Source: a virus
Lineage: Duplodnaviria; Caudoviricetes
Length of the DNA: 64,000 bases
IMG/VR virus record: IMGVR_UViG_3300031857_023573
Coordinates: 96,001 to 160,000 of that record
Strand: one strand, 5' to 3'
How positions within the stretch are numbered: the first letter of the stretch is position 1; every line of letters begins with the position of its first letter. Below the pieces are notes generated by a model, which saw only the letters and a program-made list of their open reading frames with translations, did not search any database and was not told where the DNA came from. Position numbers and translations under genes: made by a program. Positions 1-64,000 of the stretch are shown here, piece after piece.

Positions 1-553
1 CACTTTTTCTTTTGAGAACTAATCCTTCTACAACAGGAGCTTTTGTAAATTCACTAAAAATACTGGAAAAACCACTATTATAACTTTTCACTCTATAGAT
101 ATTTTCAGTGATTGAATACAAATATTCTTTGTCTGAATTATGGGTACCATACAAGTCATCTAAAATACTGACTCTTTCGCTAAAAGTAGATCCTACTAAA
201 TAATTAGAATCACAAACTAAAATATCAAAAATAATCAATTTATGATTGAAACTTTCACCAGTTTCATCTTGTTTATTTTTATTTAAATATTCTCCGTTGA
301 TCACAAGCCATTTTCCTGGCTCACATTTATAAATTGAATTAATTTCAGATTGAGATAAGTTGAAATTACTTAATCGAGAGTTATGTCGATTCATAACGAC
401 TGTTTGCACACCGTTAGTATAAATTGTAGTATTGCTGCCATTTAATTTTGGCTGAGCAATTAGTGAATTATTATCCCAGAAGCTCAAATCTTCTGGATTC
501 ACTGCATTTTTTGGACGTGGTGGAAAGATGTAAGAATATTTTTCGTACTTCAT
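1..553 (-). CDS. ATP-dependent ligase-family nucleotidyltransferase, adenylation domain (runs off left edge; not in ORF track)
   Basis: Manual translation from ATG 553: MKYEKYSYIFPPRP...AQPKLNGSN (motif I KxxG)...VINGEY (III)...IIFDIL (IIIa)...VEGLVLK (IV); open to base 1. Confidence 0.7.
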   Translation of the reverse strand, partial: MKYEKYSYIFPPRPKNAVNPEDLSFWDNNSLIAQPKLNGSNTTIYTNGVQTVVMNRHNSRLSNFNLSQSEINSIYKCEPGKWLVINGEYLNKNKQDETGESFNHKLIIFDILVCDSNYLVGSTFSERVSILDDLYGTHNSDKEYLYSITENIYRVKSYNSGFSSIFSEFTKAPVVEGLVLKRKS

Positions 554-558
554 AAGTA

Positions 559-566
559 CAAATATA
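559..566 (-). promoter_or_regulatory. Bacteroidota-type -7 element TATATTTG
   Basis: Exact TAnnTTTG ending 5 nt before ATG 553. Confidence 0.55.
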
Positions 567-574
567 AGGAAAAG

Positions 575-919
575 TTATTGTGAAGTAAAATATTTCAAAG
601 CATTTGATAAACTTATTACAGACTTTTTAAGTTCTTCACCTCTATCATAACCTTCAGAATCGGCATAGATTTTAGCATTTTCGGAAGAAATCTCAACTGC
701 ATCATCAGCACTTACATTATCATTATTTACACTTGCATACATTTCGGCAAGACTAGATTGAACCTTTAACTCGGCTTCTTTTTGTGTCAAAGTGTATTTT
801 TCAGAAATAAATTTATTAAACTTCATTATTTCATCTGCACTTGAAAGAATAGCAACTTTAACTTCCTCGTCAAAAGGTAGTAATTTTACTAATGTTTTGA
901 TATCTTCAATATTGTTCAT
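575..919 (-). CDS. Hypothetical protein (114 aa)
   Basis: ORF track; ATGA-coupled to upstream 40-aa ORF. Confidence 0.7.
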   Translation of the reverse strand: MNNIEDIKTLVKLLPFDEEVKVAILSSADEIMKFNKFISEKYTLTQKEAELKVQSSLAEMYASVNNDNVSADDAVEISSENAKIYADSEGYDRGEELKKSVISLSNALKYFTSQ

Positions 920-1038
920 ATCTCACTATTAAATTGTTCAAGAAGATTCTTTTCATTCCAATCTCGTTGAAGTTCCGTGTATAAGAGGTATTTTTCTGCA
1001 GAATCAAACCTTACATCGTCGAAAAGAAAATCATCCAT
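916..1038 (-). CDS. Small hypothetical protein, 40 aa (MDDFLFDDVRFDSAEKYLLYTELQRDWNEKNLLEQFNSEI); not in ORF track
   Basis: Fills the gap, preceded by TATATTTG at 1059-1066, and its TGA overlaps the next ATG (ATGA). Confidence 0.6.
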   Translation of the reverse strand: MDDFLFDDVRFDSAEKYLLYTELQRDWNEKNLLEQFNSEI

Positions 1039-1058
1039 AATATTTGTATTTATTTCTA

Positions 1059-1066
1059 CAAATATA
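1059..1066 (-). promoter_or_regulatory. Bacteroidota-type -7 element TATATTTG
   Basis: Exact TAnnTTTG 20 nt before ATG 1038; CTTG 20 nt upstream. Confidence 0.55.
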
Positions 1067-1074
1067 GTTTAAAA

Positions 1075-1866
1075 TTAAATAGAATACAAGTATTCAAATC
1101 TAAATTGAAACTTTTTTAAAGTATCTGGATTTAAATCAAAGTAGTTTGGAAGCCAACCTTCCAGTCTTGACCACTCTTCCCTTGTAACGTCACCAACAGG
1201 ATAAGAGTCACAAAGTACTTTACATACCAATCTTTCTTCAGACTTTGCCCACTTAAATATTACATTTTCACCCATTTTAAACTTCTCAGATCGTGTAGTT
1301 GCAGTTCTTAACCCTAGTTTTATTGCTTCAAATGTTGTATAGACACCTCTTTCTAGTAATTCATGTCTAAATTGACCAGGTACTAATTGACTATGACCTA
1401 ACTTATTATGCTCATAGCTCATCGATAGCTCTTTAGCATTTTTTAGCTCGGTTGGTTTAGGTACTATTTTACCTAGTTCATTATGATATCCGAACTTTTT
1501 AAGAAGAATATCACACAGAAAATCGTAAGTTTTTGGTGCTTTTTCTTTTAATTTAGCTCTATCAGTTCCATAACCGCCTTCTGAAAATATTATAGTCGCA
1601 CCAAATAGAAGTTCGTCTAAGATTTTGTTTATATCTTCTAATATTTTCTTTTTATTACTTTCAAACTCCTTATCTGTATAATAGGCACCTTTATCTGTAG
1701 ATGGTTTCTTTTTTGTTCTAATACCGATTGTATTAGGCTCGTTTCTTATAATGGCCTGACCACCCAAACCAGATCTTTGATCATTATCACCATAGACATA
1801 GATTTTCTGAGGATTTTTTGCAACATCTTCTATACCCCAGAATCCTTTAAAAACTTGTATCATCAT
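1075..1866 (-). CDS. Two-domain protein: N-terminal phage-type YVxGDN..GGQA..IR domain plus C-terminal ASCH-like domain
   Basis: IYVYGDNDQRSGLGGQAIIRNEPNTIGIRTKK; C-terminal FEAIKLGLRTATTR resembles the ASCH IxxGxKTATxR motif. Confidence 0.5.
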   Translation of the reverse strand: MMIQVFKGFWGIEDVAKNPQKIYVYGDNDQRSGLGGQAIIRNEPNTIGIRTKKKPSTDKGAYYTDKEFESNKKKILEDINKILDELLFGATIIFSEGGYGTDRAKLKEKAPKTYDFLCDILLKKFGYHNELGKIVPKPTELKNAKELSMSYEHNKLGHSQLVPGQFRHELLERGVYTTFEAIKLGLRTATTRSEKFKMGENVIFKWAKSEERLVCKVLCDSYPVGDVTREEWSRLEGWLPNYFDLNPDTLKKFQFRFEYLYSI

Positions 1867-2197
1867 TGAGAACCTTTTTTAGCTGAAGGTCTCTTAGTTT
1901 TTGTTTTATGGCTGTATCGCTTACCCCATCTGAAATAACTTCGAGAACCTCATTACATCTATTTATTAGATTTTCAAAATTATTAAAATTCACAACTCCA
2001 GGATTTGCCGAATATTTCGAGCCTTGCCAGATAACGTCTACCTTATTAATTTTATCAGCAAGGATCCAAGTGGTAACATTATCAAACGAGAACTGGTGTC
2101 TAATTGATTCGAGTGTTTCTCTAGCCTGGTTGCGAGTCAGATCAGTAATATCAACATAGATTACGAATATAGGATTTTCTAAATTTAAACTACTCAT
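1847..2197 (-). CDS. Hypothetical protein with C-terminal LRDLQLKKVL motif
   Basis: ORF track 1847..2227; ATG 2197 preferred because it gives ATGA coupling to the infC stop. Confidence 0.7.
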   Translation of the reverse strand: MSSLNLENPIFVIYVDITDLTRNQARETLESIRHQFSFDNVTTWILADKINKVDVIWQGSKYSANPGVVNFNNFENLINRCNEVLEVISDGVSDTAIKQKLRDLQLKKVLNDDTSF

Positions 2198-2739
2198 TTC
2201 TTCTTGGGTTTTAAGACCATGTGCCATCTAGAACCCTCAAGTTTTGGCATCGTTTCTGGAACTCCAAGTGACTCTACAAGTGTTGCAAACTTCAACATAA
2301 CCAACTGACCTTTGTCTGCCATATGATGTTGACGACCTTTGAGTAGAAGTGACAATTTTACTTTATTTCCTTCTTCTAGAAACTCAGAAGCCTTTTTAGA
2401 TTTGACTTCTAAATCATGGTCTGCTATATTGACAGAAAGTGAAATTTCTTTAACTTCAGATTTTTTTTGATTTTTCTTATTCTCTTTTTCGCGTTTTTCA
2501 ACTTCATATAAAAATTTACCGTAATCTTCAATTTTAACAACTGGTGGATTGGCATTTTCCGATATTAGAATAAGGTCTTTTTCATTTGCCTCGGCAAGTT
2601 TTGAAGCTTCATATGAAGACATTATAGCTCCTTGGCCTATTTCTCCAGTCACACGAACTTGTGGAAATCTTACTTCACCATTGATTTTGTGTTTTCTCTC
2701 TTTTAATGGAGGTCTTTTTCGATTATTGTTATTGTTCAT
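2194..2739 (-). CDS. infC: Translation initiation factor IF-3
   Basis: IF3-N (KINGEVRFPQVRV...PPVVKIEDYGKFLYE) and IF3-C (VKEISLSVNIADHDLEVK...KVKLSLLLKGR...PKLEGSRWHMVLKPK). Confidence 0.93.
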   Translation of the reverse strand: MNNNNNRKRPPLKERKHKINGEVRFPQVRVTGEIGQGAIMSSYEASKLAEANEKDLILISENANPPVVKIEDYGKFLYEVEKREKENKKNQKKSEVKEISLSVNIADHDLEVKSKKASEFLEEGNKVKLSLLLKGRQHHMADKGQLVMLKFATLVESLGVPETMPKLEGSRWHMVLKPKKK

Positions 2740-2984
2740 AAGTTATTACTTCAAATGCAGAAAGTCCCTGAGCTATCTCTGGACTTAAAAATTAAGATAT
2801 TTCTTTTTATATTGACTTCGGCCATTTAAAAATGAGAATTTGGTTGATAGATAGTATCAACTGTGACCAAACTATTTAGATTTCTATTCATCTTTAAGAT
2901 ATAACGCCAATTATATTATCTAAAATTTAAATTGTTTAAAAATTTAAAAAAATATTAATGTATATATTGGGAAAAATAAAGAAG

Positions 2985-3240
2985 AAAAGAGGAACTTCTG
3001 TCAAGTACGGTCGAAATCCGAGAACCTAATTCTTGACTTTTAGTGGTCTTACCACTTGGGATTGCCTTTTAATGGTTTCATCAACCTTGGTTTAGCAGTG
3101 TTACCATTCTGCTTATTTTTCTTCCTTAACAGTAGTTTTTAAATTGTTTCGTTTAGTCTCACACTGTTATAGAGTCTAAATTTATCGGCTTTTTTATAAT
3201 TACCTATAAACGTTACCGAACCGCTTGTAGTTCACCTTTT
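2985..3240 (-). ncRNA. Candidate structured ncRNA downstream of smpB (closing stem plus two putative pseudoknots); class unresolved
   Basis: No ORF of 60 aa or more. 5' AAAAGGUGAACUACAAGCGG pairs with 3' CCGUACUUG..AGUUCCUCUUUU. Hairpin 3152-3180 has a loop complementary to 3127-3133. Hairpin 3094-3113 has a loop complementary to 3071-3076. G-U wobbles favour the minus strand. Confidence 0.45.
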
Positions 3241-3376
3241 ATTTTGTTAAATATGTTTACTATTTACCACGATGGTTCATGATTTTTCATCAAAGGCGTA
3301 AACTTATTAACTCATTACTTACCATCATATAATACAAGACTACTTCAAATAGTAAAAATTCATCTTGTAATTTTTG

Positions 3377-3808
3377 TTACAAATCATTTCTTCTTAGATC
3401 TCTATCAGTATCTCTTTTCTTAATATCTTGTCTTTTATCCCAGTCTTTTTTTCCACGACAAACTCCCATTTTTACTTTGAATCTACCATTAACAGTAAAG
3501 ACTTCAAGTGGAATTAAGGTGATACCTTTAGTCTCGGTCAATTTTGAGATTTTAGAAATTTCTTTTTTATTTAAAAGTAATTTTTTATCTCTAAGTTCAT
3601 CGTGATTTTGAAGTGATGATTCTTTATACTTTGCGATACTAAGGTTTTTAACCCAGAGTTCACCATCTTTAAAATAAATGAATGAATCTCCGAAATTAAG
3701 ACTGTTTGATCTTAAAGACTTCACTTCTGAACCAACAAGTACTAGTCCAGCTGTGAAGTCTTCGATCACTTGAAAATTAAAATATGCTTTTTTGTTTACG
3801 ATCTTCAT
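3377..3808 (-). CDS. smpB: SsrA-binding protein SmpB
   Basis: NKKAYFNF..EDFTAGLVLVGSEVKSLR...RDKKLLLNKKEI...TLIPLEV..GKKDWDKRQDIKKRD. ATG 3808 preferred over the track start 3829 (TATATTAG at 3817-3824). Confidence 0.95.
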   Translation of the reverse strand: MKIVNKKAYFNFQVIEDFTAGLVLVGSEVKSLRSNSLNFGDSFIYFKDGELWVKNLSIAKYKESSLQNHDELRDKKLLLNKKEISKISKLTETKGITLIPLEVFTVNGRFKVKMGVCRGKKDWDKRQDIKKRDTDRDLRRNDL

Positions 3809-3852
3809 AATAATTGCTAATATAAACAAAAATATCTAAATTAAAAATTATT

Positions 3853-5163
3853 TTAATATCTATATTGTTCAGATTTGAAAGGTCCTTGAGAACTAACTCC
3901 AATATATTTTGATTGTTCCTCGGTGAGAATATCTAGTTCGCATCCGATTTTCTCAAGGTGTAAAAATGCTACTTTTTCATCTAAATGTTTTGGTAGAGTA
4001 TAAACCTTATTTTCATATTTATCCGAATTAGTCCACAATTCTATTTGTGCGAGAGTTTGATTAGTGAAAGAGTTACTCATTACAAAAGATGGGTGACCAG
4101 TTGCACATCCAAGATTAACTAATCTACCTTCAGCTAGAATAATTATATCTTTGTTATCTATTGTGTACTTATCAACTTGAGGTTTGATAGTGTCTTTTGT
4201 CGATCCGTAATTTTTATTAAGCCAGTTCATGTCTATTTCGTTGTCGAAGTGACCAATATTACAAACTATAGCATTGTGCTTCATCGACTTAAAATGTCTG
4301 TCGATTATGATATTTTTATTACCAGTAGCGGTGACAATAATGTCCGCCATTTTGACAGCAGTATCCATTTTTAATACCTGATATCCATCCATTGCTGCTT
4401 GAAGTGCACAAATAGGATCAATCTCAGTGATAATTACTCTAACACCTTGTGAAGAGAGTGACTGTGCTGAACCTTTACCGACATCTCCATAACCAGCAAC
4501 AACCGCAACTTTACCAGCCATCATAATATCAGTTGCTCTTCTTATTGAATCTACTAGTGATTCTCTACAACCATACTTGTTATCAAACTTTGATTTTGTT
4601 ACAGAGTCATTGATATTTATTGCTGGTGTATAAAGAGTGCCATTTTTTACTCTCTCATGTAGTCTCAAAACACCAGTCGTAGTTTCTTCGGATAATCCTT
4701 TGATTCCATTAACAAGTTCTGGATATCTATCAAATACCATATTAGTAAGATCTCCGCCATCATCTAAAATCATATTGAGTGGTTCTCCACCTTCAAAAGC
4801 GAATAGTGTTTGTTCAATACACCAATCAAACTCTTCTTCAGACATACCTTTCCAAGCATAGACGGGAATACCAGCCTTTGCGATGGCAGCGGCAGCATGA
4901 TCCTGAGTTGAGAATATATTGCAAGAAGACCAACTTACCTCAGCTCCCAAATGTTTTAGAGTTTCTATTAGAACTGCTGTTTGAATTGTCATATGTAAAC
5001 ATCCGGCAATTCTGCTTCCTTTTAATGGTTTAGTGTCACCATATTCTTTTCTAAGAGACATTAGTCCAGGCATTTCTAGCTCAGCCAGTGCAATTTCTTT
5101 TCTTCCCCATTCTGATAAGGAAATGTCTTTTACTTTAAATTTTTGTGATAAAGTTTGATTCAT
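3853..5163 (-). CDS. ahcY: Adenosylhomocysteinase (SAH hydrolase)
   Basis: [82 protein letters not shown]. Confidence 0.97.
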
Positions 5164-5174
5164 TTTTGTTTTTT

Positions 5175-5501
5175 TTAATTTTCAAGATTTTTGTCGATTA
5201 AATCTTTGATTTGTTGCTTACTCACCATCCCGACATGACGTTCAACGATTTTACCATCTTTGTAAAGAAGAAGTGTTGGAATATTTCTAACTCCAAGTTC
5301 TCTAACTTTATCAGTACTTTCATCTGAGTCGATTTTTCCAAATCGAACATTTGAATATTCACTTGATAACTCATCAATAATTGGTGAAATAACCTTACAG
5401 GGACCACACCACTCGGCCTTTACATCAACAAGTGCAAGACCGTCTGATGTAAATTCATCGAAGTTTTCAGTGTTTAACTTTGTTACATTAATTATAGTCA
5501 T
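5175..5501 (-). CDS. trxA: Thioredoxin
   Basis: WCGPC active site and cis-Pro motif NIPT; 108 aa. Confidence 0.92.
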
Positions 5502-5519
5502 AACTTATTTTGATTTAAT

Positions 5520-6113
5520 TTATTTATACATTTCATCAAGAATTTCAAATTCTCGACTGGTTTCACTAATTAGTATAGCTCTCCCATTTCTGATTTGACT
5601 CTTAATGGTACTAAGATTTTTTCCTAACTGGTCTGCAATATCTTTATATTGCATTTTTTGAATTTCTCTCATTTCAATTACTTGACGATAAGGTTCTTTC
5701 AAGTTTCTGATGTGACGCTTCATGATTTCAGCCTTTTTTGTGTTCAAATCATGTAGATACTCCTCTGATTCTTCTTCTTGAATGAAGTCTTTCATAGTGG
5801 TTCCTTCTTCATCAATTTCTATATCAAGAGACATAGTTTTTTTGGAATTTTTGATGTCTTGTAACATCAAGTTTCTTGCTATTGTAAATAGCCAAGTTGA
5901 AAATTGTGACTTTTCTTTTTCATACTTATCGATCTTCTCAAATGCGATAAGAAATGAATCTGTTGAAATGTCTTGAGCTTTTTGTTGATCATTACACATT
6001 CTAGATGTGTAGTAGATTAATTTTGGGTAATACTTCTCGTAGAAAAAAGAGAAGTCTTTACCTGTTCGTTCTCTAAAGAGTTGTTCTTGTTCTGGGAAAA
6101 ATGTTGAAATCAT
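5520..6113 (-). CDS. ECF-type sigma-70 family RNA polymerase sigma factor
   Basis: Region 2 (AQDISTDSF..AFEKIDKY...FSTWLFTIARN) and region 4 HTH (MQYKDIADQLGKNLSTIKSQIRNGR). Confidence 0.87.
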   Translation of the reverse strand: MISTFFPEQEQLFRERTGKDFSFFYEKYYPKLIYYTSRMCNDQQKAQDISTDSFLIAFEKIDKYEKEKSQFSTWLFTIARNLMLQDIKNSKKTMSLDIEIDEEGTTMKDFIQEEESEEYLHDLNTKKAEIMKRHIRNLKEPYRQVIEMREIQKMQYKDIADQLGKNLSTIKSQIRNGRAILISETSREFEILDEMYK

Positions 6114-6246
6114 AAATGCCGTTTAATTTATTTTTAATTCAGTAAATAACCGATAATTGCCGTCAAAATGTAGAATATTTAATTTGCGAATATAATACAT
6201 CCATGTTTATATTTTTTATATATCTAAAGTTTTTATTTCCTTTAAA

Positions 6247-8073
6247 TTATTTTAAAATTTCTTCTAAGTCTTGCACAGTAATGGTTTTAATACCAAGTTC
6301 TTGAGCCTTCTTTTCTTTAGAAGATCCAGATCCTGTAACTTTCATAACAAGATGTGTTGTGTTTTTACTAACGCTACTTCCAATTTTACCACCTCGAGAT
6401 TCAATAACTGATTCTAAATCAGGTCGTCTTACTCCAGTAAATACAAATGAAGTGCCAACTAAATCTACAGAAACTTGTTGAATAACCTTTTTTTGTTCAA
6501 TAGTAATAGGAAGATCTTTAACAAACTCAAAAAATCTGTCATATCCATCGATATAAGATTGAGCAGAAATATCAGCAAATCCTTCAATTTCTAGAACCTG
6601 ATCGATGCTAGGTTTAGTATTAAAGTGCTCAAGTAATGCTAGTTTTTTACTACCAAGTGCTCTAAAGATACCAGTAGCATGTTGGAGCTTAGAGAGACTA
6701 ACACTTGAAGTTGCCTTTTTGATAGAGTTAATTACAATTTGAGCCTTTCTTTTTCCAAAACGGTCAATTTTCTCTAAGTCTGACTCTGTAAGTTTTAGAA
6801 TATCCTCTATCGTTTTATGTCCAACATCCCAAAGTTGTTTAATAACACCTTCTCCAAAATTATCTGTCTCAAGTATTTCAAAAAATGAAACAAGTTGTTT
6901 AAATTTCTGATCGTCAGTTTCATTAAGTGTAACAAGTTCAACTCCATTCTCATTCCAATCAATATTTGGAATATCAGGCATTCTAAATTCAACTTTTTGA
7001 ATTACATCTGCAATAATCGGAATTACCATTCCAGATCGCTTTACTAAAACTTTAGCTCCGACACCGAGTCCCATATCTTTTACAAAACGAGCATTATTTC
7101 CAGTCACATTTGAAACGGTCACACCATCAAGTCGAACTGGTTTGATATGTAAAGTTGGTTTTAGATATCCTTGTTTTGAAATATTCCAAGAAATATCGAT
7201 TATCTCAGACTCAGCAGATTGTTCAAAACTTGGATGTTTGAATGCTCGAGCCCAAACAGGGTTATTAGATGATGTTTCACGGCCTAATTTATTCTGTAAA
7301 TTAAGATCATTAATTTCAATAATAAGACCATCAATTTCATATTCTAAACCAAACTTATGAAATAAACTTATGAGCAATTCTTCTGTAAGTTCGGATATCT
7401 TACAAATATGATACTGTACTTTAATTTCTTGACAGGTATTCAATGACTCGATCAAATCTTGTTTTGTCGAGAAGCAGTCTTTATTGAAAACTGCACCATA
7501 TTTAATAAAATTGCAATCTTTAAGAGACTGTTGTGTATCCTTTGAGTTCAAAAGACCAGCGACTAAGTTTCTAGGATTGGCAAATTCTTGAGAATACTTA
7601 TCAGTAAATGTCTTTTTAGACATCATGACCTCGCCATATGTGAAGTCAAATTCTTGACCATTTGAATTAAGATGGTTGCCAATCAGTTTGTAGTGTTCAT
7701 TTGATTTTTGACCAAATTGTCCATCACCACGAGTGAAAGCATCATTAGTCTTTTCATTTACACAAAGAGAAAGTCCATCAAATTTAGGAGTTATAACAAC
7801 AAATTCAGATTTTGAAATCCCTTTGAGTCGTGACCAATCTTCAATATCATCAATTGATTTTATTTTATTCATTGATGCCATTTCAATCGGTAGACGACTT
7901 TTGCGAGATTCGTCTTGAATTTCATGTCCTACTTTTGCTAGTATTTCATTTTCAGGATCAAGAGCTTTCAATTCATCTACTAAAATATCATATTGAGAAT
8001 CTGACATAATTGGTTCACCAAGACGATATTTTTGATTGGCTACTATAATTTTTTCTACTAGTTCGTTAATCAT
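6247..8073 (-). CDS. ligA: NAD-dependent DNA ligase
   Basis: Ia domain Y..GEPIMSDSQYD, KFDG motif, TRGDGQFG, ANPRNLVAG, DGLII, OB fold, HhH repeats and BRCT (FVFTG); no Cys4 zinc finger. Confidence 0.93.
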   Translation of the reverse strand: MINELVEKIIVANQKYRLGEPIMSDSQYDILVDELKALDPENEILAKVGHEIQDESRKSRLPIEMASMNKIKSIDDIEDWSRLKGISKSEFVVITPKFDGLSLCVNEKTNDAFTRGDGQFGQKSNEHYKLIGNHLNSNGQEFDFTYGEVMMSKKTFTDKYSQEFANPRNLVAGLLNSKDTQQSLKDCNFIKYGAVFNKDCFSTKQDLIESLNTCQEIKVQYHICKISELTEELLISLFHKFGLEYEIDGLIIEINDLNLQNKLGRETSSNNPVWARAFKHPSFEQSAESEIIDISWNISKQGYLKPTLHIKPVRLDGVTVSNVTGNNARFVKDMGLGVGAKVLVKRSGMVIPIIADVIQKVEFRMPDIPNIDWNENGVELVTLNETDDQKFKQLVSFFEILETDNFGEGVIKQLWDVGHKTIEDILKLTESDLEKIDRFGKRKAQIVINSIKKATSSVSLSKLQHATGIFRALGSKKLALLEHFNTKPSIDQVLEIEGFADISAQSYIDGYDRFFEFVKDLPITIEQKKVIQQVSVDLVGTSFVFTGVRRPDLESVIESRGGKIGSSVSKNTTHLVMKVTGSGSSKEKKAQELGIKTITVQDLEEILK

Positions 8074-8078
8074 ATATA

Positions 8079-8086
8079 CAAATATA
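8079..8086 (-). promoter_or_regulatory. Bacteroidota-type -7 element TATATTTG
   Basis: Exact TAnnTTTG ending 5 nt before ligA ATG 8073. Confidence 0.55.
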
Positions 8087-8120
8087 AGGAAATATTTATT
8101 TAAAAAAACATTCTGTGAGA

Positions 8121-8158
8121 AAAATCTATTAATTAATATATAAAAAAAATTAGATTTT
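8121..8158 (+). promoter_or_regulatory. Candidate late promoter AATATATA (8135-8142) inside an AAAATCTA/TAGATTTT hairpin
   Basis: 8-bp inverted repeat ending 3 nt before ATG 8162; the motif recurs before several other starts. Confidence 0.4.
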
Positions 8159-8161
8159 AAT

Positions 8162-11100
8162 ATGGGAATTAGGAGCTCTTTTGCTACTGTAGCTGACCAA
8201 ATAACTGCATATAATAAGAATATTGTCGATACATTAACAAAAATTAATGCGCTTACAACTACAAAAGAGCCTTCTGTTGATATTCAAATTATCGATGTTG
8301 AGGGTGTACTTAGAAGCTACAGTCTACCATCTTTTACTTTCTTAAAAACTGAAATTGAAAGACTTAATAATTCTTTGAATTCACTTTACAGTATCGATAC
8401 CGGAGGTGCACTAATTCAAACTACTACAACTAATAAGTTCAAAAAAATAATTACTGTAGACCTAAACAGAGAACCTAACCCTATTAATGATCTTGGTGCA
8501 ATTACTCAATTTAGATCTCAAAAAAACTGGTTCTTTGACTCAATGCTTAATCCAGCTCTTTTTGTTGAGTTTGATTTAAGTGGTAAAATCGAAAATAATG
8601 TAAGAAAAATTCTATCAAGAAGATATATCATTGATTTTTCTAAAGACTCCGATGGTAATTTTACAAATCTAGGTCAGTCTGCTATAAATAGCTTTAATCA
8701 GCTCTATCGTGGTAAAAGTGATATTGATATTCAAGATTTTGAAACTTGGCATAGAACAACACCTGGTGTTGTTAGTCCACTTGAACCAAATTACGATGAA
8801 CAAGTATTTGATATTGACCCTAATTCTGTTTTATTTGATGGGATGTTTAACGTATTAACAATTGAAGAGGATACCTTGAATAGAAAACTTTGGTATCATC
8901 TTAATACCCTTGACTATCTTATAAATGACACACTTGAAATTAGGCAATTATCAATTGATGATGAACTCATAATAAATCAAGAAGTATCTAATACTCGTTA
9001 CAAAGTTGTAGAAATTTCAACTACTGAATCTAATTACAGAATAAGAGTAGAAAGAATTGAAGGTCTTCAACCCATACCGGTTGGTATAGGTACTTTGAAG
9101 ATATACTCACCAGTAGTTTATTCAAAAAGAGTTAAAATTAGTGTTGGATACAATGAGAGAGATGTGATTTTTATTAAACCAATGAATGCCGATAATAATC
9201 TTATGGCAAAAGATTGGTCTAGAGGCACTGGTTTCTACACGAATGATTTAAGATTAGTTTCAAACAGTCCTGAAAATGGTTCTACTATGGAACAATTTTA
9301 CATAGACTATGTTTATGATTACGGTGAAGTTTTACAGGACTTTGTTGCTAAAAAGACACCAAATAAGTTAGCTGGTACGCCTAACATAGCTGTTCTGAAT
9401 ACAGATAATTTTAAAGTTGTTCAAATAAATAAACACCTTACTGATACGCCTGATGCTAACTTAATTAAAGTAAAACACAATTATTCGATTTCTTTAAAAA
9501 ACGAAATTAGACAACTACAAGATGCAATTGATGCGAGAAATACAAAGGCCAAAACAAATCGATTTACATCAAAGGCATCTGAAAATCAATTTAAGTTAGA
9601 AATAAAAGAGCTCGAGAACAAAAAATCTTCTAAGCAAAAGCTTTTAGCAACAACAACTCAAGAGATTATCGATCTATCGAGAACTCCAACCTCAAAGGTT
9701 GAGCCTAAATATAGACTACGTGGTTTCTGGAATATTCCAGAGGCGGTAATAACAAGAGGCACTCTACCTCAGGAAATTGTACAATTTAGAGTTCAATATA
9801 GATATATTTCTAAAGATGGTAGAGAACCAGTAGTTGAGACTTTTAATATTACTCAAAATAATCAACAGAAAACTGCAGCTTTCTCAAACTGGAATGAGTT
9901 TAAAACTGATGTTAGAAAAAGAACACTAGACAAAGCAACGGGTACTTATACTTGGCAAATTGAGGATCTAGAAAGTGCAGACACACCTAATATTAATCAA
10001 ATTGACATCGCTATAAATGTTAACGAAAAGGTTGAGATGAGAGTAAAATCTATTTCAGAAGTTGGTTGGCCAGAGTCTCCAGTTGAATCTGAATGGAGTG
10101 ATATTCTTACAGTTCAGTTTCCAGATGACTTAAATAATGTCTTAAATGATAATGATTTCATATTAAAAGAGGCCTCTAAAGAAGAACTTAAAGTTAGCAT
10201 GCAAACCGAACTTACAGCTAGAGGATTGGATGAACACTTATCTGAGACAGCGGTAATAAACAATAAGACTTTCCATCATACTGCTGAAAAAATTGTTTCT
10301 GGATTTAAAGATGAAAATGGTGTCAATCTAGACCTATTTGAGTATCTAAGTAAACTAGAAAATAGAGTAAGAGCACTCGAAGAAAGAATCAAGAGAGCTA
10401 AAGGTGAACTCGAAGTTGTTATTATTAGAAGTAATCAAGAATTCGTCGTATCTAATAACTCAGAGACAGCTTTCAATGTTGAACTTGAAGAATATCTTGA
10501 AGCATACACAGCGGCCGGCGCACCAACAGGTAGAATATATGAAAACAATGTTTATGTCATAAAAGACTTTGCAATCGTTCTAAGAAACGTAGCTGTTGAT
10601 TCAGCTCTTGGACTTTTATCGAATAGAGATTATGCAGGTTCGAGTATTTATAATACTGCTGCTCCTCAGGTATTCTGGGTTAATAGCCAAGATGAACTTC
10701 TTTTCAGTGACGTGACAGGAACAAGTAAAACTCAACTACCAAATCAGTACATTTGGGCTTTAAATTATGACTCTATTACACAAACTAGTTTGGTAAAATT
10801 AAGTGAGAATATTGGTAACTCATTTACCACATTGAATAATAATTCATTGACTAATGTGCTTAGTCTTACAGAATACAATATAGGATATTCAGATAACTCT
10901 TCATTATCTTTCTTATCTAGCAACAATTCGTTGCTTGATACTTCAAAGTGGGTAGATACTGTTGAAACAGTTGCATCTACTGAGAAACTACTATCAAGTA
11001 TACATCCAGCTATTCCAGATTTGCAAAATCTTGTTGAGTCAAATGAAGATAAAGTTAAGAGTATAGCTGGTGGTCAAGAAGTTATAATACCACTTCACAT

Positions 11101-11326
11101 CTACTTTAAAATGAACTCATTAAACTCAACTAAGACTGGTAAGAACTACGAATATATTGACTTGAATTTGAAACAAAACACAATTAAACATATCAAGAAA
11201 GTTAAATTCTTTGTTGAAGATGAAAGCCAAAATAGGCCATTTATATTTAGTGTGAAATTCACTTTAAATAGAAGTAAAGTTGCATTTGCTTCTAAGCCTA
11301 AGAACTATCAAACAAAAATTAAGTAA
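8162..11326 (+). CDS. Large protein, putative virion structural protein (baseplate/tail region), 1054 aa
   Basis: Size, beta-rich composition, central coiled coils, FN3-like segment (VEMRVKSISEVGWPESPVESEWSD); first gene of a co-oriented large-ORF block. No family recognised. Confidence 0.45.
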   Translation: MGIRSSFATVADQITAYNKNIVDTLTKINALTTTKEPSVDIQIIDVEGVLRSYSLPSFTFLKTEIERLNNSLNSLYSIDTGGALIQTTTTNKFKKIITVDLNREPNPINDLGAITQFRSQKNWFFDSMLNPALFVEFDLSGKIENNVRKILSRRYIIDFSKDSDGNFTNLGQSAINSFNQLYRGKSDIDIQDFETWHRTTPGVVSPLEPNYDEQVFDIDPNSVLFDGMFNVLTIEEDTLNRKLWYHLNTLDYLINDTLEIRQLSIDDELIINQEVSNTRYKVVEISTTESNYRIRVERIEGLQPIPVGIGTLKIYSPVVYSKRVKISVGYNERDVIFIKPMNADNNLMAKDWSRGTGFYTNDLRLVSNSPENGSTMEQFYIDYVYDYGEVLQDFVAKKTPNKLAGTPNIAVLNTDNFKVVQINKHLTDTPDANLIKVKHNYSISLKNEIRQLQDAIDARNTKAKTNRFTSKASENQFKLEIKELENKKSSKQKLLATTTQEIIDLSRTPTSKVEPKYRLRGFWNIPEAVITRGTLPQEIVQFRVQYRYISKDGREPVVETFNITQNNQQKTAAFSNWNEFKTDVRKRTLDKATGTYTWQIEDLESADTPNINQIDIAINVNEKVEMRVKSISEVGWPESPVESEWSDILTVQFPDDLNNVLNDNDFILKEASKEELKVSMQTELTARGLDEHLSETAVINNKTFHHTAEKIVSGFKDENGVNLDLFEYLSKLENRVRALEERIKRAKGELEVVIIRSNQEFVVSNNSETAFNVELEEYLEAYTAAGAPTGRIYENNVYVIKDFAIVLRNVAVDSALGLLSNRDYAGSSIYNTAAPQVFWVNSQDELLFSDVTGTSKTQLPNQYIWALNYDSITQTSLVKLSENIGNSFTTLNNNSLTNVLSLTEYNIGYSDNSSLSFLSSNNSLLDTSKWVDTVETVASTEKLLSSIHPAIPDLQNLVESNEDKVKSIAGGQEVIIPLHIYFKMNSLNSTKTGKNYEYIDLNLKQNTIKHIKKVKFFVEDESQNRPFIFSVKFTLNRSKVAFASKPKNYQTKIK

Positions 11327-11329
11327 TAA

Positions 11330-14300
11330 ATGAAGAGTTTTTCACTTTTAAGAACGAATGTTGGTCTAACTGCCAATGTTAAAGTGGTTTGTGATTCAAA
11401 TTACAATTTGTATCTTGAGAGTATTGATTCTGCTCCGGAATTGTCGATTAGTCGATTAAAGAAAATGCAATTCAACAAAAATAACTTTTTTGACGAATTA
11501 GTGCCTTACTTTTTTAAGGACTTTCCGGTGGATATAGCTTATCAAGTAATTTATTATGAAGATGTTGATAATATGTCTCAAGATTTTGCAAGTCAATATG
11601 ACGACACTTATAACATGGGCGCTAGAAATATAGTTGATAATAAAAATTACCCAGAAGAATACGAATATTTTGCACCACTATATGTTTTTAAGGCTCAAAT
11701 TCCAAAATATTTTATAATTTTTAGAGTAGATGGACCTGGTCTTGAAGATTTAGATCAATCTAATTTCAGACAAGATTTTTTAAAAAAATTCAAAACAGTT
11801 AAGATTTTTGACTTGACTAAAAACACAGCACTTGGCGAGTGGATAGAGAGAAATTTCAAAAACAATATCTCTTTTCCAAACTCATCTCTTGAAATAGACT
11901 TCAGAAATTTAGAATTTTCAAAATGGATAGGTATTGACTATGAAACTGGTGGATTTACATACAAGTCTAGTTTTTTAGAAAACTCGCTTGAAAATGAGAA
12001 TACACTTTTTGATTTTGAAAGATTTTTCTTTGATGGATATCGAGTAAACAAACTTATACATCCTCAAATTGTAAACTTTTCTTTCCTATTTGATGATACA
12101 CCAGCAACACCAAACAATTTAAGAAAATGGTCACTAAATAGATATTCGGGGTTTTATCTAGATGATTTGGAATTAATTGATACTATCACACCATTTACAT
12201 CTCCTAGACTTAAAACAGATGTGGAAATATTAGAAGAGAATGTCTTGTATTCACCATCTGGTGACCCATTTGAATTTGGGTTTCAAGATGGTCAAGATAA
12301 CTGGGTAGAATGGAGAGGTAACTTTTACAAAGTTGAAAAATTTACCGAAAAAACTGAAAATGTTCTATCAAAAACTATAAGTAAAAACACACCGAAAAGA
12401 ACACTTAATAGAAACGTTAAAAAGACCTCTGTTTCTAAATCTCTAGGTCAGGAAACACTTCAAATAGAAGGTTATAATACTGTAGAAACTGTTAAATATA
12501 GAATTATTTCAGAATACGAATTAGTAGGTCTAGAGTCTGAATTAAATCAAAAAACTTGCTACGTTGACCAAAATTGTCTAATTTTAAGACTAGATGGTAC
12601 AAATTATGTGGTTGACGAATTTGATTTTGCTGATATCAACGTGATTCAAATTGGGGATAGATTTCACAATTTAATACTTGATGAAGACGGAAATCTTAAA
12701 ATTTTATCAGATTATGGATTTCTCTGGTCTCAAAATTATAGATTTGAATATTTCATAAATGGTGCACAACCAGGATATAACAACATTATTGATTTAGAGA
12801 TTAAAACTGGTAATAATCCATTTGGCTTTAAAATTTACAGATTGAAGTTTACTGATATTAAGGATTTTGACACCAATATTGTTGATACCGAGTTTTCAAA
12901 ATTTGAATACGAAAAGCTTGATGATGTCACACTTACTGAAGAACCAAAGATGTATACTACAGATTTGAGAGTAAATTCAAATCCAGCTCCTTTTAATGAC
13001 TACTTCTACAAAGATCAAGTTTATAACATGCCTTGTTCGTCTGACTATACTGCAAACTTAGAGACATTCAGAATAGTCGATGGTGATCTTAGCGAACTCT
13101 GGAGAATGAATCCGGTACATTGTAGATTTGGATATCAAGGTTCGATCTCCACTGGAGATTATCCATATTTATTGAATAATAATGATATACATGAGAATTT
13201 TAATAGAAGTGCTGATACTTTTGAATCAGTTCCTAATAGAAGAGTGAGAAACTTGGATTATTTCTATTCAATAAATTCTGGCGACCCATCTTACTTACAT
13301 CATTCACTACATATTGAAAGAAATTATGAAAACATTCAAGATACTTCTTTTAGATTTGAAGTAGATAAGTATTTAAATTTACACAATTATACACCAAGTG
13401 GTGGTACTATTTCAACTACTTATTCTTCAGATTATTTTAGTTACTTTTTCGGAAGTACGCAAAGTTTTTTGAACGGTCAAATTCTCAAAAAAGTAGAAAA
13501 GTGGTCTTTATTCGATAAGGGTGACAAGGCAAACCCAAATACAACATTATTCAAAGGACTTAAATTTAAGATTTTTGAAGTAGAGAAAATTATAAAAGGA
13601 GACCTATCACTTGATGAGGTCAACCTTTTTACTTCAAATTCTTTTGAGGACTATAAATTTTCTGTATTATTAAGTCAGAATTTACAAGGTGTTGATATTA
13701 ATGGTGAACTTTACGATACCGTAGAATGGGGAGAATTTCAAGCTATTCAGGATAATTTTGGATTTTTATCGTTTAGAACTTCTGATAGTGCAACACCATC
13801 AAATGTTGTAGTAGGTGATAGAGTTAAGATTAAGCAGTACTATCCAAAAATGGAATTTACTTATGATGACTTAGCAACTGTCACTCATGTAGGTACACTA
13901 AGTTATGGTGGTTATGGATTTGAAACTAATAAAGAGTTTTTATTTACAACTGCTAGTGTAGGTGGTTCAACTGGCAGTGGTACTACTTTTAGCATAGACG
14001 TTGGATCTGCCTATAGTGCATTTCCGAACATAGTAATTAGTCTAACTGTCTTTGCTGGCCATGGTGTTACAAGTCCAACTGATTTCACTATTATAGACTT
14101 GAATACATCTAGTGGACCAGCTACTGACTGGATTGGACAAACTTTAAACTTTTCACCATTCAGTCCAACTCAACTTATTGCTACTACTGCTTTACCTCTT
14201 TCAACAAATGCATTCACAGATGGTGTATTGGGTGACATAGGAGTTTCAGCAAGTGTAATTCAAACACCAACTGCATCAAATACTAGTGGTTATTACAGTG

Positions 14301-16009
14301 TAAATTTTGAGTGGAAAGTTATTAGAAATTGGGAATTAGATACTCAATATTACACAAACGATTATGTATTATATGATGACGTTCTTTATAGAGTCACTAA
14401 TAATAGTTTAGTTGAGGATCCTAATGAAGATCCCACGACTTTGACTGGTTTTTATACAGCAACAACATCAAAACAACCCTTTTGGTCACCAAATGCATCT
14501 TATGCTGAGGGTGATTGGTGTTTTAGACAAGGTGATTTTTATGTAAGAACTAGTGTTGGAGATGGAATAGATTTTTATAATACAGTCAGTCTTTATCAAC
14601 CAGGTGATATAATTAATTGGAAAGGTAGATTTTATGAGTCTAAACTAGAGTCTATAAAAAAGACACCTCAGAAAAATAAGAGAAATAATTTTATATCTGA
14701 AGATTTTGAAAAGTATTGGATAGAAGTTCCAAATCCAAAAGAATGGTATGCTATAAATAGTCTACAAGATTTTACACCTCCATCTAATAGATGGGAACCA
14801 ATTCCAATTTGGGATCCAGCATCTGAATACTCACAGAATCAATATGTTGTTTATGACGAATCACTTTATCAAGCAAATAGTAATATCCTACAGGTAGAAG
14901 GTGACGGAATAACTGATAGCTTTCAGACACCTGATGTCAACACACTATGGACTAGAATTTTTAGCTTTAGACAAGACTCGGAAGCTCAATATTCACCAGT
15001 CAATAACTCAGTGATTAGAATTGGAGAGAGTTATTATTTAAATACTTTTAGTAGTGGCAGCACACTTGATAGTGGTATTACAATTTACATAAATAAAAAA
15101 TGGAAAAATATACTAGTAAACATAAATATAAATGACGGAACTACTTTAAATATTGATAATTCTATAAGAGATCTATTATATAAAGACATAAATACCAGAC
15201 TTACCGCCGCTTCATTTATAAGACAATTCAATGATTTAGATACTAAGTATGACTTTGCAGATTATACATCATACGTAATAATTGAAGAAGATGGTACTAT
15301 TTCAAAGTATAATTTCAATAATGATATAGAAAATTTACCCTATTTACTTCTATGTGAAGAGCCTGATCAGTTTGAATTGAAAAATAATACTTTAAGTTAT
15401 TCACCTATTAATATTCCTTCAACCGAAATAAAATCAATAAGATATCTTGTAAATGGTAAAATCGATAGTATAGAAAGACTTAACTATTATAATGAAATTC
15501 CACTCGCTTGTGAGATTGAAAGAAATGTTGATGAAATTGGATTTGGTAAAAACTATAATGGCAGGAGAGATATTACAGTATCAAGAGATGCTAGTGTTAA
15601 ACCAAAAAGTAATGCCAATATATCCGAAACTTTTTTTAGACACAGTGGTAACTATATGCCAATATTCTATGACTTGCAACTTTTCAAACCAATTGGTGAG
15701 TTCGATACAAATTATGGCAACTATAAATTTGATGAGAACTTAACATTTTTTGGAATAATGCGTCAGAGAATCATTACAAAAGTAAATAGAAAAGAAAATA
15801 TACTTAAACTTAGAAATAATGATAGTTTAAAGTCAATATATCCAATGTTAGACGAATTCGGATATACAGTTCTTGACTTCTTTATATTCAAGTCAACTTG
15901 GGATTATTTTTATCACGTAGAGTGTTTGAATTTGAATATTAACTTACCTATTATTGATAAGAAGCTGATCTTTAATAGATTCAAAAATAAAGAAATAACT
16001 AGAAAGTAA
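11330..16009 (+). CDS. Large protein, putative virion structural protein with four CBM5/12-like aromatic repeats, 1559 aa
   Basis: Repeats such as WSPNASYAEGDWCFRQGDFY and WDPASEYSQNQYVVYDESLYQA at about 14330-14880. Confidence 0.5.
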   Translation: MKSFSLLRTNVGLTANVKVVCDSNYNLYLESIDSAPELSISRLKKMQFNKNNFFDELVPYFFKDFPVDIAYQVIYYEDVDNMSQDFASQYDDTYNMGARNIVDNKNYPEEYEYFAPLYVFKAQIPKYFIIFRVDGPGLEDLDQSNFRQDFLKKFKTVKIFDLTKNTALGEWIERNFKNNISFPNSSLEIDFRNLEFSKWIGIDYETGGFTYKSSFLENSLENENTLFDFERFFFDGYRVNKLIHPQIVNFSFLFDDTPATPNNLRKWSLNRYSGFYLDDLELIDTITPFTSPRLKTDVEILEENVLYSPSGDPFEFGFQDGQDNWVEWRGNFYKVEKFTEKTENVLSKTISKNTPKRTLNRNVKKTSVSKSLGQETLQIEGYNTVETVKYRIISEYELVGLESELNQKTCYVDQNCLILRLDGTNYVVDEFDFADINVIQIGDRFHNLILDEDGNLKILSDYGFLWSQNYRFEYFINGAQPGYNNIIDLEIKTGNNPFGFKIYRLKFTDIKDFDTNIVDTEFSKFEYEKLDDVTLTEEPKMYTTDLRVNSNPAPFNDYFYKDQVYNMPCSSDYTANLETFRIVDGDLSELWRMNPVHCRFGYQGSISTGDYPYLLNNNDIHENFNRSADTFESVPNRRVRNLDYFYSINSGDPSYLHHSLHIERNYENIQDTSFRFEVDKYLNLHNYTPSGGTISTTYSSDYFSYFFGSTQSFLNGQILKKVEKWSLFDKGDKANPNTTLFKGLKFKIFEVEKIIKGDLSLDEVNLFTSNSFEDYKFSVLLSQNLQGVDINGELYDTVEWGEFQAIQDNFGFLSFRTSDSATPSNVVVGDRVKIKQYYPKMEFTYDDLATVTHVGTLSYGGYGFETNKEFLFTTASVGGSTGSGTTFSIDVGSAYSAFPNIVISLTVFAGHGVTSPTDFTIIDLNTSSGPATDWIGQTLNFSPFSPTQLIATTALPLSTNAFTDGVLGDIGVSASVIQTPTASNTSGYYSVNFEWKVIRNWELDTQYYTNDYVLYDDVLYRVTNNSLVEDPNEDPTTLTGFYTATTSKQPFWSPNASYAEGDWCFRQGDFYVRTSVGDGIDFYNTVSLYQPGDIINWKGRFYESKLESIKKTPQKNKRNNFISEDFEKYWIEVPNPKEWYAINSLQDFTPPSNRWEPIPIWDPASEYSQNQYVVYDESLYQANSNILQVEGDGITDSFQTPDVNTLWTRIFSFRQDSEAQYSPVNNSVIRIGESYYLNTFSSGSTLDSGITIYINKKWKNILVNININDGTTLNIDNSIRDLLYKDINTRLTAASFIRQFNDLDTKYDFADYTSYVIIEEDGTISKYNFNNDIENLPYLLLCEEPDQFELKNNTLSYSPINIPSTEIKSIRYLVNGKIDSIERLNYYNEIPLACEIERNVDEIGFGKNYNGRRDITVSRDASVKPKSNANISETFFRHSGNYMPIFYDLQLFKPIGEFDTNYGNYKFDENLTFFGIMRQRIITKVNRKENILKLRNNDSLKSIYPMLDEFGYTVLDFFIFKSTWDYFYHVECLNLNINLPIIDKKLIFNRFKNKEITRK

Positions 16010-16707
16010 TGAGAAGAACATACATTTCACCAGAATTTGATTATAAAAAGGTATTTGGTACTTTTAATATGAAAGAGGAGTCTAGTTTTTTTGGTTCAAA
16101 AATGTTAGAAATTGAAGACTCATTGCAACTTCAAGATCAATCAATTGTTTACTATCAAAATTCAAAAGGTGAACAAATAGATTTAGATATAGAAAAATTA
16201 TCACCACCCATCGTCTATAGTGTTTCAGAAGATTTCAAGGCAAATCACACGTTAGTTTTAGATGATTCACAATCTGATTTTTTAAGAAATACTACTACAA
16301 GATACATCTTAACTATAAATCTAGAAACAATTTTAGAAAACTTTTTATTTGCTACTCTAAAGCAATATAGAACTTTTGACGGTGTTAAAAGTAGCATGTG
16401 TTATAGTGGTGATATAAACTTTTCATTGAAACAATATGTTATAAAAAATGTTGTTGATAGATATAAATTTGATAGAGTAGAACTTTATTTAAATTATGTT
16501 GATTTGAGAGATCAAAACATCAGAAGATATAACAACACTTGGGCAATTAATCCATCAGCTATTAGCATTGAATCAAACAAGTTAAAGAATGTTCAGACTG
16601 AGACTGAATATGATTTTTCTTCAATAAGACTGACTTTCAATCAACAAAAAAGTAGTCAGCTTTTTTCATTTGAATATTACTTCAAACTTTTCTGGGAAAA
16701 ATTATAA
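16009..16707 (+). CDS. Hypothetical protein (232 aa), probably structural module
   Basis: ORF track; TAATG coupling to the upstream gene. Confidence 0.65.
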   Translation: MRRTYISPEFDYKKVFGTFNMKEESSFFGSKMLEIEDSLQLQDQSIVYYQNSKGEQIDLDIEKLSPPIVYSVSEDFKANHTLVLDDSQSDFLRNTTTRYILTINLETILENFLFATLKQYRTFDGVKSSMCYSGDINFSLKQYVIKNVVDRYKFDRVELYLNYVDLRDQNIRRYNNTWAINPSAISIESNKLKNVQTETEYDFSSIRLTFNQQKSSQLFSFEYYFKLFWEKL

Positions 16708-16715
16708 ATTTATAT

Positions 16716-17084
16716 ATGGGTGATCTCACAAATATAAATTTACTAATATTATTTAAAATATTTAAAGATAGACCACATCATTTATCTAGATTCCTTATTG
16801 AGAATGGTGCTTTTAATCAGAGTTTCCTTGATAGACTTAATAAAAACGGAAAATTGTCAGAAATAAAAAATATTGAAGAAATAAAAAAAGACTTTGATAA
16901 TATTGATGATATGAAGGAATTTTATTCTTCATTAATTAACTCACAAACACCTAGAAAAAAGACTAGTTCTGAAATAACTACAGAAATTAATACTAAAATT
17001 TCGACTGCCATAAGTAATGAAAATTATGAAGAAGCTGCCAGACTTAGAGATTTTCTCAATAAATTAAATCAAAAAAAAAAATAA
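16716..17084 (+). CDS. Protein with C-terminal UVR (UvrB/C) motif
   Basis: AISNENYEEAARLRDFLNKL matches the UVR coiled-coil consensus. Confidence 0.65.
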   Translation: MGDLTNINLLILFKIFKDRPHHLSRFLIENGAFNQSFLDRLNKNGKLSEIKNIEEIKKDFDNIDDMKEFYSSLINSQTPRKKTSSEITTEINTKISTAISNENYEEAARLRDFLNKLNQKKK

Positions 17085-17152
17085 TAAGTGAGTTAAAAAC
17101 TTATGACTTAACTGGACTATAAACACTAATTAATCTTTTAAAAAATAAAAAT

Positions 17153-18268
17153 ATGTTAGAATTAGAAGTAGAAACACAAGAAATTGTTGAAAATGAAACG
17201 GACTTTTGGACCCGACTAGAATATGAAGAAGCCAAAAGACGTGGTAAAAAAGTAAAAACAACTGATCCAGAGTTATTGAGACTTGAAAAAATATATGATG
17301 AATTTATTTATCAAATCCCAGTAAAGAATTCAATCGTCAACGCGAAGTATGAAGGCGTGATATCAAATCAACACTGTTTTTCAGTTGTTGGATATAAAGA
17401 CTATATTCGAGTTGAAGAAAGGGCATCTGAAAGTAAGTATTTGAAAAATACTAATGAAGGAGACATGATTGACGTTTTGATTACACATGTTAATAATGAT
17501 ATCTTTATGATTGAAGGTTCAATTGCGAATATTTACGAAAATGCAGCACACCTATCACTCAAGTCACTTGATGAAGATGTGGTTATTATGGCAAATGTGA
17601 AGTCAATAAATCCAGCTGGATATGATATTGAAATCGTACACGAAGGAATTACACTTCCTGGTTTTATGCCAAACACACTTGCAGGTATAAATAAACTTTA
17701 TGATCCAGATTCAATCGTTGGTAAAACATTTGAAGTTATGGTTGAATCTTTCTCAAAAGAAGAAGGTACTTATATTGTAAGTCGTCGTAAATATTTGAGA
17801 ACCTTAATCGCAGATGCTATTGACTCACTTAATCGTGATGAAGTTTACACAGGTCACGTAACCGGGACAACTCCTTTTGGAATCTTTGTTGAATTCAATG
17901 AGTGTTTGACTGGTATGATCCACAAGGCTAATGTTCTTGAAGAATGGCAAGACCGACTCTCTGAAATTAAACCAGGTACTCAAATACAGTTTTATGTAAA
18001 AGAAATTGTAAAAGAGAAAATTATCCTGACTCAAATTCTAAGAGAAACCCTTTGGGACACTATTAAAAACGGTCAAGTACTTGATGGCATGGTACGAGAT
18101 ATCAAACAATTTGGTGTACTTGTATCGCTAGATCAGGAAACTATGGGACTTATTCACACATCAGAGCTTGAAAGACTTGGTAAGAAATTCCAAGACAAAC
18201 AAGAACTAAAAGTTAAAGTTCTGGCAGTAGACCGTCAAAATAGAAAGATTTTCTTGACAGTCGCCTAA
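17153..18268 (+). CDS. rpsA: Ribosomal protein bS1-like, about four S1 domains (371 aa)
   Basis: S1 repeats GFMPNT.., YTGHVTGTTPFGIFVEF..GMIHKANV, GMVRDIKQFGVLV..GLIHTSEL..VKVLAVDRQNRKIFLT; IVSRRKYL linker. Confidence 0.85.
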   Translation: MLELEVETQEIVENETDFWTRLEYEEAKRRGKKVKTTDPELLRLEKIYDEFIYQIPVKNSIVNAKYEGVISNQHCFSVVGYKDYIRVEERASESKYLKNTNEGDMIDVLITHVNNDIFMIEGSIANIYENAAHLSLKSLDEDVVIMANVKSINPAGYDIEIVHEGITLPGFMPNTLAGINKLYDPDSIVGKTFEVMVESFSKEEGTYIVSRRKYLRTLIADAIDSLNRDEVYTGHVTGTTPFGIFVEFNECLTGMIHKANVLEEWQDRLSEIKPGTQIQFYVKEIVKEKIILTQILRETLWDTIKNGQVLDGMVRDIKQFGVLVSLDQETMGLIHTSELERLGKKFQDKQELKVKVLAVDRQNRKIFLTVA

Positions 18269-18286
18269 TCACAGTTAAGTAAAAAT

Positions 18287-18316
18287 AAAAAAACCAGTCA
18301 TATGACTGGTTTTTTT
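18287..18316. terminator. Bidirectional rho-independent terminator
   Basis: AAAAAAACCAGTCA-TA-TGACTGGTTTTTTT between convergent genes. Confidence 0.8.
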
Positions 18317-18317
18317 A

Positions 18318-18482
18318 TTAAAATTCAATTTTTGAATTCTTTCTGGAATATGTTTTTTTACTTTTAAAAGTCTGATTTTTAAAAATATTATATTTACCAC
18401 AGGCAATCAATTCAGATCTGTGACGAGATTTTTCTGACTTAATAATTTGTTGTTTTGATATTGTAATTTTAGAAGCAGTCAT
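18318..18482 (-). CDS. Small basic protein (54 aa) with FKSKKTYSRK tail
   Basis: ATG 18482 preferred over track start 18524 because a full TTTG-N20-TATATTTG promoter lies at 18505-18536. Confidence 0.65.
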   Translation of the reverse strand: MTASKITISKQQIIKSEKSRHRSELIACGKYNIFKNQTFKSKKTYSRKNSKIEF

Positions 18483-18504
18483 TTTATACTTGTAATTTAT
18501 TTTA

Positions 18505-18536
18505 CAAATATAAAGAAGAAACAATAAAAGTACAAA
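18505..18536 (-). promoter_or_regulatory. Bacteroidota-type promoter (-33 TTTG, -7 TATATTTG)
   Basis: TTTG 18533-18536, 20-nt spacer, TATATTTG 18505-18512. Confidence 0.65.
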
Positions 18537-18542
18537 TAATTT

Positions 18543-19142
18543 CTAAATCAGACTACTTGGTAGATAAAGTAAAGTTGGATTTTTCTTCTGTATTTCTACA
18601 TCAGAAAACTCTTTGTGAAATTCTAAAACATCAAATCTTTTTGTAATTAGATGATATCCATTTTTTGTTGGTATAATTTCCTCGATTTTATCACCAACTG
18701 GTCTTAGACTTTTGATAAAAGACTTTACATCTTCTAATTTAGAAATATCTTTTGAATCTATATCAACAACCCATCTTTTTTCATGTGTTTTAAGTTGACC
18801 AACTACTGAATCGAAAAGATGGTTTTGAATATGTTGACCATTTTTAATTCTTTGAGCAAGAGTGATCATCATTTCAAGTGAAACATCCTTATGATTTTGT
18901 TTTTGAACGTGTATGTAAGCTCTTGCTTTGAATATCTCACATAAAGATTTAATCTCTTCATATCGATGGTTTAGATACTCGGCACTCTCAATACAATAAG
19001 TTTTTATTGTTCTAACAGATTGATGATTGTGTCTTTCAATTTCGGGCTGATCCTTTTTTCTTTTGAGAATAAAGAGCATATAAAAGTCATCTTCTTTTTC
19101 AAAGTTTAAAAGTGGTTTTATTATTTCTAAATTATCAATCAT
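18543..19142 (-). CDS. Hypothetical protein with AEP/primase-like motifs
   Basis: WVVDIDS (DxD) followed by IPTKNGYHL (TxxGxH). Confidence 0.4.
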   Translation of the reverse strand: MIDNLEIIKPLLNFEKEDDFYMLFILKRKKDQPEIERHNHQSVRTIKTYCIESAEYLNHRYEEIKSLCEIFKARAYIHVQKQNHKDVSLEMMITLAQRIKNGQHIQNHLFDSVVGQLKTHEKRWVVDIDSKDISKLEDVKSFIKSLRPVGDKIEEIIPTKNGYHLITKRFDVLEFHKEFSDVEIQKKNPTLLYLPSSLI

Positions 19143-19834
19143 TTAAGGCTATTTTCGTACATTTTTAGTACTTCAGATAATGGTAATTGTAAGATATTTT
19201 CAAAATCTGATTTTTTGAGAGACTGAGTTTTGTTTTTAGCAATGCCCCAATCAACTACATCTAATTGGTGTCGATAGGGATCAATTATAGATTTAGCAAT
19301 TGTCTCAACAAGAATCTTGACTTGATTATTTTCTTTCTCAAATTTTCTAACAAAATCAACTGAAAACTTCTCAGGAGTATCAAAAATACTTGAAAGAGCA
19401 ATTTCTCTAATTTCTTGGATAGTTAGTCTTCTGAAAGACCAATTGGTGAATCTTATTGACCTTCCATATCCTTCTAGATTAATCATCGCGTTCCAACTAG
19501 ATGATTCTATAATTTTAGATACTCGATATTTTGCACCCTTTAATAGATACTTGTAACTGTCAACATTACAGACTACAATGTCTCCAACTTTTAAATCTTC
19601 ACAATTAAATCTTTCAACCACATTTGATACAGATTCTTGATTCACATAGTTAATTTGTGGCAAAGGTTTTCCATCTACATCAGTGAAGTCTCGACATAAG
19701 TAGTTACCAAAACCTTTAATTTTAATACGATTTATGGTCCATCTTTGGCCAACAGTAGTGTTGTTGAAAGAATCGGCGATATATTCACCTCCTTTCAAAA
19801 GTTTTTTACTTGATTTTTTACTTATTACTTTCAT
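19139..19834 (-). CDS. Hypothetical protein (231 aa) with KOW-like segment
   Basis: ORF track; DLKVGDIVVC; ATGA coupling to the downstream gene. Confidence 0.65.
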   Translation of the reverse strand: MKVISKKSSKKLLKGGEYIADSFNNTTVGQRWTINRIKIKGFGNYLCRDFTDVDGKPLPQINYVNQESVSNVVERFNCEDLKVGDIVVCNVDSYKYLLKGAKYRVSKIIESSSWNAMINLEGYGRSIRFTNWSFRRLTIQEIREIALSSIFDTPEKFSVDFVRKFEKENNQVKILVETIAKSIIDPYRHQLDVVDWGIAKNKTQSLKKSDFENILQLPLSEVLKMYENSLK

Positions 19835-19835
19835 A

Positions 19836-20507
19836 TTACATTAAGAATCTTAAATTATTTTGAATTAAACTATCTGTTATTAGTTCTTTATTTTTATCTA
19901 TATCTAGATTTCTTTTGGTGTTTAATTTACTGAGATAAAGATCAACGATTTTTTCATCCATATTATTGATTTGTTCAACAACATCTGGAGCGCTATCATA
20001 GTTATGAATTATATAGTGAGATTTATTATTTTTATCAAGATCTGACATTTCTTTACCTAAAAGATCCCAAATATATTCAACTCTCATACCAGTTTCATAC
20101 TTACAACGCATTGCTCTTTCCTCTTTTGGTGCAAAAACTGAGATCATTCTATCGAACTTCTTTTCCCACTTTCTTTCAAAAATAATTGAGCTCTCAAATA
20201 TAACATAAGCTGAGTATTTGTGTTTCTTTTTAAAAGATTCCCAAGCTTGAAAAAGTTCAAATTCAACTACATCTATTGTTCTATCAAAAATAGAATCACA
20301 AACAAAAGCATTTGGATCAAGAAAGCTATTCTTGTAAACAAAAGATCCAACATTTGACTTAATTGGCTCTTCTACATAGGTTCTAAAATTAAGAATAAAT
20401 TTTAGAACAGTATCTGCATCAAAAACTGGAATTTGTATTTGATTGAATATTTTAGCGACAGTAGATTTACCAGAATATCTAGAACCTGTTAATCCGATTT
20501 CCAACAT
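19836..20507 (-). CDS. coaE: Dephospho-CoA kinase
   Basis: IGLTGSRYSGKSTV P-loop, PVFDAD, IFESSIIFE, FDRMISVFAP..R, YIIHN. Confidence 0.8.
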   Translation of the reverse strand: MLEIGLTGSRYSGKSTVAKIFNQIQIPVFDADTVLKFILNFRTYVEEPIKSNVGSFVYKNSFLDPNAFVCDSIFDRTIDVVEFELFQAWESFKKKHKYSAYVIFESSIIFERKWEKKFDRMISVFAPKEERAMRCKYETGMRVEYIWDLLGKEMSDLDKNNKSHYIIHNYDSAPDVVEQINNMDEKIVDLYLSKLNTKRNLDIDKNKELITDSLIQNNLRFLM

Positions 20508-20525
20508 ATTTTTATTTTATAAATA

Positions 20526-20557
20526 CAAAGATAAGAAGATTTTTTCAAAAAATCAAA
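20526..20557 (-). promoter_or_regulatory. Bacteroidota-type promoter (-33 TTTG, -7 TATCTTTG)
   Basis: TTTG 20554-20557, 20-nt spacer, TATCTTTG 20526-20533, upstream of coaE. Confidence 0.65.
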
Positions 20558-20564
20558 TATTTTA

Positions 20565-21533
20565 GTGAATTATACGCCTCAGCAACTTGGATTTATTCTA
20601 TACAACAACCGATCAGTTGATGGTGTTGTTAAAAACTTCATTGATGAATCGATTAATCCTAATAAACTTATAGATATCGAAAAGAAGTTTGATTGGTGCA
20701 AATCACTTTATCAAAACACTGGGAAAATGGTCGAAGTAGATCTTAGTTTATTAAAATCTAATTCCGAAGATGAAATTATAATGCCTGAACAACTTAGCAG
20801 ACTTTCTGATTTTGTTAGTTTCAATATTGGTAAGTTTAATGAAAGTGAATTTAAATTTCTAAAAAATCGTGGAATTGGTGAGAATATAATAAATTCCTAT
20901 AATATATTAGGACTATCAAACTTTAAAAATATAGATGATTTAAAAACGATTGGTGCTACTTGTCATCCGGTATTAAATGGATTTTTACAAGATGGTATAA
21001 GCGAAGGTGGTATAGTTATACCACTTTTTAAAGGGGAAAATTTAATAAACTGTTCTATCAGGCGGATTTCTGACGTTGGTAAATTAAAATATACTTTAGC
21101 AGTCCCTGACTTACCAGTTTGGGGATTATCAGATATTGGTGAGTGTGAAAACATTTGGATTTGTGAAGGGTTGTTTGATATGTTTGCCTTAAAGTCACAA
21201 GGATTAAAGGCGGTCTCTCCTTCTTCTGCAATGTGGTCTGGAATACAGCTTTATCAATTATTAGAAAAAAAACCTCAAAGTATCACAATTTTCTGTGATA
21301 ATGACAGAGTTGGATTACAAACTGGTATTACTTTGTCTAAATTTTTCACACTATATAAAATTGATTCAAAAACTGTTCATTCAAAAATATGTAAAGATGC
21401 GAGTGAGCATTTTTTTGAAAAGAATCTAAATATAGATGATGTAGAAATAATTAAAATAACTAGAAAAATGATCGAAGAAAAAAATGATAACTCATTTGAC
21501 TTTTTAAAATACTTACAAAAACGAAAATTCTAG
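20565..21533 (+). CDS. TOPRIM-domain DNA primase-like protein
   Basis: FLKNRGI, IVIPL, WICEGLFD, TIFCDNDRVG, KDASE; GTG start. Confidence 0.7.
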   Translation: MNYTPQQLGFILYNNRSVDGVVKNFIDESINPNKLIDIEKKFDWCKSLYQNTGKMVEVDLSLLKSNSEDEIIMPEQLSRLSDFVSFNIGKFNESEFKFLKNRGIGENIINSYNILGLSNFKNIDDLKTIGATCHPVLNGFLQDGISEGGIVIPLFKGENLINCSIRRISDVGKLKYTLAVPDLPVWGLSDIGECENIWICEGLFDMFALKSQGLKAVSPSSAMWSGIQLYQLLEKKPQSITIFCDNDRVGLQTGITLSKFFTLYKIDSKTVHSKICKDASEHFFEKNLNIDDVEIIKITRKMIEEKNDNSFDFLKYLQKRKF

Positions 21534-21547
21534 TTAATATATATTCT

Positions 21548-22096
21548 ATGAGTCATTTAAAAAGATTTTATGAATTTATAAATAATTCTGATTCAGATGA
21601 TATATTAGATATTTTACAAGATTTTGCAGAAACTAAACCAAATATTTGGAAGCATCAATTTGTAGAATATACTAATGACTTGCTAGTTGTTTATTTTGAT
21701 AATGTAGATAAAATGAACCGAATCAATTTTGATGAGATTGGGCAAAGACTAGAATCATTTGAATATAAATTAGTATCTTTTTTTGAACAGTCAAATGATT
21801 CAGTTTGGTTTTTGATTATGAGTGATGATCTATATTCTAAATATAGGCAAATGAATTTTAAATTCATCGAGGATTTTTTTAACGATAACAGAGAATTTGG
21901 ACATGAATTGATAGAATACACTACCGGTGACTGTATCGAAATAACTTCAACTGGTGATGAGGTAAACATCTGGTCAATTAGTGATGGTTATGTTGAAAAA
22001 GATTCAGAAAATAGAGTTTGTGCAAATATTTATTTACTCGAAGCACAGCATAGGATTTCTGGTATTATTAAATCTTTATCAGTTAGAGGATTTTAA
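21548..22096 (+). CDS. Hypothetical acidic protein, possible internal head protein
   Basis: N-terminus MSHLKRFYEFINN; AATATATA 4 nt before ATG. Confidence 0.6.
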   Translation: MSHLKRFYEFINNSDSDDILDILQDFAETKPNIWKHQFVEYTNDLLVVYFDNVDKMNRINFDEIGQRLESFEYKLVSFFEQSNDSVWFLIMSDDLYSKYRQMNFKFIEDFFNDNREFGHELIEYTTGDCIEITSTGDEVNIWSISDGYVEKDSENRVCANIYLLEAQHRISGIIKSLSVRGF

Positions 22097-22106
22097 TATA
22101 TAAATT

Positions 22107-23072
22107 ATGAAAATCAAAGGGTATAATCAATTTATATTAGAAAATTTTAACTCAAGAAAGTTTGACTCAGATTTCAATGATTTTATGTTCATCTATCAAA
22201 ATGAGATAGTCCCTAAAATTGGTGAGGTAGAGATTTTTACTAACCATATGTTAGATGGTATTTTAGATGAAAATAAAAAGTCTATATTTCATAAGCTTAG
22301 AAAAAGCTTAATTGACGCGAGAAGTGAGTTTGTCGACTCTATAAAATCAGTTTCATATCATGCGGGTAGCTTTAGTAGTTTAGCGTCAAAAATAAATTCT
22401 AACCCAGATGAAGACGTTGAAGAAATGCAAAAGTTGTTAGACAGAGCTGGATTTACGTTAGAAACATTAAAAAAATTATTTAATCCGGTAGTTTCTGTTT
22501 TTACATCTGAAAGTTTTGCCAGATTTATAGAAATACACTCACTTGATGAGCAAAATGGTTATGTTGATATCTATCTTTATAAATTAAATGAGAAATTAGA
22601 CTTAAATACAACTGTTTGGTTAGGTGGTGCAGGCTGGGGAGATGCTCTTAATGATAATCCTGAAGAAGAATATGTTGTTAAATATTCATATGGATATCAC
22701 AAAACACCATATGGTAAGATGCTACTTGATCAGATGAATATATCGAAGGAATCATTTGTTGAGACAGCTTATCTTTATTTGAAAGATTGGATAATTGAAA
22801 ATGTTTCAGATGGGATTCTTAGAGATTTGAAAAAGATGACTCAAATTACTGTCGATATAGATTTAAAATTAGAACAATATATAGATTTAGATGATGATAG
22901 ATTTATAATAAGATATTCTGATCTTTGTGATGATTTTAACAAGATGACAGGTGATAAATATTCAAATAATATCAGTCCAGAATGGTTTAAAGAATCAATT
23001 TTAGCAAATATGTCTGTAATAAGACATCTAAACATACAGGATACAGGAGAGGAACTAATTTTTAATGAGTAA
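22107..23072 (+). CDS. Hypothetical acidic protein, possible internal head protein
   Basis: N-terminus MKIKGYNQFILE; AATATATA 4 nt before ATG. Confidence 0.6.
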   Translation: MKIKGYNQFILENFNSRKFDSDFNDFMFIYQNEIVPKIGEVEIFTNHMLDGILDENKKSIFHKLRKSLIDARSEFVDSIKSVSYHAGSFSSLASKINSNPDEDVEEMQKLLDRAGFTLETLKKLFNPVVSVFTSESFARFIEIHSLDEQNGYVDIYLYKLNEKLDLNTTVWLGGAGWGDALNDNPEEEYVVKYSYGYHKTPYGKMLLDQMNISKESFVETAYLYLKDWIIENVSDGILRDLKKMTQITVDIDLKLEQYIDLDDDRFIIRYSDLCDDFNKMTGDKYSNNISPEWFKESILANMSVIRHLNIQDTGEELIFNE

Positions 23073-23862
23073 AATAGCAGCCATATTAAGAGTTCTGACA
23101 TTCATTAATATAGAAATTATTGGAATGGTTATTTTCATGTTAGCTTCTATAATTTTTGGAATAATTTACACGATTAATACAATTGACTATATTGAGTATA
23201 TAGATAAGAAAATCATATCTAATTCAGAAAGTACAATCATACTCTCTAATAACATCAATAAATTAAATCTTATTGATCACACTATAATAAAAAAATCAAC
23301 TCAAGGTGAAGATATACAAAATAATCTAGTCGATTATTTAGCATATAGAGATAGTTTTTTATTAAACGATAGAGAAATTGTAAAATTTGATTCTCTCACA
23401 AATAAAAAAATTGAAATATCCAACAGAATATATCACCTGAATAGTCAACCTATTCATTTAGAAAAAAGAGAATTTGAACTGGTTGATCTCTCTTTAATAA
23501 AAAAAGAGAGTTTGAAAAAGTTAGAATTTTCTGATAAATTTTTGAAAATCACTATTTCTAAATACAAACATCAAATATCTGATGAAGTAAGATTTTTACT
23601 AATTCAATACAATAAATTATCTTATTTAGCCTCTCACTTACTTAATTTCAAAATAGAGCAGAATAATTCAAATAACATAAGATCACAAAAGATACTAGTA
23701 AATAATCTCAAATCTAGATTTATTAATTATATTATAACGATAATTGTTATTTTAATTTTGTTTTTGATAGTACTTATTTTCTTAGTACGTGATATTAAAG
23801 TAAAATCAAAAATTGAGAATAGAAACAAATATTTAATATCTCAACTTTTAAATAGAAAGTAG
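23065..23862 (+). CDS. Membrane protein with two TM helices flanking a helical extracytoplasmic domain
   Basis: Hydrophobic IIGMVIFMLASIIFGIIYTI and YIITIIVILILFLIVLIFLV segments. Confidence 0.65.
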   Translation: MSKIAAILRVLTFINIEIIGMVIFMLASIIFGIIYTINTIDYIEYIDKKIISNSESTIILSNNINKLNLIDHTIIKKSTQGEDIQNNLVDYLAYRDSFLLNDREIVKFDSLTNKKIEISNRIYHLNSQPIHLEKREFELVDLSLIKKESLKKLEFSDKFLKITISKYKHQISDEVRFLLIQYNKLSYLASHLLNFKIEQNNSNNIRSQKILVNNLKSRFINYIITIIVILILFLIVLIFLVRDIKVKSKIENRNKYLISQLLNRK

Positions 23863-23871
23863 GTAGTCTTT

Positions 23872-23902
23872 TGTGTAATATATAAATGTATAAAATTACA
23901 CG
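23872..23902 (+). promoter_or_regulatory. Candidate late promoter AATATATA (23877-23884) overlapping a GTGTAAT/ATTACAC hairpin
   Basis: 7-bp inverted repeat ending shortly before ATG 23908. Confidence 0.4.
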
Positions 23903-23907
23903 AAAAA

Positions 23908-25014
23908 ATGATTATAAATTTAAAATCTCAGTCAAATTTATCAGGCCTTTACGTTGTCTATGAAGGTTCAACTAATATAGAAAAAAAAGGAAACTTTGGG
24001 ATCAGCCATCTTATGGAACACTTAGTTTGCAAGACATTCTTCCATATGATTCAAGATTTTGATAGAGATGGTATTGAGTGGAACGCCTATACTTCATCAA
24101 ATGAAATTGTATTTTACATGACTGGTCTTGATGAAAAAATTGACAAGCATAAAAAGGAATACCTTGAAGCTTTACAAAGTTTTGATATTACAAAAGAGCA
24201 GTTCGAAAATGAGAAAAAAATCGTACTTCAAGAATATGAAGATACATTTAACGATCAGTCACAAGCACATCAACTAAATTTATGTAGAAAATTATTCGGA
24301 GACTACGACCCAATTGGTCTTAAAGAAGACTTAGAAAAACTAAAATTCATGGATTGCTTAAACTTCTATGAAATTCAGTATGCAAAGCCAACTAAAATAA
24401 TTAATGTTTCTAAAACTAAAAAACTAAAAAACTTAGATATTGACTTTAGTGAAAATATAATTGATAAGAAATTTGAATTCGGGAAACACGATGTTACTTT
24501 AGAATTAAACAATGACTTCAAAGACAAAACATCAATAATTTGTCTAAGTCCGTTTATTGAAGAAGATTTTGCCTATGTCCATTTCTTAAATGCTATGATC
24601 TCTTTAGGATTAAAATCACCATTGTATAACGAAATCAGAGAGAAAAGAGGCTTGGTATATTACATACATTGTTTTCAGTCTAGATATAACAAGCAAGGTA
24701 TAATTAGTATCGACACACAGACTTCTAATAAAAACTTTAATGGTGTGATAGATGGAATTGACACTGTTTTAAAAGATACAAAAAAGATATTAAACAAAGA
24801 TAGATTTGAATTGATAAAAGAGTATTATCTTGTTAGAAGAGAAAAAGAAGAGATTCTAAGATATAAAAATGTAAGTCAATGGATTCAACCAAAAGGTTGG
24901 TCAGTTTATGATATTTTAGATACTGTTACATTAAAAGATATTAAGAGAGTCTATGAGAAGTATTATGATTTTAGTAAATTTTATATTTCAAATGACAAAA
25001 AAGAATTCAAATAA
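23908..25014 (+). CDS. M16 family zinc peptidase
   Basis: GISHLMEHL (HxxEH), NAYTS, EKKIVLQE, SPLYNEIREKRGLVY. Confidence 0.88.
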   Translation: MIINLKSQSNLSGLYVVYEGSTNIEKKGNFGISHLMEHLVCKTFFHMIQDFDRDGIEWNAYTSSNEIVFYMTGLDEKIDKHKKEYLEALQSFDITKEQFENEKKIVLQEYEDTFNDQSQAHQLNLCRKLFGDYDPIGLKEDLEKLKFMDCLNFYEIQYAKPTKIINVSKTKKLKNLDIDFSENIIDKKFEFGKHDVTLELNNDFKDKTSIICLSPFIEEDFAYVHFLNAMISLGLKSPLYNEIREKRGLVYYIHCFQSRYNKQGIISIDTQTSNKNFNGVIDGIDTVLKDTKKILNKDRFELIKEYYLVRREKEEILRYKNVSQWIQPKGWSVYDILDTVTLKDIKRVYEKYYDFSKFYISNDKKEFK

Positions 25015-25016
25015 AG

Positions 25017-25229
25017 ATGAATACAATTGAAGACGTTGTTCAACAAATTGGTAGAGAATACGTTGAAAAAAGAATGGAAATCGAAGGAATTTGGCAATTT
25101 GAATTTGATACCTCAAAGAATAGAAAATTGAAACAAGTTCAAATAGATGAAATAGATAGAATTTATAAAGAAAAGCTCAGAGAGCAAAAAATAGAACATA
25201 TTTTATATGATACCGTACTTAGGAAATAA
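25017..25229 (+). CDS. Hypothetical protein with C-terminal LREQKIEHIL motif
   Basis: ORF track. Confidence 0.6.
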   Translation: MNTIEDVVQQIGREYVEKRMEIEGIWQFEFDTSKNRKLKQVQIDEIDRIYKEKLREQKIEHILYDTVLRK

Positions 25230-25959
25230 ATCACAACTGTCTGATTTTTTAAAACAATACGTTCCAAAAAATCCCAAAATTTGGGTTGAGCCTTTTGGTG
25301 GTGTTTTTGGCTTATTCTTCACTTTAGATCTTAAAGAATATCAAGATACGCAGTTTATCTATAACGATATAAACCCTTTGAACTGTGTACTATTTGAGAA
25401 TCTTAAAAAGAAAGAATTCTTGGATAAAGTTAAATCTACGAATGTAACTAAAGAGATTTTTTTAGATGCTTATAATAGTATTGTCAATCAAGAAGAAAAT
25501 AAAAAAGGTAAAAAGGTAATAAACGTATCAAATTCTGAACAAAGAGCACTAGCTTGGCTCATAATACTTTGTTGTGGTGATAGTAAGGAACTTATGACTA
25601 AAGAATTTAAAGGTAATTCAGCATTCGAAATTTTAAAATATAAATTACCTCGATATATTGACTACTTTAAAAGAATTCAAGTATCAAATATTGACTATAA
25701 AGAAGTTCTTAAACAACACGATAGTGAGGATACTTTTTTCTACTTAGATCCACCCTACGTTGGATTTGAGGATTATTACATCAATAGTAAATTCAAAGGT
25801 GAGTCTCATAATGAACTTTCTAAAGAAGTTAAAGACTTAAAAGGTAAGTGGTTACTAAGCTACTATAAGTTTGACAAACTAGAAGAGATGTATTCAAACT
25901 ATAAAATAGTAAGTCAGAGAGGTACTGTATCTGAAGAGTTTTTGATACTTGGTGTTTAA
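25207..25959 (+). CDS. dam: Dam-like (D12 class) N6-adenine DNA methyltransferase
   Basis: PYLGNK, WVEPFGG, YNDIN, FFYLDPPY, GKWLLSY. Confidence 0.85.
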   Translation: MIPYLGNKSQLSDFLKQYVPKNPKIWVEPFGGVFGLFFTLDLKEYQDTQFIYNDINPLNCVLFENLKKKEFLDKVKSTNVTKEIFLDAYNSIVNQEENKKGKKVINVSNSEQRALAWLIILCCGDSKELMTKEFKGNSAFEILKYKLPRYIDYFKRIQVSNIDYKEVLKQHDSEDTFFYLDPPYVGFEDYYINSKFKGESHNELSKEVKDLKGKWLLSYYKFDKLEEMYSNYKIVSQRGTVSEEFLILGV

Positions 25960-25962
25960 TTA

Positions 25963-26628
25963 GTGAAAAATATACTTATACATACTAAGTGTGGTGATGG
26001 TTATATTCACGATAATATAACTCACTCTGTCAATATGTTATTGAATTTACTTATAGAATTTAATGTCACTGTGAGTAATAATACAGGTGTATTTGATTTA
26101 GATATATCCGATTATGATTTAATCATTTTTCCAAACACAAATAATGATACATTTGATAATGATGATCAAAGACAAAGGTTTAAATCTTGGTTTCAATCCG
26201 GTGGTAAAGTGTTAGGTATTCACTCTTTTGTGGGAACGGAACGAAATTGGGTATGGTTTAAGAAATTAAAAGGGTGTTCTTTTCTATGGCATCCTGAATT
26301 GCAAATAACTAAAAATATTTTTAATAAACCAGTATCTAACATTCCTACTGAATGGTTTATTGAAGACGAATGTTACTTTGGTGAAGATTATTTTGATGGT
26401 GTTGACGTTATAACCTACCAAGATTTGAGTTTTTTAGACAAATCAGAAATAGAAGAGATAAAAAAGTATTCCGGAAAATGGTTTCCACTATATCCATCTA
26501 CTTGGTATCAAAATTATGATGGTGGTCACGTCTGGGTGACTTCACTTGGACACAACATAGAAACTTATTCAAACGAATTATTTATAAATCATATAAAAAA
26601 TGGAATAGATTTATTAAATGCTAAGTAA
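25963..26628 (+). CDS. ThuA-like (class I glutamine amidotransferase-like fold) protein
   Basis: GGKVLGIHS, FLWHP, DECY, W..NYDGGHVWVTSLGH. Confidence 0.7.
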   Translation: MKNILIHTKCGDGYIHDNITHSVNMLLNLLIEFNVTVSNNTGVFDLDISDYDLIIFPNTNNDTFDNDDQRQRFKSWFQSGGKVLGIHSFVGTERNWVWFKKLKGCSFLWHPELQITKNIFNKPVSNIPTEWFIEDECYFGEDYFDGVDVITYQDLSFLDKSEIEEIKKYSGKWFPLYPSTWYQNYDGGHVWVTSLGHNIETYSNELFINHIKNGIDLLNAK

Positions 26629-27064
26629 AGAATACTGGTCTCAGGATCTTCCAAGACCACTTAGTCCAAATGATGAAGATGTTAGTATCTTTAAAGATAA
26701 TATGATTTCGGGTAGAACTCTTCTACTTGGTTGTACAAGGAAGTTATTAGACTTATCTGATGTACAAATTGACTTAGATCCTTGGTGGATTGGTCCAAAT
26801 ACCATAACTGGAAATTGGTTAGATAATAAAGATTTTTTTGAGAATATTATATGTGATGGTGGTCTTTGTTTTACTAAAGAACTATCAGATAGTATGTTAG
26901 AAATGGCCTCTAAAAATTGTAAAGTTTTTATAAATAGATCATTTACAAGAAAACTACCAATTATGAAGATTGCTGATTACTTTCCACAATCAATTGACTT
27001 TAAAATAATACCTACAAAGACAATAGTAAAAGAAGATTATTCATTTTACATATGGAATTTTTAA
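26618..27064 (+). CDS. Small SAM-dependent methyltransferase-like protein
   Basis: TLLLGCT..DLDP..NWLD...FENIICDGG resembles a degenerate class I MTase core. Confidence 0.4.
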   Translation: MLSKEYWSQDLPRPLSPNDEDVSIFKDNMISGRTLLLGCTRKLLDLSDVQIDLDPWWIGPNTITGNWLDNKDFFENIICDGGLCFTKELSDSMLEMASKNCKVFINRSFTRKLPIMKIADYFPQSIDFKIIPTKTIVKEDYSFYIWNF

Positions 27065-28086
27065 ACCCGGATAAAGATATTGCTGAGTTATTAGATTATC
27101 TTGAAAGGTCTCAGTGGTCATTTATTCCTAATTTTAATCTAAACGGATTTAAAATAATGAATAGAAGTGATTTGAGAGATATCGAGATGAAGAATGATGT
27201 TGATGTGTCTAAAACATCTGGTTCTACCGGTGAACCTGTTTCAGTTGGTAAATCATATAAAGATTATATTTGGTATAACGCTCTTTCTATAAGGGAGTAT
27301 AGATGGTTAAAGTGGGATGTTACTAAAAATATGGCCATTATAAAGGCTGGTAATAAAATAAATGATTTATCTGGTTGGGGTATACCAAAATCTATAGAAC
27401 CTGTTCAAGGTTTTACGTTTATAAATGGCTTAAAGCCAATTTCTGAATTACAAAAATGGTTAGAAGAAAAAAATCCACATTATATACACTGTCTACCTTC
27501 TGTTTTTAAACAGTTAGATACCAGTAGAATATCAAATTTTATCGATTGGAAAGGAACTGGTGAGATTGGTGGCAAAGCTTATTCAAGTGAAGAATGTGGT
27601 ATAATTGCCTTAACTTGTCCAGATAATCCAAGTGTATATCATGTTATGGAAAATCAAATAGTTGAGGTTGACTCAGAAGGCGCCATAATTATAACTACAA
27701 CTAGCAACAAATACATAAGAAGATACAAACACGGTGACCATATTGAATTAGGAACTTGTACGTGTGGTAGAACTTTACAAACGATAAAAAAGATAAATGG
27801 TCGTGTAAGAAATATGATGTTATTACCTAATGGTGATAAAAAATGGCCTTTAGTTGGTTCTTTAGAGTACGAATCCTTTGGTATAAAAAGATTTAAGATG
27901 GTTCAGACTGAGATTGATCAACTTGAACTAAGTATTATATGTGACGATTTAGGTGGCAGAGAATCTGAACTAATTGAGGTTGTTCAGAAATGGATTGAAT
28001 TTCCTGTTAATGTTGTTATTAAGTATGTTGATGATTTTCCTAATTATAAATTCGAAGAATTTATATCTAGTATAACTACATATTAA
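27052..28086 (+). CDS. Phenylacetate-CoA ligase/CapK-like AMP-binding protein
   Basis: KTSGSTGEP, YSSEECG, IRRYKHGD, CTCGR, INGRVRN. Confidence 0.78.
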   Translation: MEFLNPDKDIAELLDYLERSQWSFIPNFNLNGFKIMNRSDLRDIEMKNDVDVSKTSGSTGEPVSVGKSYKDYIWYNALSIREYRWLKWDVTKNMAIIKAGNKINDLSGWGIPKSIEPVQGFTFINGLKPISELQKWLEEKNPHYIHCLPSVFKQLDTSRISNFIDWKGTGEIGGKAYSSEECGIIALTCPDNPSVYHVMENQIVEVDSEGAIIITTTSNKYIRRYKHGDHIELGTCTCGRTLQTIKKINGRVRNMMLLPNGDKKWPLVGSLEYESFGIKRFKMVQTEIDQLELSIICDDLGGRESELIEVVQKWIEFPVNVVIKYVDDFPNYKFEEFISSITTY

Positions 28087-28634
28087 TAATTGGTTTTAAC
28101 CCAGTCAATTAGTTTCAATAAATTTTCAGTATTATGTGTGTATTTATCTAAAAGGCCTTCTAAAAATTGAAGACGACCGATTTTATATTCAGCACCATAT
28201 ACCTTGTATTCCTCATTAATTCCAATTTCCCACTCAAGTAATTTATCAAAATCACTTTCTACTATACTCATGTCAAAATGATTGAATATCTTTGATAGCT
28301 TTTCCTCTGATTTGTGTTCTTTTGTATCTAAAATCATTTGATAAATGTGTTTAGTGTCTTCGTTTTTCTCTTGACAACAGCTAAGAAAGAATTTAGCACT
28401 CTCTTCTTCATTATTTGATTTAGACGGATCATAAACACAGTCATGGAAAAGTGCGCATAAAATAAGCTTTTCATAGTTTTTATGCGAGTCTAGATAACTT
28501 TTTGCCTCATTAATCTGATCGATTAAATCTAAAAGATGATTTTGCGTATGATAGTGTCTGTGTGGTTCATTCCACATAGATAGAAGAACTTTATAGTCTA
28601 GTTTGATATTCCATTTATCTAATAATTCTTGCAT
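28083..28634 (-). CDS. HD-superfamily metal-dependent phosphohydrolase
   Basis: RHYHTQNHL, ALFHDCVYDP, NNEEESA, ILDTKEH. Confidence 0.8.
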   Translation of the reverse strand: MQELLDKWNIKLDYKVLLSMWNEPHRHYHTQNHLLDLIDQINEAKSYLDSHKNYEKLILCALFHDCVYDPSKSNNEEESAKFFLSCCQEKNEDTKHIYQMILDTKEHKSEEKLSKIFNHFDMSIVESDFDKLLEWEIGINEEYKVYGAEYKIGRLQFLEGLLDKYTHNTENLLKLIDWVKTNY

Positions 28635-28658
28635 AAAATTATGAATTTTTCTTATATA

Positions 28659-29936
28659 TTAAAAAGGTAAACATTTATCATCAAAGTCAGTTTTTGTCTG
28701 AATATTTAAAATCTTATTTATATCATATTTATTACTAACTATTTCAACTCTTACAGATAGCTCTAAAAGAAGTTTAGTCTGAATATCAAACTCTGTGTCC
28801 GGTTCAATTCTTTTATTATCAAGAAGTGCAAATGCTACACTAGGATCTTCTTTGAATTCCTCAAGTAATTTCTTAACGAATTTAATTTGTTGTGATAATC
28901 TATACCCTTGTAAATTCTTGATTGAGTTAGGAATGTTTTCAATAATTCTTTTAAGTAGATTGAGATCCTCATCACTTGGTTCAATATCAACATAATTTGT
29001 GTATGTAAAAAGTGGTTGTACTTTAGACCAAACTTTAGACAGTAGATCATCATGTTGAATATTTCTAAAATAGAATAAAAAATCATTAGCGTGCCACAAC
29101 TTATTTTTTATATCATCATTAAGTTCGTCTTGAAAAATTGAACTTGGATTAACAACAGTTTCAAGAGTGAAAATTCCAATATCTATGCCCTTTGATTCTT
29201 TAATAATTGTAGAAATTTCTTTTTCTTTAACTATTTTGAAATATTTAGATAATTCGGTCTCATATTTATTGAATATTTTCTCATATTTATCTGAAAAATA
29301 TCTTCTAGTTACACCATTTAGGTGTCTTGAAATTGTAAAGGCTGCAATTTTGATTTCAGTTTCATCTAGTTTTGCATTTAAATCATCACGTTTTTTTGTA
29401 ATTCTAATCGCAGAGTGATGTGGGCTCCCAAGATTTGTAAGTTTAAGTTCACCAGTATTTAGAAACTCTTCAAACTCTTTTGTCCAATAAAAACTATCAG
29501 TATCTATATGATAGGCGATTTGAGTGCAATTTATATCAAATGAATCCACTACAAGCTCTGGACTATCTTGAGTTGCAGAATAATAAACAAAGTTGTAAAG
29601 TCCAATATTTTCTGTTCTCTCTATAAGATAGAAGTCTTTTGTTTTAGAGCCCTCACAAAATCCGGTATAGTCTTTCCAGTAAATTTTTTCTTGACTTCTA
29701 TAGAAGATTTTCTTTCTTTCATTTGTTGTAGTCATCTCGCCTCCAATAGTGTCTTTATCAAATTTATTTTCAAAGACAAAAACATCGATGTCATTCACTA
29801 CAGCAATATTTCCTGAAATCATTTCCCAGATGATATTCCCTAAAGAACCACCTGCGACAATTCCTGTTTTTGGAAAATTATCTTGTTTTGTTTTTAGTAT
29901 ATCAATTGCCTTTCTTGCTAATTTTTCTATGTTCAT
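28659..29936 (-). CDS. Pol-beta-like nucleotidyltransferase (CCA-adding/poly(A) polymerase-like head domain)
   Basis: IVAGGSLGN...VNDIDVFV (GG..DxD) and SFDINCTQIAY. Confidence 0.55.
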   Translation of the reverse strand: MNIEKLARKAIDILKTKQDNFPKTGIVAGGSLGNIIWEMISGNIAVVNDIDVFVFENKFDKDTIGGEMTTTNERKKIFYRSQEKIYWKDYTGFCEGSKTKDFYLIERTENIGLYNFVYYSATQDSPELVVDSFDINCTQIAYHIDTDSFYWTKEFEEFLNTGELKLTNLGSPHHSAIRITKKRDDLNAKLDETEIKIAAFTISRHLNGVTRRYFSDKYEKIFNKYETELSKYFKIVKEKEISTIIKESKGIDIGIFTLETVVNPSSIFQDELNDDIKNKLWHANDFLFYFRNIQHDDLLSKVWSKVQPLFTYTNYVDIEPSDEDLNLLKRIIENIPNSIKNLQGYRLSQQIKFVKKLLEEFKEDPSVAFALLDNKRIEPDTEFDIQTKLLLELSVRVEIVSNKYDINKILNIQTKTDFDDKCLPF

Positions 29937-29959
29937 TTTTAATAGTTTACTTTAAGATA

Positions 29960-29990
29960 CAAAGATAAAAATAATTTTTAATAAAACAAA
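29960..29990 (-). promoter_or_regulatory. Bacteroidota-type promoter (-33 TTTG, -7 TATCTTTG)
   Basis: TTTG 29987-29990, 19-nt spacer, TATCTTTG 29960-29967. Confidence 0.65.
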
Positions 29991-30014
29991 TATCTAAGAT
30001 AAAAAACCCTCAAT

Positions 30015-30046
30015 AATATATACTCTAAACTATATAGTTGAGTATA
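30015..30046 (+). promoter_or_regulatory. Candidate late promoter AATATATA (30015-30022) overlapping hairpin TATACTC..AACTA-TA-TAGTT-GAGTATA
   Basis: Inverted repeat 30019-30046 ends 1 nt before ATG 30048. Confidence 0.45.
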
Positions 30047-30047
30047 A

Positions 30048-33000
30048 ATGAAAATTCCTGGTAAATCACCAATTAAGACTATTACTAAAAAGTTGTCGAA
30101 TTTAAATACTGAGCAAACTCAGAACTTGAGTTCAGTTACTTCTAAGCCAACTGCCAAGAATATAGTGCAATTAAATACTAAAGAACTTATTTACAAAAAA
30201 AGTAAAAAAAGCTTTTCTGTAAATATTTTAAACTATGTTGAGCCATATATCTTCAAAGGTCAAAGATATACTCTTTTTTACACTGAGTTTGATCATAATT
30301 TAAGATATGGGGATCGAGTTTTTATTACTGGTGGATTTTATGACTCAGATCTTTTAATTCAAAACAACAAATATGATAAAAGAGCAGATGGTTATTTTGT
30401 TTGTTATGTAGATAGAACACAAGTAGTTTTAGATATTGAGTACACTGGAGACTTACCTTATGAAGAGTATGATATAGATGATTATATAAAAGTCTATGTC
30501 GCAAATACTCAAGAGGAATTTGAATATTTTGTTCAAGCAAAATCCGCCAGAGATTTTGACACTCTATCAAATAGATTTAGTCAGTTTGGGTATTTATCAA
30601 ATAATAATTTTCTCTATATAAATGGTACTTTTAGTTTAACTGGTTCAGACTATGGTATATCTGGATTCAAAGATGGTTCTGGTAACATATCACTAATTTA
30701 TTCGAACTCTTTTTTAGTTTTAAGTGGCACGTCCTCTGGTTATTTACAAGACATTTCCGATGAAATATCACTTGGAAATCACTTAGGTTATACTTCGAAA
30801 AAGGTTTTTGATATAGAGTTTGGAACAGTTGAAACGTATATTGTCCCACCATTTATAAAAATAACAATTACACTTACCGAACCACATGGTTTCGATATAG
30901 GTGCATACACCGATACATTCACATTGAGAAATATAACTGGTTCTGGACTAGTCAACACTTTAAATAGTAATTCTCCCGCTTATTCTGTTACGGGTGAAAA
31001 TGAATTGAGTTTTTTTTTAACATCATTTTTTATAACATCAGAAGTAATTACAGGTGGAAGAATAGAGTTTGAGCCAGCAACTTTAGGTAGGGGAAGTCTA
31101 CAAGGTCTAAACTATAAAACCAATGGTAATTTAAAAATTATAAACTCTGATTTTGAATTTCAATCATTTCTCACCGGAACTGTGAAATTTAAAAAGGGTT
31201 ATCCATATTATTTTGATCCAAATACTTTCCGTTGGAAAGTAAATAGACTTCACAAACAACCAATTATTACTGAACAAAATTTCAGAGATGGTGTATTCAA
31301 AAAAGGTGAGTTCAATCAAGGCTTGATGGGTACTCATCAAAAAACTATTCTACATGATGGTTCTCAAGTAAATTTCACTCTTGGTTCAGTTTTAAATGCC
31401 TTTTGGTACTATGGAAATATTGGATTCGGTGAAGGAAATACCCTTTCATATTTTACATCATTCAACGAATTTTTACTACCTGAAATAAAAGCAAATGAGG
31501 GTAATAACAGAGGACTTGGTTATAACCTAATTTATGATTCAACAATACAACGTTCTATAATTGAAAGTGGTCTTTTTTATAATACAAATTTTGGAATAAA
31601 TTCAGATAACATTCACACAATGACTGAATATTATCAAAATATCTCAACTACTTTTAGTGTTGTAACTAAATTTGGTGAGTACTTTAATTGTGAGTTTGAG
31701 CTTTCAAATCTCAGGAATTCAACAGTTTTAACTTGTGATATCAATAACTCAAAAATAGATCTTAGTAAATCGGTAAACTCTGAAATCTCAAGAAGTGTTT
31801 TCTTGAATTCAAAATATAACTCTGATAAAGTAATCAAGATTCTTGATTATGATGAAAGATTTGTAAAACTATATGATGATAGTCCTACAATTCAAGATTA
31901 TAAGTTATATAAATTCTATATAGATGAATCAAGTTATTCAAGACTTACTGAGTTTCAAAATTTTTATTTTGACGGTATCGAAATTTTAAATTCTGATTTA
32001 TTAAATTTATTTGATGAGAAGTTCACAATTTCTGAGTATCGAACTAGTTTTAAGTATAAAAGTTCATCGGGCTCATCAGTGGCATCAAGATCTTTTTCCA
32101 ACATATTGGTATATTTATCATCAAAAGATGAGAATATTAAGACAACTTCAAAATTTGATATCAGTGCTAATAGTCTTGTTACAAATACAAAAACTGTCAG
32201 GCCTTCTATAGATGTTTATTTTAAATTTAATGCTAGTTCGTATAGGAGGCTTGACTATTTAAATTTTAATTTAAGAGAGGTCATAATACCAACTGGACCT
32301 TACAGATTCAATATAGAAGGATTTACCGAGGCCACTTCTTGGGGTGGCCAAACCGCATCTTTAGTTGAAGTGTTCACATCTATTTCAAGTTTCACTTTTT
32401 CGGGAGCTACATCAAGTTTGAATCTATACACAAGTCTTCAGTCTCTGGGTATTGGTACTTGGACCTACAGTGGTGATATCTTTGAAGTGTCAGGGGATTT
32501 CGCGTATAGAAATATGATATTTACAGATGGTACAGACGGCGAAGTTATTGAATCTGTTGGTGCTCAGTACCAGTCTGAGAACGTCGTTAGAGAATTAAAT
32601 AATTTATCTGTTGATAATGCCTATATACTAGATTCTGATTTCAAAAGTGGTCTTTTTAAAGACTCTACATGGTTAAGTGGTAATCATATGAACTACGTAA
32701 GAGAACATTCACTTCCCACAAATTCTGAAGTTAGATATGATGGTGACATCGAGAGTGGTGGTCCAAATTCAAATCTAATTAGCTTAAGTACAGTCTCATC
32801 AAAAAGGAAAAATCTAATTGACACAAATGATGTAGCGTTTCTTAATGGATTTTACTTCGATTCAGTGCCTATATCTGGAGAGAATTTAGTAAAACTACCA
32901 AACACATACAAAGTATTCGAGTATACAGATGGTGCGTCAACTCAATTATACAAAATGTATGACTTTATTAATGGAACATCATCATCGATTTATGGATTAA

Positions 33001-36000
33001 TTGATACAACTTCTATAATATCGCAAAGATTCTTCTTGACACCTGGTGCTGAAAATGGATTTAACTACCTACATCCAGTCAAATTCGAGAACTCAAAGAT
33101 AAAACAAGGTATTTTCAAGATGACGTATTTTGAAAATTGCTTGTTGTATAATTCAGAATTTAATAATTTGGATAGAGATCCTAAAAATTATAGAAACTGG
33201 AAAAGTTTTTTAATTAGCGATACTCTTTTTCATGATAATGGTAATACAATAAAGTCTGGATTATTTTATAACTCCTACTGGTTATCTGGATCAGACAAAT
33301 GGTTAAATGGAATATTTTACAATTCAACTTGGAATGTACAGTCGTTTTCTTATTCATTCCAGGCAGTTGGTGATGTCAGAACAACTGCAATTAATAAATT
33401 CAACGATGGTATTGTTAAACAATCAAGATGGATAGATGGAGTTTTTGCAAGCGGTCAATTTTATAAAAATAATTCTAATATAGTCTTTACTCCCTTAGTT
33501 TATAATCTTATCGTGCTAAATAATACATCGGTAAGAAGACCTTTGACATTACATAGAACAAGATACTCTTGGGCTAATGGAACTTTTGAAAATGGAATTT
33601 TTGAACAAAGTACTTTCGAAGCAGGAACATTCAAAAATGGAGAATTTTTTAAATCAACATTCTTAACTGGCGATGCTGAAGGTGGAAATTTCGGAAAAAG
33701 AAGTTTGAAATATCCAGAAACTAGAGTCGCATCTGGTTCATTTAGTAATGTAAATGTGATATCTGCTGAATTTAGAGCAGCTAATCCAAACGGCTCAGTT
33801 GTAGGAAACTTCGAAATCGATTGGAACTCGGGTGTATTCAATAACGGATTATTTGGTGTCTATGTAGATTCAGCATCTTACTCTGAATCCGGAATAAATT
33901 ACTCATTTAGATCCACCTGGCATGATGGTATTTGGCAAAACGGAGTTTTCACAGATACGGCAAGATGGAGAAATGGTAAATTTAATGGTGGTAAATTTAC
34001 CTCTTACTTTGGTTACCCATTTGTTACAGCAGCATCCTACTCTTCAGCAACTGCTGATCTTTTCGCATGGGAGGATGGTGAATTCAATGATGGTGAATTT
34101 GGCCTTGGTTCTACTGGATCTAACTCAACCTGGTACAACGGTGAGTTTAACGGTGGTATCTTTACCGGTAGGTATTGGAATAACGGAATTTTCACTAGAG
34201 GTAAATTTATAGGATCTGGAAACACATCTACTTTGCTTTATAACATACCAAATTATGTATCCCAATTCTCAAACGACTTTTATGGTCTTTGGAATTCTGG
34301 GATTGTTTCTGAAATTAAAGATAAACAAATAGCAAACAAAAAGTTTACGCAGATACCTGAAAGAGAATTTACTAAAAAGAAAATTGTTTATCAAGCTGAA
34401 ATTAGAAATGCACTCTGGAGAGGTGGTGTTTTTTCACATAACAATGGCCTTTTTAACAACTCTGTTTGGACAGATGGTATTTTTGAAAAGGGTGTTTTTG
34501 CTAATTCATCGTTCAATCCATACATAAATTATTTAGTTAATGGGAATTTCCAAGAAACTATAGACGACAATGGTATATCTCAGCCAACTCAGCTTGTGAA
34601 ATGGCAGGTAGATTATTCTGATCAGGACTCTGATGGTAATGTTATAGGTGGCCTTTATACGATACAAAACACTAACGAATACTCCGGAGATATAAAGAGA
34701 GTATTTACCTACTTAGGTACAAGTAGTATCGCAACAGTTTATCAAACAACTGGATTGATAATAGGTGAGTCTTATACCTTTAGAATGATCGTAAGAGAAA
34801 GTTATAATATGGAAGTAAGATTTGGTGATTCAACTCTTTCTCTACAGAATAGAAATTTTACTTTACACGATACAAACTGGATTATAGGCGCTACATCTCA
34901 ATCTCTTGGCACTCAGCCAACTGTAATTGTTGCTACTGGTTCTCCAGGATATATTGACTATACAGATTCAACAGCAGATGGCTCACTTTACATAATATAT
35001 CCAGATATACTTAGTCCTGGTAGAAATTACTATGTAAGATTCTATGCATTTAATAAGACTAATATGGACGACCCATATATTGGTTCTTGTGATAGTTCAC
35101 AGGTTACAATAGAAGATGGTTACATTTTATCAACAGCTTTTGTTGATGGTATAAATATAACATTCTCACAAGTAGGTGTTCCATCTGTAGTTGGTAGTGA
35201 ATGTTTATACGAGTCAGTTATAACTGCAGACTATTCAGATTTAATGATTAATTTCACAACTTTGAGTAGTAACTCTCAATTATCATTAAATGGGTTTATA
35301 GTCACTTCAAATACCGGATTATATACATCTGATATTTCTCAAAGAACGGCATATAGTTACACATTCAATGCAGAGGGACCAGATTTCGCGATAGAGTTAA
35401 TTCCAATAGCAGAGGTTTCAGCTAATGGTGCACAATGGAATCCAGCAACGGTATCAATAGCCGGAATCGAGCTAGTCAAAGGTGAAAGTGGCTTTAATCT
35501 AAGTCAGGATTGTCACTGGGAAAATGGTACTTTGAGAAATTCCGAATTTTATATATCTGAGTGGTATAAAGGAAAATGGGAGTCTGGTAATGCAATTGGT
35601 ATGATTTGGAAAAATGGAGTTGCTAACTACATGAACGCCTTTAATGTAATGTGGGAAGGTGGGGTTTGGAGAAATGGAAATTGGAATGGATCGCCATTTG
35701 GATATGAAAATATCACTGAAAACGGATGTCTTTTGACCTTCACCGAGTCTCAATCTGAGGGTTCTCCTTTAAATTGGCTTGAAGAAATAGTCCCTGGTGG
35801 TGATTGGAACGGACTAAACCTTTTCAATGATTCTCAACCTCCAGCTAACGCTTCAGGAGAGGCATTAATAGGCATAGTGATAAATACACCACTAACATCC
35901 GGATCATTCAATGTTAGCGTGACAGATGGTAGTAGTGCTAATACAGATTTTCCAAGTGATTATAGAGACCCAGCTCTTGATCCAGACACTGCCAATTCTT

Positions 36001-39000
36001 GGGTTAACACATATGGATTTCCTTTTGTGCGTGCAAATCCAATAACTCACTTAAATCTTGGTGATACATATAGAGTCACTGTAAATATTGGGTCACTTAC
36101 TGTTGCTCAGGCAATAGACAGAGAAAATGTTGGAATTCAGATAAGTCTTGGAAGACCGGGTTCTGCTGGTGCGTATGGTGAAACATCAGGTACTTATGAA
36201 GGTTCACTATACCCTCTTTTTAAAGATATAGTTTCTGCAGAGGATTTTGTGAGTCCACACAGAAGAATTATAGATTTAGAAGGTCACACTGGTGCACTAG
36301 TTGATAGTGCTGTTATACCAGGAATTGATGGCTGGATTGGTAGTGGTGGGCAAATGACTGAAACTCTTATAGCAAGAGATAATGCGACTCTCTACTTACA
36401 CTTCAATCTATATGGAGTATCACAACTTACAATTGATAGTATTGTTGTAGAAAGAGTAATTTGTACAACTGCTGCTGAAATAAACGAGGGATATACTTCA
36501 GATATTATCACAAATATTGCGAAATACAGACAATCAATTGGTGATACATCTTATCAAGAAATATTTATAAATAATGCATTTACTTTTAGTATAGATGCTA
36601 GCTATCCAGATATTACTGGATCACCTGATGTTGATTCAACTACATTTACACAATCAAGCACTGTAGCAGAAACTTGGGAGTTTTTGAATAATTATACATA
36701 TTATCCAGTTCGACAAAGCTACGCAGTATCTTCGGGTGGTGCAAAAGGTGGTGGTGTATCATATATTCAAGTCAACAATGCATCAAGTGTTCAAACAGAT
36801 GGTCCAATTTGGCGATCTTTTTCACCAGCTACCAATTGGCTATATGTTGTTGATGAAAATTCAAGTATAGATATTTTTACAGCATCTGGTGAGTATGAAA
36901 TCACTTTTAGATATAGTTTTGGATGGTCAGATCCCAATGAGACACCAACTCAAACAAGTTATGGTGTGAAATTTAGAGTAGAAATAGGATATATTGAAGT
37001 TGGTGGTGTTCCTTTTGATAATGGTGGTATAAGAGAGCAATTTGATTCAGATGTTATTCCACTACCTGTAGCATCAGTCAGTGGTCCAAACATTTTGGGA
37101 TTTTTCACTGTTAATCCGACTGCTCAATATTATGCAGATGGTATGATAAGAACTTACACTACAATATTCAATCCCTCTGTGATAACAGAGACTTCTGACT
37201 CTACAAAATGGATGAGATTTAAAAAAATGAATATTGGAGGCATTGGTAGTCGAGTTGATGTAAGAATACATGGAATAACAATTACTAAAAAATCAACGCA
37301 GTATGACAATCAGTTTAATAATGCGACATATTCTTTATTAGCTGTTGATCCATCTTATGATGACGTATTAACATTGCCAAATTACTCTAAAACTGGTGTA
37401 GCTACCAATGGATATGTTGTATCAACAAGATTTGGAAACGGACTGTTCGTATCAGGAACTGGTTCTGCTCCGTCCTCTATTTGGGAGAATGGGGTGTGGA
37501 ATGATGGTTTAAGATATGACAAAAATGTTGTTGTGTTTACAGATTTGAGTAAATTATCCGGCAGTGATAAATCTGATGCAAGACAAGCAGAGTTTGAAAT
37601 TAAAGGAACTAGAGTTGGTACTATTCCGAATACTCGAGATGATAATTTCTCAAGAGTGAAATATTCTACAAAAAATTGGTTAATAACACTTGATGCTGCT
37701 GAGGGATATATTCAATTTGAAAACTCGTTAATTGACCAAAGTGGTCTAAATATAAATTATTACTTTAATGTTGGTGATAAAGTAAGTGTTGGTAATATTA
37801 TCTCAGTAGATATAAATGGAAAAAGAAAACTAATCAGAGATTATTTTACAGTTGTCGCGATAACAAGAACAACAAAAACTGATACAATTAACCCAGTTTG
37901 GCAACTTATACTTAGTATTTCAATAAACTTTCCTATAAGGACAATAGAAAGGGATTCTGTAAATCATCCAATCTATGTTTCAAAAAATATTTGGCTGAAT
38001 GGGGCTTACTTAAACGGAACATTTAGAGGTATATGGACAAACGGACTTTTCAAAGGTAGACCTTACCTAACAAAAATGATTGATAGTCAATGGATAGATG
38101 GTCGATTTGATGGTGGTCACTTTAGAGGAAAAACAGCATCTATTATCGATAATATACTATCAGATACGCCTGAAGTTGAAGTATTCCCGTCTGGACTAAT
38201 ACAGAATTTTATATTTAAAGATAATAATATATCAGGTCGACCTTTTGGATTTCTTTATAACTCTTGGTTAGAACTAAATTATATCACGACACAAGCCGTT
38301 AATCTCGGGAAAAATGAACTGATTTCGAATGTTTCAACTAGAGTAGATAGAATAAATTACGGTATCCGAGTGCCAAAATCAAATACTTGGTCTATAAATA
38401 ATTACTACGGATATCCGACAAAAGATATCTTATCTAGTATTTCATATTTCAGAAACGGTGACGATCTAAATATACAGGCCTATAGTCTAGGTTGGAAATT
38501 TAAAAGATATGAACAATTTATACCAGATAATGGTGAGTTTTTGAATCCATTCGACAATTATGAAGAAACGAGAACCGTTACCTCTGAAGGTATTGCTGTA
38601 CAGGAGCAGGGTGTCTCCGAATATCCGGGTATGAAAAACTTTTTTGATCAAGGATGGACTTTTTCTACTAGATTAAATCAGCTCGGGTGGCGTACCGAAA
38701 TACCCGGTGGTGATTCTAGGACACTTTATAGATTTTCTTCTAATACAGAACAACCCTATCCAATAAATGAAAGTGGAGGGTATTACGGAGTTCCGGACGA
38801 ATCAGGCTATAACTTATCAAAAATGGTAGTGCAATTAAATAATCCAATTTTAGCTTTTGATGGATACGCCGATGATATCGAGTCTGAAGTGGGTCAAATA
38901 AGGCTTGATAATACTTACACAAAACTGCCAAGGAATAAGTATACAATTTTAGAATTCAAACTAGACTTCAAAGGAGCTACATTCTCTAATGATTTATTTT

Positions 39001-39734
39001 ATTATCCACTTAGTATATACCCACCAGGTACCCAATCAAGTGCCCCTAGAAATTATAACTTACTTGATGATTTTACATATCTGGGTACTACATTTAGTAG
39101 AGAAGGTTATACACTACAAGATGGAACTTTTGTAAACTACGAAATATTACCTACCGGAACAAGTCCATATACTTGGCCCATAAATCACTTAAATAATTTT
39201 GAATCTGTTAAAGTTGAATATTTCTATAACAAACCGGATATAAGTTTTTACTTCTATGAAGATATTGACAACACCGGACCAAATAACAAAAGATATTATT
39301 TTGATTTCATAAGATATACAGAAGTTGATATGATTCCGTTCTTTAGATACGCAACTGGATCTAGAATTACATCTTATCCACAATCACCACTTTCATCAGT
39401 TGCTCCATTTATAGACTATACAAATTCAGAATTTTCACTCATTGATAATATCAATATTTCAGAAGCTAACTTCTCTATTGAAGACAATGTGGTGAGTCTT
39501 GTAAGTTCTAGTGGATTTAAATTTTCCGCAGATGAAGAAGCTTCGCCTGCAAGTACCTATGCTGAGTTTCTACAAGATATAGAAGAAACTAATAGTCTTC
39601 TCAATTTAGGTAATACTCAGGATATATTTTCATCAGCTGGCGGAGGAGGATTATCAAGTGGTGATACTAGTGGTGGGATATCTACTGGAGACACTATACC
39701 ACAAAGTAGTAAAGGAACAAGTAAAGGTGCTTAA
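30048..39734 (+). CDS. Giant protein (3228 aa), putative tail/fibre structural protein with [WF]xxGx pentapeptide repeats
   Basis: Clusters such as WEDGEFNDGEF, WYNGEFNGGIF and WEGGVWRNGNWNG; beta-rich Ser/Thr/Gly composition. Confidence 0.55.
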   Translation: MKIPGKSPIKTITKKLSNLNTEQTQNLSSVTSKPTAKNIVQLNTKELIYKKSKKSFSVNILNYVEPYIFKGQRYTLFYTEFDHNLRYGDRVFITGGFYDSDLLIQNNKYDKRADGYFVCYVDRTQVVLDIEYTGDLPYEEYDIDDYIKVYVANTQEEFEYFVQAKSARDFDTLSNRFSQFGYLSNNNFLYINGTFSLTGSDYGISGFKDGSGNISLIYSNSFLVLSGTSSGYLQDISDEISLGNHLGYTSKKVFDIEFGTVETYIVPPFIKITITLTEPHGFDIGAYTDTFTLRNITGSGLVNTLNSNSPAYSVTGENELSFFLTSFFITSEVITGGRIEFEPATLGRGSLQGLNYKTNGNLKIINSDFEFQSFLTGTVKFKKGYPYYFDPNTFRWKVNRLHKQPIITEQNFRDGVFKKGEFNQGLMGTHQKTILHDGSQVNFTLGSVLNAFWYYGNIGFGEGNTLSYFTSFNEFLLPEIKANEGNNRGLGYNLIYDSTIQRSIIESGLFYNTNFGINSDNIHTMTEYYQNISTTFSVVTKFGEYFNCEFELSNLRNSTVLTCDINNSKIDLSKSVNSEISRSVFLNSKYNSDKVIKILDYDERFVKLYDDSPTIQDYKLYKFYIDESSYSRLTEFQNFYFDGIEILNSDLLNLFDEKFTISEYRTSFKYKSSSGSSVASRSFSNILVYLSSKDENIKTTSKFDISANSLVTNTKTVRPSIDVYFKFNASSYRRLDYLNFNLREVIIPTGPYRFNIEGFTEATSWGGQTASLVEVFTSISSFTFSGATSSLNLYTSLQSLGIGTWTYSGDIFEVSGDFAYRNMIFTDGTDGEVIESVGAQYQSENVVRELNNLSVDNAYILDSDFKSGLFKDSTWLSGNHMNYVREHSLPTNSEVRYDGDIESGGPNSNLISLSTVSSKRKNLIDTNDVAFLNGFYFDSVPISGENLVKLPNTYKVFEYTDGASTQLYKMYDFINGTSSSIYGLIDTTSIISQRFFLTPGAENGFNYLHPVKFENSKIKQGIFKMTYFENCLLYNSEFNNLDRDPKNYRNWKSFLISDTLFHDNGNTIKSGLFYNSYWLSGSDKWLNGIFYNSTWNVQSFSYSFQAVGDVRTTAINKFNDGIVKQSRWIDGVFASGQFYKNNSNIVFTPLVYNLIVLNNTSVRRPLTLHRTRYSWANGTFENGIFEQSTFEAGTFKNGEFFKSTFLTGDAEGGNFGKRSLKYPETRVASGSFSNVNVISAEFRAANPNGSVVGNFEIDWNSGVFNNGLFGVYVDSASYSESGINYSFRSTWHDGIWQNGVFTDTARWRNGKFNGGKFTSYFGYPFVTAASYSSATADLFAWEDGEFNDGEFGLGSTGSNSTWYNGEFNGGIFTGRYWNNGIFTRGKFIGSGNTSTLLYNIPNYVSQFSNDFYGLWNSGIVSEIKDKQIANKKFTQIPEREFTKKKIVYQAEIRNALWRGGVFSHNNGLFNNSVWTDGIFEKGVFANSSFNPYINYLVNGNFQETIDDNGISQPTQLVKWQVDYSDQDSDGNVIGGLYTIQNTNEYSGDIKRVFTYLGTSSIATVYQTTGLIIGESYTFRMIVRESYNMEVRFGDSTLSLQNRNFTLHDTNWIIGATSQSLGTQPTVIVATGSPGYIDYTDSTADGSLYIIYPDILSPGRNYYVRFYAFNKTNMDDPYIGSCDSSQVTIEDGYILSTAFVDGINITFSQVGVPSVVGSECLYESVITADYSDLMINFTTLSSNSQLSLNGFIVTSNTGLYTSDISQRTAYSYTFNAEGPDFAIELIPIAEVSANGAQWNPATVSIAGIELVKGESGFNLSQDCHWENGTLRNSEFYISEWYKGKWESGNAIGMIWKNGVANYMNAFNVMWEGGVWRNGNWNGSPFGYENITENGCLLTFTESQSEGSPLNWLEEIVPGGDWNGLNLFNDSQPPANASGEALIGIVINTPLTSGSFNVSVTDGSSANTDFPSDYRDPALDPDTANSWVNTYGFPFVRANPITHLNLGDTYRVTVNIGSLTVAQAIDRENVGIQISLGRPGSAGAYGETSGTYEGSLYPLFKDIVSAEDFVSPHRRIIDLEGHTGALVDSAVIPGIDGWIGSGGQMTETLIARDNATLYLHFNLYGVSQLTIDSIVVERVICTTAAEINEGYTSDIITNIAKYRQSIGDTSYQEIFINNAFTFSIDASYPDITGSPDVDSTTFTQSSTVAETWEFLNNYTYYPVRQSYAVSSGGAKGGGVSYIQVNNASSVQTDGPIWRSFSPATNWLYVVDENSSIDIFTASGEYEITFRYSFGWSDPNETPTQTSYGVKFRVEIGYIEVGGVPFDNGGIREQFDSDVIPLPVASVSGPNILGFFTVNPTAQYYADGMIRTYTTIFNPSVITETSDSTKWMRFKKMNIGGIGSRVDVRIHGITITKKSTQYDNQFNNATYSLLAVDPSYDDVLTLPNYSKTGVATNGYVVSTRFGNGLFVSGTGSAPSSIWENGVWNDGLRYDKNVVVFTDLSKLSGSDKSDARQAEFEIKGTRVGTIPNTRDDNFSRVKYSTKNWLITLDAAEGYIQFENSLIDQSGLNINYYFNVGDKVSVGNIISVDINGKRKLIRDYFTVVAITRTTKTDTINPVWQLILSISINFPIRTIERDSVNHPIYVSKNIWLNGAYLNGTFRGIWTNGLFKGRPYLTKMIDSQWIDGRFDGGHFRGKTASIIDNILSDTPEVEVFPSGLIQNFIFKDNNISGRPFGFLYNSWLELNYITTQAVNLGKNELISNVSTRVDRINYGIRVPKSNTWSINNYYGYPTKDILSSISYFRNGDDLNIQAYSLGWKFKRYEQFIPDNGEFLNPFDNYEETRTVTSEGIAVQEQGVSEYPGMKNFFDQGWTFSTRLNQLGWRTEIPGGDSRTLYRFSSNTEQPYPINESGGYYGVPDESGYNLSKMVVQLNNPILAFDGYADDIESEVGQIRLDNTYTKLPRNKYTILEFKLDFKGATFSNDLFYYPLSIYPPGTQSSAPRNYNLLDDFTYLGTTFSREGYTLQDGTFVNYEILPTGTSPYTWPINHLNNFESVKVEYFYNKPDISFYFYEDIDNTGPNNKRYYFDFIRYTEVDMIPFFRYATGSRITSYPQSPLSSVAPFIDYTNSEFSLIDNINISEANFSIEDNVVSLVSSSGFKFSADEEASPASTYAEFLQDIEETNSLLNLGNTQDIFSSAGGGGLSSGDTSGGISTGDTIPQSSKGTSKGA

Positions 39735-40462
39735 TCCTTTTTAAGCTTTAGAATTAAATCTCCGACTTTGCCCGGCTCATTTTTAGAAAAATGACCCATG
39801 TGTTTTATAATAGTCTCGTCTTTCTCTTTTTCCAATTTAATTTTAGTAAGTTTTTGCTTGCCTAAAATTCTTTTATCTCCTTTACAGGTTTGACAGTCTT
39901 TGCTTCCTAATTTTCCTTGACCGAAACAGAAAGAACATTTATTACCAAATGGATCTTTTCCAGATCCTTCGCAAAAATCACATCCATCATCAGAATCGAA
40001 GATCCCCTTAACATTGCCTTCATCATCTTTAATAACAAATTTGCTTTTTAAGTCTTTTCCTGTGCCATTACAAGTTTTACAAATGACCCATCTTTGATAT
40101 TCTATTGTTCCAGAGAAATTATTATCAACTATCTCAACTATGTTCAAAACTTGATTCTTTTTGAAATCTTCGTATTTTTTATTCTCCTTATCAAAATCAA
40201 AATCAACTGAAACTACATAAAGTTCTTCTAGTTCATTGTAGTCTTTTCCCCATTTACTCTTTCTATCATATTCAATCCTAAGTTCACTATTTGATAAGAC
40301 ACTATAAGCTTCAGAAATAGAGTTAAAAAGTTCAGTATCAACACCAGAATTTTTATCCGGATGATATTCAAAAGATAGTTTGTAGTAGGCCTTTTTTATT
40401 TCTACATCAGTGCTTTGATGTTTGACTCCTAAAACTTTATAATAATTAGTTTGTAAATTCAT
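39731..40462 (-). CDS. dnaJ: DnaJ-family co-chaperone (J domain plus four CxxCxGxG-like motifs, shortened C-terminus)
   Basis: NYYKVLGV..YHPDKN; CKTCNGTG, CDFCEGSG, CSFCFGQG, CQTCKGDK. Confidence 0.88.
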   Translation of the reverse strand: MNLQTNYYKVLGVKHQSTDVEIKKAYYKLSFEYHPDKNSGVDTELFNSISEAYSVLSNSELRIEYDRKSKWGKDYNELEELYVVSVDFDFDKENKKYEDFKKNQVLNIVEIVDNNFSGTIEYQRWVICKTCNGTGKDLKSKFVIKDDEGNVKGIFDSDDGCDFCEGSGKDPFGNKCSFCFGQGKLGSKDCQTCKGDKRILGKQKLTKIKLEKEKDETIIKHMGHFSKNEPGKVGDLILKLKKD

Positions 40463-40857
40463 TTTTCAAATTCTCCTTCGATCAGATGAATGCAGAAATT
40501 ACACATAAGATCAAATTTACCAGAAATTGTTTGAGGTATATCTATGGGTCTAAAAAACTCAATACAAAGTTGAACATCTAACCAGCTTGGATTATTTTTA
40601 AGGTTAATTAATACGTTGGATATGTTTTCTTTGTTAAATTCGCTTGTGTCTGGAAAACTCGAAGATAGTTCATATTTTTCAATAACTTCTTTTCTTACTG
40701 TTTGATAAGACTGCCAATTATTGTCATATTTATCGACAAATTTCTGAGACCAATCATCTAAAAATAAAGCATCTGCATTAAATAAAGAATCTAAGTCCTC
40801 AAAATTTTTACACAATAAAATTGAATCTTTAGTAATAAATCTTTTGTGAAATCCCAT
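40459..40857 (-). CDS. Hypothetical protein (132 aa)
   Basis: ORF track; coupled to neighbours. Confidence 0.65.
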   Translation of the reverse strand: MGFHKRFITKDSILLCKNFEDLDSLFNADALFLDDWSQKFVDKYDNNWQSYQTVRKEVIEKYELSSSFPDTSEFNKENISNVLINLKNNPSWLDVQLCIEFFRPIDIPQTISGKFDLMCNFCIHLIEGEFEK

Positions 40858-40858
40858 T

Positions 40859-41056
40859 TTAAAACTCCTCTTCTTGTCTTTTCTTTTTTTCTAAATAAAT
40901 TGCCTTTTTAACTTCGTCTCTTCTTTGTACAGATTTTTTTGTATAACTCTGTCTGTTTCTAAGTTCCCTAAGAACTTTAGTGCTATCAAATTTTCTTTTG
41001 AATTTTTTTAAAGCTCTTTCAATAGTATCTTTACCAGTAACTTCAATTATTATCAT
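40859..41056 (-). CDS. rpsU: Ribosomal protein bS21 (Bacteroidota type)
   Basis: MIIIEV..DTIERALKKFKRKFDSTKVLRELRNRQSYTKKSVQRR...KAIY; 65 aa. Confidence 0.92.
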   Translation of the reverse strand: MIIIEVTGKDTIERALKKFKRKFDSTKVLRELRNRQSYTKKSVQRRDEVKKAIYLEKKKRQEEEF

Positions 41057-41325
41057 AAGATTGTTTTTAATTTTATATCTCTAATTAGTTGATTTCTTTC
41101 TGCTTCTGACATTTTTTTAAAGTCTTCAAATTTTATATCAAATCCTAGTGCAGCCAGTACAATCTCAAAAAAACTAGTAAGATCCTTATCGATAGATATA
41201 TTAGTGTCCCAAGTTCCTCCTCCACTTGAGTACACCAAATGACTCCCAGACGTGAGCGTTGTTCCACTTATAACCCCGGTGTTTATTGAACTAGCAATAT
41301 TTATATTATTATAGGTATTTGACAT
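41053..41325 (-). CDS. Hypothetical protein ending in IRDIKLKTIL
   Basis: ORF track; AATATATA at 41334-41341; ATGA coupling to rpsU. Confidence 0.7.
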   Translation of the reverse strand: MSNTYNNINIASSINTGVISGTTLTSGSHLVYSSGGGTWDTNISIDKDLTSFFEIVLAALGFDIKFEDFKKMSEAERNQLIRDIKLKTIL

Positions 41326-41347
41326 AAGTATTTTATATATTATATTT

Positions 41348-41617
41348 TCACTTAAAGTTCAAAACTTGCTCAAGTTTTAAATTTCTCAAGTTTTCCTTGA
41401 TATTTATAACAAATAGATTCATAGAATCAACTTTGGATACGCCACGATATGTCATTTTAATTATTTTACTATCAAAACTTTTTATAATCGGGTAGGTATC
41501 TTCAGGTAGTTGTTCAACTGTCCATATTGGCAACATTTTATCAATATCAAATCTGATATTATAGTCTGTGTATTCTACAAACCTACCATCTATACTATAT
41601 TTTACAAGCACCTCCAT
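41348..41617 (-). CDS. Hypothetical protein with C-terminal LRNLKLEQVL motif
   Basis: ATG 41617 (MEVLVKY), just after the gp46-like stop, preferred over track start 41647. Confidence 0.65.
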   Translation of the reverse strand: MEVLVKYSIDGRFVEYTDYNIRFDIDKMLPIWTVEQLPEDTYPIIKSFDSKIIKMTYRGVSKVDSMNLFVINIKENLRNLKLEQVLNFK

Positions 41618-41618
41618 T

Positions 41619-43322
41619 TTATTGCTCTTCGATATGCAATTCTTCAATAGTTGAAAATACTTCTTTGTTAACTCTAATTATTCTATCGAACATCTCTTGA
41701 TTCAATACAGCGTGATGTACTACAAAGATATTAACGTTATATTGATTTGAGAATGATTTCAAAAGACCAAGTATTTTTTGAATATTTTCTAAGTCAACAC
41801 TTGAAAATACTTCATCTAAAAACAAGATGTTAATATGTTTTTTTGTTCTAATAAGCATTAAGTAAGCAGTTAAAATACAAATATTGGTGAGTTTCTGCTC
41901 ACCTGTACTTAGACTCTCAGAGTCAATTACAGAACCAAGATGTTTGATTTCAGCATTAAAAGTCTCATCAAGTGAAACTTCAAAATGCATACCCATTTTC
42001 TTAATATTTTCATTAATGAAGAAGTTAATAGGCTTAATTATTCCTGCAATAATTGATTTTTTGACACCATCTTCACCAAATATTCTGTTTAGTTCTTTAT
42101 AATAAAGCTCTTTATCTTTACAAAGAGATGAATTATTCGAAGATACTTTTTTCTTTTCACTAAGTTCGTTTATCGCATTTTCAAATTCTTGAACATTCTC
42201 TGATGCCTTACCGTCTTCTCTTAATTGTTTGTTTTGTAATTTTTCAATCTGTAACTTACAATTTTTCAAATAATAAGTCATATCATTAAATGCTTTAAGA
42301 GCATTGTCTGATATTGGTTGTAATTTGAGTTGTTTTTCTTTTATAGATTTTATATTTGATTCGAGTTCTACTTTGATATTTTCTAAAGACTGTTTTTTCT
42401 CTAAAAGAGTTCCCCTAAGTGCGATAAAATGTTCAGAGTCAAAATCTGTTTTACACATTGGGCACTTTCCAGAATCAAAAAGATCAATTTCTTTTTGGAT
42501 TGATTTAATATCAGTCTGTAAAATAATATACTGACTTTTCTCTTGATCTATTTCTTCTTTTAATTCTATATCTTTAGATTTTATTTTTTCAATTTTTTCT
42601 TTAAGTAGTTTATATTCTTCTTTTTTGGACTCCATATCCGATTTGATCTTGTCAATCTCTACTTGAGTATTCTCTTTTTCCTTCTCAATTGCTTTAGTTA
42701 TTGAATTCTGAATTGATTGAATAGACTCATTAAGTGTGGATATCTCTGAATCTAGAGATGCCATTCTAATTTTATTATTCTTATTTAACTCTTTTAATAT
42801 AGAATTTAAAATATTGATTACTTCTAAATTGAATAGTTTATCTAAAAGAAGTTGTTTTTCTTCATTTGACAATGAGATAAAGTTCTTGAACGAGTCAACA
42901 CTCATAGACATGAAAGACTTGAATGTTTCAATATCCATTCCAATATAGTCTTCTATCTTTTCATCAATATTAGATTTTCCAGCTCTTTCATTTAATACAC
43001 CGTTCTCCCAGATTTCTAGAACATTTGGAGAGATTCCTCTTTTAACTTCAATATTAGTTCCTTTAGATTTAAATTTTATGTCTATCAACATCTCACCACC
43101 ATTAATCCTGTTTGGTAAAGTTGAAAGAGTTGCCCACTTTTTTTTTGATCCTGAACATTTACCATACAAAGAGAAGTCAACTGATCTTAGTAATGTTGAC
43201 TTTCCAGCACCATTTTGACCGACTAATAATACTAAATCCCCTTTTTCAGTATTAAGCTTTATAGATTGTCTAGAGTTTCCAAAAGATTTGAAGTTCCTTA
43301 TTCCAATTTCTTCTATTAACAT
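41619..43322 (-). CDS. SbcC/Rad50/T4 gp46-like recombination endonuclease ATPase subunit
   Basis: Walker A GQNGAGKST, coiled coils with CPMC zinc hook, signature LSTGE, Walker B FLDEVFSSVD, H-loop VVHH. Confidence 0.92.
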   Translation of the reverse strand: MLIEEIGIRNFKSFGNSRQSIKLNTEKGDLVLLVGQNGAGKSTLLRSVDFSLYGKCSGSKKKWATLSTLPNRINGGEMLIDIKFKSKGTNIEVKRGISPNVLEIWENGVLNERAGKSNIDEKIEDYIGMDIETFKSFMSMSVDSFKNFISLSNEEKQLLLDKLFNLEVINILNSILKELNKNNKIRMASLDSEISTLNESIQSIQNSITKAIEKEKENTQVEIDKIKSDMESKKEEYKLLKEKIEKIKSKDIELKEEIDQEKSQYIILQTDIKSIQKEIDLFDSGKCPMCKTDFDSEHFIALRGTLLEKKQSLENIKVELESNIKSIKEKQLKLQPISDNALKAFNDMTYYLKNCKLQIEKLQNKQLREDGKASENVQEFENAINELSEKKKVSSNNSSLCKDKELYYKELNRIFGEDGVKKSIIAGIIKPINFFINENIKKMGMHFEVSLDETFNAEIKHLGSVIDSESLSTGEQKLTNICILTAYLMLIRTKKHINILFLDEVFSSVDLENIQKILGLLKSFSNQYNVNIFVVHHAVLNQEMFDRIIRVNKEVFSTIEELHIEEQ

Positions 43323-43376
43323 TTATAATAACTTATTTTTAATATATACCTTATATAACATTTAAAATGCTTTGTT

Positions 43377-43529
43377 ATGAAGATTTGTATCAAATGTAAT
43401 CTAGAAAAATTAGAATCAGATTTTAAAAAGAAATCCAAAAAGTGCATCGAATGTTATAAGTCTTATCAAGCTAATTATCGTTTTATAAAATATGATTATT
43501 CTTCAGAAGTCTCAATATCTTGCAATTGA
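43377..43529 (+). pseudogene. 50-aa CxxC...CxxC zinc-finger ORF, probable remnant of a homing-endonuclease-type gene; not in ORF track
   Basis: MKICIKCNLEKLESDFKKKSKKCIECYKSYQ..; preceded by plus-strand AATATATA 43341-43348; its tail overlaps the convergent gene. Confidence 0.4.
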
Positions 43530-43777
43530 TCAACCATGTTTTCAAAAGGTTCACACTGTTCTATTATAGACTTCATAAGTGGTAGATAATCTGAGTGTTC
43601 TTCTATATATGACCCAAGAGCTTTTATTAGACTGTCATCAACGGTCAATAACATTTTATCAGCAGTATAGTAGAAAATCGAGTCATGATATGTGTCTCTA
43701 TACATCAAACCAATAGATACTAAAATCCCACCTTCGAACTTTCCAATATAATCAATTATTGATCCGGTTATTTCCAT
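43496..43777 (-). CDS. Hypothetical protein (93 aa)
   Basis: ORF track. Confidence 0.65.
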   Translation of the reverse strand: MEITGSIIDYIGKFEGGILVSIGLMYRDTYHDSIFYYTADKMLLTVDDSLIKALGSYIEEHSDYLPLMKSIIEQCEPFENMVDQLQDIETSEE

Positions 43778-43982
43778 CTAAAATAAGACCTAATTTTTCA
43801 TCTCGGATATTTTTTAAATATCCATTATTGTTTAATGTGTTGAATAAAGATGTAGATATACCTTTTCTGCCCTCTTCATGTGTGTAAATCATATCTCGAT
43901 AATAATCATGTATTTTATTCGCAGTTTCTTTATCTAAAGAGTTTATCTTTTCTAAATCTAAGTAGTATTGTGTTAAATCCAT
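43752..43982 (-). CDS. Hypothetical protein with C-terminal IRDEKLGLIL motif
   Basis: ORF track. Confidence 0.65.
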   Translation of the reverse strand: MDLTQYYLDLEKINSLDKETANKIHDYYRDMIYTHEEGRKGISTSLFNTLNNNGYLKNIRDEKLGLILDGNNRINN

Positions 43983-43987
43983 TCTTT

Positions 43988-44260
43988 TTAATCTAAATAA
44001 AATTCTAACTTCTTAAATTTATCATCCAAATCAGTGAAAACTATAGATATTTTCTCTGGTTTTCTAATTTCTTCAGCCTCACCTTTGACTTCATTCAAAA
44101 TAACATCTTTCTTGTATTGAATTTCAATGCCCGGTTCTTCACCAAGAAACTTTCTCATATCTTCTTTAATTATCGAAGTTTTCCAATCCTCTCTTGTGAA
44201 ATCTATATTTAGAATATATTCTCTAATTGCATTTTCTTTCATTGAAGCCATAATTTTCAA
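43988..44260 (-). CDS. Hypothetical protein (90 aa)
   Basis: ORF track. Confidence 0.65.
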   Translation of the reverse strand: MKIMASMKENAIREYILNIDFTREDWKTSIIKEDMRKFLGEEPGIEIQYKKDVILNEVKGEAEEIRKPEKISIVFTDLDDKFKKLEFYLD

Positions 44261-44300
44261 TTATATTTTAATTTATATATCTTATTGATATATTAGTTCA

Positions 44301-46556
44301 TTACTGATATGGAAAAAACGGAAGTGTAATTTTAGTATTTGCGTTATCAGCAAACACCAAATACTTAGAATCATCAGCAATAATATATTGATTAAGGATC
44401 TTATTATGTTCTGATACAGGTATTACTTCAGAGAACAATCTGATATTAGTCATCTTCATATCTGAAGCAAATATTTGAGTATCGATTCCTACCAACTCAA
44501 AATCAACTGGTACAAAAGTTTGACTATCATAATAAACCTTTTCTAACACGGTTGAAGAAAGGAATTTAGCCTCTTCTTCTGCATCAATCTCTACATTACG
44601 CTTATAAATCCACTGATTTAACTTTCTATTTCTTTGATCCACATTCAATACATAGCAATACCAAACATTTTCATATAAGTCAGATGTTGAATAAGTTGAC
44701 CCAGTAAAACTAAACGTATAAGTATCCGAATTAATGTTTAAAGAAATATTATCATTTTTCAAGTTAACTTGCCAACCCAAATTATTCACTGTATCATAAT
44801 TTGTAAGGAAATTATAACTTTCATCTGTCACATAATTATTCAAATTGAACCACATATAAAATCCAATATTGTCCGATACCTTTATTCTTGAATCAACTGA
44901 TTTATAAGTGATCGCAGTTATAGACTGTGTTGCCAATTGGAATCCATTATAGAGTAGATTAGAAAAATCATAATGTTGCTTAGACACAATTGTAGTCGAG
45001 TTTTCAATTAATTCTTTCACAATTTCAGCCTTATACTGAAGTCTAATTGGATCTCTAGTAAGTGGTTGAAGTTGTGGTTTGTTTGCAATCGAGTCTTTAT
45101 CTTGTCTGTTTTCAACTCCGAATAACTCATCAATAGTCGTATTCTTCGTGAGTTCCTTTATCCTATCATTAATTTCATTAGTTGCTGCGATAACATTTGC
45201 AGATTTGTTGTATTTCTTCAATACAACTTTATAATAAATTGCGGCATTATTGAAATTTCTGAACTGTTGAGCATGATCAACAATAAACATTCTATTGATG
45301 TCACAGAAGTAAATTAGGTCTTCTTTTGATGGTCTTCTTTGAACACCAAAAGCTGCCTTAAATGATTCTTTGGTAATATGTATTTCAAAAGAGTCAAAAA
45401 GAGTTAGGTCAAACTGGTTCATTACAATTTGATTATCCGGAAACTGGTTATTTTCAACTGCAACCTTGATTTCCTCTTCACAGACAATATTAAATAGTTG
45501 AAATTCATGAAGAGTATAATCTATACCTTTACCATCTGGATCTGTTACAAAGTATTTAACTCTCCACCCAAATATTTCAATCGAATCATTACTTAGTCTA
45601 TTAAGTAGATTCATAGCTTGTGTTTGTTGGTAAGGATTATATAGCTTAGACTTTTCATCTGCAGTCATTGGTTTTAAAATATTACCAGTTGTACAAGATT
45701 GAGCATCTAACACACCGGTAGTGTTTGCAATCAAGTTACCATTTTCGTCTAAAACTCCATTTGATGTTCCAAGTAAATAAGATTGGCAGCAATCTCTTAT
45801 ACCATAAAGATTAGTCTTTGAATAATCTTGTGTAACATTTTGAAAGTCTCCTATTAAGTTAATATCTTGAATTTTAACACTTGAAGCAGAATTATTTACT
45901 ATTAGATATTCAATTTGAAAAAATCTAATTGGATTAATTCTTTTAGTCGAAATGTTTTCTTTTGTGAATGGTTCCCATTCGGTCCAATTTCTTGAATTAT
46001 CTTGTGAAAATCTGTATAAAAAGTCAACTCCAGATAAATTGTTTGGTGATATTATTTCTATATCAGTTATTGAAAATACTTTGTATATAAATGGTGGTTT
46101 TATTATTCCTTGCTTACCACTTCCAATAATTACATTCTCATTTGATGTGTCTTGTAGAAGTTTACCATTTAGTTCGAATGAAGTAAGTCTTATCTCTCCG
46201 TCTGTTTTTGTACCACTTCTTATAAACTTTATATCGATCCACATTTTATCAAGTGGATCAAAAGGTGGGAAATTTGTTATTTGCTCTTTAAGTTCTAACC
46301 AACTAGTCCAGGTATTCCCATTTCTAGAAATTCTATACTGTGTTTCAAGATATCTTGACTCTAAAACACCAGTTGCTACATAAGAGAAGTTAGTAAACTC
46401 TTCAACCTTTTCTAATTGTATAAAAGAAATAACATACTCATCACCTACTTCATAAAAGTATGGAGTTGCATCACTAGCCGTTGAACCTGCTAAAGTATTA
46501 TAGGACTGAGAAATAATAATACTTCCAGTAGTAAAATCATTTGTAACTTGTGACAT
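44301..46556 (-). CDS. Neck/head-closure protein with T4 gp14-like core and N- and C-terminal extensions
   Basis: Core DSIEIFGWRVKYF...FEIHITKESF...RRPSKEDLIYF..NRMFIV...YYKVVLKKY; C-terminal LamG-like WYCYVLNV..MTNIRLF. Confidence 0.6.
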   Translation of the reverse strand: MSQVTNDFTTGSIIISQSYNTLAGSTASDATPYFYEVGDEYVISFIQLEKVEEFTNFSYVATGVLESRYLETQYRISRNGNTWTSWLELKEQITNFPPFDPLDKMWIDIKFIRSGTKTDGEIRLTSFELNGKLLQDTSNENVIIGSGKQGIIKPPFIYKVFSITDIEIISPNNLSGVDFLYRFSQDNSRNWTEWEPFTKENISTKRINPIRFFQIEYLIVNNSASSVKIQDINLIGDFQNVTQDYSKTNLYGIRDCCQSYLLGTSNGVLDENGNLIANTTGVLDAQSCTTGNILKPMTADEKSKLYNPYQQTQAMNLLNRLSNDSIEIFGWRVKYFVTDPDGKGIDYTLHEFQLFNIVCEEEIKVAVENNQFPDNQIVMNQFDLTLFDSFEIHITKESFKAAFGVQRRPSKEDLIYFCDINRMFIVDHAQQFRNFNNAAIYYKVVLKKYNKSANVIAATNEINDRIKELTKNTTIDELFGVENRQDKDSIANKPQLQPLTRDPIRLQYKAEIVKELIENSTTIVSKQHYDFSNLLYNGFQLATQSITAITYKSVDSRIKVSDNIGFYMWFNLNNYVTDESYNFLTNYDTVNNLGWQVNLKNDNISLNINSDTYTFSFTGSTYSTSDLYENVWYCYVLNVDQRNRKLNQWIYKRNVEIDAEEEAKFLSSTVLEKVYYDSQTFVPVDFELVGIDTQIFASDMKMTNIRLFSEVIPVSEHNKILNQYIIADDSKYLVFADNANTKITLPFFPYQ

Positions 46557-46623
46557 GATGTATATATTAAAACTGATATATTTATAAGATATAAATAAAT
46601 TTTTGAAAATTTGTTAATAAAAA

Positions 46624-46654
46624 TTTGTTAAAAAGTTAAAATTCCTTATATTTG
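46624..46654 (+). promoter_or_regulatory. Bacteroidota-type promoter (-33 TTTG, -7 TATATTTG)
   Basis: TTTG 46624-46627, 19-nt spacer, TATATTTG 46647-46654. Confidence 0.65.
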
Positions 46655-46687
46655 TATTGTATTATTACCTAATATAGTTATTCTATT

Positions 46688-47893
46688 ATGAATATTAAAG
46701 AAACATTTTTACAACTAACCACACGAACTTATCCACATGGATATGAACACCAGCTTTTTGATAAGCTCCCACAAAACCTTGAAATGGATGAATTTGGAAA
46801 CCTTTTTATAAAAATTGGTGACAGTGATGTAATGTTCACTTCACACCTTGATACCGCGACTTCAGCGCTTACTACAGTTAATCACGTCTTTGAAGGAGAC
46901 ATAATCAAAACTGATGGTAAATCTATACTCGGCGCAGATGATAAAGCAGGTGTTACAATTATGCTCTATATGATCGAAAACAAGATACCCGGTCTTTACT
47001 ATTTCTTCTTAGGTGAAGAAGTTGGATGTCTTGGTTCTAAGAAAGTTGCTGAAAAACATCGTCAAGAAAAACTTGACTATATCAAAAAGGTTATTTCTTT
47101 TGATCGTAGGGGTACAGATTCAGTAATAACATTTCAATCAAGTTCAAGATGTTGTTCTGAAAAATTCGCAACAGAACTCTCTACTCAGCTTAACTTGGTC
47201 AATGATGGTTTTAAATACAAGAATGATCCAACTGGTATCTACACAGATTCTGCACAATTTGTATCAATATATCCTGAATGTACCAATATTTCAGTGGGTT
47301 ACTACTCAGAGCACACACACAGTGAGCGTCAAGATATTGCTCACTTAGAGAAACTTGCAAAAGCATGTTTAAAAGTTGATTGGTCTAGTCTACCTGTAGA
47401 AAGAGATCCCGGAAAAGTTGAATACTCTTCAAGTAGTTATTCTGGTTATGGATACGGATGGGGATCTTGGGAAGACTATTCTTCTGGATATCGATATGAA
47501 GAAAAGACATATACGTCAACTAAAAAAGATGATCAAAAAGTTACTTTCTATGATGAAGAATATAGATATGTAAGTGATATTACAATTAATACATCAACTG
47601 GTGATATCAAAGATGTAAATCTTGCACCGGAAAGAGTTCAAGAAGAAAGAAGACTCATTTCTAATTTCTTGGAAGATCTAGAACTTGAGTATACTAGTTT
47701 TATTTGGAATGGTCTTAAGCTCTCAGTTTATTATAAAGACGGAAGAGTAACTGATGCAAGTAGACTTGAATTGGAAGAGTATATCAGTGAACTTGATGTC
47801 ACTAAATTAATTGATAGTTGTGATGAAAAAGAGTATCAGAACAATCTGAGACTTTCTGACAGAGATTGGTCTGATCTTGAATATTGGTATTAA
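46688..47893 (+). CDS. M28/M20-family zinc peptidase-like protein
   Basis: FTSHLDT, LGADDKAG, GEEVG, SFDRR, YTDS, GYYSEHT. Confidence 0.8.
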   Translation: MNIKETFLQLTTRTYPHGYEHQLFDKLPQNLEMDEFGNLFIKIGDSDVMFTSHLDTATSALTTVNHVFEGDIIKTDGKSILGADDKAGVTIMLYMIENKIPGLYYFFLGEEVGCLGSKKVAEKHRQEKLDYIKKVISFDRRGTDSVITFQSSSRCCSEKFATELSTQLNLVNDGFKYKNDPTGIYTDSAQFVSIYPECTNISVGYYSEHTHSERQDIAHLEKLAKACLKVDWSSLPVERDPGKVEYSSSSYSGYGYGWGSWEDYSSGYRYEEKTYTSTKKDDQKVTFYDEEYRYVSDITINTSTGDIKDVNLAPERVQEERRLISNFLEDLELEYTSFIWNGLKLSVYYKDGRVTDASRLELEEYISELDVTKLIDSCDEKEYQNNLRLSDRDWSDLEYWY

Positions 47894-47965
47894 AATAATT
47901 TAAAAAATTATTCCTAAAATAAAAACTTTTTTATATATTAGCGATACTATAGAGACACAATTTTT

Positions 47966-48039
47966 GGACGAGTAATTCAGTTGGTTAGAATGCGACACTC
48001 ATAATGTTGAAGTCGGGGGTTCGAATCCCTCCTTGTCCA
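47966..48039 (+). tRNA. tRNA with CAT anticodon (elongator Met or Ile2); CCA not encoded
   Basis: Acceptor GGACGAG/CTTGTCC, D arm ATTC/GAAT, anticodon arm CGACA-CTCATAA-TGTTG, T arm GGGGG-TTCGAAT-CCCTC, discriminator A then CT; TATATTAG at 47934-47941 upstream. Confidence 0.93.
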
Positions 48040-48047
48040 CTTTAGAG

Positions 48048-48075
48048 ACCCAGATTTATTCTGGGTTTTTATTTT
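48048..48075 (+). terminator. Rho-independent terminator after the tRNA
   Basis: ACCCAGA-TTTAT-TCTGGGT followed by a T-rich run. Confidence 0.75.
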
Positions 48076-48854
48076 TTCTTTTTACCCATCCAATATCCAA
48101 TAAACCAAGTAACAAGTGGTAAAACTAGCTTTTCAAAAATCCACTTCCAATTAGTAGACCAAAAATCTTTTATTTGAGCTTTTGGATTAGCCTTTACAAA
48201 GATTTCATCTGAGTAACTTACTTGTTTCAAATCTTCGTTTAAAAATATTGAAACTACAAGGTCTAATCTATTTGTTCCGGATTTAATAGGTTGTACGTTG
48301 AATTTCCACTCTGTATAAGTTGAATCAACTAACTGCTTACTTGAATTTACACTTGTAATATTAAAGCAATCTTTCTGTGGATCTATTAGTTCAACTTGCA
48401 TTTTTGATGTAGTCTTTATTTGTTCAGTTTTTACCTTATACTTTCTTTGTATATTTTGGGATATTGTAGTTTGTGAATTCGATTTCGATATTCTAATTAC
48501 AATTTCATAATTTTTCATTACCAGCATTGTATCTGGAACAACATAAAGTATTCTTCCATTATCTATGATATATGAGGTATTAGATTCATTTTGCAATTTT
48601 GGCTTAACGTAAACACTGTCTTCTTGTTTAGACTCAGTGGGTGGTGGACTTGTTGTTAAAACTTCTTCCTCTTCTGTTGTTCCACTAGAACCAACACCAG
48701 TCTTATTTTCATTCTCACCTTCAAATAGGTTATCATCTTTTATGAGTGTAGAATCAACTAAAACCTCCTTATGATCTTCAGTAATAACTGGTAGTTGTTG
48801 TTTTTGACAACCAAATAAAACTATAAATAATATAAAATAATGAAATTTTTTCAC
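48069..48854 (-). CDS. Lipoprotein with C-terminal transmembrane helix
   Basis: MKKFHYFILFIVLFGC lipobox; C-terminal WIFEKLVLPLVTWFIGYWMG followed by KKKK. Confidence 0.65.
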   Translation of the reverse strand: MKKFHYFILFIVLFGCQKQQLPVITEDHKEVLVDSTLIKDDNLFEGENENKTGVGSSGTTEEEEVLTTSPPPTESKQEDSVYVKPKLQNESNTSYIIDNGRILYVVPDTMLVMKNYEIVIRISKSNSQTTISQNIQRKYKVKTEQIKTTSKMQVELIDPQKDCFNITSVNSSKQLVDSTYTEWKFNVQPIKSGTNRLDLVVSIFLNEDLKQVSYSDEIFVKANPKAQIKDFWSTNWKWIFEKLVLPLVTWFIGYWMGKKKK

Positions 48855-48887
48855 ATCTTATATATTTTTTTTATTATATTTACTACT

Positions 48888-49175
48888 ATGGATTCTTTTA
48901 AGAATATTTTAATTTTTAAGATATTATCAAAATATCGTAGTATGAGAGAAACTTACGCACATCAAGGGTTCTTTTATTTTGAATCAAATATTTCAAAAAT
49001 AGATAGAATCGGTAATGGTTTTTTATATAATCATGAAGAGATTCCACCTCTCGACTGGAGAAAACTAAAGGGTAAAGAACTTTATAAAGTATATCGAGAA
49101 TTATCAAATCGAAATTTCTATTTTTATAGAAACATAAACGGTAAATTCTACAAAACAAGACCGAAAAAAACTTGA
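48888..49175 (+). CDS. Hypothetical protein
   Basis: ORF track 48840..49175; ATG 48888 avoids head-to-head overlap with the divergent gene. Confidence 0.5.
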   Translation: MDSFKNILIFKILSKYRSMRETYAHQGFFYFESNISKIDRIGNGFLYNHEEIPPLDWRKLKGKELYKVYRELSNRNFYFYRNINGKFYKTRPKKT

Positions 49176-49891
49176 TAAAATTAAATTACACATATAGTCT
49201 AGAATATGATTACCTCATGACTTACTCCTGTGAGACCAATGGCTGTAACGAAGAAGGTATTTGTAGGTGTGGTAAAATCGTAGATGAACATGTTGTATCT
49301 GTCGACCTTTCCTTAGTAACAGATGAAATTTACGACCAGTTATACCCAAGAGATAATAAATCTAGCAAAAGAGAAAATAAACTGTCTGAAATATTCTATG
49401 GAGGTGAGAAAGTAGATAAGTACTGTATCTATAGAATTCTTGTACAAAATAAGGCATATGACACAGAAAATTGGAGAGTAAATATCTCAAGTGGCTACTA
49501 CGGTGATGAAATTGAAGATGTCACTATGGATTTTGAAATGTACAAAAAGATTGATGATCAATGTCAAAAATTAAAAGAATTTACAACTTTAAAAGATAAA
49601 ATAGACTATGTCCTACTTTTAGAATATGGTCACCTATTAGAAGATCTAAAGGATGTTGATTATGAACTTATAGCAATTTATAAAAACCATATTGATTTTA
49701 AAAAACTTAATCAAAATCATATTAAAAATGTTAAGATGAAGGATTTGAATCACTATTCTTATACTAATTACATTCTACCAAGAGGTATTGTACGTGGTGA
49801 CACTGACAACTATAAAATAGTAGACGGATATCATAGAATTATTGCTAGTGATAGTAAAATTCCTTTTCTAGTCTTCCGGGTAAAAAAATAA
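49172..49891 (+). CDS. Protein with C-terminal ParB/Srx-like motif
   Basis: YKIVDGYHRI; TTG start. Confidence 0.55.
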   Translation: MIKLNYTYSLEYDYLMTYSCETNGCNEEGICRCGKIVDEHVVSVDLSLVTDEIYDQLYPRDNKSSKRENKLSEIFYGGEKVDKYCIYRILVQNKAYDTENWRVNISSGYYGDEIEDVTMDFEMYKKIDDQCQKLKEFTTLKDKIDYVLLLEYGHLLEDLKDVDYELIAIYKNHIDFKKLNQNHIKNVKMKDLNHYSYTNYILPRGIVRGDTDNYKIVDGYHRIIASDSKIPFLVFRVKK

Positions 49892-49918
49892 AATTCAAAA
49901 AGTATATATACACTCAGA

Positions 49919-50419
49919 ATGATGAGTGAACCGTGTACTTCTTGTACGGCTAGATGTTGTAAAAATTACGATGTGTTTATAGATCACGAAGATCTAAAAA
50001 TTAAAAGTGGTCGAGACTTTATCAAAAAGATAGAGTATTCTAAATCTTTTGGTTATGTACCAAGCTTTACTCTATTTGAAGGTGATCAAAAAAAGAAATG
50101 GGTATTGTGTTTAAATAACCCAGATAAAACTTGTCAATTTTTAGTAGATAATAAGTGCTCAGTTTATGAAAAAAGACCTTTAATCTGTAAAACTTACCCA
50201 CATTATGTTGATAAAGACAAGGTCAAAACTATGAAAAATCTTTGTCCAGTAAAATGGAATTTATCTCAAGAACAGAAGGAGGAATTAAGACAGAACTATG
50301 AAACTTTACTTGTCAATTTCTTAGCATTTGAAACAATATGTGATCAGTGGAATTTAATAGTTGATAGATCTAAGACTTTAGATGATTTCTTAAACTATGT
50401 TGAAAATTATAAATTTTAA
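49919..50419 (+). CDS. YkgJ-family cysteine cluster (Fe-S/Zn) protein
   Basis: CTSCTARCC...CQFL..NKCSVYEKRPLICKTYP. Confidence 0.82.
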   Translation: MMSEPCTSCTARCCKNYDVFIDHEDLKIKSGRDFIKKIEYSKSFGYVPSFTLFEGDQKKKWVLCLNNPDKTCQFLVDNKCSVYEKRPLICKTYPHYVDKDKVKTMKNLCPVKWNLSQEQKEELRQNYETLLVNFLAFETICDQWNLIVDRSKTLDDFLNYVENYKF

Positions 50420-50465
50420 TGTTGATATTTTCGAAAATATCCTTATATTTATAAAAAATTACAAC

Positions 50466-50759
50466 ATGATGAACAACCTTAATAACAATCTTCCAAGTTT
50501 TTCAAAAGCTCTTTCTCTTTTGGTAATTTTTGTAATTATACTTGCGCTTCTTTTTAGTGGATTATTCGTTTCTGTTGCAATTTTAGCAGCATTAATCGTT
50601 CCTTTAACTTGGATATGGGGTGTGCTGACCGGTCAGTCCTATGATAGAGTTTGTGACAATTCAGAGATTGTCTACCGACTTAATCAATTAGGTAAGTGGA
50701 CTCTAGTGATTGGTGCAGCAATCGGTCTAATTACAATTTTATTCGGTCTGTTTTTCTAA
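50466..50759 (+). CDS. Small membrane protein
   Basis: Several hydrophobic helices; ATG 50466 follows TATATTTA at 50444-50451. Confidence 0.65.
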   Translation: MMNNLNNNLPSFSKALSLLVIFVIILALLFSGLFVSVAILAALIVPLTWIWGVLTGQSYDRVCDNSEIVYRLNQLGKWTLVIGAAIGLITILFGLFF

Positions 50760-50896
50760 CGACCTTGTCCTTTGTATGGTTTTTTATAATTCTTAGAAGT
50801 CTTATTTTTAGACTCTTTTTTCTTTGAGTGTTTACCGAGTTTCTTTTTAGTCTTTTTTAAAAAAGTCTTTAAATTAGACGTTGTTGTTTTTGCCAT
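50756..50896 (-). CDS. Small very basic protein, 46 aa (MAKTTTSNLKTFLKKTKKKLGKHSKKKESKNKTSKNYKKPYKGQGR); not in ORF track
   Basis: Manual translation; AATATATA at 50918-50925 upstream; fills an otherwise empty gap. Confidence 0.7.
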   Translation of the reverse strand: MAKTTTSNLKTFLKKTKKKLGKHSKKKESKNKTSKNYKKPYKGQGR

Positions 50897-50947
50897 TTCT
50901 TCTTCTTAAATTTTAAGTATATATTTTTAATTTTTCATAAATTTCCT

Positions 50948-50955
50948 TATATTTG
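50948..50955 (+). promoter_or_regulatory. Bacteroidota-type -7 element TATATTTG
   Basis: Exact TAnnTTTG 14 nt before ATG 50970. Confidence 0.55.
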
Positions 50956-50969
50956 TAAAAATAAGCAAA

Positions 50970-51317
50970 ATGGATACTATCACATTAAACCCAAAAAACT
51001 TTAAACTTATCGCCGGTGATTTTATTTCTGAAGATTCCTTTGCAGATAAGATTTACGAAGAATCTGGTTCATTTTGTGACAATGCTCAGTGGATGAGCTT
51101 TAAGTGTGGTGAATTAACAATTGATGTTAATTATGAAATTAGTGTAAGTGGTTCAATTTTTGAAGATTCTGGTGACTACTGGACACCTCCAAGTTGTGAT
51201 GTAGATGTTGATGATGTAGATGTAACTATTTCTTCTGTTTCGATAAATGAGGATGATGTTGAATTAAGTGATGATCTTAAAAAAATATTTCTTAAAGTAG
51301 TCAATAATAATTTATAA
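50970..51317 (+). CDS. Hypothetical acidic protein
   Basis: ORF track. Confidence 0.65.
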   Translation: MDTITLNPKNFKLIAGDFISEDSFADKIYEESGSFCDNAQWMSFKCGELTIDVNYEISVSGSIFEDSGDYWTPPSCDVDVDDVDVTISSVSINEDDVELSDDLKKIFLKVVNNNL

Positions 51318-51320
51318 TAT

Positions 51321-51563
51321 ATGGGATTCAAAACTAAAATTAAAGGTCTTAGTGAAAATGAGATAAAAAAATTTGTTAAAATTTCTATTATTAGTGGGTA
51401 TTCTAAAAGGATTCTAAAATCAAAGTCCTTAAAGAAAAATAGTTATCTTCAAGAGATAGTTGAAGAGGCCACAATTGAACTTGAAGATTTTATGAATTTT
51501 ATAGATAATAATATTGATTGTCCAGAGGAAAAATTAACATACTTATATAATCATCTAAAATGA
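51321..51563 (+). CDS. Hypothetical protein (80 aa)
   Basis: ORF track; ATGA coupling to the next gene. Confidence 0.6.
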   Translation: MGFKTKIKGLSENEIKKFVKISIISGYSKRILKSKSLKKNSYLQEIVEEATIELEDFMNFIDNNIDCPEEKLTYLYNHLK

Positions 51564-51769
51564 TAAATTATCCAGAACCTGATAAAACTTATCGACATTA
51601 TAAGGGTGGACTTTATAAAGTCTTGTTTTTATCAAAACATACTGAAAATTCTGAAATTTTGGTAAACTACCAATCTTTACTTTTTGGTTCTTACTACTCA
51701 AGGCCTTTGGAGTCTTGGAATCAATTGACAGAAGATGGTGAGAAAAGATTTACACAAATTGAAAATTGA
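51560..51769 (+). CDS. DUF1653-like protein
   Basis: YRHYKGGLYKV...HTENSEILVNYQSL...YSRPL..W. Confidence 0.8.
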   Translation: MINYPEPDKTYRHYKGGLYKVLFLSKHTENSEILVNYQSLLFGSYYSRPLESWNQLTEDGEKRFTQIEN

Positions 51770-51773
51770 CATC

Positions 51774-52286
51774 ATGAATATAAAACTTGAAAAAATTATT
51801 ACCCCTGTTTTTGAAGATAATAGGGGATGCTTTGCACCAATTGAATTATCAAAAAATTGGATTCAATCTAATATCAGTATAAACGATAATCCCTATACAT
51901 TTAGGGGAATGCACTTACAAATTGGTAAGTATAGTCAGACAAAAAAAGTATCTGTAATTAGAGGATCAATAATTGATTTTGTCGTTGACTTGAGACCAGA
52001 AACTTTTGGAAATACATATGAATTTTTACTAGAATCTGGTCAGACTCTATTAGTTCCAAACAATTTTGCACATGGATTTCTAACACTTGACCCATCGACG
52101 ATTATAAATTATCTAGTTGATAATGTCTATCATAAAGATAGTGAAATTTCAATTCGATGGGATTCTGTTTCATCAGTTAAAGAGTCGATAAATAAATATT
52201 TAAATAATGATAGTTCAAAATTAGTAATTAGTGAGAAAGATAAAATTGGATTGACACTTGAGGAATTTAAAATTCAATTTGTCTGA
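51774..52286 (+). CDS. rfbC: dTDP-4-dehydrorhamnose 3,5-epimerase
   Basis: FEDNRGCF, QSNIS, RGMHLQ, GSIIDFVVDLR, VPNNFAHGFLTL; ATG 51774 preferred. Confidence 0.88.
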   Translation: MNIKLEKIITPVFEDNRGCFAPIELSKNWIQSNISINDNPYTFRGMHLQIGKYSQTKKVSVIRGSIIDFVVDLRPETFGNTYEFLLESGQTLLVPNNFAHGFLTLDPSTIINYLVDNVYHKDSEISIRWDSVSSVKESINKYLNNDSSKLVISEKDKIGLTLEEFKIQFV

Positions 52287-52337
52287 CTATAAAATAAACT
52301 TTTAAAAAATTAATAATAAAATGTATGTGTTGTTTTT

Positions 52338-52396
52338 GAATGTAGTAAGTTGTATATCGTTATCCATTATCTTCTTCTCAAAAATTTGCTACATTC
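52338..52396 (+). ncRNA. Candidate small RNA: 14-bp stem with 31-nt pyrimidine-rich loop
   Basis: GAAUGUAGUAAGUU pairs with AAUUUGCUACAUUC (two G-U pairs valid on the plus strand), followed directly by a terminator. Confidence 0.4.
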
Positions 52397-52400
52397 TGGG

Positions 52401-52435
52401 AAAGACCCTTCTTTTTGAGGGGTCTTTTATCTTTT
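52401..52435 (+). terminator. Rho-independent terminator
   Basis: AAAGACCCTT-loop-AGGGGTCTTT then a T-rich tail. Confidence 0.7.
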
Positions 52436-52471
52436 CTAAACTGTACTAATTACAAATACAAATACTTTAAG

Positions 52472-52975
52472 ATGAAACTAGAAATAGAAAGAAAGTTTTT
52501 ACTAAAAAGTCTTCCTAAAATTCAACCCACTCAGTCAATTAATATAGATCAATATTATTTTAAAAATTCATCTGGTATATGGGAACGTGCTCGTACCTGG
52601 GAAACTGATGATGGTGAAATAAAATATATTCATACTATTAAAAAAAGTGTATCTAAAGGGGTAAACATTGAAGATGAATATGAGATGTCGGAGTCTGACT
52701 ATGGTAAATTTGTATCAACTTGTCGCAAGTCTGTAGTTGATTCAAAATTTATTAAAAAAACCAGATATATATATCCAGATGGAGAGTTAAAATGGGAAGT
52801 TGATCTATTTCACGGTGATTATAAATTAATTATCGCAGAAATTGAAATCCCAAAAAAAACTTACAAATTAACAGTACCTGATTTTATAAAAGATGTTAGT
52901 CTTTTAGAAGTCACTGGATTAAAACAATTTAATAACAGAAGTCTATCTATTAAGATTGATAAAAATGCAAATTAA
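52472..52975 (+). CDS. CYTH-domain protein (triphosphate tunnel metalloenzyme)
   Basis: LEIERKFLL (ExExK), K.RY, WEVDLF, IAEIEI; ATG 52472 preferred over track TTG 52415. Confidence 0.85.
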   Translation: MKLEIERKFLLKSLPKIQPTQSINIDQYYFKNSSGIWERARTWETDDGEIKYIHTIKKSVSKGVNIEDEYEMSESDYGKFVSTCRKSVVDSKFIKKTRYIYPDGELKWEVDLFHGDYKLIIAEIEIPKKTYKLTVPDFIKDVSLLEVTGLKQFNNRSLSIKIDKNAN

Positions 52976-53312
52976 AGTCTTAAATAAAATTTTTGATTGT
53001 ATAGATGGTTCGGTTCAACTTTCATTTGGATCACATGCTACTATAGATTTGAATTTTGATATAAATCAATGTCAATGTTATGACCATTTTATTAAAATTT
53101 ATGAATCAAACGCTAAATTTGAAATTGAGTCTAAAACCTTTTTAGGAAAGGGTTGTCACATCAAAGCTTTTGATATTGACTACAATCAAAATAGGATGAA
53201 TATTTCAATACATTGTGATTTACTCAATCCTATCGACTTGCAAATAAGACGAGAAGATTTTTTGAACGATATACTTACTAAAACTTTTATTAATAAAGAC
53301 GATATAAATTAA
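52965..53312 (+). CDS. Hypothetical protein with RREDFLNDIL motif near the C-terminus
   Basis: ORF track; ATG 52965 preferred. Confidence 0.6.
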   Translation: MQIKVLNKIFDCIDGSVQLSFGSHATIDLNFDINQCQCYDHFIKIYESNAKFEIESKTFLGKGCHIKAFDIDYNQNRMNISIHCDLLNPIDLQIRREDFLNDILTKTFINKDDIN

Positions 53313-53329
53313 ACAAAAATACTATTATT

Positions 53330-55453
53330 ATGGATAAAATCATTTCTGATGAAAATTACATCAAAGAAAATTACGATATCAAAAACGCCTTGAGTGATGA
53401 TGACGACGATATCGATGATAGTTTTAAAGCTAAGAAAAATCAAGGATCTAGTAAGACTCCTATACTCGACTCTTATAGTAGAGATCTAACCAAGTTCGCT
53501 GAAGAAGGAAAACTTGACCCAATTGTTGGTCGACTAAAAGAAATAGAACGAGTTTCTCAAATTCTTTCTAGAAGAAAGAAAAATAATCCAATTTTAATTG
53601 GTGAGCCTGGAGTTGGTAAGTCTGCTATAGCAGAGGGTCTTGCTCTGAAAATAGTTCAAAGAAAATGTTCTCGAGTTCTTTTTAACAAGAGAATTGTTAC
53701 TCTCGATCTAGCATCGATGGTGGCTGGTACTAAATATCGTGGTCAGTTTGAAGAGAGAATTAAAGCTCTTATGGCTGAACTTGAAAAAAATCCTGATATT
53801 ATACTATTCATCGATGAAATTCATACGATGATTGGAGCAGGTGGCGCTTCGGGATCACTTGATGCTTCAAATATGTTCAAACCAGCTCTAGCACGAGGAG
53901 AGATACAAATCATCGGCGCAACTACGATTGATGAGTACAGAAAACACATCGAAAAAGATGGCGCTCTTGAGCGTCGTTTTCAAAAAGTTATGGTAGAACC
54001 GGCAACAGTTGAAGAGACTTATCAAATTCTTAATAACATTAAAGATAAATATGAATCACATCACAATGTAAACTATACTGAAGAGGCTATTAAAGCATGT
54101 GTTGAATTAACATCAAGATATATGTCAGATAGATTTCTACCAGATAAGGCTATCGACGCTTTAGATGAGGCCGGATCAAGAGTGCATATTTCAAACATTG
54201 TTGTTCCTAAAAGTGTTACAGATATTGAACAAAAACTAGTAGATATCAAAGACAAAAAACAAGAAGTTGTAAAAAGTCAGCGATATGAGGAAGCCGCTAA
54301 ACTACGTGATGTTGAAAAACAACTTCAAAAATCACTTGAAGAAGCTCGTAAGAAGTGGGATGAAGATTCAAAAGAAAATCGTCAAACCGTTAATGAAGAG
54401 AATGTTGCGGAAGTTGTTTCTATGATGACTGGAATTCCTCTAACTAAGGTATCACAGAATGAAAATCAAAAACTTGCCAAAATGTATGACTCAATGTCCG
54501 GTAAGGTTATTGGACAAGATGATGCTGTGAAAAAAGTTGTTAAGGCAATCCAGCGAGGTAGAGTTGGAATGAAGGATCCTAATAAACCGGTATTTTCTGG
54601 TATTCTTATTGGAAACTCTGGCGTTGGTAAAACTGAACTCGCAAAACAACTAGCTAAATATCTTTTTGACTCAGAAGACGCACTTATTCGACTTGATATG
54701 TCTGAGTATATGGAAAAGATTTCTTTGACTAGAATTCAAGGTTCAGCTCCTGGTTATGTTGGATATGAAGATGCCAACGTTCTTGATAAAATCAGAAGAA
54801 AGCCATATTCTGTTGTACTTTTTGATGAGATTGAAAAAGCTCATCCTGATATTTTTAATTTATTTCTTCAAATGCTTGATGAAGGTCATGTAACAGATTC
54901 ACACGGTAGAAAAGTTAATTTTAAAAACTGTGTTATCTTGATGACTTCTAATGTTGGTACTAAGGTAGTTAAAGAATTTGGTTCTGGTGTTGGTTTCTCA
55001 ACAAAATCAAAGCAAGACTCTAAAGACTCTGATGTTAAAGATATTTTAGAGAAAGAACTTAAAAAGAAATTTGCCCCTGAGTTTATCAATCGTCTTGACG
55101 AGATCATTTACTTCAGAGATTTAGGTAAGGAGGAAATACTAAAAATAGTCGAACTAGAACTTACAAAAACGATCGCGAGAGCAAAAGAACTTGGATTTGA
55201 ACTTGAAATTACTGATGAATTAAAGACGCAACTTGTTGAAGTTGGATATGATCCTCAATATGGAGCAAGGCCATTAAAAAGAGCTTTACAAAAATGGATT
55301 GATGATTACGTCACAGAATTCATTATTGAGAATAATCCTAAACAAGGTTCGATACTAAAAATCAATTATGATTCTGAAAGCGATAAGACTATCGTGACTA
55401 ATGAATTCTCTAAATTAGAAACTAAAACTTCAAAAAGGAAGAAAAAAGAATAA
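53330..55453 (+). CDS. clpC: ClpC-like Hsp100 AAA+ ATPase lacking the N-terminal Clp-repeat domain
   Basis: [18 protein letters not shown]-domain [22 protein letters not shown] pore loop, VGF ClpP-docking loop, YGARPLKR. Confidence 0.88.
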
Positions 55454-55473
55454 AATTAAAAAATAATTTTGAA

Positions 55474-56220
55474 ATGGAAGAAAAAATATCTAATTGGCTA
55501 AAAGAATATTTAGAGAAAAATAATTTAGATTGCTTTGTTGTTGGTATAAGTGGTGGAATAGATTCATCACTTACTTCAACACTATGTGCCATGAGTGGAA
55601 TAAAGACAATTGTTGTCAGTTTACCAATTCATCAATTCAAGGATCAACTACAGAGAGCACATAATCACATAAAATGGCTCAAAGATAGATATCAGAATGT
55701 AGAAGATTTTGAATTTGATCTTAGTGAAACTTTTGAAGTATTCAAAAAATTATTCAATGATTCAAATGACTTGGCACTAGCTAACTCTCGTTCAAGACTT
55801 AGAATGGTCACTCTGTATCAAATTTCCGGTATGAGAAACGGATTAGTTGTTGGAACCGGTAACAAGATCGAAGATTTTGGCATCGGATTTTTTACAAAAT
55901 ATGGAGACGGTGGGGTTGATATATCACCTATAGCCGATTTCACTAAAACTGAAGTTAGAACTATGTCTAAAAATTTAGGAATTTTAAATGAAATAATATT
56001 AGCCAGTCCAACGGATGGTCTTTGGGATGATTGTAGAACAGATGAGCAACAGATAGGAGCGACCTATGAGGAATTAGAATGGGCCATGAATGTAAAATTA
56101 ACTTCTGATGATGATAAAAAAATACTATCTGATAGACAAAAAGAAGTACTTTCTATTTATACAAAGCTAAACAGCGCCAATAGACATAAAATGACACCCT
56201 TACCAATCTTCAAAAGATAA
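55474..56220 (+). CDS. nadE: NH3-dependent NAD+ synthetase
   Basis: GISGGIDS, ANSRSRLRMVTLY, GTGNKIE, FFTKYGDGGVD, PTDGLW..TDEQQIG. Confidence 0.95.
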   Translation: MEEKISNWLKEYLEKNNLDCFVVGISGGIDSSLTSTLCAMSGIKTIVVSLPIHQFKDQLQRAHNHIKWLKDRYQNVEDFEFDLSETFEVFKKLFNDSNDLALANSRSRLRMVTLYQISGMRNGLVVGTGNKIEDFGIGFFTKYGDGGVDISPIADFTKTEVRTMSKNLGILNEIILASPTDGLWDDCRTDEQQIGATYEELEWAMNVKLTSDDDKKILSDRQKEVLSIYTKLNSANRHKMTPLPIFKR

Positions 56221-56331
56221 TTGTTCCTATTCAAATGATTAACTAAATACAATCGTCTAAGATTTGTATTTTAATCTAGTCTAAATTTACTTTAGTTTCA
56301 CCACCTCCACTTATCCAGAAAAGTAAACTTC

Positions 56332-56928
56332 TTAATTGATTGTTTTGAAAATTTCTAGTTGTGTTAAATCCGGCCAGTCATTTATGTGCCACTGCCTTGG
56401 ACTAGTTGTTATGGCGATAGGAAGTTTTTCTAGACCAAGCTTCGCTGTTTCAGGTGTCATATAATAATGATATCCAATTGTATCAATATTCTGATCTCTC
56501 CAAGGTTTGTCAGGTGTTCTTCCATCATATGACATCTTTTTAAGTAAAATTGATTTTTCATAATTATCAGTTAATATTATACCTCCTCTTCCTAAGGAGA
56601 GATGTTTTTGATATTGAAAACTGAGACACATGAAAGTACCTTGTATGTATGACTTTTTCTTCCACAAAACAGCAGCATCTATGACATTATCTGTTAGATA
56701 ATAATAATCTATCCAATTTTCATCTTTCCACTTTAGATTAATATTCAATTTATTAGATAGAAACGGTATAGAAAGATATGTTCTTTTAGGAACACTTATT
56801 TCTTTAGCATTTGTCATACGAAGACACAATTCAACTCCATGTGTGCAACTGTCAGTTGCTATTGCATAGGAAGCTCCAAAAAAATTAGCTACCTCAATTT
56901 CAAATTCTTTTATTATTTCAAAACTCAT
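56332..56928 (-). CDS. Short DegT/DnrJ-type PLP-dependent sugar aminotransferase-like protein (198 aa)
   Basis: IATDSCTHG, VIDAA, CLSFQYQK..LGRGGIILTD, GYHYYMT. Confidence 0.7.
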   Translation of the reverse strand: MSFEIIKEFEIEVANFFGASYAIATDSCTHGVELCLRMTNAKEISVPKRTYLSIPFLSNKLNINLKWKDENWIDYYYLTDNVIDAAVLWKKKSYIQGTFMCLSFQYQKHLSLGRGGIILTDNYEKSILLKKMSYDGRTPDKPWRDQNIDTIGYHYYMTPETAKLGLEKLPIAITTSPRQWHINDWPDLTQLEIFKTIN

Positions 56929-57442
56929 AACCTAATTTTTTTGCATTTTTTAAAATTTTTTTACTATCTATTTTTTTTACTAATTTTGCAGGATTACCTT
57001 TGTAGACTCCCCACTCTTCCGTATCACCCATTAATAGACTACCTGCTGATAATAAAACTCCTTTTCTAAGTATAGACCCTGGTAGTACTATTGAATTCGT
57101 GCCAATATTTGAGAATTCTTCCATAATTACCGGGTTTGTAATTTGCCTACCTTTCAATTCTTTTGGAATTAAAGCACCGAATAAACCACTATCATCAAAT
57201 CTGTCAGATGAACAAATAATTCTAGCGCCTGTCATTATATTATTAAATCCTTTACAAATCAATTTTGAATTTTCACCACCAATGCATGTGACATAGGGAG
57301 ATATATGTATATAGTCACCTATCTCTATTTGTGTAGTACAATAGAACCCTTTATCAATTGCGACCCTGTTTCCTATTTTACAAAGATTTGGATTTTTAAA
57401 CTCCACATCTGAATGTATTATAACATCAGTTCCTATTGTCAT
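56918..57442 (-). CDS. Hexapeptide-repeat acyltransferase
   Basis: IGNRVAI, IGDYIHISP, IGTNSIVLPG, WGVYKGNPAK. Confidence 0.85.
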   Translation of the reverse strand: MTIGTDVIIHSDVEFKNPNLCKIGNRVAIDKGFYCTTQIEIGDYIHISPYVTCIGGENSKLICKGFNNIMTGARIICSSDRFDDSGLFGALIPKELKGRQITNPVIMEEFSNIGTNSIVLPGSILRKGVLLSAGSLLMGDTEEWGVYKGNPAKLVKKIDSKKILKNAKKLGYEF

Positions 57443-58364
57443 TTGTTATACTTTTTTTATCTTTAAAATTTTCACTATTAAAATAGTCTGATAGTTCATT
57501 TATACCAGATTTTAAATCAAATTTAATTTTATAGTCAAGTTTTGATTTAATTTTAGAAAAATTAACTTTATAATCTCTAGGATCATCCCAGTCAACTTTA
57601 TTAACTTTAAAATTTTTAAAAGATAAAAGCTCATCAATTATTTCCCTTTTAGTATAATTTAAACTTTCATCCCCTAAATTGTAAACACCTGTCAAATTTT
57701 TTTCTAAAGAAAGTATAATCATATTACAAGCATCTTCAATGTGAACATATGGTCTCCAAGCTTGCTCACCATAGAGACTGATCTCACCGTCTTTATAAAT
57801 TTCATAAATAAATTGATTAATTGTTAAATCTACCCTCATTCTATGAGAAACACCAAATAATGTAGAACATCTTAAAATTAAATAGGATTTAACATTCTCT
57901 ATTATAAAATTTTCAGCTTTTATTTTAGAAGATGAGTAAATACCTAAGGGGTTTAATTCCGAAGTCTCATCAACAATTAAATCATTTTTCCCATAATTAG
58001 AACAAGTACTCAAAAATAAAAATTGTTTATTTTGATCATCACAAATCTTTGCTAAAAAGATAGCAGCATCTGAGTTTACTCTATATGACTCTTCTTTGTT
58101 AATTTTACAAATGGGCTCACCTACATAAGCAGCTAAATTTATTATAATATCATTTTTGGCAACTATTGATTCTAATTTTACATAGTCCATTACACATCCT
58201 TTTATAAACTGATAATTACTATTATTTAAAAATGGTTTAATACCATCATCTCCAAAATAAAGAATATCATATACTGTGACATTATATCCATTTTCTAAGA
58301 GCTTTTCACTTAACTTAGAACCAAAAAATCCAGCACCTCCGGTGATGAGAACATTTTTACTCAT
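57426..58364 (-). CDS. NAD-dependent epimerase/dehydratase
   Basis: ITGGAGFFG, STCSNYG, YSSSK, RPYVHIED; ATG 58364 preferred. Confidence 0.9.
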   Translation of the reverse strand: MSKNVLITGGAGFFGSKLSEKLLENGYNVTVYDILYFGDDGIKPFLNNSNYQFIKGCVMDYVKLESIVAKNDIIINLAAYVGEPICKINKEESYRVNSDAAIFLAKICDDQNKQFLFLSTCSNYGKNDLIVDETSELNPLGIYSSSKIKAENFIIENVKSYLILRCSTLFGVSHRMRVDLTINQFIYEIYKDGEISLYGEQAWRPYVHIEDACNMIILSLEKNLTGVYNLGDESLNYTKREIIDELLSFKNFKVNKVDWDDPRDYKVNFSKIKSKLDYKIKFDLKSGINELSDYFNSENFKDKKSITNDNRN

Positions 58365-59607
58365 ATAAAGAATCTCCAATTTTTATTAATTTAATACCAT
58401 CTTCTTTATTAAGATATCTCCATGGATCAATTACTACTGAACCCTTTGGAAATTTATAATTCAGGAACAAATCGTGATTTGTTCCAATAAAAAATATCGA
58501 ACTATCTATAATTGGGGGATTAGTATCATCTATCCAAGGATCATACATTAATACTTCAATGCCTTTTTCCTCTAGAATGTTTCTAAGTAATATTGATGGA
58601 CTACCAACTGTAAGATTTGTTTCTTTTTTAAATGTTTTACCCAAAATAACTATTGGTAAATTAGTTTTATTTTTTTCCTCGATAATTATATTTGCGAGCC
58701 ACTCAGTCTGATATTCTCTACAATACATCAAACTCTCATACCAGTCATAACTAAGATTTACTTTTTTAGCGAGCCAAGAGAGAGCTATATTATCTCTTGG
58801 GTGACATCCACCACCATCTCCCATGCCACCTGATAAATATTTTGGACTCATTAGTCTCTCATTAGATAATGTGAGAGCCTTCATAACATTATCACAATTT
58901 ATATTATCTAACTTATGTGATAGCTCCATGACAGTATTGGCCAAACATATTTTCATCGTGATATAAGTATTGTATGTCACTTTTATCATTTCTGCTTCTT
59001 CTATTGTGCATTTAAAAACCGACTTATTATGTAATGTAGAATAAAACTTCTTAGTTTTTATGTATGCTTCGTTATCATCTACACCAAAAAGTATAAACTC
59101 TGGGTTTATAAAATCTCTTATTGTTGTACCCATGGCAATAAAAAATGGATTATAACAAAGTTTTACAAACTCATTTAAAAGAGGTTTTATCTCGTTTCTT
59201 ATTGTACCAGGTAGAACTGTTGATATAATTATCACAATTTTTTCTTTTCCTTGTTTCAGAATCTCATCGGAAAGTGTTTTTACTCCAGACTTTAGATATG
59301 TATAGTCAAAATCAACTCTATCTTCAGGAAGTCTTGTTATACCCTCATATTTCTCAGAGTGTGGAGTCTGGATTGGCACAAATATGATATCAGACTTTTC
59401 AACAACTTTTTCAACAGAAGACCAGTTTATTTTACTCTTATTTAAGAGTTCTTGTGCACCTTCTTCTTTGTATGGAAGAATTTTTGTGTCTAAAATTTTT
59501 TTAACTTCTAAATTTATATCATATCCAAATATTTCATGACCAGCATTTTCAGTAGCTAGCGCACAAGGAAGACCAAGTTTTCCTAAACCTATAAATCCTA
59601 TATTCAT
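58357..59607 (-). CDS. UDP-glucose/GDP-mannose dehydrogenase family protein
   Basis: [41 protein letters not shown]. Confidence 0.9.
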
Positions 59608-60419
59608 AAACTGTTATTTTTTTTTGAGATAACTAACCAATGCCAACCTAATTTAGAGCTTAACCATTTGAAAATATTATTCGGCATTATTCTGAAGAAC
59701 CATCTTTTTTTATATTCTTTTTTTATATACTTACTTATAATATAAGGAAAAATATGAAATTTGTTTATTTTAATTATATTAAAATCTCTAAATAAATTTT
59801 TTATCTCTTTCTTATTATAAGTATGAGCTATTGGACATCCTAATTGAGCTTCCGCATAATATTGAATTGATTTTCTTGGATTAAAGAGGAATCTCCAGCC
59901 ATTTGTAAATAATGATTCTAACATTTTATATGAAATGAATGAGTAGACCATTATTCTAACTTCTGTATCATCGTGGCAATATTGTACCAAAGATTTCATG
60001 ATTTTATATGGTTTTGGTGAGTGATGTATCACACCAAATGAATATATCAAATCAAATTTTTCATTTTCAATATACTCATAAATTTCTTCAGCGTTACAAA
60101 GTATGAATCTCGCATTCAAACCATAAACTTCAAATCTTTTTTTACAAATTTCCAGAGATTCTTCTGAGAGTTCTACACAAGTCAGTTCAGCTCCTGCTTT
60201 CGCGAATCTTATAGAGTCTGTTCCTATTCCACATCCCAATTCTAGAACTTTTTTACCACTCCATTTATGAAATTCTGCAAATTCAAGAATATGAGGCTCT
60301 ACAAAATATCTTCTCTTGTCGACTTCTTCAAAGTACTCAATAGTTCCTATTTTTTTATCAGAGTGTTTTATGTTACAGGGTCTTCTGTTCCAATAATCTT
60401 TAACAATTTCAATATTCAT
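59604..60419 (-). CDS. Class I SAM-dependent methyltransferase
   Basis: [27 protein letters not shown]. Confidence 0.88.
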
Positions 60420-60421
60420 AA

Positions 60422-61255
60422 TTAGTTTAAATTTAAATTTTCTTCAATTAATCCCCAATTATCAGGATTGGCTTTAAAATGATTAGCATGTATATTTTGA
60501 TTTCCACCAGATTGACCACCCCACTTTATACTATGATGATCTATGTGAAAAAAACAAGAATCATTGATATCTTCCAAATCACCAAGACAAGTGTACCTCC
60601 TCGATAATCTCGCATTAAGTTCTATATCTAACCATCCCCATTTGTTTAGTTCTTCAAACCAACAAGTGCTTTCTTCGCATATATTTCTACTCAAAAGTAG
60701 TCCCATAGCCGCCCCGGAAAAATTGTTTAGACTAATTTTTTCATGTCTCCAACTATTTTTTTTAAGCGACCAGTTTGATATAGCATCATCTAAGACCAAA
60801 CTATCTTGTGTGAATTGATAAATTTCAAGAGGTATATGATATCTTGAAGCCCAATAAAATGTTTTAAGTTTATCGGAATTTTTAATTAAATTATATAAAT
60901 TAATGAAGGATTGTGTTGGAATATAACTGTCACCATCGATAAAAAAAACAAAATCTCCAAAACTTCTTCTATAACCGGCATTCATAGCTTTCGAGTATGA
61001 AAATATCGAATCTGGACTATATTTAGAACATATTTCTTTCGGTACGTGGTAAAAACGCGTAAATTGAAATTTAGACGTATCAAGAACATCGTATAATTTT
61101 TTATCACTTCCCCAATCCACGACTATTATTTCTATCTGATTAGTCTTCAATTCTCTTATGTTATCTTCTAATTTTGACAAATTAAATTGAATTCTTTGTA
61201 AGAAGTTACCCGCATATTCGTCATTCTTTCCGCAAGTTATTATTGAAAGTATCAT
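60422..61255 (-). CDS. GT-A fold (GT2-like) glycosyltransferase
   Basis: [35 protein letters not shown]. Confidence 0.75.
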
Positions 61256-61322
61256 TAAATATTTTATTTTTATATAGTCATTCTATTCGTTCTGATTAAT
61301 AAAACACTCTTACATATATTAA

Positions 61323-62243
61323 TTAGTAGATTGATTGAGATTCTTGTTTTTTTGATATTTTTTTCAAATCTTTAAAAATTGAGTTTATTCTCGTCTCTAA
61401 GATTTCAAATTTTGAACCTAGTTGTATTTCTTGTTCATACTTCCCATGCCAATGCCAAGTAAAAGCTCCTTCAAATAGAGAGTTTTTTTCATTTTTATTG
61501 AAAGGATCATTTACGGCACCTTCAAATCCCCACTCAGAGTCAAACCAGACACAAGGAAAAATCCAGATATCATTTTTTAACCTCGAATACATAGAATGTC
61601 CCCAGGAAGTAGAATTTTTCTGAGGAGCGATGGTCTTTAGAATTTCTAAATATTCTTTAGAAGCTGGTGAATTTTTATCTAACCTCATTATAGCACCATT
61701 AAAAGTCATAGTAGGTTCGGCCTGATTATGTCCACTTGTACCCCATTGATATAAAAATTCGAAATCATTAAGGGGTGACATGTCTTGCAATACTAAAGCA
61801 TCCATGTCTATATAAAAACCACCATACTTATTCAGTATTAATAATCTGAAAAGATCTCCTTCCAACCAACAAAAATCATCTTTAACTGATTCTTCAGATT
61901 TTAGATAGAAACAATCCTCCAAGATGGTTCCTTTTATTTCGTTTTTTAAATCCCATATTTTAAAGTTCACAAATTCTCTCACTTCTTGAAAATATTCGTT
62001 TGATGTTAAATCCACATTGGACCACAAAAATATTTCGAGATCTTTTAGTCTATTTTGATGTGCCGCTATAATAGATTTAATAACAGCTGACTGCTTTCTT
62101 CCGAAATTTCTTGGAACTCTCCAAAAACAGTGAAAAACTAATTTTGAATTTTCACTTGATTTCATATTTTTTGCAAAATTTAGAGATTTCTCATAGTAAA
62201 TCTTCTCGCTTTTATAAAGCTCTTCACTCAAAAGTTTAAACAT
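61323..62243 (-). CDS. DXD-motif glycosyltransferase (GT32-like)
   Basis: DLFRLLILNKYGGFYIDMD. Confidence 0.8.
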   Translation of the reverse strand: MFKLLSEELYKSEKIYYEKSLNFAKNMKSSENSKLVFHCFWRVPRNFGRKQSAVIKSIIAAHQNRLKDLEIFLWSNVDLTSNEYFQEVREFVNFKIWDLKNEIKGTILEDCFYLKSEESVKDDFCWLEGDLFRLLILNKYGGFYIDMDALVLQDMSPLNDFEFLYQWGTSGHNQAEPTMTFNGAIMRLDKNSPASKEYLEILKTIAPQKNSTSWGHSMYSRLKNDIWIFPCVWFDSEWGFEGAVNDPFNKNEKNSLFEGAFTWHWHGKYEQEIQLGSKFEILETRINSIFKDLKKISKKQESQSIY

Positions 62244-63033
62244 AATTTATTATTTTTTTTATAAAATCTTCCCAGAAAGAAAGTTTTAATTTATTCAAAT
62301 TCCATTCTTTATTTATTATTTCGTCATATTTCTCATCTAATAACTTCTGATTAACTTCAGTCCAGTCTTTTACAAAAAGTATTGGTAAATCAGTAAATAA
62401 GTGATGTGTATTTTCATACTTCACGATTGGAATTGATCCCATATATAAAGTTTCCCACAACCTATGTGTGTCGATTCCATTACCTCTTGGACAAAAAACA
62501 AACTTTGATGATCTAATTTCTTCTAAATATTTTTTTCTACCGTTCATAGTAGATTCTATATCACCGGATTTTACCCACTTCTCTTTTAAAAAAAGATGAC
62601 TTACTATATTTCTTTCCGATGGATAATTCGATATATTAAAATTCAAATAGGCAAGATGACTTTTATTAACTACTTTCTCAAAAGTGTCAATCATGATATC
62701 TAGATTACCATAAATAGGATGTAGTTCTGAATCATTACAATCATTTGTAATTCCAAGTGGAATGCCATAAACATTTTCTTCCTCTGTGAATCGGTTTATA
62801 CAGAATATTTTATCAAAATATTTTGATATTTGACCAGTTATGGGGTAATCTGAATGTCCGACTACAATTTTTCTGTCAATTTTTTCTGGATGAATATTTC
62901 CTCTCCAGATAAATTTACCAGTATAAAAAAAGTCTGTTTTTATATAGCAAATATTATTTCGATTACAAAATTCTAAATAACCATCAGTAGTAATTATATC
63001 ACTTTTTGTATATGTAAAATCTTTAAGTTTCAA
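62236..63033 (-). CDS. Exostosin/GT47-like glycosyltransferase
   Basis: SKFVFCPRGNGIDTHRLWETLYMGSIPIV. Confidence 0.75.
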   Translation of the reverse strand: MKLKDFTYTKSDIITTDGYLEFCNRNNICYIKTDFFYTGKFIWRGNIHPEKIDRKIVVGHSDYPITGQISKYFDKIFCINRFTEEENVYGIPLGITNDCNDSELHPIYGNLDIMIDTFEKVVNKSHLAYLNFNISNYPSERNIVSHLFLKEKWVKSGDIESTMNGRKKYLEEIRSSKFVFCPRGNGIDTHRLWETLYMGSIPIVKYENTHHLFTDLPILFVKDWTEVNQKLLDEKYDEIINKEWNLNKLKLSFWEDFIKKIINYV

Positions 63034-63079
63034 TTTAAAATAATTTCATTTTAAGAAAAATCAACTTCTTCTGAAGAAG

Positions 63080-64000
63080 TTAAATGATATTCAATTTTTT
63101 GAAAACTGGTTTATTATTTTCAATCCAGTCGAACATCAAACTTACTCCTTCACTTGTATTTATCTTTGGTTCCCATCCTATGTCCTGCTTAATTTTACCT
63201 ATATCACTAATGTATATTTTCTGATCGCCTGGTCTCCAGTCGGAGAAATCAAAATTTACTCTTTTTTCTAACCTGTGTTCAATTAAATCTATAAGTTCTA
63301 AAAGTGATAAAGTATTATTTATACCACCTCCGATGTTATAAACATTACCTGAACATTTGTCAATTTTGTGCAAAATTTGTTCATAGCAATTTATTAGATC
63401 TTTAACGTGTAGAACGTCTCTAACTTGTTTACCATTACCATAAATGGTAAATTTAGAGTCAAATATTGAAGAAATGCTGAACCAAGAGACCCATCCTTGA
63501 TCTTCTATACCGAATTGGTTTGGACCGTAAATACATGACTGTCTTAGTACAACAGATTTCAAATTAAATATTCTACTGTAATCTTTAACATATTGGTCAG
63601 CAGTTCCTTTGGAACAACCATATGGTGAATGAAAATCAAGATTTTGATTCTCATTAATACCTGAAATCAAATCGGTGTAGAAGTATCTTTTATCATTCTC
63701 ATCTATCTGAGACTTAAATTCCCCATAAACTTTATTAGTTGATGAATAAATTATAGCGCAATCTGGTAAATACAATCTTAGGCATTCTAGTATGTTAAAT
63801 GTCCCCAAAGCATTAATCTCGAAGTCTTCTCTTGGATTCCTGACGGAATAAGTAACGGCTACTTGTGCGGCCAAATGTATTACCGCATCAAAACTATTAT
63901 TTTTAAAGATGTTCTCTATATCAAAGAAATTTCTAATATCTTTGTTCCAGAAAGTGAATTTAATTAGTTTTTCCAGAGTATTAAAATTCTCTATATTACC
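63080..64000 (-). CDS. NAD-dependent epimerase, CDP-paratose 2-epimerase (RfbE)-like; 5' end beyond the window
   Basis: Frame open to 64000 (..FDAVIHLAAQVAVTYS..PREDFEINALGT), SSTNKVYG, SPYGCSK, QGWVSWF, RPGDQ. Confidence 0.85.
   Translation of the reverse strand, partial: GNIENFNTLEKLIKFTFWNKDIRNFFDIENIFKNNSFDAVIHLAAQVAVTYSVRNPREDFEINALGTFNILECLRLYLPDCAIIYSSTNKVYGEFKSQIDENDKRYFYTDLISGINENQNLDFHSPYGCSKGTADQYVKDYSRIFNLKSVVLRQSCIYGPNQFGIEDQGWVSWFSISSIFDSKFTIYGNGKQVRDVLHVKDLINCYEQILHKIDKCSGNVYNIGGGINNTLSLLELIDLIEHRLEKRVNFDFSDWRPGDQKIYISDIGKIKQDIGWEPKINTSEGVSLMFDWIENNKPVFKKLNII

Follow-up and report, generated by a model that had tools for sequence, protein, structure and literature searches.

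Otherwise unrelated proteins of a megaphage and its relatives end in a common ten-residue helix

The window analysed here, a stretch of 64,000 nucleotides, derives from an uncultured phage of about 640 kb that is a member of a megaphage clade. In this window, the first-pass annotation recognized a recurrent motif at or near the C-terminus of several small proteins sharing nothing else, and interpreted it as a portable helical tag. This raises the questions of how real and how widespread such a tag is, and what it might be read by.

The core of the tag is the ten-residue pattern I/L-R-D-x-K-I/L-x-x-I/V-L, and five strict copies were identified in the window, located 0-8 residues from the C-terminus and scoring between 10.4 and 14.0 bits against a profile built from the relatives of the phage. 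LRDLQLKKVL (1868-1897, minus strand; 10.4 bits, found also by regular expression and in the DNA) lies six residues before the stop of gene 1847-2227. The homologues of this gene begin at the Met at position 2197, which gives a protein of about 116 amino acids, and across 21 metagenomic homologues the tag is kept as LR[DN]LQLKK[IV][ILF]. LREQKIEHIL (25176-25205, plus strand; 14.0 bits) lies seven residues before the stop of the 70-amino-acid gene 25017-25229, directly 3' of an M16 peptidase gene; no homologue of it was found among three relatives. The remaining three copies are on the minus strand. IRDIKLKTIL (41056-41085; 12.7 bits) is immediately followed by the stop of the 90-amino-acid gene 41053-41325, which shares an ATGA overlap with the bS21 gene at 40859-41056 and belongs to a family of 27 homologues with a nearly invariant tag, whereas the N-terminal 40 residues are variable. 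LRNLKLEQVL (41360-41389; 11.1 bits) is found three residues before the stop of gene 41348-41647 (99 amino acids or less); at this position, LR745206.1 and LR756502.1 encode small proteins unrelated to it, in which a UVR motif is combined with a tag-like end. IRDEKLGLIL (43779-43808; 11.8 bits) is found eight residues before the stop of the 76-amino-acid gene 43752-43982, which has homologues in LR745206.1 (54%) and LR756504.1 (37%), the latter ending in IREEKIKAVL.

Non-coding frames reach 2-3.4 bits in the same search, and the strict pattern gave no match in shuffled window proteins in 200 trials. While the five strict copies stand, three looser copies listed initially are at noise level: KRENKLSEIF (49172-49891) scores 3.2 bits, within the range of the non-coding frames, and RREDFLNDIL (52956-53312) and IREIALSSIF (19139-19834) each score below 2 bits. 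In a Pfam search, four of the five window carriers had no hit at 0.01 or better, and none reached a curated cut-off.

Genes were called as greedy ORF sets. In two complete genomes, LR745206.1 and LR756502.1, the strict pattern was matched 29 and 24 times, respectively, compared to 0.08 in shuffles, and not at all in the reversed proteins. With the profile, 88 of 971 proteins in LR745206.1 and 93 of 995 in LR756502.1 are tagged near the C-terminus, so that about one protein in ten of the phage and its relatives, otherwise unrelated, ends in this common helix. Among the profile matches of at least 8 bits, 147 of 163 lie within 10 residues of the C-terminus, where 13% would be expected (binomial p ~4e-110); about 15% of the good copies are internal or N-terminal. 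The tag is thus borne out as a portable, protein-level feature of many unrelated small proteins, far commoner than could be seen from the window. No published description of it was found.

That the carriers have nothing else in common also held in the relatives, where the N-terminal parts of 185 carriers fall into 157 BLAST clusters. A Pfam domain was identified in only two of the 70 largest carriers, one of which is a riboflavin kinase fusion, and sizes span 51-amino-acid proteins to proteins of 622-731 amino acids. In 110 carriers, the information content is limited to tag positions -2 to +10, and nothing further upstream forms a conserved domain. Between homologues, the tag is better conserved than the remaining protein (identity 0.57 vs 0.41), and of 13 homologues scored as untagged, 12 retain a degenerate R-x-x-x-[IL]-x-x-[IL]-[LIM] at the end.

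The spelling of the tag depends on the lineage. In the more distant relative LR756504.1, a variant RKxxIxxLL-COOH is present on 110-176 proteins, and the core triad R...I..L was counted at 110 C-termini compared to 2.6 expected; IRDxKIxxIL in one lineage thus stands against [EY/EH]RKxxIxxLL in the other. The tag is absent from Lak-C1, and LR756501.1 has an unrelated tag instead. This drift between phage lineages implies that the reader of the tag is most likely encoded by the phage and co-evolves with it.

The fuller consensus, [K]-[S/Q]-x-[IL]-R-[DEN]-x-K-[IL]-[ND]-x-[IV]-L, comprises about 10-13 residues and is followed by 0-8 polar residues before the stop, which in LR745206.1 and LR756502.1 are rich in K, D, E and N. 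On a helical wheel, the six conserved residues (positions 1, 2, 5, 6, 9 and 10) share one face. In the AF2 model of the 90-amino-acid window carrier, the tag forms the end of the last helix (residues 74-89, pLDDT 80-91). Synonymous codon use at the tag positions equals that of the genome (for Arg, AGA 77% vs 73% and CGT 7% vs 7%), which shows that selection acts on the peptide; the five window copies also differ from each other at synonymous sites.

Tagged genes form a distinct class, being small (median about 100 amino acids), soluble, fast-evolving orphans that are non-late by motif. In LR745206.1 and LR756502.1, the late-like motif TAATATATA, the presence of which was the sole basis for calling a gene late or non-late, is found within 40 nt of 2% of the tagged genes, whereas the share is 22% among other genes and 56% among those with a T4-CTS-like N-terminal leader, MK[YH][LI]K.[YF]E.F, which the same genomes carry on 51-79 proteins. 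The respective values in LR756504.1 are 1.7%, 16% and 69%. Tag and leader occur together on one of 1966 proteins, where 12 would be expected (p = 6e-5), and on none in LR756504.1, where 10 would be expected (p = 2e-5). A host-type TAnnTTTG box precedes 19% of tagged units vs 16%, which is not a significant enrichment. Coupling to the upstream gene was found for 60-69% of tagged genes compared to 31-40% of other genes. The tag resembles an address label for a set of small, non-late accessory proteins.

Since all conserved residues lie on one helix face, docking into a groove is the most likely mode of action, and the tag is probably a docking element with one common reader. On this partner, the helical tag would be received by a hydrophobic groove that also contains acidic residues. 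The genes of the carriers lie in tightly packed, translationally coupled runs, outside the late-like promoter and without the capsid-targeting-like leader, which suggests that the partner acts in the cytoplasm of the infected cell and not in the capsid. Taken as a whole, the best explanation, a helical docking tag with one phage-encoded cytoplasmic reader, preferably as a Clp tether or degron, is tentative.

A possible candidate for this reader is the ClpC-like/ClpP machinery. In the window, a gene at 53330-55453 (plus strand) codes for a ClpC-like double-ring AAA+ unfoldase, identified by Pfam and sequence, which lacks the N-terminal domain; its M-domain is of the UVR type, and a VGF loop is found at residues 560-562. 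The ClpC-like gene occurs in LR756501.1 as well as in the three tag-bearing relatives, and is absent from Lak-C1. Its co-occurrence with the tag counts as one event phylogenetically, and LR756501.1 contains the gene without the tag. Each of the three tag-bearing relatives encodes 2-3 ClpP paralogues alongside a ClpC-like protein with the VGF loop, so that an unfoldase and a peptidase are both available. The ClpC-like protein lacks a Clp_N domain and carries only an acidic 45-residue tail, which is lacking in LR756504.1. A weak hint at a Clp link may be seen in a small protein of LR745206.1 that joins a UVR motif to the tag; by sequence comparison, its UVR motif shares 46% identity over 39 amino acids with the ClpC-like protein of LR756502.1, and the M-domain of the window protein matches it as well. 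The protein at the corresponding position in LR756502.1 likewise has a UVR motif and an end resembling the tag. The tag itself had been likened to the UVR motif, a likeness that reduces to the tripeptide L-R-D. In the UVR motif, [YF]E.AA precedes hydrophobic residues at positions 1, 4/5 and 8, compared to 1, 6, 9 and 10 in the tag; the UVR profile (PF02151) matches ORF 16716-17084 and the ClpC-like protein, but none of the five window carriers at E values up to 0.1.

In the preferred mechanism, the tag would tether the carriers to the N-domain-less ClpC-like unfoldase and ClpP, resulting either in a timed turnover of pre-late accessory proteins or in carriers that serve as exchangeable substrate adaptors. 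As a tether or degron for this machinery, the tag is a possibility we hold to be real but rather less probable than not. It resembles SspB tails and ssrA degrons in that a variable body is combined with a short conserved C-terminal peptide, and the phage itself supplies ClpP paralogues and a ClpC-like unfoldase with a VGF loop for docking ClpP. Degrons of the ssrA type require a free, non-polar C-terminus. The polar tail of variable length after the tag and the internal or N-terminal copies make it a poor fit to a degron anchored by its free carboxyl group. The XB peptide of SspB, LRVVK, binds the N-domain of ClpX. The anatomy of the carriers fits such a tether, but the N-domain target is missing from the phage ClpC-like protein. 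A further likeness exists to the PRANC/F-box-like ankyrin proteins of poxviruses, viral multigene sets in which a fast-diversifying N-terminal part is joined to a conserved C-terminal handle into a degradation machine, for which Clp is the candidate here. However, PRANC is a domain of about 40-50 amino acids that binds host Skp1, while the tag has 10-13 residues and its candidate machine is phage-encoded.

A rather unlikely reading has the tag bind one conserved protein of the host, with the sliding clamp, RNA polymerase, the ribosome and a chaperone as examples. Many early phage proteins would then meet at a single host machine. Short terminal motifs that bind such hubs are well known, like clamp-binding motifs and PIP boxes. 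The carriers resemble host-takeover or anti-defence genes, being small, orphan, fast-evolving and not late, and the spelling varies between lineages whose hosts may differ. However, domains for replication or transcription, as expected of classical clamp clients, are missing from all of the 70 largest carriers, and the tag has neither the Gln nor the aromatic pair of the clamp motif Q-x-x-h-x-x-aromatic-aromatic, its positions 9 and 10 being I/V/L and L. About 90 different binders for a single host site are also hard to rationalise.

Unlikely, too, is the view that there is no external reader, and that the carriers represent one or a few hyper-diverged paralogue families arising from tandem duplication, in which the last helix survives for folding or self-association. 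Carriers do occur in tandem runs, with 19-21 adjacent pairs compared to 8 expected, and in the long arrays at 221-27387 of LR756504.1 the carriers share additional residues upstream of the tag. In the 90-amino-acid family, the tag helix belongs to a confidently modelled three-helix unit, so its hydrophobic face could be partly structural there. Against common descent speak the missing conservation upstream of position -2 and the presence of the tag on proteins as different as the riboflavin kinase fusion, the 51-amino-acid proteins and those of 622-731 amino acids. The secondary structure also differs between two AF2 carrier models, the second of which is of low confidence. Self-pairing is disfavoured because the conserved face has basic residues at its centre.

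Capsid targeting, proposed among other roles in the first-pass annotation, was found improbable. The tag would then be a loading signal for the virion, a C-terminal counterpart of the T4 CTS or of the peptides that load encapsulins, in which short terminal helices bring cargo into HK97-fold shells. Huge capsids have room for many internal proteins, and the carriers are small. The CTS of T4 (IPI-III, Alt) is likewise a terminal address peptide of about ten residues common to unrelated phage proteins. However, it is N-terminal, is located on late proteins co-regulated with the head genes and is cleaved by the prohead protease, while the tag is C-terminal and on genes without the late-like motif. 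The megaphage genomes already have the CTS-like leader, 56-69% of the genes of which follow the late-like motif, compared to about 2% of tagged genes (timing inferred from the motif). The depletion behind this motif and the mutual exclusion of tag and leader render capsid loading improbable and favour instead docking or turnover in the cytoplasm as the role of the tag; a riboflavin kinase fusion is also among the tagged proteins. In encapsulins and microcompartments, various cargo proteins are attached to a single shell protein by short amphipathic helices at their ends. The tag differs from these helices in that its conserved face has invariant Arg and Lys at the centre, and the motif-based expression class also argues against head assembly.

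Finally, it is very improbable that the conserved peptide only reflects an RNA or DNA element located where genes end, for example, a promoter or a signal that couples translation to the following gene. The tag does lie within 0-27 nt of the stop, and a closely coupled downstream gene follows 63-66% of carriers compared to 39-40% of others, but codon usage at every conserved position largely refutes such a signal, one third of the carriers lack a coupled downstream gene, and the distance to the stop varies, with some copies internal.

About 10-18% of the genes in the largest known phages are orphans that cannot be annotated, and the tag sorts about 90-170 per genome into one functional class. 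It is a practical marker for annotation and classification of this clade in metagenomes, and the peptide of 10-13 residues provides an experimental handle as bait, in reporter fusions or for an in silico screen against the phage proteome. Identifying its reader would show what a large part of the dark early genes of megaphages plugs into. The clean separation of tag and leader suggests that at least two address codes sort proteins in these phages. As a more speculative reading, to which we give a low probability, megaphages may use two parallel, mutually exclusive codes, a T4-like leader for late head cargo and a C-terminal helix that plugs about 90-170 exchangeable, fast-evolving proteins into a phage-encoded hub, for example, ClpC-like/ClpP, with the tagged proteins being a library of trans-acting substrate adaptors or effectors of timed turnover. 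If true, this would be a viral counterpart to F-box adaptor families, and no such system has been described in phages to date.

For the ten-residue C-terminal tag I/L-R-D-x-K-I/L-x-x-I/V-L, five strict copies had been reported in the window, in the genes at 1847-2227, 25017-25229, 41053-41325, 41348-41647 and 43752-43982. All five were found exactly at the positions claimed by the first-pass annotation, 0-8 residues before the stop codon, and their DNA varies at synonymous positions. Three looser copies that had been grouped with them were dropped, since a profile derived from relatives gave them at most 3.2 bits, a level also reached by matches in non-coding frames.

Genome-wide tag counts were obtained from relatives. 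The SbcC-like protein of the window (41619-43322, minus strand) shares 66-67% identity with the proteins of two complete "uncultured phage" genomes, LR745206.1 (634,780 bp) and LR756502.1 (642,428 bp), 43% identity with that of LR756504.1 (636,363 bp), and about 30% identity with those of LR756501.1 (735,411 bp) and the Prevotella Lak phages. The four LR records, which fall within the megaphage group of Al-Shayeb et al. 2020, were used in full together with Lak-C1. Genes were called in all five by a simple greedy ORF procedure, with TAG treated as a sense codon for Lak-C1.

The window itself has about 30% G+C and is 95% coding, with densely packed genes. These include translation initiation factor IF3 (2194-2739, minus strand), a sigma-70-family factor (5520-6113, minus strand), an NAD-dependent ligase, an S-adenosylhomocysteine hydrolase, an S1-domain protein, an M16 peptidase, a Dam methylase, a truncated DnaJ-like protein comprising the J-domain and zinc-finger region (39731-40462, minus strand), ribosomal protein bS21 (40859-41056, minus strand), an M28 peptidase, a CYTH protein and a ClpC-like AAA+ protein. 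The S-adenosylhomocysteine hydrolase gene (3853-5163, minus strand) has no homologue at the syntenic position in LR745206.1, LR756502.1 and LR756504.1, and was probably acquired recently in the lineage of the window.

The suspected recurrence of the tag was borne out by comparison with shuffled proteins: the strict regular expression matched 29 times in LR745206.1 and 24 times in LR756502.1, as compared to 0.08 in shuffled proteins, and no match was obtained with the reversed proteins of the two genomes. A relaxed pattern gave 69 and 63 matches, of which 59 and 52, respectively, are at most 10 residues away from the end. By HMM, the tag was identified near the C-terminus of 88 of the 971 proteins of LR745206.1 and 93 of the 995 proteins of LR756502.1, and 147 of 163 profile matches of at least 8 bits are located within 10 residues of the end, where 13% would be expected. 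About 15% of the good copies are internal or N-terminal.

The information content of the tag is restricted to positions -2 to +10, with the consensus K/x, S/Q/x, x, followed by I/L-R-D/E/N-x-K-I/L-N/D-x-I/V/L-L; upstream of it, no conservation was found among the proteins carrying it. In a 16-column alignment (A2) the lysine is conserved to about 90% and the arginine is invariant, the latter having been fixed by the seed pattern. Between the tag and the stop lie 0-8 residues (mode 1), among which D, K, N and E are overrepresented. By our own reasoning, positions 1, 5, 9, 2, 6 and 10 would form a single face of a helical wheel. In an AF2 model of the 90-aa carrier encoded at 41053-41325, the tag ends the last helix (residues 74-89, pLDDT 80-91), while the N-terminal 40 residues are disordered. 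For a second carrier (1847-2227; 126 aa), the tag likewise ends the last helix (residues 104-120) of an alpha/beta model, which was used for secondary structure only because of its low confidence (pLDDT 49). A Foldseek search of the PDB with the 90-aa model gave only insignificant matches (E of at least 3.6) to three-helix domains of the villin-headpiece type.

Codon choice at each conserved tag position follows the usage of the genome, which shows that selection acts on the peptide; an explanation at the DNA level was rejected on this basis. The peptide is found on many different proteins: the N-terminal parts of 185 carriers fell into 157 BLAST clusters, and among the 70 largest carriers only one riboflavin-kinase domain, one weak Fe-S match and two PHROGs matches were identified. 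Carriers are soluble (a hydrophobic segment occurs in 6%), have a median length of 98-114 aa and are clustered along the genome. A homologue in LR756502.1 exists for only 35% of the LR745206.1 carriers, as compared to 47% of all proteins. Where homologue pairs exist, the tag is retained, with an identity of 0.57 in the tag versus 0.41 elsewhere, and 12 of 13 "untagged" homologues of carriers end in a degenerate copy. In both carrier families for which metagenomic homologues are numerous, no other segment is as conserved as the tag. The tag is real, and neither chance nor a nucleic-acid signal explains it.

In LR756504.1, a variant was identified, typically ..E-[Y/H]-R-K-x-x-I-x-x-L-L-COOH. Its triad R...I..L is present in 110 C-termini (expected: 2.6), and with a loose pattern the number of matching proteins rises to as many as 176; the carriers form long tandem arrays, for example at 221-27387. 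Among the C-termini of LR756501.1 the IRDxKIxxIL-type tag is absent, and those of Lak-C1 revealed no strong tag. In the 735 kb genome LR756501.1, about 41-43 proteins with lengths of 55-843 aa (for example at 145582-146127 and 499642-503452) end in an unrelated tag, ..DPYGEE[DEN]W[DNS]x-COOH.

A role of the tag in capsid loading was considered with regard to a second class of signals. De novo analysis of N-termini identified a leader similar to the T4 CTS, MK[YH][LI]K.[YF]E.F, on 51-79 proteins in LR745206.1 and LR756502.1, and related forms in LR756504.1 and LR756501.1. In the window, leader-type genes are located at 21548-22096 and 22107-23072 (plus strand; MSHLKRFYEF.. and MKIKGYNQF..). Leader and C-terminal tag occurred together on only one of 1966 proteins in LR745206.1 and LR756502.1, where 12 were expected (p = 6e-5), and on none in LR756504.1, where 10 were expected (p = 2e-5). 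The two classes also differ in their upstream regions. The T4 late promoter is TATAAATA, and by its likeness to this sequence the motif TAATATATA may represent a late signal. This reading is supported by the window genes behind TAATATATA, namely three large genes of structural appearance (8162, 30048 and 44301) and the two of leader type (21548 and 22107). In LR745206.1 and LR756502.1, a TAATATATA-type motif was found no more than 40 nt away from 56% of leader genes, as compared to 22% of other genes and 2% of tagged genes; the values for LR756504.1 are 69%, 16% and 1.7%. For gene runs taken as units, the motif is present upstream of 77% of leader, 32% of other and 8% of tagged units (p = 1e-14). 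The window carrier at 41053-41325, upstream of bS21, is one of the few with a late-like motif. This separation of the tag from the leader and the late-like promoter class argues against capsid loading. The DPYGEE-type tag of LR756501.1, unlike the IRDxKIxxIL class, is neither exclusive with the leader nor depleted behind TAATATATA.

Tagged genes are usually coupled to the upstream gene, in 60-69% of cases as compared to 31-40% of other genes. They are called "non-late" rather than "early", since no significant enrichment for the Bacteroidota-type TAnnTTTG box was found for tagged units. A recurrent CCTTATATTTGTA / TATCTTTGTA box that fits the Bacteroidota sigma-A -7 consensus TAnnTTTG was identified in the window upstream of 6247-8073 (minus), 46688-47893 (plus), 50970-51317 (plus), 19836-20507 (minus)/20565-21533 (plus) and 28659-29936 (minus). 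It probably represents the (early) promoter class of the host type, and it indicates a host among the Bacteroidota.

The large gene at 30048-39734 (plus strand), named above among those behind the late-like motif, codes for a protein of 3228 aa, probably a giant fibre or structural protein, which is without a Pfam hit and rich in G-x-F/W-x-N-G-type repeats; its homologues in relatives have 1324-2912 aa and share only 22-38% identity with it over part of its length. The gene at 23908-25014 (plus strand), which also has a late-like motif upstream, codes for an M16 peptidase (pitrilysin/MPP-type) of half size whose HxxEH zinc site is intact (HLMEH, 34-38). It is conserved in all four LR genomes, and since this distribution equals that of the leader, the peptidase may be a candidate for leader processing.

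As a reader of the tag, the phage Clp machinery was considered. The clade encodes two to three ClpP paralogues and a ClpC-like unfoldase with a UVR-type M-domain and a VGF loop and without an N-domain; its gene is present in the four LR genomes and absent from Lak-C1. In place of the N-domain, the ClpC-like protein of this clade (53330-55453, plus strand, in the window) begins with about 45 acidic, probably disordered residues that include an Asp run; this tail is missing in LR756504.1. A relationship of the tag to the UVR motif, to which the first-pass annotation had likened it, was rejected, because the spacing differs. At the position of the window gene 41348-41647, after sbcC, LR745206.1 (296085-296384) and LR756502.1 (320919-321134) contain genes for small, unrelated proteins. 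The former combines a UVR motif and the tag on one protein, the latter a UVR motif and a tag-like end, the ends reading IREIKLKQLGIK and IRELKLNDVIG. The UVR motifs of both are similar to the M-domain of the ClpC-like protein; that of the LR745206.1 protein shares 46% identity with the ClpC-like protein of LR756502.1 across 39 aa and is also matched by the M-domain of the window protein. The Clp machinery and the UVR-tag proteins are hints only.

Among the other candidates examined, none stands out. Hsp70 is encoded by all five genomes, including the tag-less Lak-C1, tubulin by none, and the M16 peptidase also by LR756501.1. Of the roughly 170 proteins that the three tag-bearing genomes have in common, phylogenetic profiling identified 38 whose genes both LR756501.1 and Lak-C1 lack; ten were annotated, including PrkA, an FKBP, a methyltransferase, RNase II/R, a 2H/exonuclease fusion and an AAA_33 kinase, and none of the ten is compelling. 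The triad PrkA, YeaH (DUF444) and SpoVR shows the distribution expected of a tag reader, being complete in LR745206.1 (480112-484920), LR756502.1 (273831-277142) and LR756504.1 (112167-120589) and absent from the other two genomes. PrkA of LR745206.1 and LR756504.1 share 65% identity, and the LR756504.1 SpoVR may carry an intein-like insert. Nine proteins with internal or non-terminal tag copies were also checked for fusion to a possible reader domain; Pfam matches were obtained only in a UvsW-like helicase.

The tag resembles known terminal address peptides, like the T4 CTS, the cargo peptides of encapsulins and microcompartments, the SspB XB tail and the poxvirus PRANC handle, but it lacks the defining features of each family that was tested. 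No publication describing such a tag was found in the literature on huge and jumbo phages. In kind it is classed as a terminal docking or targeting peptide, and it belongs to no named family. The mechanism with the best support is docking, in the cytoplasm, to a single phage partner that co-evolves with the tag; the phage Clp machinery may be this partner. New here are the scale on which the tag occurs in complete genomes, its lineage variant in LR756504.1, the demonstration of selection at the protein level, and the clean separation of the tag from the capsid-targeting-like leader and the late-like promoter class.

Follow-up and report, generated by a model that had tools for sequence, protein, structure and literature searches.

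In this study, we show that a structured RNA with a conserved fold and three pseudoknots lies between smpB and infC in the window, a term used here for the whole 64-kb stretch of viral DNA that was analysed. Judged from the sequence, it is very likely that positions 2977-3369 are transcribed and functional as RNA. The window is collinear with the published 635-kb huge phage LR745206, which holds homologs of 37 of the 64 window proteins, mostly in collinear order, and a Gp23-type capsid gene is present in LR745206 and four relatives; the viral origin assumed in the preliminary description is thereby borne out. LR756502 is a second huge-phage record related to the window, and no rRNA was found within the 64 kb. 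The phage setting described earlier thus stands, while for the structural genes that it was said to include, the large candidates have no matches beyond PHROGs of unknown function, or none at all. The host of the phage clade is probably a member of the Bacteroidota: the Bacteroidota-type, Shine-Dalgarno (SD)-poor setting proposed earlier agrees with the type of bS21, the scarcity of SD-like motifs (found before 5 of the 64 window genes), the TAnnTTTG promoter motif, which is enriched in the window, and the SmpB tree. We show here the gene identities, synteny and distribution of the window block, which would belong to a core block passed on vertically in a clade of freshwater jumbo phages of roughly 430-640 kb. 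Our best explanation as a whole, in which this core block of Bacteroidota jumbo phages would combine a retuning of the 30S subunit with a YqeY-binding RNA, is one that we hold with moderate confidence.

A conserved RNA fold with three pseudoknots

The RNA and its parts are located as follows.

2977-3369, minus strand: structured non-coding RNA of about 390 nt with inferred ends, a conserved fold and no Rfam family
3333-3369, minus strand: 5' hairpin P0, which varies in sequence and keeps its pairing (by eye)
3271-3326, minus strand: helix P1, an AGUA/GAA internal loop that is loop-E-like (as a sequence motif only) and inner helix P2
3233-3298, minus strand: pseudoknot 1 (3298-3292 with 3239-3233), in which 5 of 8 pairs are changed on both sides in group B
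3127-3180, minus strand: hairpin P5 and pseudoknot 2 (3169-3163 with 3133-3127)
2977-3128, minus strand: 3' domain, more conserved than any other part, with P8 (3128-3117 with 2988-2977) as its closing helix; it contains a hairpin capped by a GUAA tetraloop, unpaired motifs that hardly vary, and pseudoknot 3 (3063-3059 with 3019-3015)

At least 34 distinct copies of the RNA were found. In the RNAs of group B, 97.6% of cells are paired and 17 pairs are changed on both sides (0 of 500 shuffles; slid controls 32-43%); in those of group A, 88.8% are paired, and helix P8 is 8-12 bp long in all 29 of 29 copies. The compensatory changes include G-U wobbles, extend to the three pseudoknots and lie on one strand, which argues against the idea that this conserved stretch represents a decayed gene or a DNA element rather than an RNA. 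This idea could draw on the single-sequence folding z-score of the window RNA, which is only -2.1, but it also has to contend with the lack of any conserved reading frame in the RNA (the GELQAVR frame is not conserved) and with the promoter motif TAnnTTTG just upstream of it in 31 of 48 loci, and we regard its probability as close to negligible. LR756502 has a naturally shortened version of about 300 nt or less. A fourth pseudoknot formed from the GUAA hairpin was dropped, being broken in L025 and L054, and three supposed further copies (L026, L053 and L303) are chance pattern matches. The entry in the preliminary description omitted the structured RNA between smpB and infC.

The RNA has no match in scans of three copies against all of Rfam at E values up to 10, and no paper on it was found in a literature search whose scope stopped short of the supplements of large RNA-motif surveys. 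A model of the 3' domain gave no match in a sample of 151 Bacteroidota genomes (strict filters, without a positive control) and none in two Lak phages, LR756501 and LR756504, with the control LR756502 being detected; a degenerate pattern scan of GTDB genomes gave only chance matches among the matches listed.

Translation genes of the phage clade

All five translation genes named in the preliminary description are real by domain models and tRNA search, and their usual operon partners are absent, as had been stated, with no rpmI/rplT after infC and no cmk beside the S1-like gene, where the nearby kinase is CoaE.

2194-2739, minus strand: infC, encoding IF3 of 181 aa, with an ATG start closely preceded by two in-frame stops; an accessory gene of the clade
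3377-3808, minus strand: smpB, 143 aa, with GKK and DKR tail motifs kept and a Bacteroidota-like tail length; core gene
17153-18268, plus strand: gene for a bS1-like protein of 371 aa whose four OB domains correspond to bS1 domains 1-4; core gene
40859-41056, minus strand: rpsU, encoding a Bacteroidota-type bS21 with Tyr54, without an upstream SD; core gene
47966-48040, plus strand: tRNA-CAT of elongator type (Met or Ile2), from the tRNA search

It had been proposed that these genes were selected together as a takeover kit for initiation and rescue that is particular to this genome. All five do lie within 46 kb and carry Bacteroidota-type features; however, several observations make this proposal quite improbable. 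IF3 is accessory in this clade, being present in one of six near-complete relatives and absent from the other five, and infC lies at different genomic places among relatives. The tRNA has an anticodon stem of C-G, G-U, A-U, C-G and A-U, and because G1-C72 is paired and the three anticodon-stem G-C pairs are absent, it is not an initiator but an elongator unrelated to initiation. SmpB, the S1-like protein and bS21 are core to the clade with conserved spacing; among the RNA-bearing records, smpB and yqeY are each found in 10/10, the S1-like gene in 9/10 and that for bS21 in 8/10, the records that lack one being fragments. The combination has also been published: in the passages of Al-Shayeb et al. 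2020 drawn on here, IF3, S1-domain proteins, bS21 and SmpB occur in huge phages, as they do in the window, and S1-carrying huge phages show low SD use (PMC7162821); the same passages make no mention of SmpB without tmRNA, of lost autoregulatory signals or of a structured RNA. LR756501, a published 735-kb genome, has IF3, SmpB and bS21 together. As a set, these proteins are nothing unusual among huge phages.

SmpB scores 172 against TIGR00086 (cut-off 119), with an OB core and the C-terminal GKK and DKR motifs, and its true start is the ATG at 3808, giving the 143 aa that match the length of homologs. A crippled SmpB tail was considered and dropped, Bacteroidota tails being equally short and variable, and a SmpB seed search in IMG/VR gave no matches. 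No tmRNA was found in the window, none over the cut-off in 10 related records and none by ARAGORN across the whole of LR745206, where relaxed calls fell on coding DNA or tRNAs; the positive controls, Lak phages and LR756504, were detected. The rescue set is therefore incomplete as far as the search reached, and the claim that one genome combines an initiation set with a rescue set is not supported by either the tRNA or the tmRNA result. Because the clade has no recognisable tmRNA, SmpB would be paired with the tmRNA of the host, which we consider fairly likely from the sequences.

The product of infC has IF3_N and IF3_C domains and reaches 163.8 bits against TIGR00168 (cut-off 60). The non-canonical autoregulatory start codon that is typical, though not universal, for infC is absent from all 19 phage loci, which have canonical-type starts (ATG in 15, including the window copy, and TTG in 4). 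In 12 of 18 Bacteroidota-group hosts the infC start is only ATA, ATT or ATC, and that of Flavobacterium johnsoniae is ATA (PMC7797042). ATG-started infC is also found in Chitinophagaceae and Arcicella, and the phage ATG may therefore be inherited rather than selected. The rpsU product scores 40.3 against TIGR00030 (cut-off 28.95) and is closest to the F. johnsoniae type; in an ungapped alignment it keeps Tyr54, which stacks on the anti-SD (PMC7797042). While autoregulation of rpsU in many hosts is driven by strong SDs (PMC9976891), no SD precedes rpsU in the nine phages whose upstream sequences were read (the window and eight relatives). With an rpsU that lacks an SD and an infC with a canonical start, output would therefore not be restrained by the feedback loops of the hosts. 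The freshwater Bacteroidetes phages of Chen et al. 2022 likewise have a Bacteroidota-type bS21 with an aromatic residue 54 (PMC9723584); however, those phages are of 293-331 kb, smaller than the clade described here, and their bS21 lies within the terminase/capsid block (PMC9723584), whereas here it lies between SbcC-like and DnaJ-like genes.

In the predicted model, the S1-like protein has N-terminal helices followed by four OB domains, with bS1 as top Foldseek match (E 1.3e-21), and it aligns to residues 65-344 of Escherichia coli bS1. It is far under the cut-off of the rpsA equivalog (83 vs 577 bits), which has six domains in Gram-negatives. A predicted complex of its N-terminal half with F. 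johnsoniae uS2 scored 0.36 and an unrelated control 0.50, which speaks neither for nor against docking. We consider it likely that phage bS21 and the bS1-like protein act on the 30S subunit, where they would supplement or replace their host counterparts and hold the subunit in an SD-independent mode, fitting the A-rich, SD-less genes of the phage.

The link to yqeY and the possible role of the RNA

The gene yqeY lies downstream of the RNA in 44 of 44 other loci with room for it, at 57 nt or less in 41 and at 150-190 nt in three records. The window lineage has lost yqeY from the locus and has retained the RNA with its fold.

2740-2965, minus strand: spacer left where yqeY and one or more neighbours were lost; a part of it aligns to intergenic DNA before infC in the relative L019

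We tentatively propose that the RNA would be co-transcribed with yqeY, bind the YqeY protein and, as a small trans-acting ribonucleoprotein, take part in translation or in the handling of tRNAs. YqeY itself has homology to the tail of GatB, a tRNA-binding fold implicated in binding the D-loop of tRNA (PMC2811023). The adjacency of RNA and yqeY may reflect synteny alone.

Alternatively, the RNA could be a cis-regulatory leader of yqeY, an attenuator or autoregulatory site, that in the window lineage now controls infC. Its position between promoter motif and yqeY and the U-rich run that follows P8 are as this alternative would predict, but no classical terminator hairpin was found, and 300-400 nt with three pseudoknots exceeds the needs of most leaders. 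The wider spacing in three records and the fold kept after the loss of yqeY also argue against it, and we hold a leader to be unlikely.

The RNA follows smpB directly in group A and lies 2.2-3.9 kb from it in group B. Its place near a core smpB in phages in which tmRNA was not detected could suggest that it is the missing partner of phage SmpB, as a tmRNA replacement or a decoy that alters rescue, and it does resemble tmRNA (RF00023, including that of Lak phages) in smpB adjacency, length and several pseudoknots. However, it is without the tRNA-like domain, the G3-U70 acceptor, a conserved tag frame and sequence likeness; no T-arm or true CCA end is present, and where copies do show a tRNA-like end, it varies and lies inside P8. 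Neither sense nor antisense likeness to five host tmRNAs was found, and the constant neighbour is yqeY rather than smpB, all of which makes a role as SmpB partner very improbable.

Group B genomes carry large tRNA arrays at 1-7 kb beyond the RNA-yqeY unit, and GOLLD occurs near tRNA clusters. The RNA might thus be a stand-alone RNA of the GOLLD/ROOL kind heading a tRNA array, with a merely positional link to yqeY; GOLLD and ROOL are likewise large, pseudoknotted and phage-associated (PMC12286853). The phage RNA is nevertheless shorter, has a fixed link to yqeY and matches no model: GOLLD did not appear in the all-Rfam scans described above, and a likeness to ROOL seen by eye gained no support, a search of five genomes with RF03087 giving no match, with the positive control also silent, and the all-Rfam scans being negative for ROOL as well. 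The RNA is not followed by any tRNA gene within about 10 kb in the window, L013-L015 or L019, and there is little probability in this alternative.

The particle of RNA and YqeY that we propose would be somewhat like the OLE ribonucleoprotein (RF01071), in which a large ornate RNA binds bS21 and, on preliminary evidence, YqeY (PMC12054373), although the RNA itself is not OLE RNA. OLE was rejected with the Rfam model RF01071, a two-way profile search, a permuted OLE and a model built from the phage RNA; a few short motifs are shared by eye, but the phage RNA is about half the size of OLE and is found in phages, as against OLE in Bacillota. The anti-SD-like word that is the bS21 site of OLE occurs in only 2 of 25 RNA 3' domains, with no conserved anti-SD mimic. 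It is possible, if rather doubtful, that the three-pseudoknot RNA and phage YqeY, perhaps with bS21 or SmpB, make up a ribonucleoprotein of a new class, by which host translation or ribosome rescue would be reprogrammed.

We know of no settled function for stand-alone YqeY, and what OLE, GOLLD, ROOL and other large ornate RNAs do biochemically is likewise an open question. A strongly covarying RNA from outside the catalogued families, with its fixed link to yqeY, bears on both, and at 300-400 nt, with a shorter natural version in LR756502 and YqeY (135 aa) as candidate protein partner, it is a tractable system in vitro. For the phages themselves, the clade has retained SmpB although no tmRNA was recognised in it, and its rpsU and infC, free of the signals that limit their levels in the host, would offer a concrete and testable route to altering ribosome composition. 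If our proposal for the RNA is true, the clade would possess a viral counterpart of the OLE particle in compact form, and stand-alone YqeY would gain a defined RNA partner.

Translation genes in a huge-phage setting

All five translation genes named in the preliminary description were found, IF3, SmpB and bS21 above curated cut-offs, and none of their usual operon partners lies beside them, as had been claimed; among the infC loci compared, rpmI is downstream in most host loci and in no phage locus. Window GC is 26-36%.

Translation genes and the structured RNA of the window
2194-2739, minus strand: IF3 (infC); curated cut-off passed
about 3369-2977, minus strand: structured RNA; conserved fold, extent in the window
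3377-3808, minus strand: SmpB; curated cut-off passed, the ATG start giving 143 aa, a homolog-like length
17153-18268, plus strand: S1-like protein; alignment, fold and structural match to bS1
40859-41056, minus strand: bS21 (rpsU); curated cut-off passed
47966-48040, plus strand: tRNA-CAT; G1-C72, anticodon stem without G-C run

The S1-like protein aligns with E. coli bS1 residues 65-344, its predicted structure has four OB domains after N-terminal helices, and bS1 is its top structural match; its rpsA score of 83 bits falls well short of the cut-off of 577, so it is bS1-like rather than a standard bS1. The tRNA, listed as a member of the proposed kit, has G1-C72 and lacks an anticodon-stem G-C run; standard identity rules place it among elongator tRNAs, for Met or Ile2, and not among initiators.

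Viral origin, previously left for confirmation, is borne out: 37 of the 64 window proteins have homologs in the huge phage LR745206 (634,780 bp), positions 3377-44260 of the window keep the gene order of LR745206 over 333-292 kb, a Gp23-type capsid gene is present in LR745206 and four relatives (436-642 kb), and the window holds no rRNA. Judged from sequence, the host would be a member of the Bacteroidota, in keeping with the Shine-Dalgarno (SD)-independent setting proposed before. Among structures, those of Bacteroidota are nearest to bS21, whose Tyr54 aligns in register; an SD-like word stands before just 5 of the 64 window genes; the TAnnTTTG promoter motif stands before 9 of 64 (2.4 in shuffles); and phage SmpB copies form a single clade sister to sampled Bacteroidota (97/83). 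Phage IF3 copies also form a single clade, of weak placement.

The idea of a special takeover kit was not supported by comparison. An earlier account already describes IF3, S1, S21, SmpB and tmRNA in huge phages, and low SD use in those carrying S1 (PMC7162821); LR756501 combines SmpB, IF3 and bS21. Among ten related records, smpB and yqeY occur in all, the S1-like gene in nine and bS21 in eight, the records lacking either being fragments, and smpB lies 36-44 kb from bS21 throughout. IF3 is present in only one of six near-complete genomes, is absent from the syntenic position in locus L017 and has a different gene context in other phages. Near-universal core genes, kept spacing and a patchy IF3 of varying context argue for an old core block with an accessory IF3, and the original finding is real, but of a kind already known.

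Other genes vary in conservation. ahcY (S-adenosylhomocysteine hydrolase; 3853-5163, minus), just upstream of smpB, is missing in strain variant L011 and at the same position in relatives, and is thus a recent, variable acquisition. The run upstream of smpB encoding thioredoxin, an ECF-type sigma factor and NAD-dependent DNA ligase (5175-8073, minus) is conserved across the clade. Very large conserved proteins of 1054, 1559, 3228 and 751 aa (8162-16707, plus; 30048-39734, plus; 44301-46556, minus) matched no named family, or only PHROGs of unknown function, and are probably virion parts. Two proteins at 21548-23072 (plus) share a basic-aromatic N-terminal peptide, and small proteins at 41053-41647, 43752-43982 and 52956-53312 have a similar C-terminal R-D/N-x-K-L-x-x-I/V-L helix. 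Sequence inspection alone indicated a sugar-nucleotide, methyltransferase and glycosyltransferase cluster (56332-63874, minus), mostly missing from LR745206, and ClpB/C-like ATPase, NAD synthetase-like and DnaJ-like genes (53330-56220, plus; 39731-40462, minus); in L007 a gene for ClpP is found some 1 kb past the window's left edge.

SmpB, tmRNA and autoregulatory signals

The postulated rescue set stood only in part: SmpB is present, but ARAGORN and Rfam found no tmRNA in the window, and none of ten related records had one above cut-off. When applied to two Lak phages and to LR756504, the same search did recover tmRNAs, and the top sub-threshold matches inspected were tRNAs or tRNA-like. The SmpB tail retains GKK and DKR and equals host tails in length; the simplest reading is that phage SmpB would work with host tmRNA. 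In LR756501 (W04), a 735-kb phage with SmpB, a 344-nt sub-threshold match (718388-718731; 21 bits) is possibly a divergent tmRNA. The top sub-threshold match in three records (L060:1500-1630, L305:1500-1630 and L307; G001, G018 and G017) is a conserved tRNA-like RNA of about 130 nt within a tRNA array, absent from the window; it has an acceptor stem, D-like and T arms and no anticodon arm, and its G3-C70 is not alanine identity.

Hosts autoregulate infC by way of a near-cognate start codon, such as AUU in E. coli; the F. johnsoniae gene begins with ATA (PMC7797042). Among 18 sampled Bacteroidota-group genomes, the infC start is only ATA, ATT or ATC in 12, TTG in two and ATG in four (three Chitinophagaceae and Arcicella); phage infC starts with ATG at 15 of 19 loci and TTG at four. 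The phage ATG could have been inherited from a donor already having it. In many hosts rpsU is autoregulated through a strong SD (PMC9976891); none precedes the nine phage rpsU genes inspected. We infer that IF3 and bS21 levels may be set by phage transcription alone.

A structured RNA linked to yqeY

In every close relative an ORF-free gap, conserved as DNA, lies 3' of smpB. Pattern scans gave 34 distinct sequences of the RNA, plus the LR745206 copy and, in LR756502, a short form. In group B, one of two sets of RNA-bearing relatives, the alignment has 56 named pairs in ten helices, three of them pseudoknots; 97.6% of cells are paired against 32-43% in slid controls, a percentage inflated because the helices were picked by eye from the same sequences. 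The evidence is therefore the two-sided changes: 17 pairs are altered on both sides, which none of 500 shuffles reached. Group A, which includes the window's lineage, is 88.8% paired, its alignment being poorer in the variable middle. RNAalifold independently recovered the 3' hairpins, and in 29 of 29 copies tested the 3' domain is closed by long-range pairing over 8-12 bp. A TAnnTTTG motif closely precedes the RNA at 31 of 48 loci; it is missing from the window's lineage, in which the 5' side of the RNA abuts the smpB stop. The natural short form (L069:5960-6172) keeps the 3' domain and still precedes yqeY; P1 and pseudoknot 1 are apparently missing.

All-Rfam scans of three copies returned no family at E up to 10, and the RNA was not found in four other megaphages or, with a 3'-domain model and strict filters, in a sample of 151 Bacteroidota genomes. 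Against a tmRNA, it has no tRNA-like domain and the tRNA-like 3' word of some copies is internal and variable; a GELQAVR reading frame is restricted to the window's lineage. No likeness to five host tmRNAs was seen, sense or antisense. Tests for OLE were negative, and ROOL gave no match in a model search whose positive control did not respond. That it is a GOLLD-like stand-alone RNA heading a tRNA array seems improbable.

smpB adjoins the RNA in group A and lies 2.2-3.9 kb upstream in group B; a partnership with SmpB is the least probable of the four mechanisms weighed for the RNA. yqeY, by comparison, is directly 3' in all 44 other loci with room for it, at most 57 nt away in 41. In the window's lineage yqeY has been lost from this place and infC is now next to the RNA; an ATP-grasp-like R2K family gene, which follows yqeY in group A (L013:11401-12252, L019:11389-12252), was lost with it. 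A position just ahead of yqeY might suit a cis leader, which we consider unlikely, though less so than the GOLLD-like or SmpB readings. The YqeY protein shares homology with the tail of GatB, which has been implicated in contacts with the tRNA D-loop (PMC2811023). OLE RNA is bound by bS21 and, according to preliminary evidence, by YqeY as well (PMC12054373). Because of the yqeY linkage, this homology and the OLE precedent, we tentatively rank first an RNA that would bind YqeY and act in trans.

What exceeds the known gene set of these phages is thus the loss of autoregulatory signals, SmpB without a detected tmRNA and, foremost, an uncatalogued RNA linked to yqeY.

What the first reader, a model, noticed from the sequence alone, without database searches (positions are those of the whole stretch)
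2985..3370. Pseudoknot-rich candidate RNA where tmRNA would be expected, but with no visible tRNA-like domain
Seen: the ORF-free stretch just 3' of smpB folds on the minus strand. It has hairpins TACAAGA/TCTTGTA and AUGAUGGU/ACCAUCGU. A domain at 2985-3240 is closed by AAAAGG.GAACU.CAAG.CGG pairing with CCG..CUUG..AGUUC.UCUUUU. Inside are two hairpins whose loops match downstream sequence (3163-3169 with 3127-3133; 3103-3108 with 3071-3076), followed by a U-rich tail. G-U wobbles work only on the minus strand. A tmRNA D-loop-like GGAUUUCGAC lies near the 3' end, just ahead of the strand that pairs back to the 5' end, as in a permuted topology. I found no GGGG start, G3-U70 pair, canonical T arm, CCA or xxAA-ending tag ORF. 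Established: ssrA often neighbours smpB and contains serial pseudoknots. Inference: a degenerate or new SmpB-partner RNA (decoy or modified trans-translation), or an unrelated new ncRNA class.
Basis: partly seen in the sequence, partly recalled or inferred. Interest (0 to 1): 0.75.

Follow-up and report, generated by a model that had tools for sequence, protein, structure and literature searches.

The report
New pseudoknotted megaphage RNA beside smpB
The ORF-free stretch after smpB encodes a real, strongly conserved ~400-nt RNA with at least four pseudoknots that matches no catalogued RNA family; it occurs once per genome in a clade of huge freshwater phages that carry SmpB but no tmRNA, and it is not itself a tmRNA.

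Summary
Window 2970-3370 (minus strand) is a structured RNA gene. About 80 distinct homologues were found in lake, sludge and marine phage contigs, none in 185,579 bacterial or archaeal species genomes. In the 165-nt core, 99% of cells pair and 9 pairs show changes on both sides (0/500 shuffles).

Its long domain-closing helix and its second loop pairing are not. The "D-loop-like GGAUUUCGAC" is a pseudoknot strand that covaries with AAUCC at 3059-3063.

It is not a tmRNA. It has no acceptor stem, T arm or conserved tag frame, and no match from ARAGORN, Rfam or nhmmer against 66 Bacteroidota tmRNAs. It is also not RNase P RNA or any other Rfam 15 family.

Two facts tie it to SmpB. smpB lies upstream on the same strand in every locus with enough sequence, while the downstream gene varies. 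Five related genomes with this RNA lack tmRNA, whereas three Lak megaphages and, weakly, a 735-kb phage have SmpB plus tmRNA and lack this RNA.

Best reading: a new trans-acting RNA class in the phage translation module, possibly a tmRNA replacement (about 0.3). The same stretch was noted before in an overlapping window.

The parts
2970..3370 (-). Whole RNA gene, about 400 nt, from the 5' hairpin to the closing helix and U-rich tail
   Evidence: Core and 5' half HMMs hit only here in the window: E 1e-40 and 6e-15. Collinear with relatives. Two contigs of one freshwater RNA library lie only on 3064-3193 and 3228-3357.
3333..3369 (-). P1: 5' hairpin (UACAAGAUGA / UAGUCUUGUA). Most relatives have a larger branched 5' domain closed by a covarying helix at this position.
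   Evidence: Variants include UAUAAGUCA/UGACUUAUA and UCGUUAAGAC/GUCUUAACGA.
3271..3326 (-). X hairpin: S1 (GAUGGU/ACCAUC), an invariant AGUA/GAA internal loop (sarcin-ricin/loop-E type by sequence), and S1b (AUGA/UCAU)
   Evidence: S1 98% paired with AU35/GC26; S1b 100% paired with CG42/GC10/UA7. Coordinates.
3233..3298 (-). PK1: X-hairpin loop strand 3292-3298 (CGCCUUU) pairs with 3233-3239 (AAAGGUG)
   Evidence: 93% paired, three positions with CG/UA exchange (38/16, 39/13, 51/7). Searches cover the window's own lineage.
3185..3219 (-). Extra hairpin (UCGGU/GCCGA) seen only in the window's lineage, with a GGUAAU loop
   Evidence: By eye (window and L038). Not tested statistically.
3127..3180 (-). 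PK2: hairpin 3152-3180 whose loop 3163-3169 (UAACAGU) pairs with 3127-3133 (ACUGUUA), directly 5' of H1
   Evidence: L061 and L040 have UGAUAG/CUAUCA. The main group has GUGUUGG/CCAACAC at the same place, 82% paired.
2979..3126 (-). Conserved core domain closed by H1 (3117-3126 AGGAAGAAAA with 2979-2988 UUUUCUUCUU), followed by a U-rich tail
   Evidence: a 7-12 bp H1 in all 65 distinct sequences, in more than 30 sequence versions. L002 and L059 carry the core alone. Model R1 scores 100-183 bits, one copy per genome.
3094..3113 (-). H2 hairpin (AGCAG/CUGCU) with invariant loop AAUGGUAACA. GG-N-AAC (3100-3105) is proposed to pair with GUUCC (2991-2995) as PK3.
   Evidence: H2: CG58/UA12. PK3: all five pairs invariant, and the proposed bulge N varies U/A/C. 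GUUCC was fixed by the search pattern, so PK3 is untested by covariation.
3071..3088 (-). H3: small variable hairpin (AAGGUU/AACCAUU)
   Evidence: column 58/75 CG39, GU15, GC3; column 54/102 GU30/AC36 (isosteric). Longer versions in L008 and L002 covary.
3042..3056 (-). H4 hairpin (AGUGGU/ACCACU)
   Evidence: AU64/GC9 and UG53/UA15.
3000..3063 (-). H5 (3032-3037 GUCAAG with 3000-3005 CUUGAC) enclosing H6 (3023-3026 GGUU with 3009-3012 GACC). PK4: AAUCC 3059-3063 pairs with the H6-loop GGAUU 3015-3019. Some relatives insert a further hairpin between H5 and H6.
   Evidence: H5 CG37/UA30/AU4 and AU65/UA4/GC4; PK4 UG35/UA29/GC7/AU1, 100% paired. One search found PK4 without a prior model, by mutual information.
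3377..3808 (-). smpB, full-length canonical SmpB with C-terminal tail, directly upstream
   Evidence: Pfam PF01668 at 174 bits. Aligns over residues 4-140 with solved SmpB chains, E 5e-38.
2194..2739 (-). infC (IF-3), about 250 nt downstream. Most relatives have a yqeY-like gene here instead.
   Evidence: Pfam IF3_N and IF3_C; synteny table.

Best explanation
Window 2970-3370 (minus strand) is the gene of a previously uncatalogued, large, pseudoknot-rich non-coding RNA. It is specific to one clade of huge phages from freshwater, wastewater and marine samples. Their promoters look Bacteroidota-like.

Shown: it has a variable 5' stem, two pseudoknots in the 5' half (PK1, PK2), and a 165-nt core that is about 85% conserved. 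The core is closed by helix H1 and contains hairpins H2-H6 plus a covariation-proven long-range pseudoknot (PK4). A second long-range pseudoknot (PK3) is invariant and so unproven. The RNA is single-copy. Two lineages keep the core alone. It is neither tmRNA nor RNase P RNA.

Inferred: it is a separate, trans-acting transcript. Most relatives have their own TAnnTTTG promoter, it ends in H1 plus a U tract, and the downstream gene varies. It probably works as a folded scaffold or catalytic RNA that binds a protein, tRNA or the ribosome within the phage's translation module (smpB, yqeY, a class II aaRS, tRNA arrays, infC).

Specific mechanism I favour, at about 0.3: it is the RNA that works with the phage SmpB in genomes that have no tmRNA of their own, so it replaces or modifies tmRNA-dependent ribosome rescue without a tRNA-like domain or tag.
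For: Family and structure: about 80 distinct homologues. Core alignment A2 has 99.0% of cells paired against 95.6% in shuffles, 9 pairs changed on both sides, 0/500 shuffles as high, and at most 40% paired when partners are slid. H1 forms in 65/65 sequences. The 5'-half helices covary. PK4 was found independently by mutual information.

Not a known family: no Rfam 15 hit below E 4. RF00010 and RF00023 miss it in 5 genomes. ARAGORN is negative.

Phage-specific: 0 pattern hits in 185,579 species genomes. Model R1 finds nothing convincing in 151 Bacteroidota genomes but scores 100-183 bits, once per genome, in three related phage genomes.

Own transcription unit: 51 of 54 distinct upstream regions have a TAnnTTTG motif, against 0.22 expected. 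The downstream gene varies: yqeY, infC and others. Contigs of one RNA library cover only the RNA, not smpB or infC (weak).

SmpB link: smpB lies upstream on the same strand in every locus with at least about 3.4 kb of upstream sequence, 0.4-4.4 kb from the RNA's 3' end depending on the intervening genes. Five genomes with the RNA have no tmRNA. Three Lak genomes have SmpB and a tmRNA above the cut-off, the 735-kb phage has only a weak match (21 bits, below the cut-off), and none of the four has this RNA.
Against: No experiment shows the transcript's ends, stability or partners. The only laid RNA evidence is two contigs at depth 3 from one library.

The window and L038 lack an exact promoter motif, so here the RNA may be co-transcribed with smpB.

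Against the SmpB-partner idea: the phage SmpB is fully canonical (174 bits to Pfam; tail with DKR and IKKR), which argues that it binds a normal tRNA-like domain, probably the host's tmRNA. SmpB has no known way to bind an RNA without such a domain. In the other megaphages, and in 80 Bacteroidota loci, smpB and ssrA are not adjacent. Adjacency here may therefore be inherited gene order in one clade. The complementary distribution rests on 5 against 4 genomes from only a few lineages, and one of the four tmRNA matches is weak. The window's own genome beyond these 64 kb could not be searched.
Confidence: 0.6

Rival explanations
1. It is a true but extremely remodelled tmRNA. It would descend from ssrA and still do trans-translation, with a tRNA-like part formed in an unrecognised way (for example a pseudoknotted acceptor ending at the GUUCC-A) or supplied by a second RNA.
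For: Size and serial pseudoknots resemble tmRNA. It sits next to smpB. No other tmRNA was found in 5 related genomes. GUUCC is followed by A in about 85% of sequences, giving CCA. Lak tmRNAs are already divergent enough to be missed by ARAGORN.
Against: The 5' and 3' ends do not pair with each other. There is no T arm and no G3-U70 helix. The CCA-like triplet is not universal, and the covarying H1 strand follows it. No conserved tag frame exists. nhmmer against 66 Bacteroidota tmRNAs and against the Lak tmRNAs does no better than shuffles. All Rfam tmRNA models miss it. The GGAUU motif is a pseudoknot strand.
Confidence: 0.08
2. It is a cis-acting leader or attenuator. The folded core with H1 plus the U tract would act as a terminator that controls read-through into the downstream translation genes (yqeY and the aaRS, or infC) in response to a protein, tRNA or ligand.
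For: A yqeY-like gene starts only 38-50 nt after the RNA in most loci. H1 is followed by a U run. The strongly conserved unpaired nucleotides look aptamer-like.
Against: The downstream gene is not constant: infC at about 250 nt in the window's lineage, unrelated small genes in L042, L088 and L095, and inserted genes in L030. The window has no yqeY or D/K/N aaRS within 64 kb. A/U-rich long-range H1 is a poor terminator. The spacer before yqeY carries near-consensus promoter-like words (by eye).
Confidence: 0.14
3. It is a ribozyme or the RNA subunit of an RNP that processes the phage's many tRNAs, acting as a functional analogue of RNase P RNA or a new activity.
For: tRNA arrays and an aaRS lie 1-3 kb downstream in relatives. 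The compact double-pseudoknot core has invariant unpaired nucleotides. Words such as AAAGUC and ACAGAA recall RNase P CR-I and CR-V.
Against: RF00010 finds nothing in 5 genomes. nhmmer against two Bacteroidota RNase P RNAs gives nothing. The proposed P4-like pairing of the 5' AAAGAGUC with the 3' GUUCC does not covary. The helix order differs from RNase P.
Confidence: 0.07
4. It is a large ornate phage RNA in the sense of GOLLD and ROOL: a self-assembling or scaffolding RNA whose role is not tied to SmpB. Synteny would be inherited gene order only.
For: It is phage-borne, several hundred nucleotides long, intricately folded, near tRNA genes, and better conserved than the neighbouring proteins (core about 85% identity against SmpB about 55%).
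Against: The Rfam models of GOLLD, ROOL and the others do not match. This reading names a category, not a mechanism.
Confidence: 0.1

Closest known systems
tmRNA (ssrA; Rfam RF00023, RF01849-RF01851, RF04321)
   Same: Similar length (about 400 nt), a string of pseudoknots, a single copy per genome, a location beside smpB, and presence in genomes that otherwise have SmpB without tmRNA.
   Different: No acceptor stem from the two ends, no T arm, no universal CCA, no resume codon or tag frame, and no sequence or covariance-model similarity. Two of its pseudoknots are long-range tertiary pairings inside a closed domain rather than local H-type knots.
GOLLD and ROOL large ornate RNAs of phages and prophages
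   Same: Large, highly structured, phage-encoded RNAs of unknown biochemical function, often near tRNA genes (from my own knowledge of the literature).
   Different: No model match. Smaller than GOLLD. Different hosts and phage type. Strict linkage to smpB.
Bacterial RNase P RNA, type A (RF00010)
   Same: A long-range helix with a variable bulged nucleotide next to an ACAGAA-like word, a multi-domain fold, and a tRNA-rich neighbourhood.
   Different: Different helix order. No CR-I to CR-V set. No P4 covariation with the 5' region. No model or HMM match.

Membership tests
tmRNA | tRNA-like domain: 5' and 3' ends pair into an acceptor stem with G3-U70 | tested here: not met
   The 3' end pairs with an internal strand (H1) and the 5' end forms its own stem. 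No 5'/3' covariation was seen. ARAGORN finds nothing even at an 80% threshold.
tmRNA | T arm with a GUUCRANYC-type loop, and a D-loop analogue that contacts it | tested here: not met
   No T arm is present. The GGAUU(U)CGAC word is half of pseudoknot PK4 (UG35, UA29, GC7, AU1).
tmRNA | 3'-terminal CCA, encoded or added | tested here: inconclusive
   GUUCC is followed by A in about 85% of 73 sequences but not in the window (GUUCCU). A covarying helix strand follows it. The mature 3' end is unknown.
tmRNA | Short tag reading frame with a resume codon and stop, conserved as a peptide | tested here: not met
   No frame is conserved in position, length or C-terminus across the family.
tmRNA | Match to covariance or sequence models of the family | tested here: not met
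   Rfam at E up to 10 gives nothing. RF00023 misses it in 5 genomes but finds Lak tmRNAs at 47-54 bits. nhmmer against 66 tmRNAs equals shuffles.
tmRNA | Binding to SmpB and alanylation | not testable with these tools
   Needs EMSA and aminoacylation assays.
RNase P RNA (bacterial type A) | P4 helix formed by CR-I and CR-V, with a model match | tested here: not met
   RF00010 gives no hit in 5 genomes, although controls match. The candidate P4 does not covary. nhmmer is negative.
Any Rfam 15 family (including GOLLD, ROOL, riboswitches, leaders) | Covariance-model match | tested here: not met
   The best hits on the region have E of 4 or more and score far below gathering thresholds.

The most novel reading that the evidence does not exclude
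A clade of megaphages has replaced tmRNA with a structurally unrelated, tRNA-domain-less RNA that works with a canonical SmpB. This would be a new kind of ribosome-rescue or ribosome-capture system: rescue without tagging, or diversion of stalled host ribosomes to the phage's benefit.
Probability: 0.2. Interest if true: 0.92.

Novelty: categorically new. Interest (0 to 1): 0.72.

Why it matters
This RNA is large, intricately folded and better conserved than its neighbouring proteins. It is present once per genome in environmentally widespread huge phages and absent from every catalogue searched, so it is a candidate new class of functional RNA. Its strict linkage to smpB, in genomes that lack tmRNA, makes one question directly testable: can SmpB work with an RNA other than tmRNA, and do huge phages rewire ribosome rescue? 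Even if the link to SmpB is only inherited gene order, the 165-nt core with two long-range pseudoknots is a good target for structure determination and for ribozyme or ligand screens. It also adds an RNA component to the known translation toolkit of huge phages.

Tried and rejected
1. RNase P reading. The 5' AAAGAGUC with a bulged U pairing the 3' ACAG..GUUCC looked like P4, but the 5' word changes freely while the 3' word stays fixed. RF00010 and nhmmer are also negative.

2. Circular permutation of the window relative to its relatives. The GUGUGAG resemblance was coincidental. The window is collinear, with one extra hairpin.

3. Homology of the X hairpin to helix P2 of Sphingobacteriia tmRNA (shared AUGGNGGUAAGUA). 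This is not significant: E 31, and shuffles score higher.

4. A tag frame. Open stretches exist but none is conserved.

5. A tRNA-like acceptor piece elsewhere. The short RF00023 hits in relatives are ordinary or intron-bearing tRNAs.

6. The search for related loci with SmpB in viral contigs found nothing. Relatives were reached through DNA patterns instead.

7. ARAGORN at a 70% threshold gives only implausible permuted candidates.

8. The generic longest-helix own-versus-cross test is too noisy in this A/U-rich RNA for the 5' half. It was replaced by column counts.

9. About 20 freshwater, wastewater and sludge RNA libraries hold 5% of the RNA's sampled words. Runs X20, X23 and X24 gave nothing usable on the RNA.

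10. Model R1 gave one marginal hit (E 0.027) among 151 Bacteroidota genomes, as expected by chance.

11. No complex prediction was run, because the tools fold proteins only.

Full report
**Setting**

The window has about 30% G+C. It encodes SmpB (3377-3808, minus), IF-3 (2194-2739, minus), AdoHcy hydrolase, thioredoxin, a sigma factor, an NAD ligase and very large ORFs. No whole genome is held for it.

Its SmpB is closest to those of two uncultured phages of 634 and 642 kb (55-57% identity). Next come the Lak megaphages and a 735-kb phage (42-44%). The window is therefore part of a huge phage.

The stretch 2740-3376 has no ORF. The minus strand folds better than dinucleotide shuffles (z -2.2) and the plus strand does not (z +0.1). 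ARAGORN finds only one tRNA-Met far away. Rfam 15 finds nothing in the region, even at E up to 10.

blastn found one 80% match, in the 634-kb phage LR745206. Two short DNA patterns taken from that match then recovered the family:
- 12 viral contigs;
- 75 metagenome contigs from lakes, sludge and sea;
- none in one genome each of 185,579 bacterial and archaeal species.

This gives about 80 distinct sequences.

**Structure**

A 73-sequence alignment of the 3' core (A2) was tested against my helix model with the count of structure pairs:
- 99.0% of 2,331 cells form standard pairs, against 95.6% after shuffling;
- 9 pairs show changes on both sides (78 cells);
- 0 of 500 shuffles reach any of these values;
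- sliding the partners by 1-3 columns drops pairing to 20-40%.

Support for the individual helices:
- H2: CG58/UA12.
- H4: AU64/GC9.
- H5: CG37/UA30/AU4 and AU65/UA4/GC4.
- PK4: UG35/UA29/GC7/AU1. A model-free mutual-information scan found this pair first.
- H1, the closing helix: it forms as a 7-12 bp duplex in all 65 distinct sequences, in more than 30 sequence versions.
- PK3 (GG-N-AAC in the H2 loop with GUUCC): every paired base is invariant and only the proposed bulge varies. GUUCC was part of the search pattern, so PK3 is unproven.

In the 5' half, column counts support S1 (AU35/GC26), S1b (CG42/GC10/UA7), PK1 (CG/UA exchanges at three positions), a hairpin, and PK2. The window's own lineage shows PK2 as UAACAGU/ACUGUUA, against UGAUAG/CUAUCA in L061 and L040.

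The X hairpin carries an invariant AGUA/GAA internal loop, which by sequence is of the sarcin-ricin or loop-E type.

Two lineages, L002 (phage LR756502) and L059, keep only the core behind a promoter. The core is therefore the essential unit.

Right: the two hairpins, the first loop-to-downstream pairing, the minus strand, the U-rich tail and the lack of tmRNA hallmarks.

Wrong:
- The long closing helix. Its strands belong to PK1, H5 and H1.
- The second loop pairing. Its supposed partner is the 3' strand of H3 and varies without compensation.
- The D-loop reading of GGAUUUCGAC, which is a PK4 strand.
- The permuted topology.

**Not a tmRNA, not RNase P**

- The two ends do not pair with each other, and there is no T arm.
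- The CCA-like triplet after GUU is absent from the window and from about 15% of sequences. A covarying helix strand follows it.
- No reading frame is conserved.
- I fetched real Bacteroidota tmRNAs through their ENNYALAA tag and delimited 66 of them with ARAGORN. HMMs of the new RNA match them no better than shuffled copies. The Lak tmRNAs give the same result.
- RF00010 finds nothing in five related phage genomes but scores 193-250 bits in two Bacteroidota genomes. nhmmer against those RNase P RNAs is negative.
- My own P4-like idea failed on covariation.

**Genomic behaviour**

Covariance model R1, built from A2, finds exactly one strong copy (100-183 bits) in each of three related genomes. 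It finds none in four complete Lak or 735-kb genomes, and nothing convincing in 151 Bacteroidota genomes.

Of 54 distinct upstream regions, 51 carry the Bacteroidota-type -7 word TAnnTTTG, mostly 60-127 nt before the X hairpin, against 0.22 expected. The window and L038 lack an exact copy.

Downstream, most loci have a YqeY-family gene 38-50 nt away, followed by a class II aaRS and tRNA arrays. The window's lineage has infC instead. Others have unrelated genes.

Upstream, every locus with enough sequence has smpB on the same strand, 0.4-4.4 kb from the RNA's 3' end, with 0 to 2 or more intervening genes.

One freshwater RNA library yields two 151-nt contigs that lie only on the RNA, at 3064-3193 and 3228-3357, and not on smpB or infC. 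This is a weak hint of expression.

**The SmpB question**

Five related genomes that carry the RNA have no tmRNA. Their RF00023 hits are tRNAs of 131 nt or less.

Three Lak genomes have SmpB and a full-length tmRNA at 47-54 bits, which ARAGORN misses. The 735-kb phage has a weak tmRNA match next to a group I intron. None of these four has the new RNA.

This either/or pattern, together with the synteny, is the main support for a functional tie.

Three points weigh against it:
- The phage SmpB is entirely canonical, so it should bind an ordinary tRNA-like domain, such as the host's.
- smpB and ssrA are not neighbours in 80 Bacteroidota loci or in Lak phages, so adjacency here has no ancestral precedent.
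- The comparison covers only a few independent lineages.

**Verdict**

This is a real, new, phage-specific structured RNA family. It is most likely a trans-acting RNA of the translation module. A role as SmpB partner or tmRNA substitute is the most interesting reading still open (about 0.2-0.3). A cis-acting leader, a ribozyme or an ornate scaffold RNA remain possible.

An overlapping window of this scan had already flagged the same stretch (note e1-5408319). Its "tag frame" is not supported here.

Noticed in passing
L228:260-832 (LR756501.1, about 718160-718731, minus strand): In the 735-kb phage a weak tmRNA match (RF00023, 21 bits, L228 489-832) directly abuts a strong group I intron (RF00028, 96 bits, L228 260-491). 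This may be an intron-interrupted tmRNA gene.
   Followed up: partly
L224:1501-1896(-), L226:1501-1910(+), L225: Lak megaphages A1, B1 and C1 carry full-length tmRNAs (47-54 bits) that ARAGORN does not report. Read by eye, the Lak-A1 tag region ends ...DDEIDFRMAA before the stop.
   Followed up: partly
L019:1501-1631 (IMGVR_UViG_3300032236_002285, 221075-221205): A tRNA-like gene of 131 nt with normal acceptor, D and T arms but an insertion of about 58 nt. Several neighbouring tRNA-Lys genes are also 84-88 nt long, which suggests introns or insertions in megaphage tRNAs.
   Followed up: no
window 2843-2861 (minus strand) and about 2757-2790: Between the RNA and infC lie a perfect 7-bp hairpin (GUUGAUA/UAUCAAC) and a second hairpin (AGUCC/GGGACU) just before the infC start. 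They could be an infC leader. Conservation was not checked.
   Followed up: no
L001:996-2663(-) and homologues in most related loci: A 555-aa ORF with no Pfam match sits on the opposite strand between smpB and the RNA in the main group. It is absent from the window's 64 kb.
   Followed up: partly
relatives, 60-127 nt upstream of the X hairpin (e.g. L009, L061, L060): The TAnnTTTG word, followed by TAT, is found in 51 of 54 distinct upstream regions. It matches the Bacteroidota -7 promoter element and suggests the host phylum of this phage clade.
   Followed up: partly
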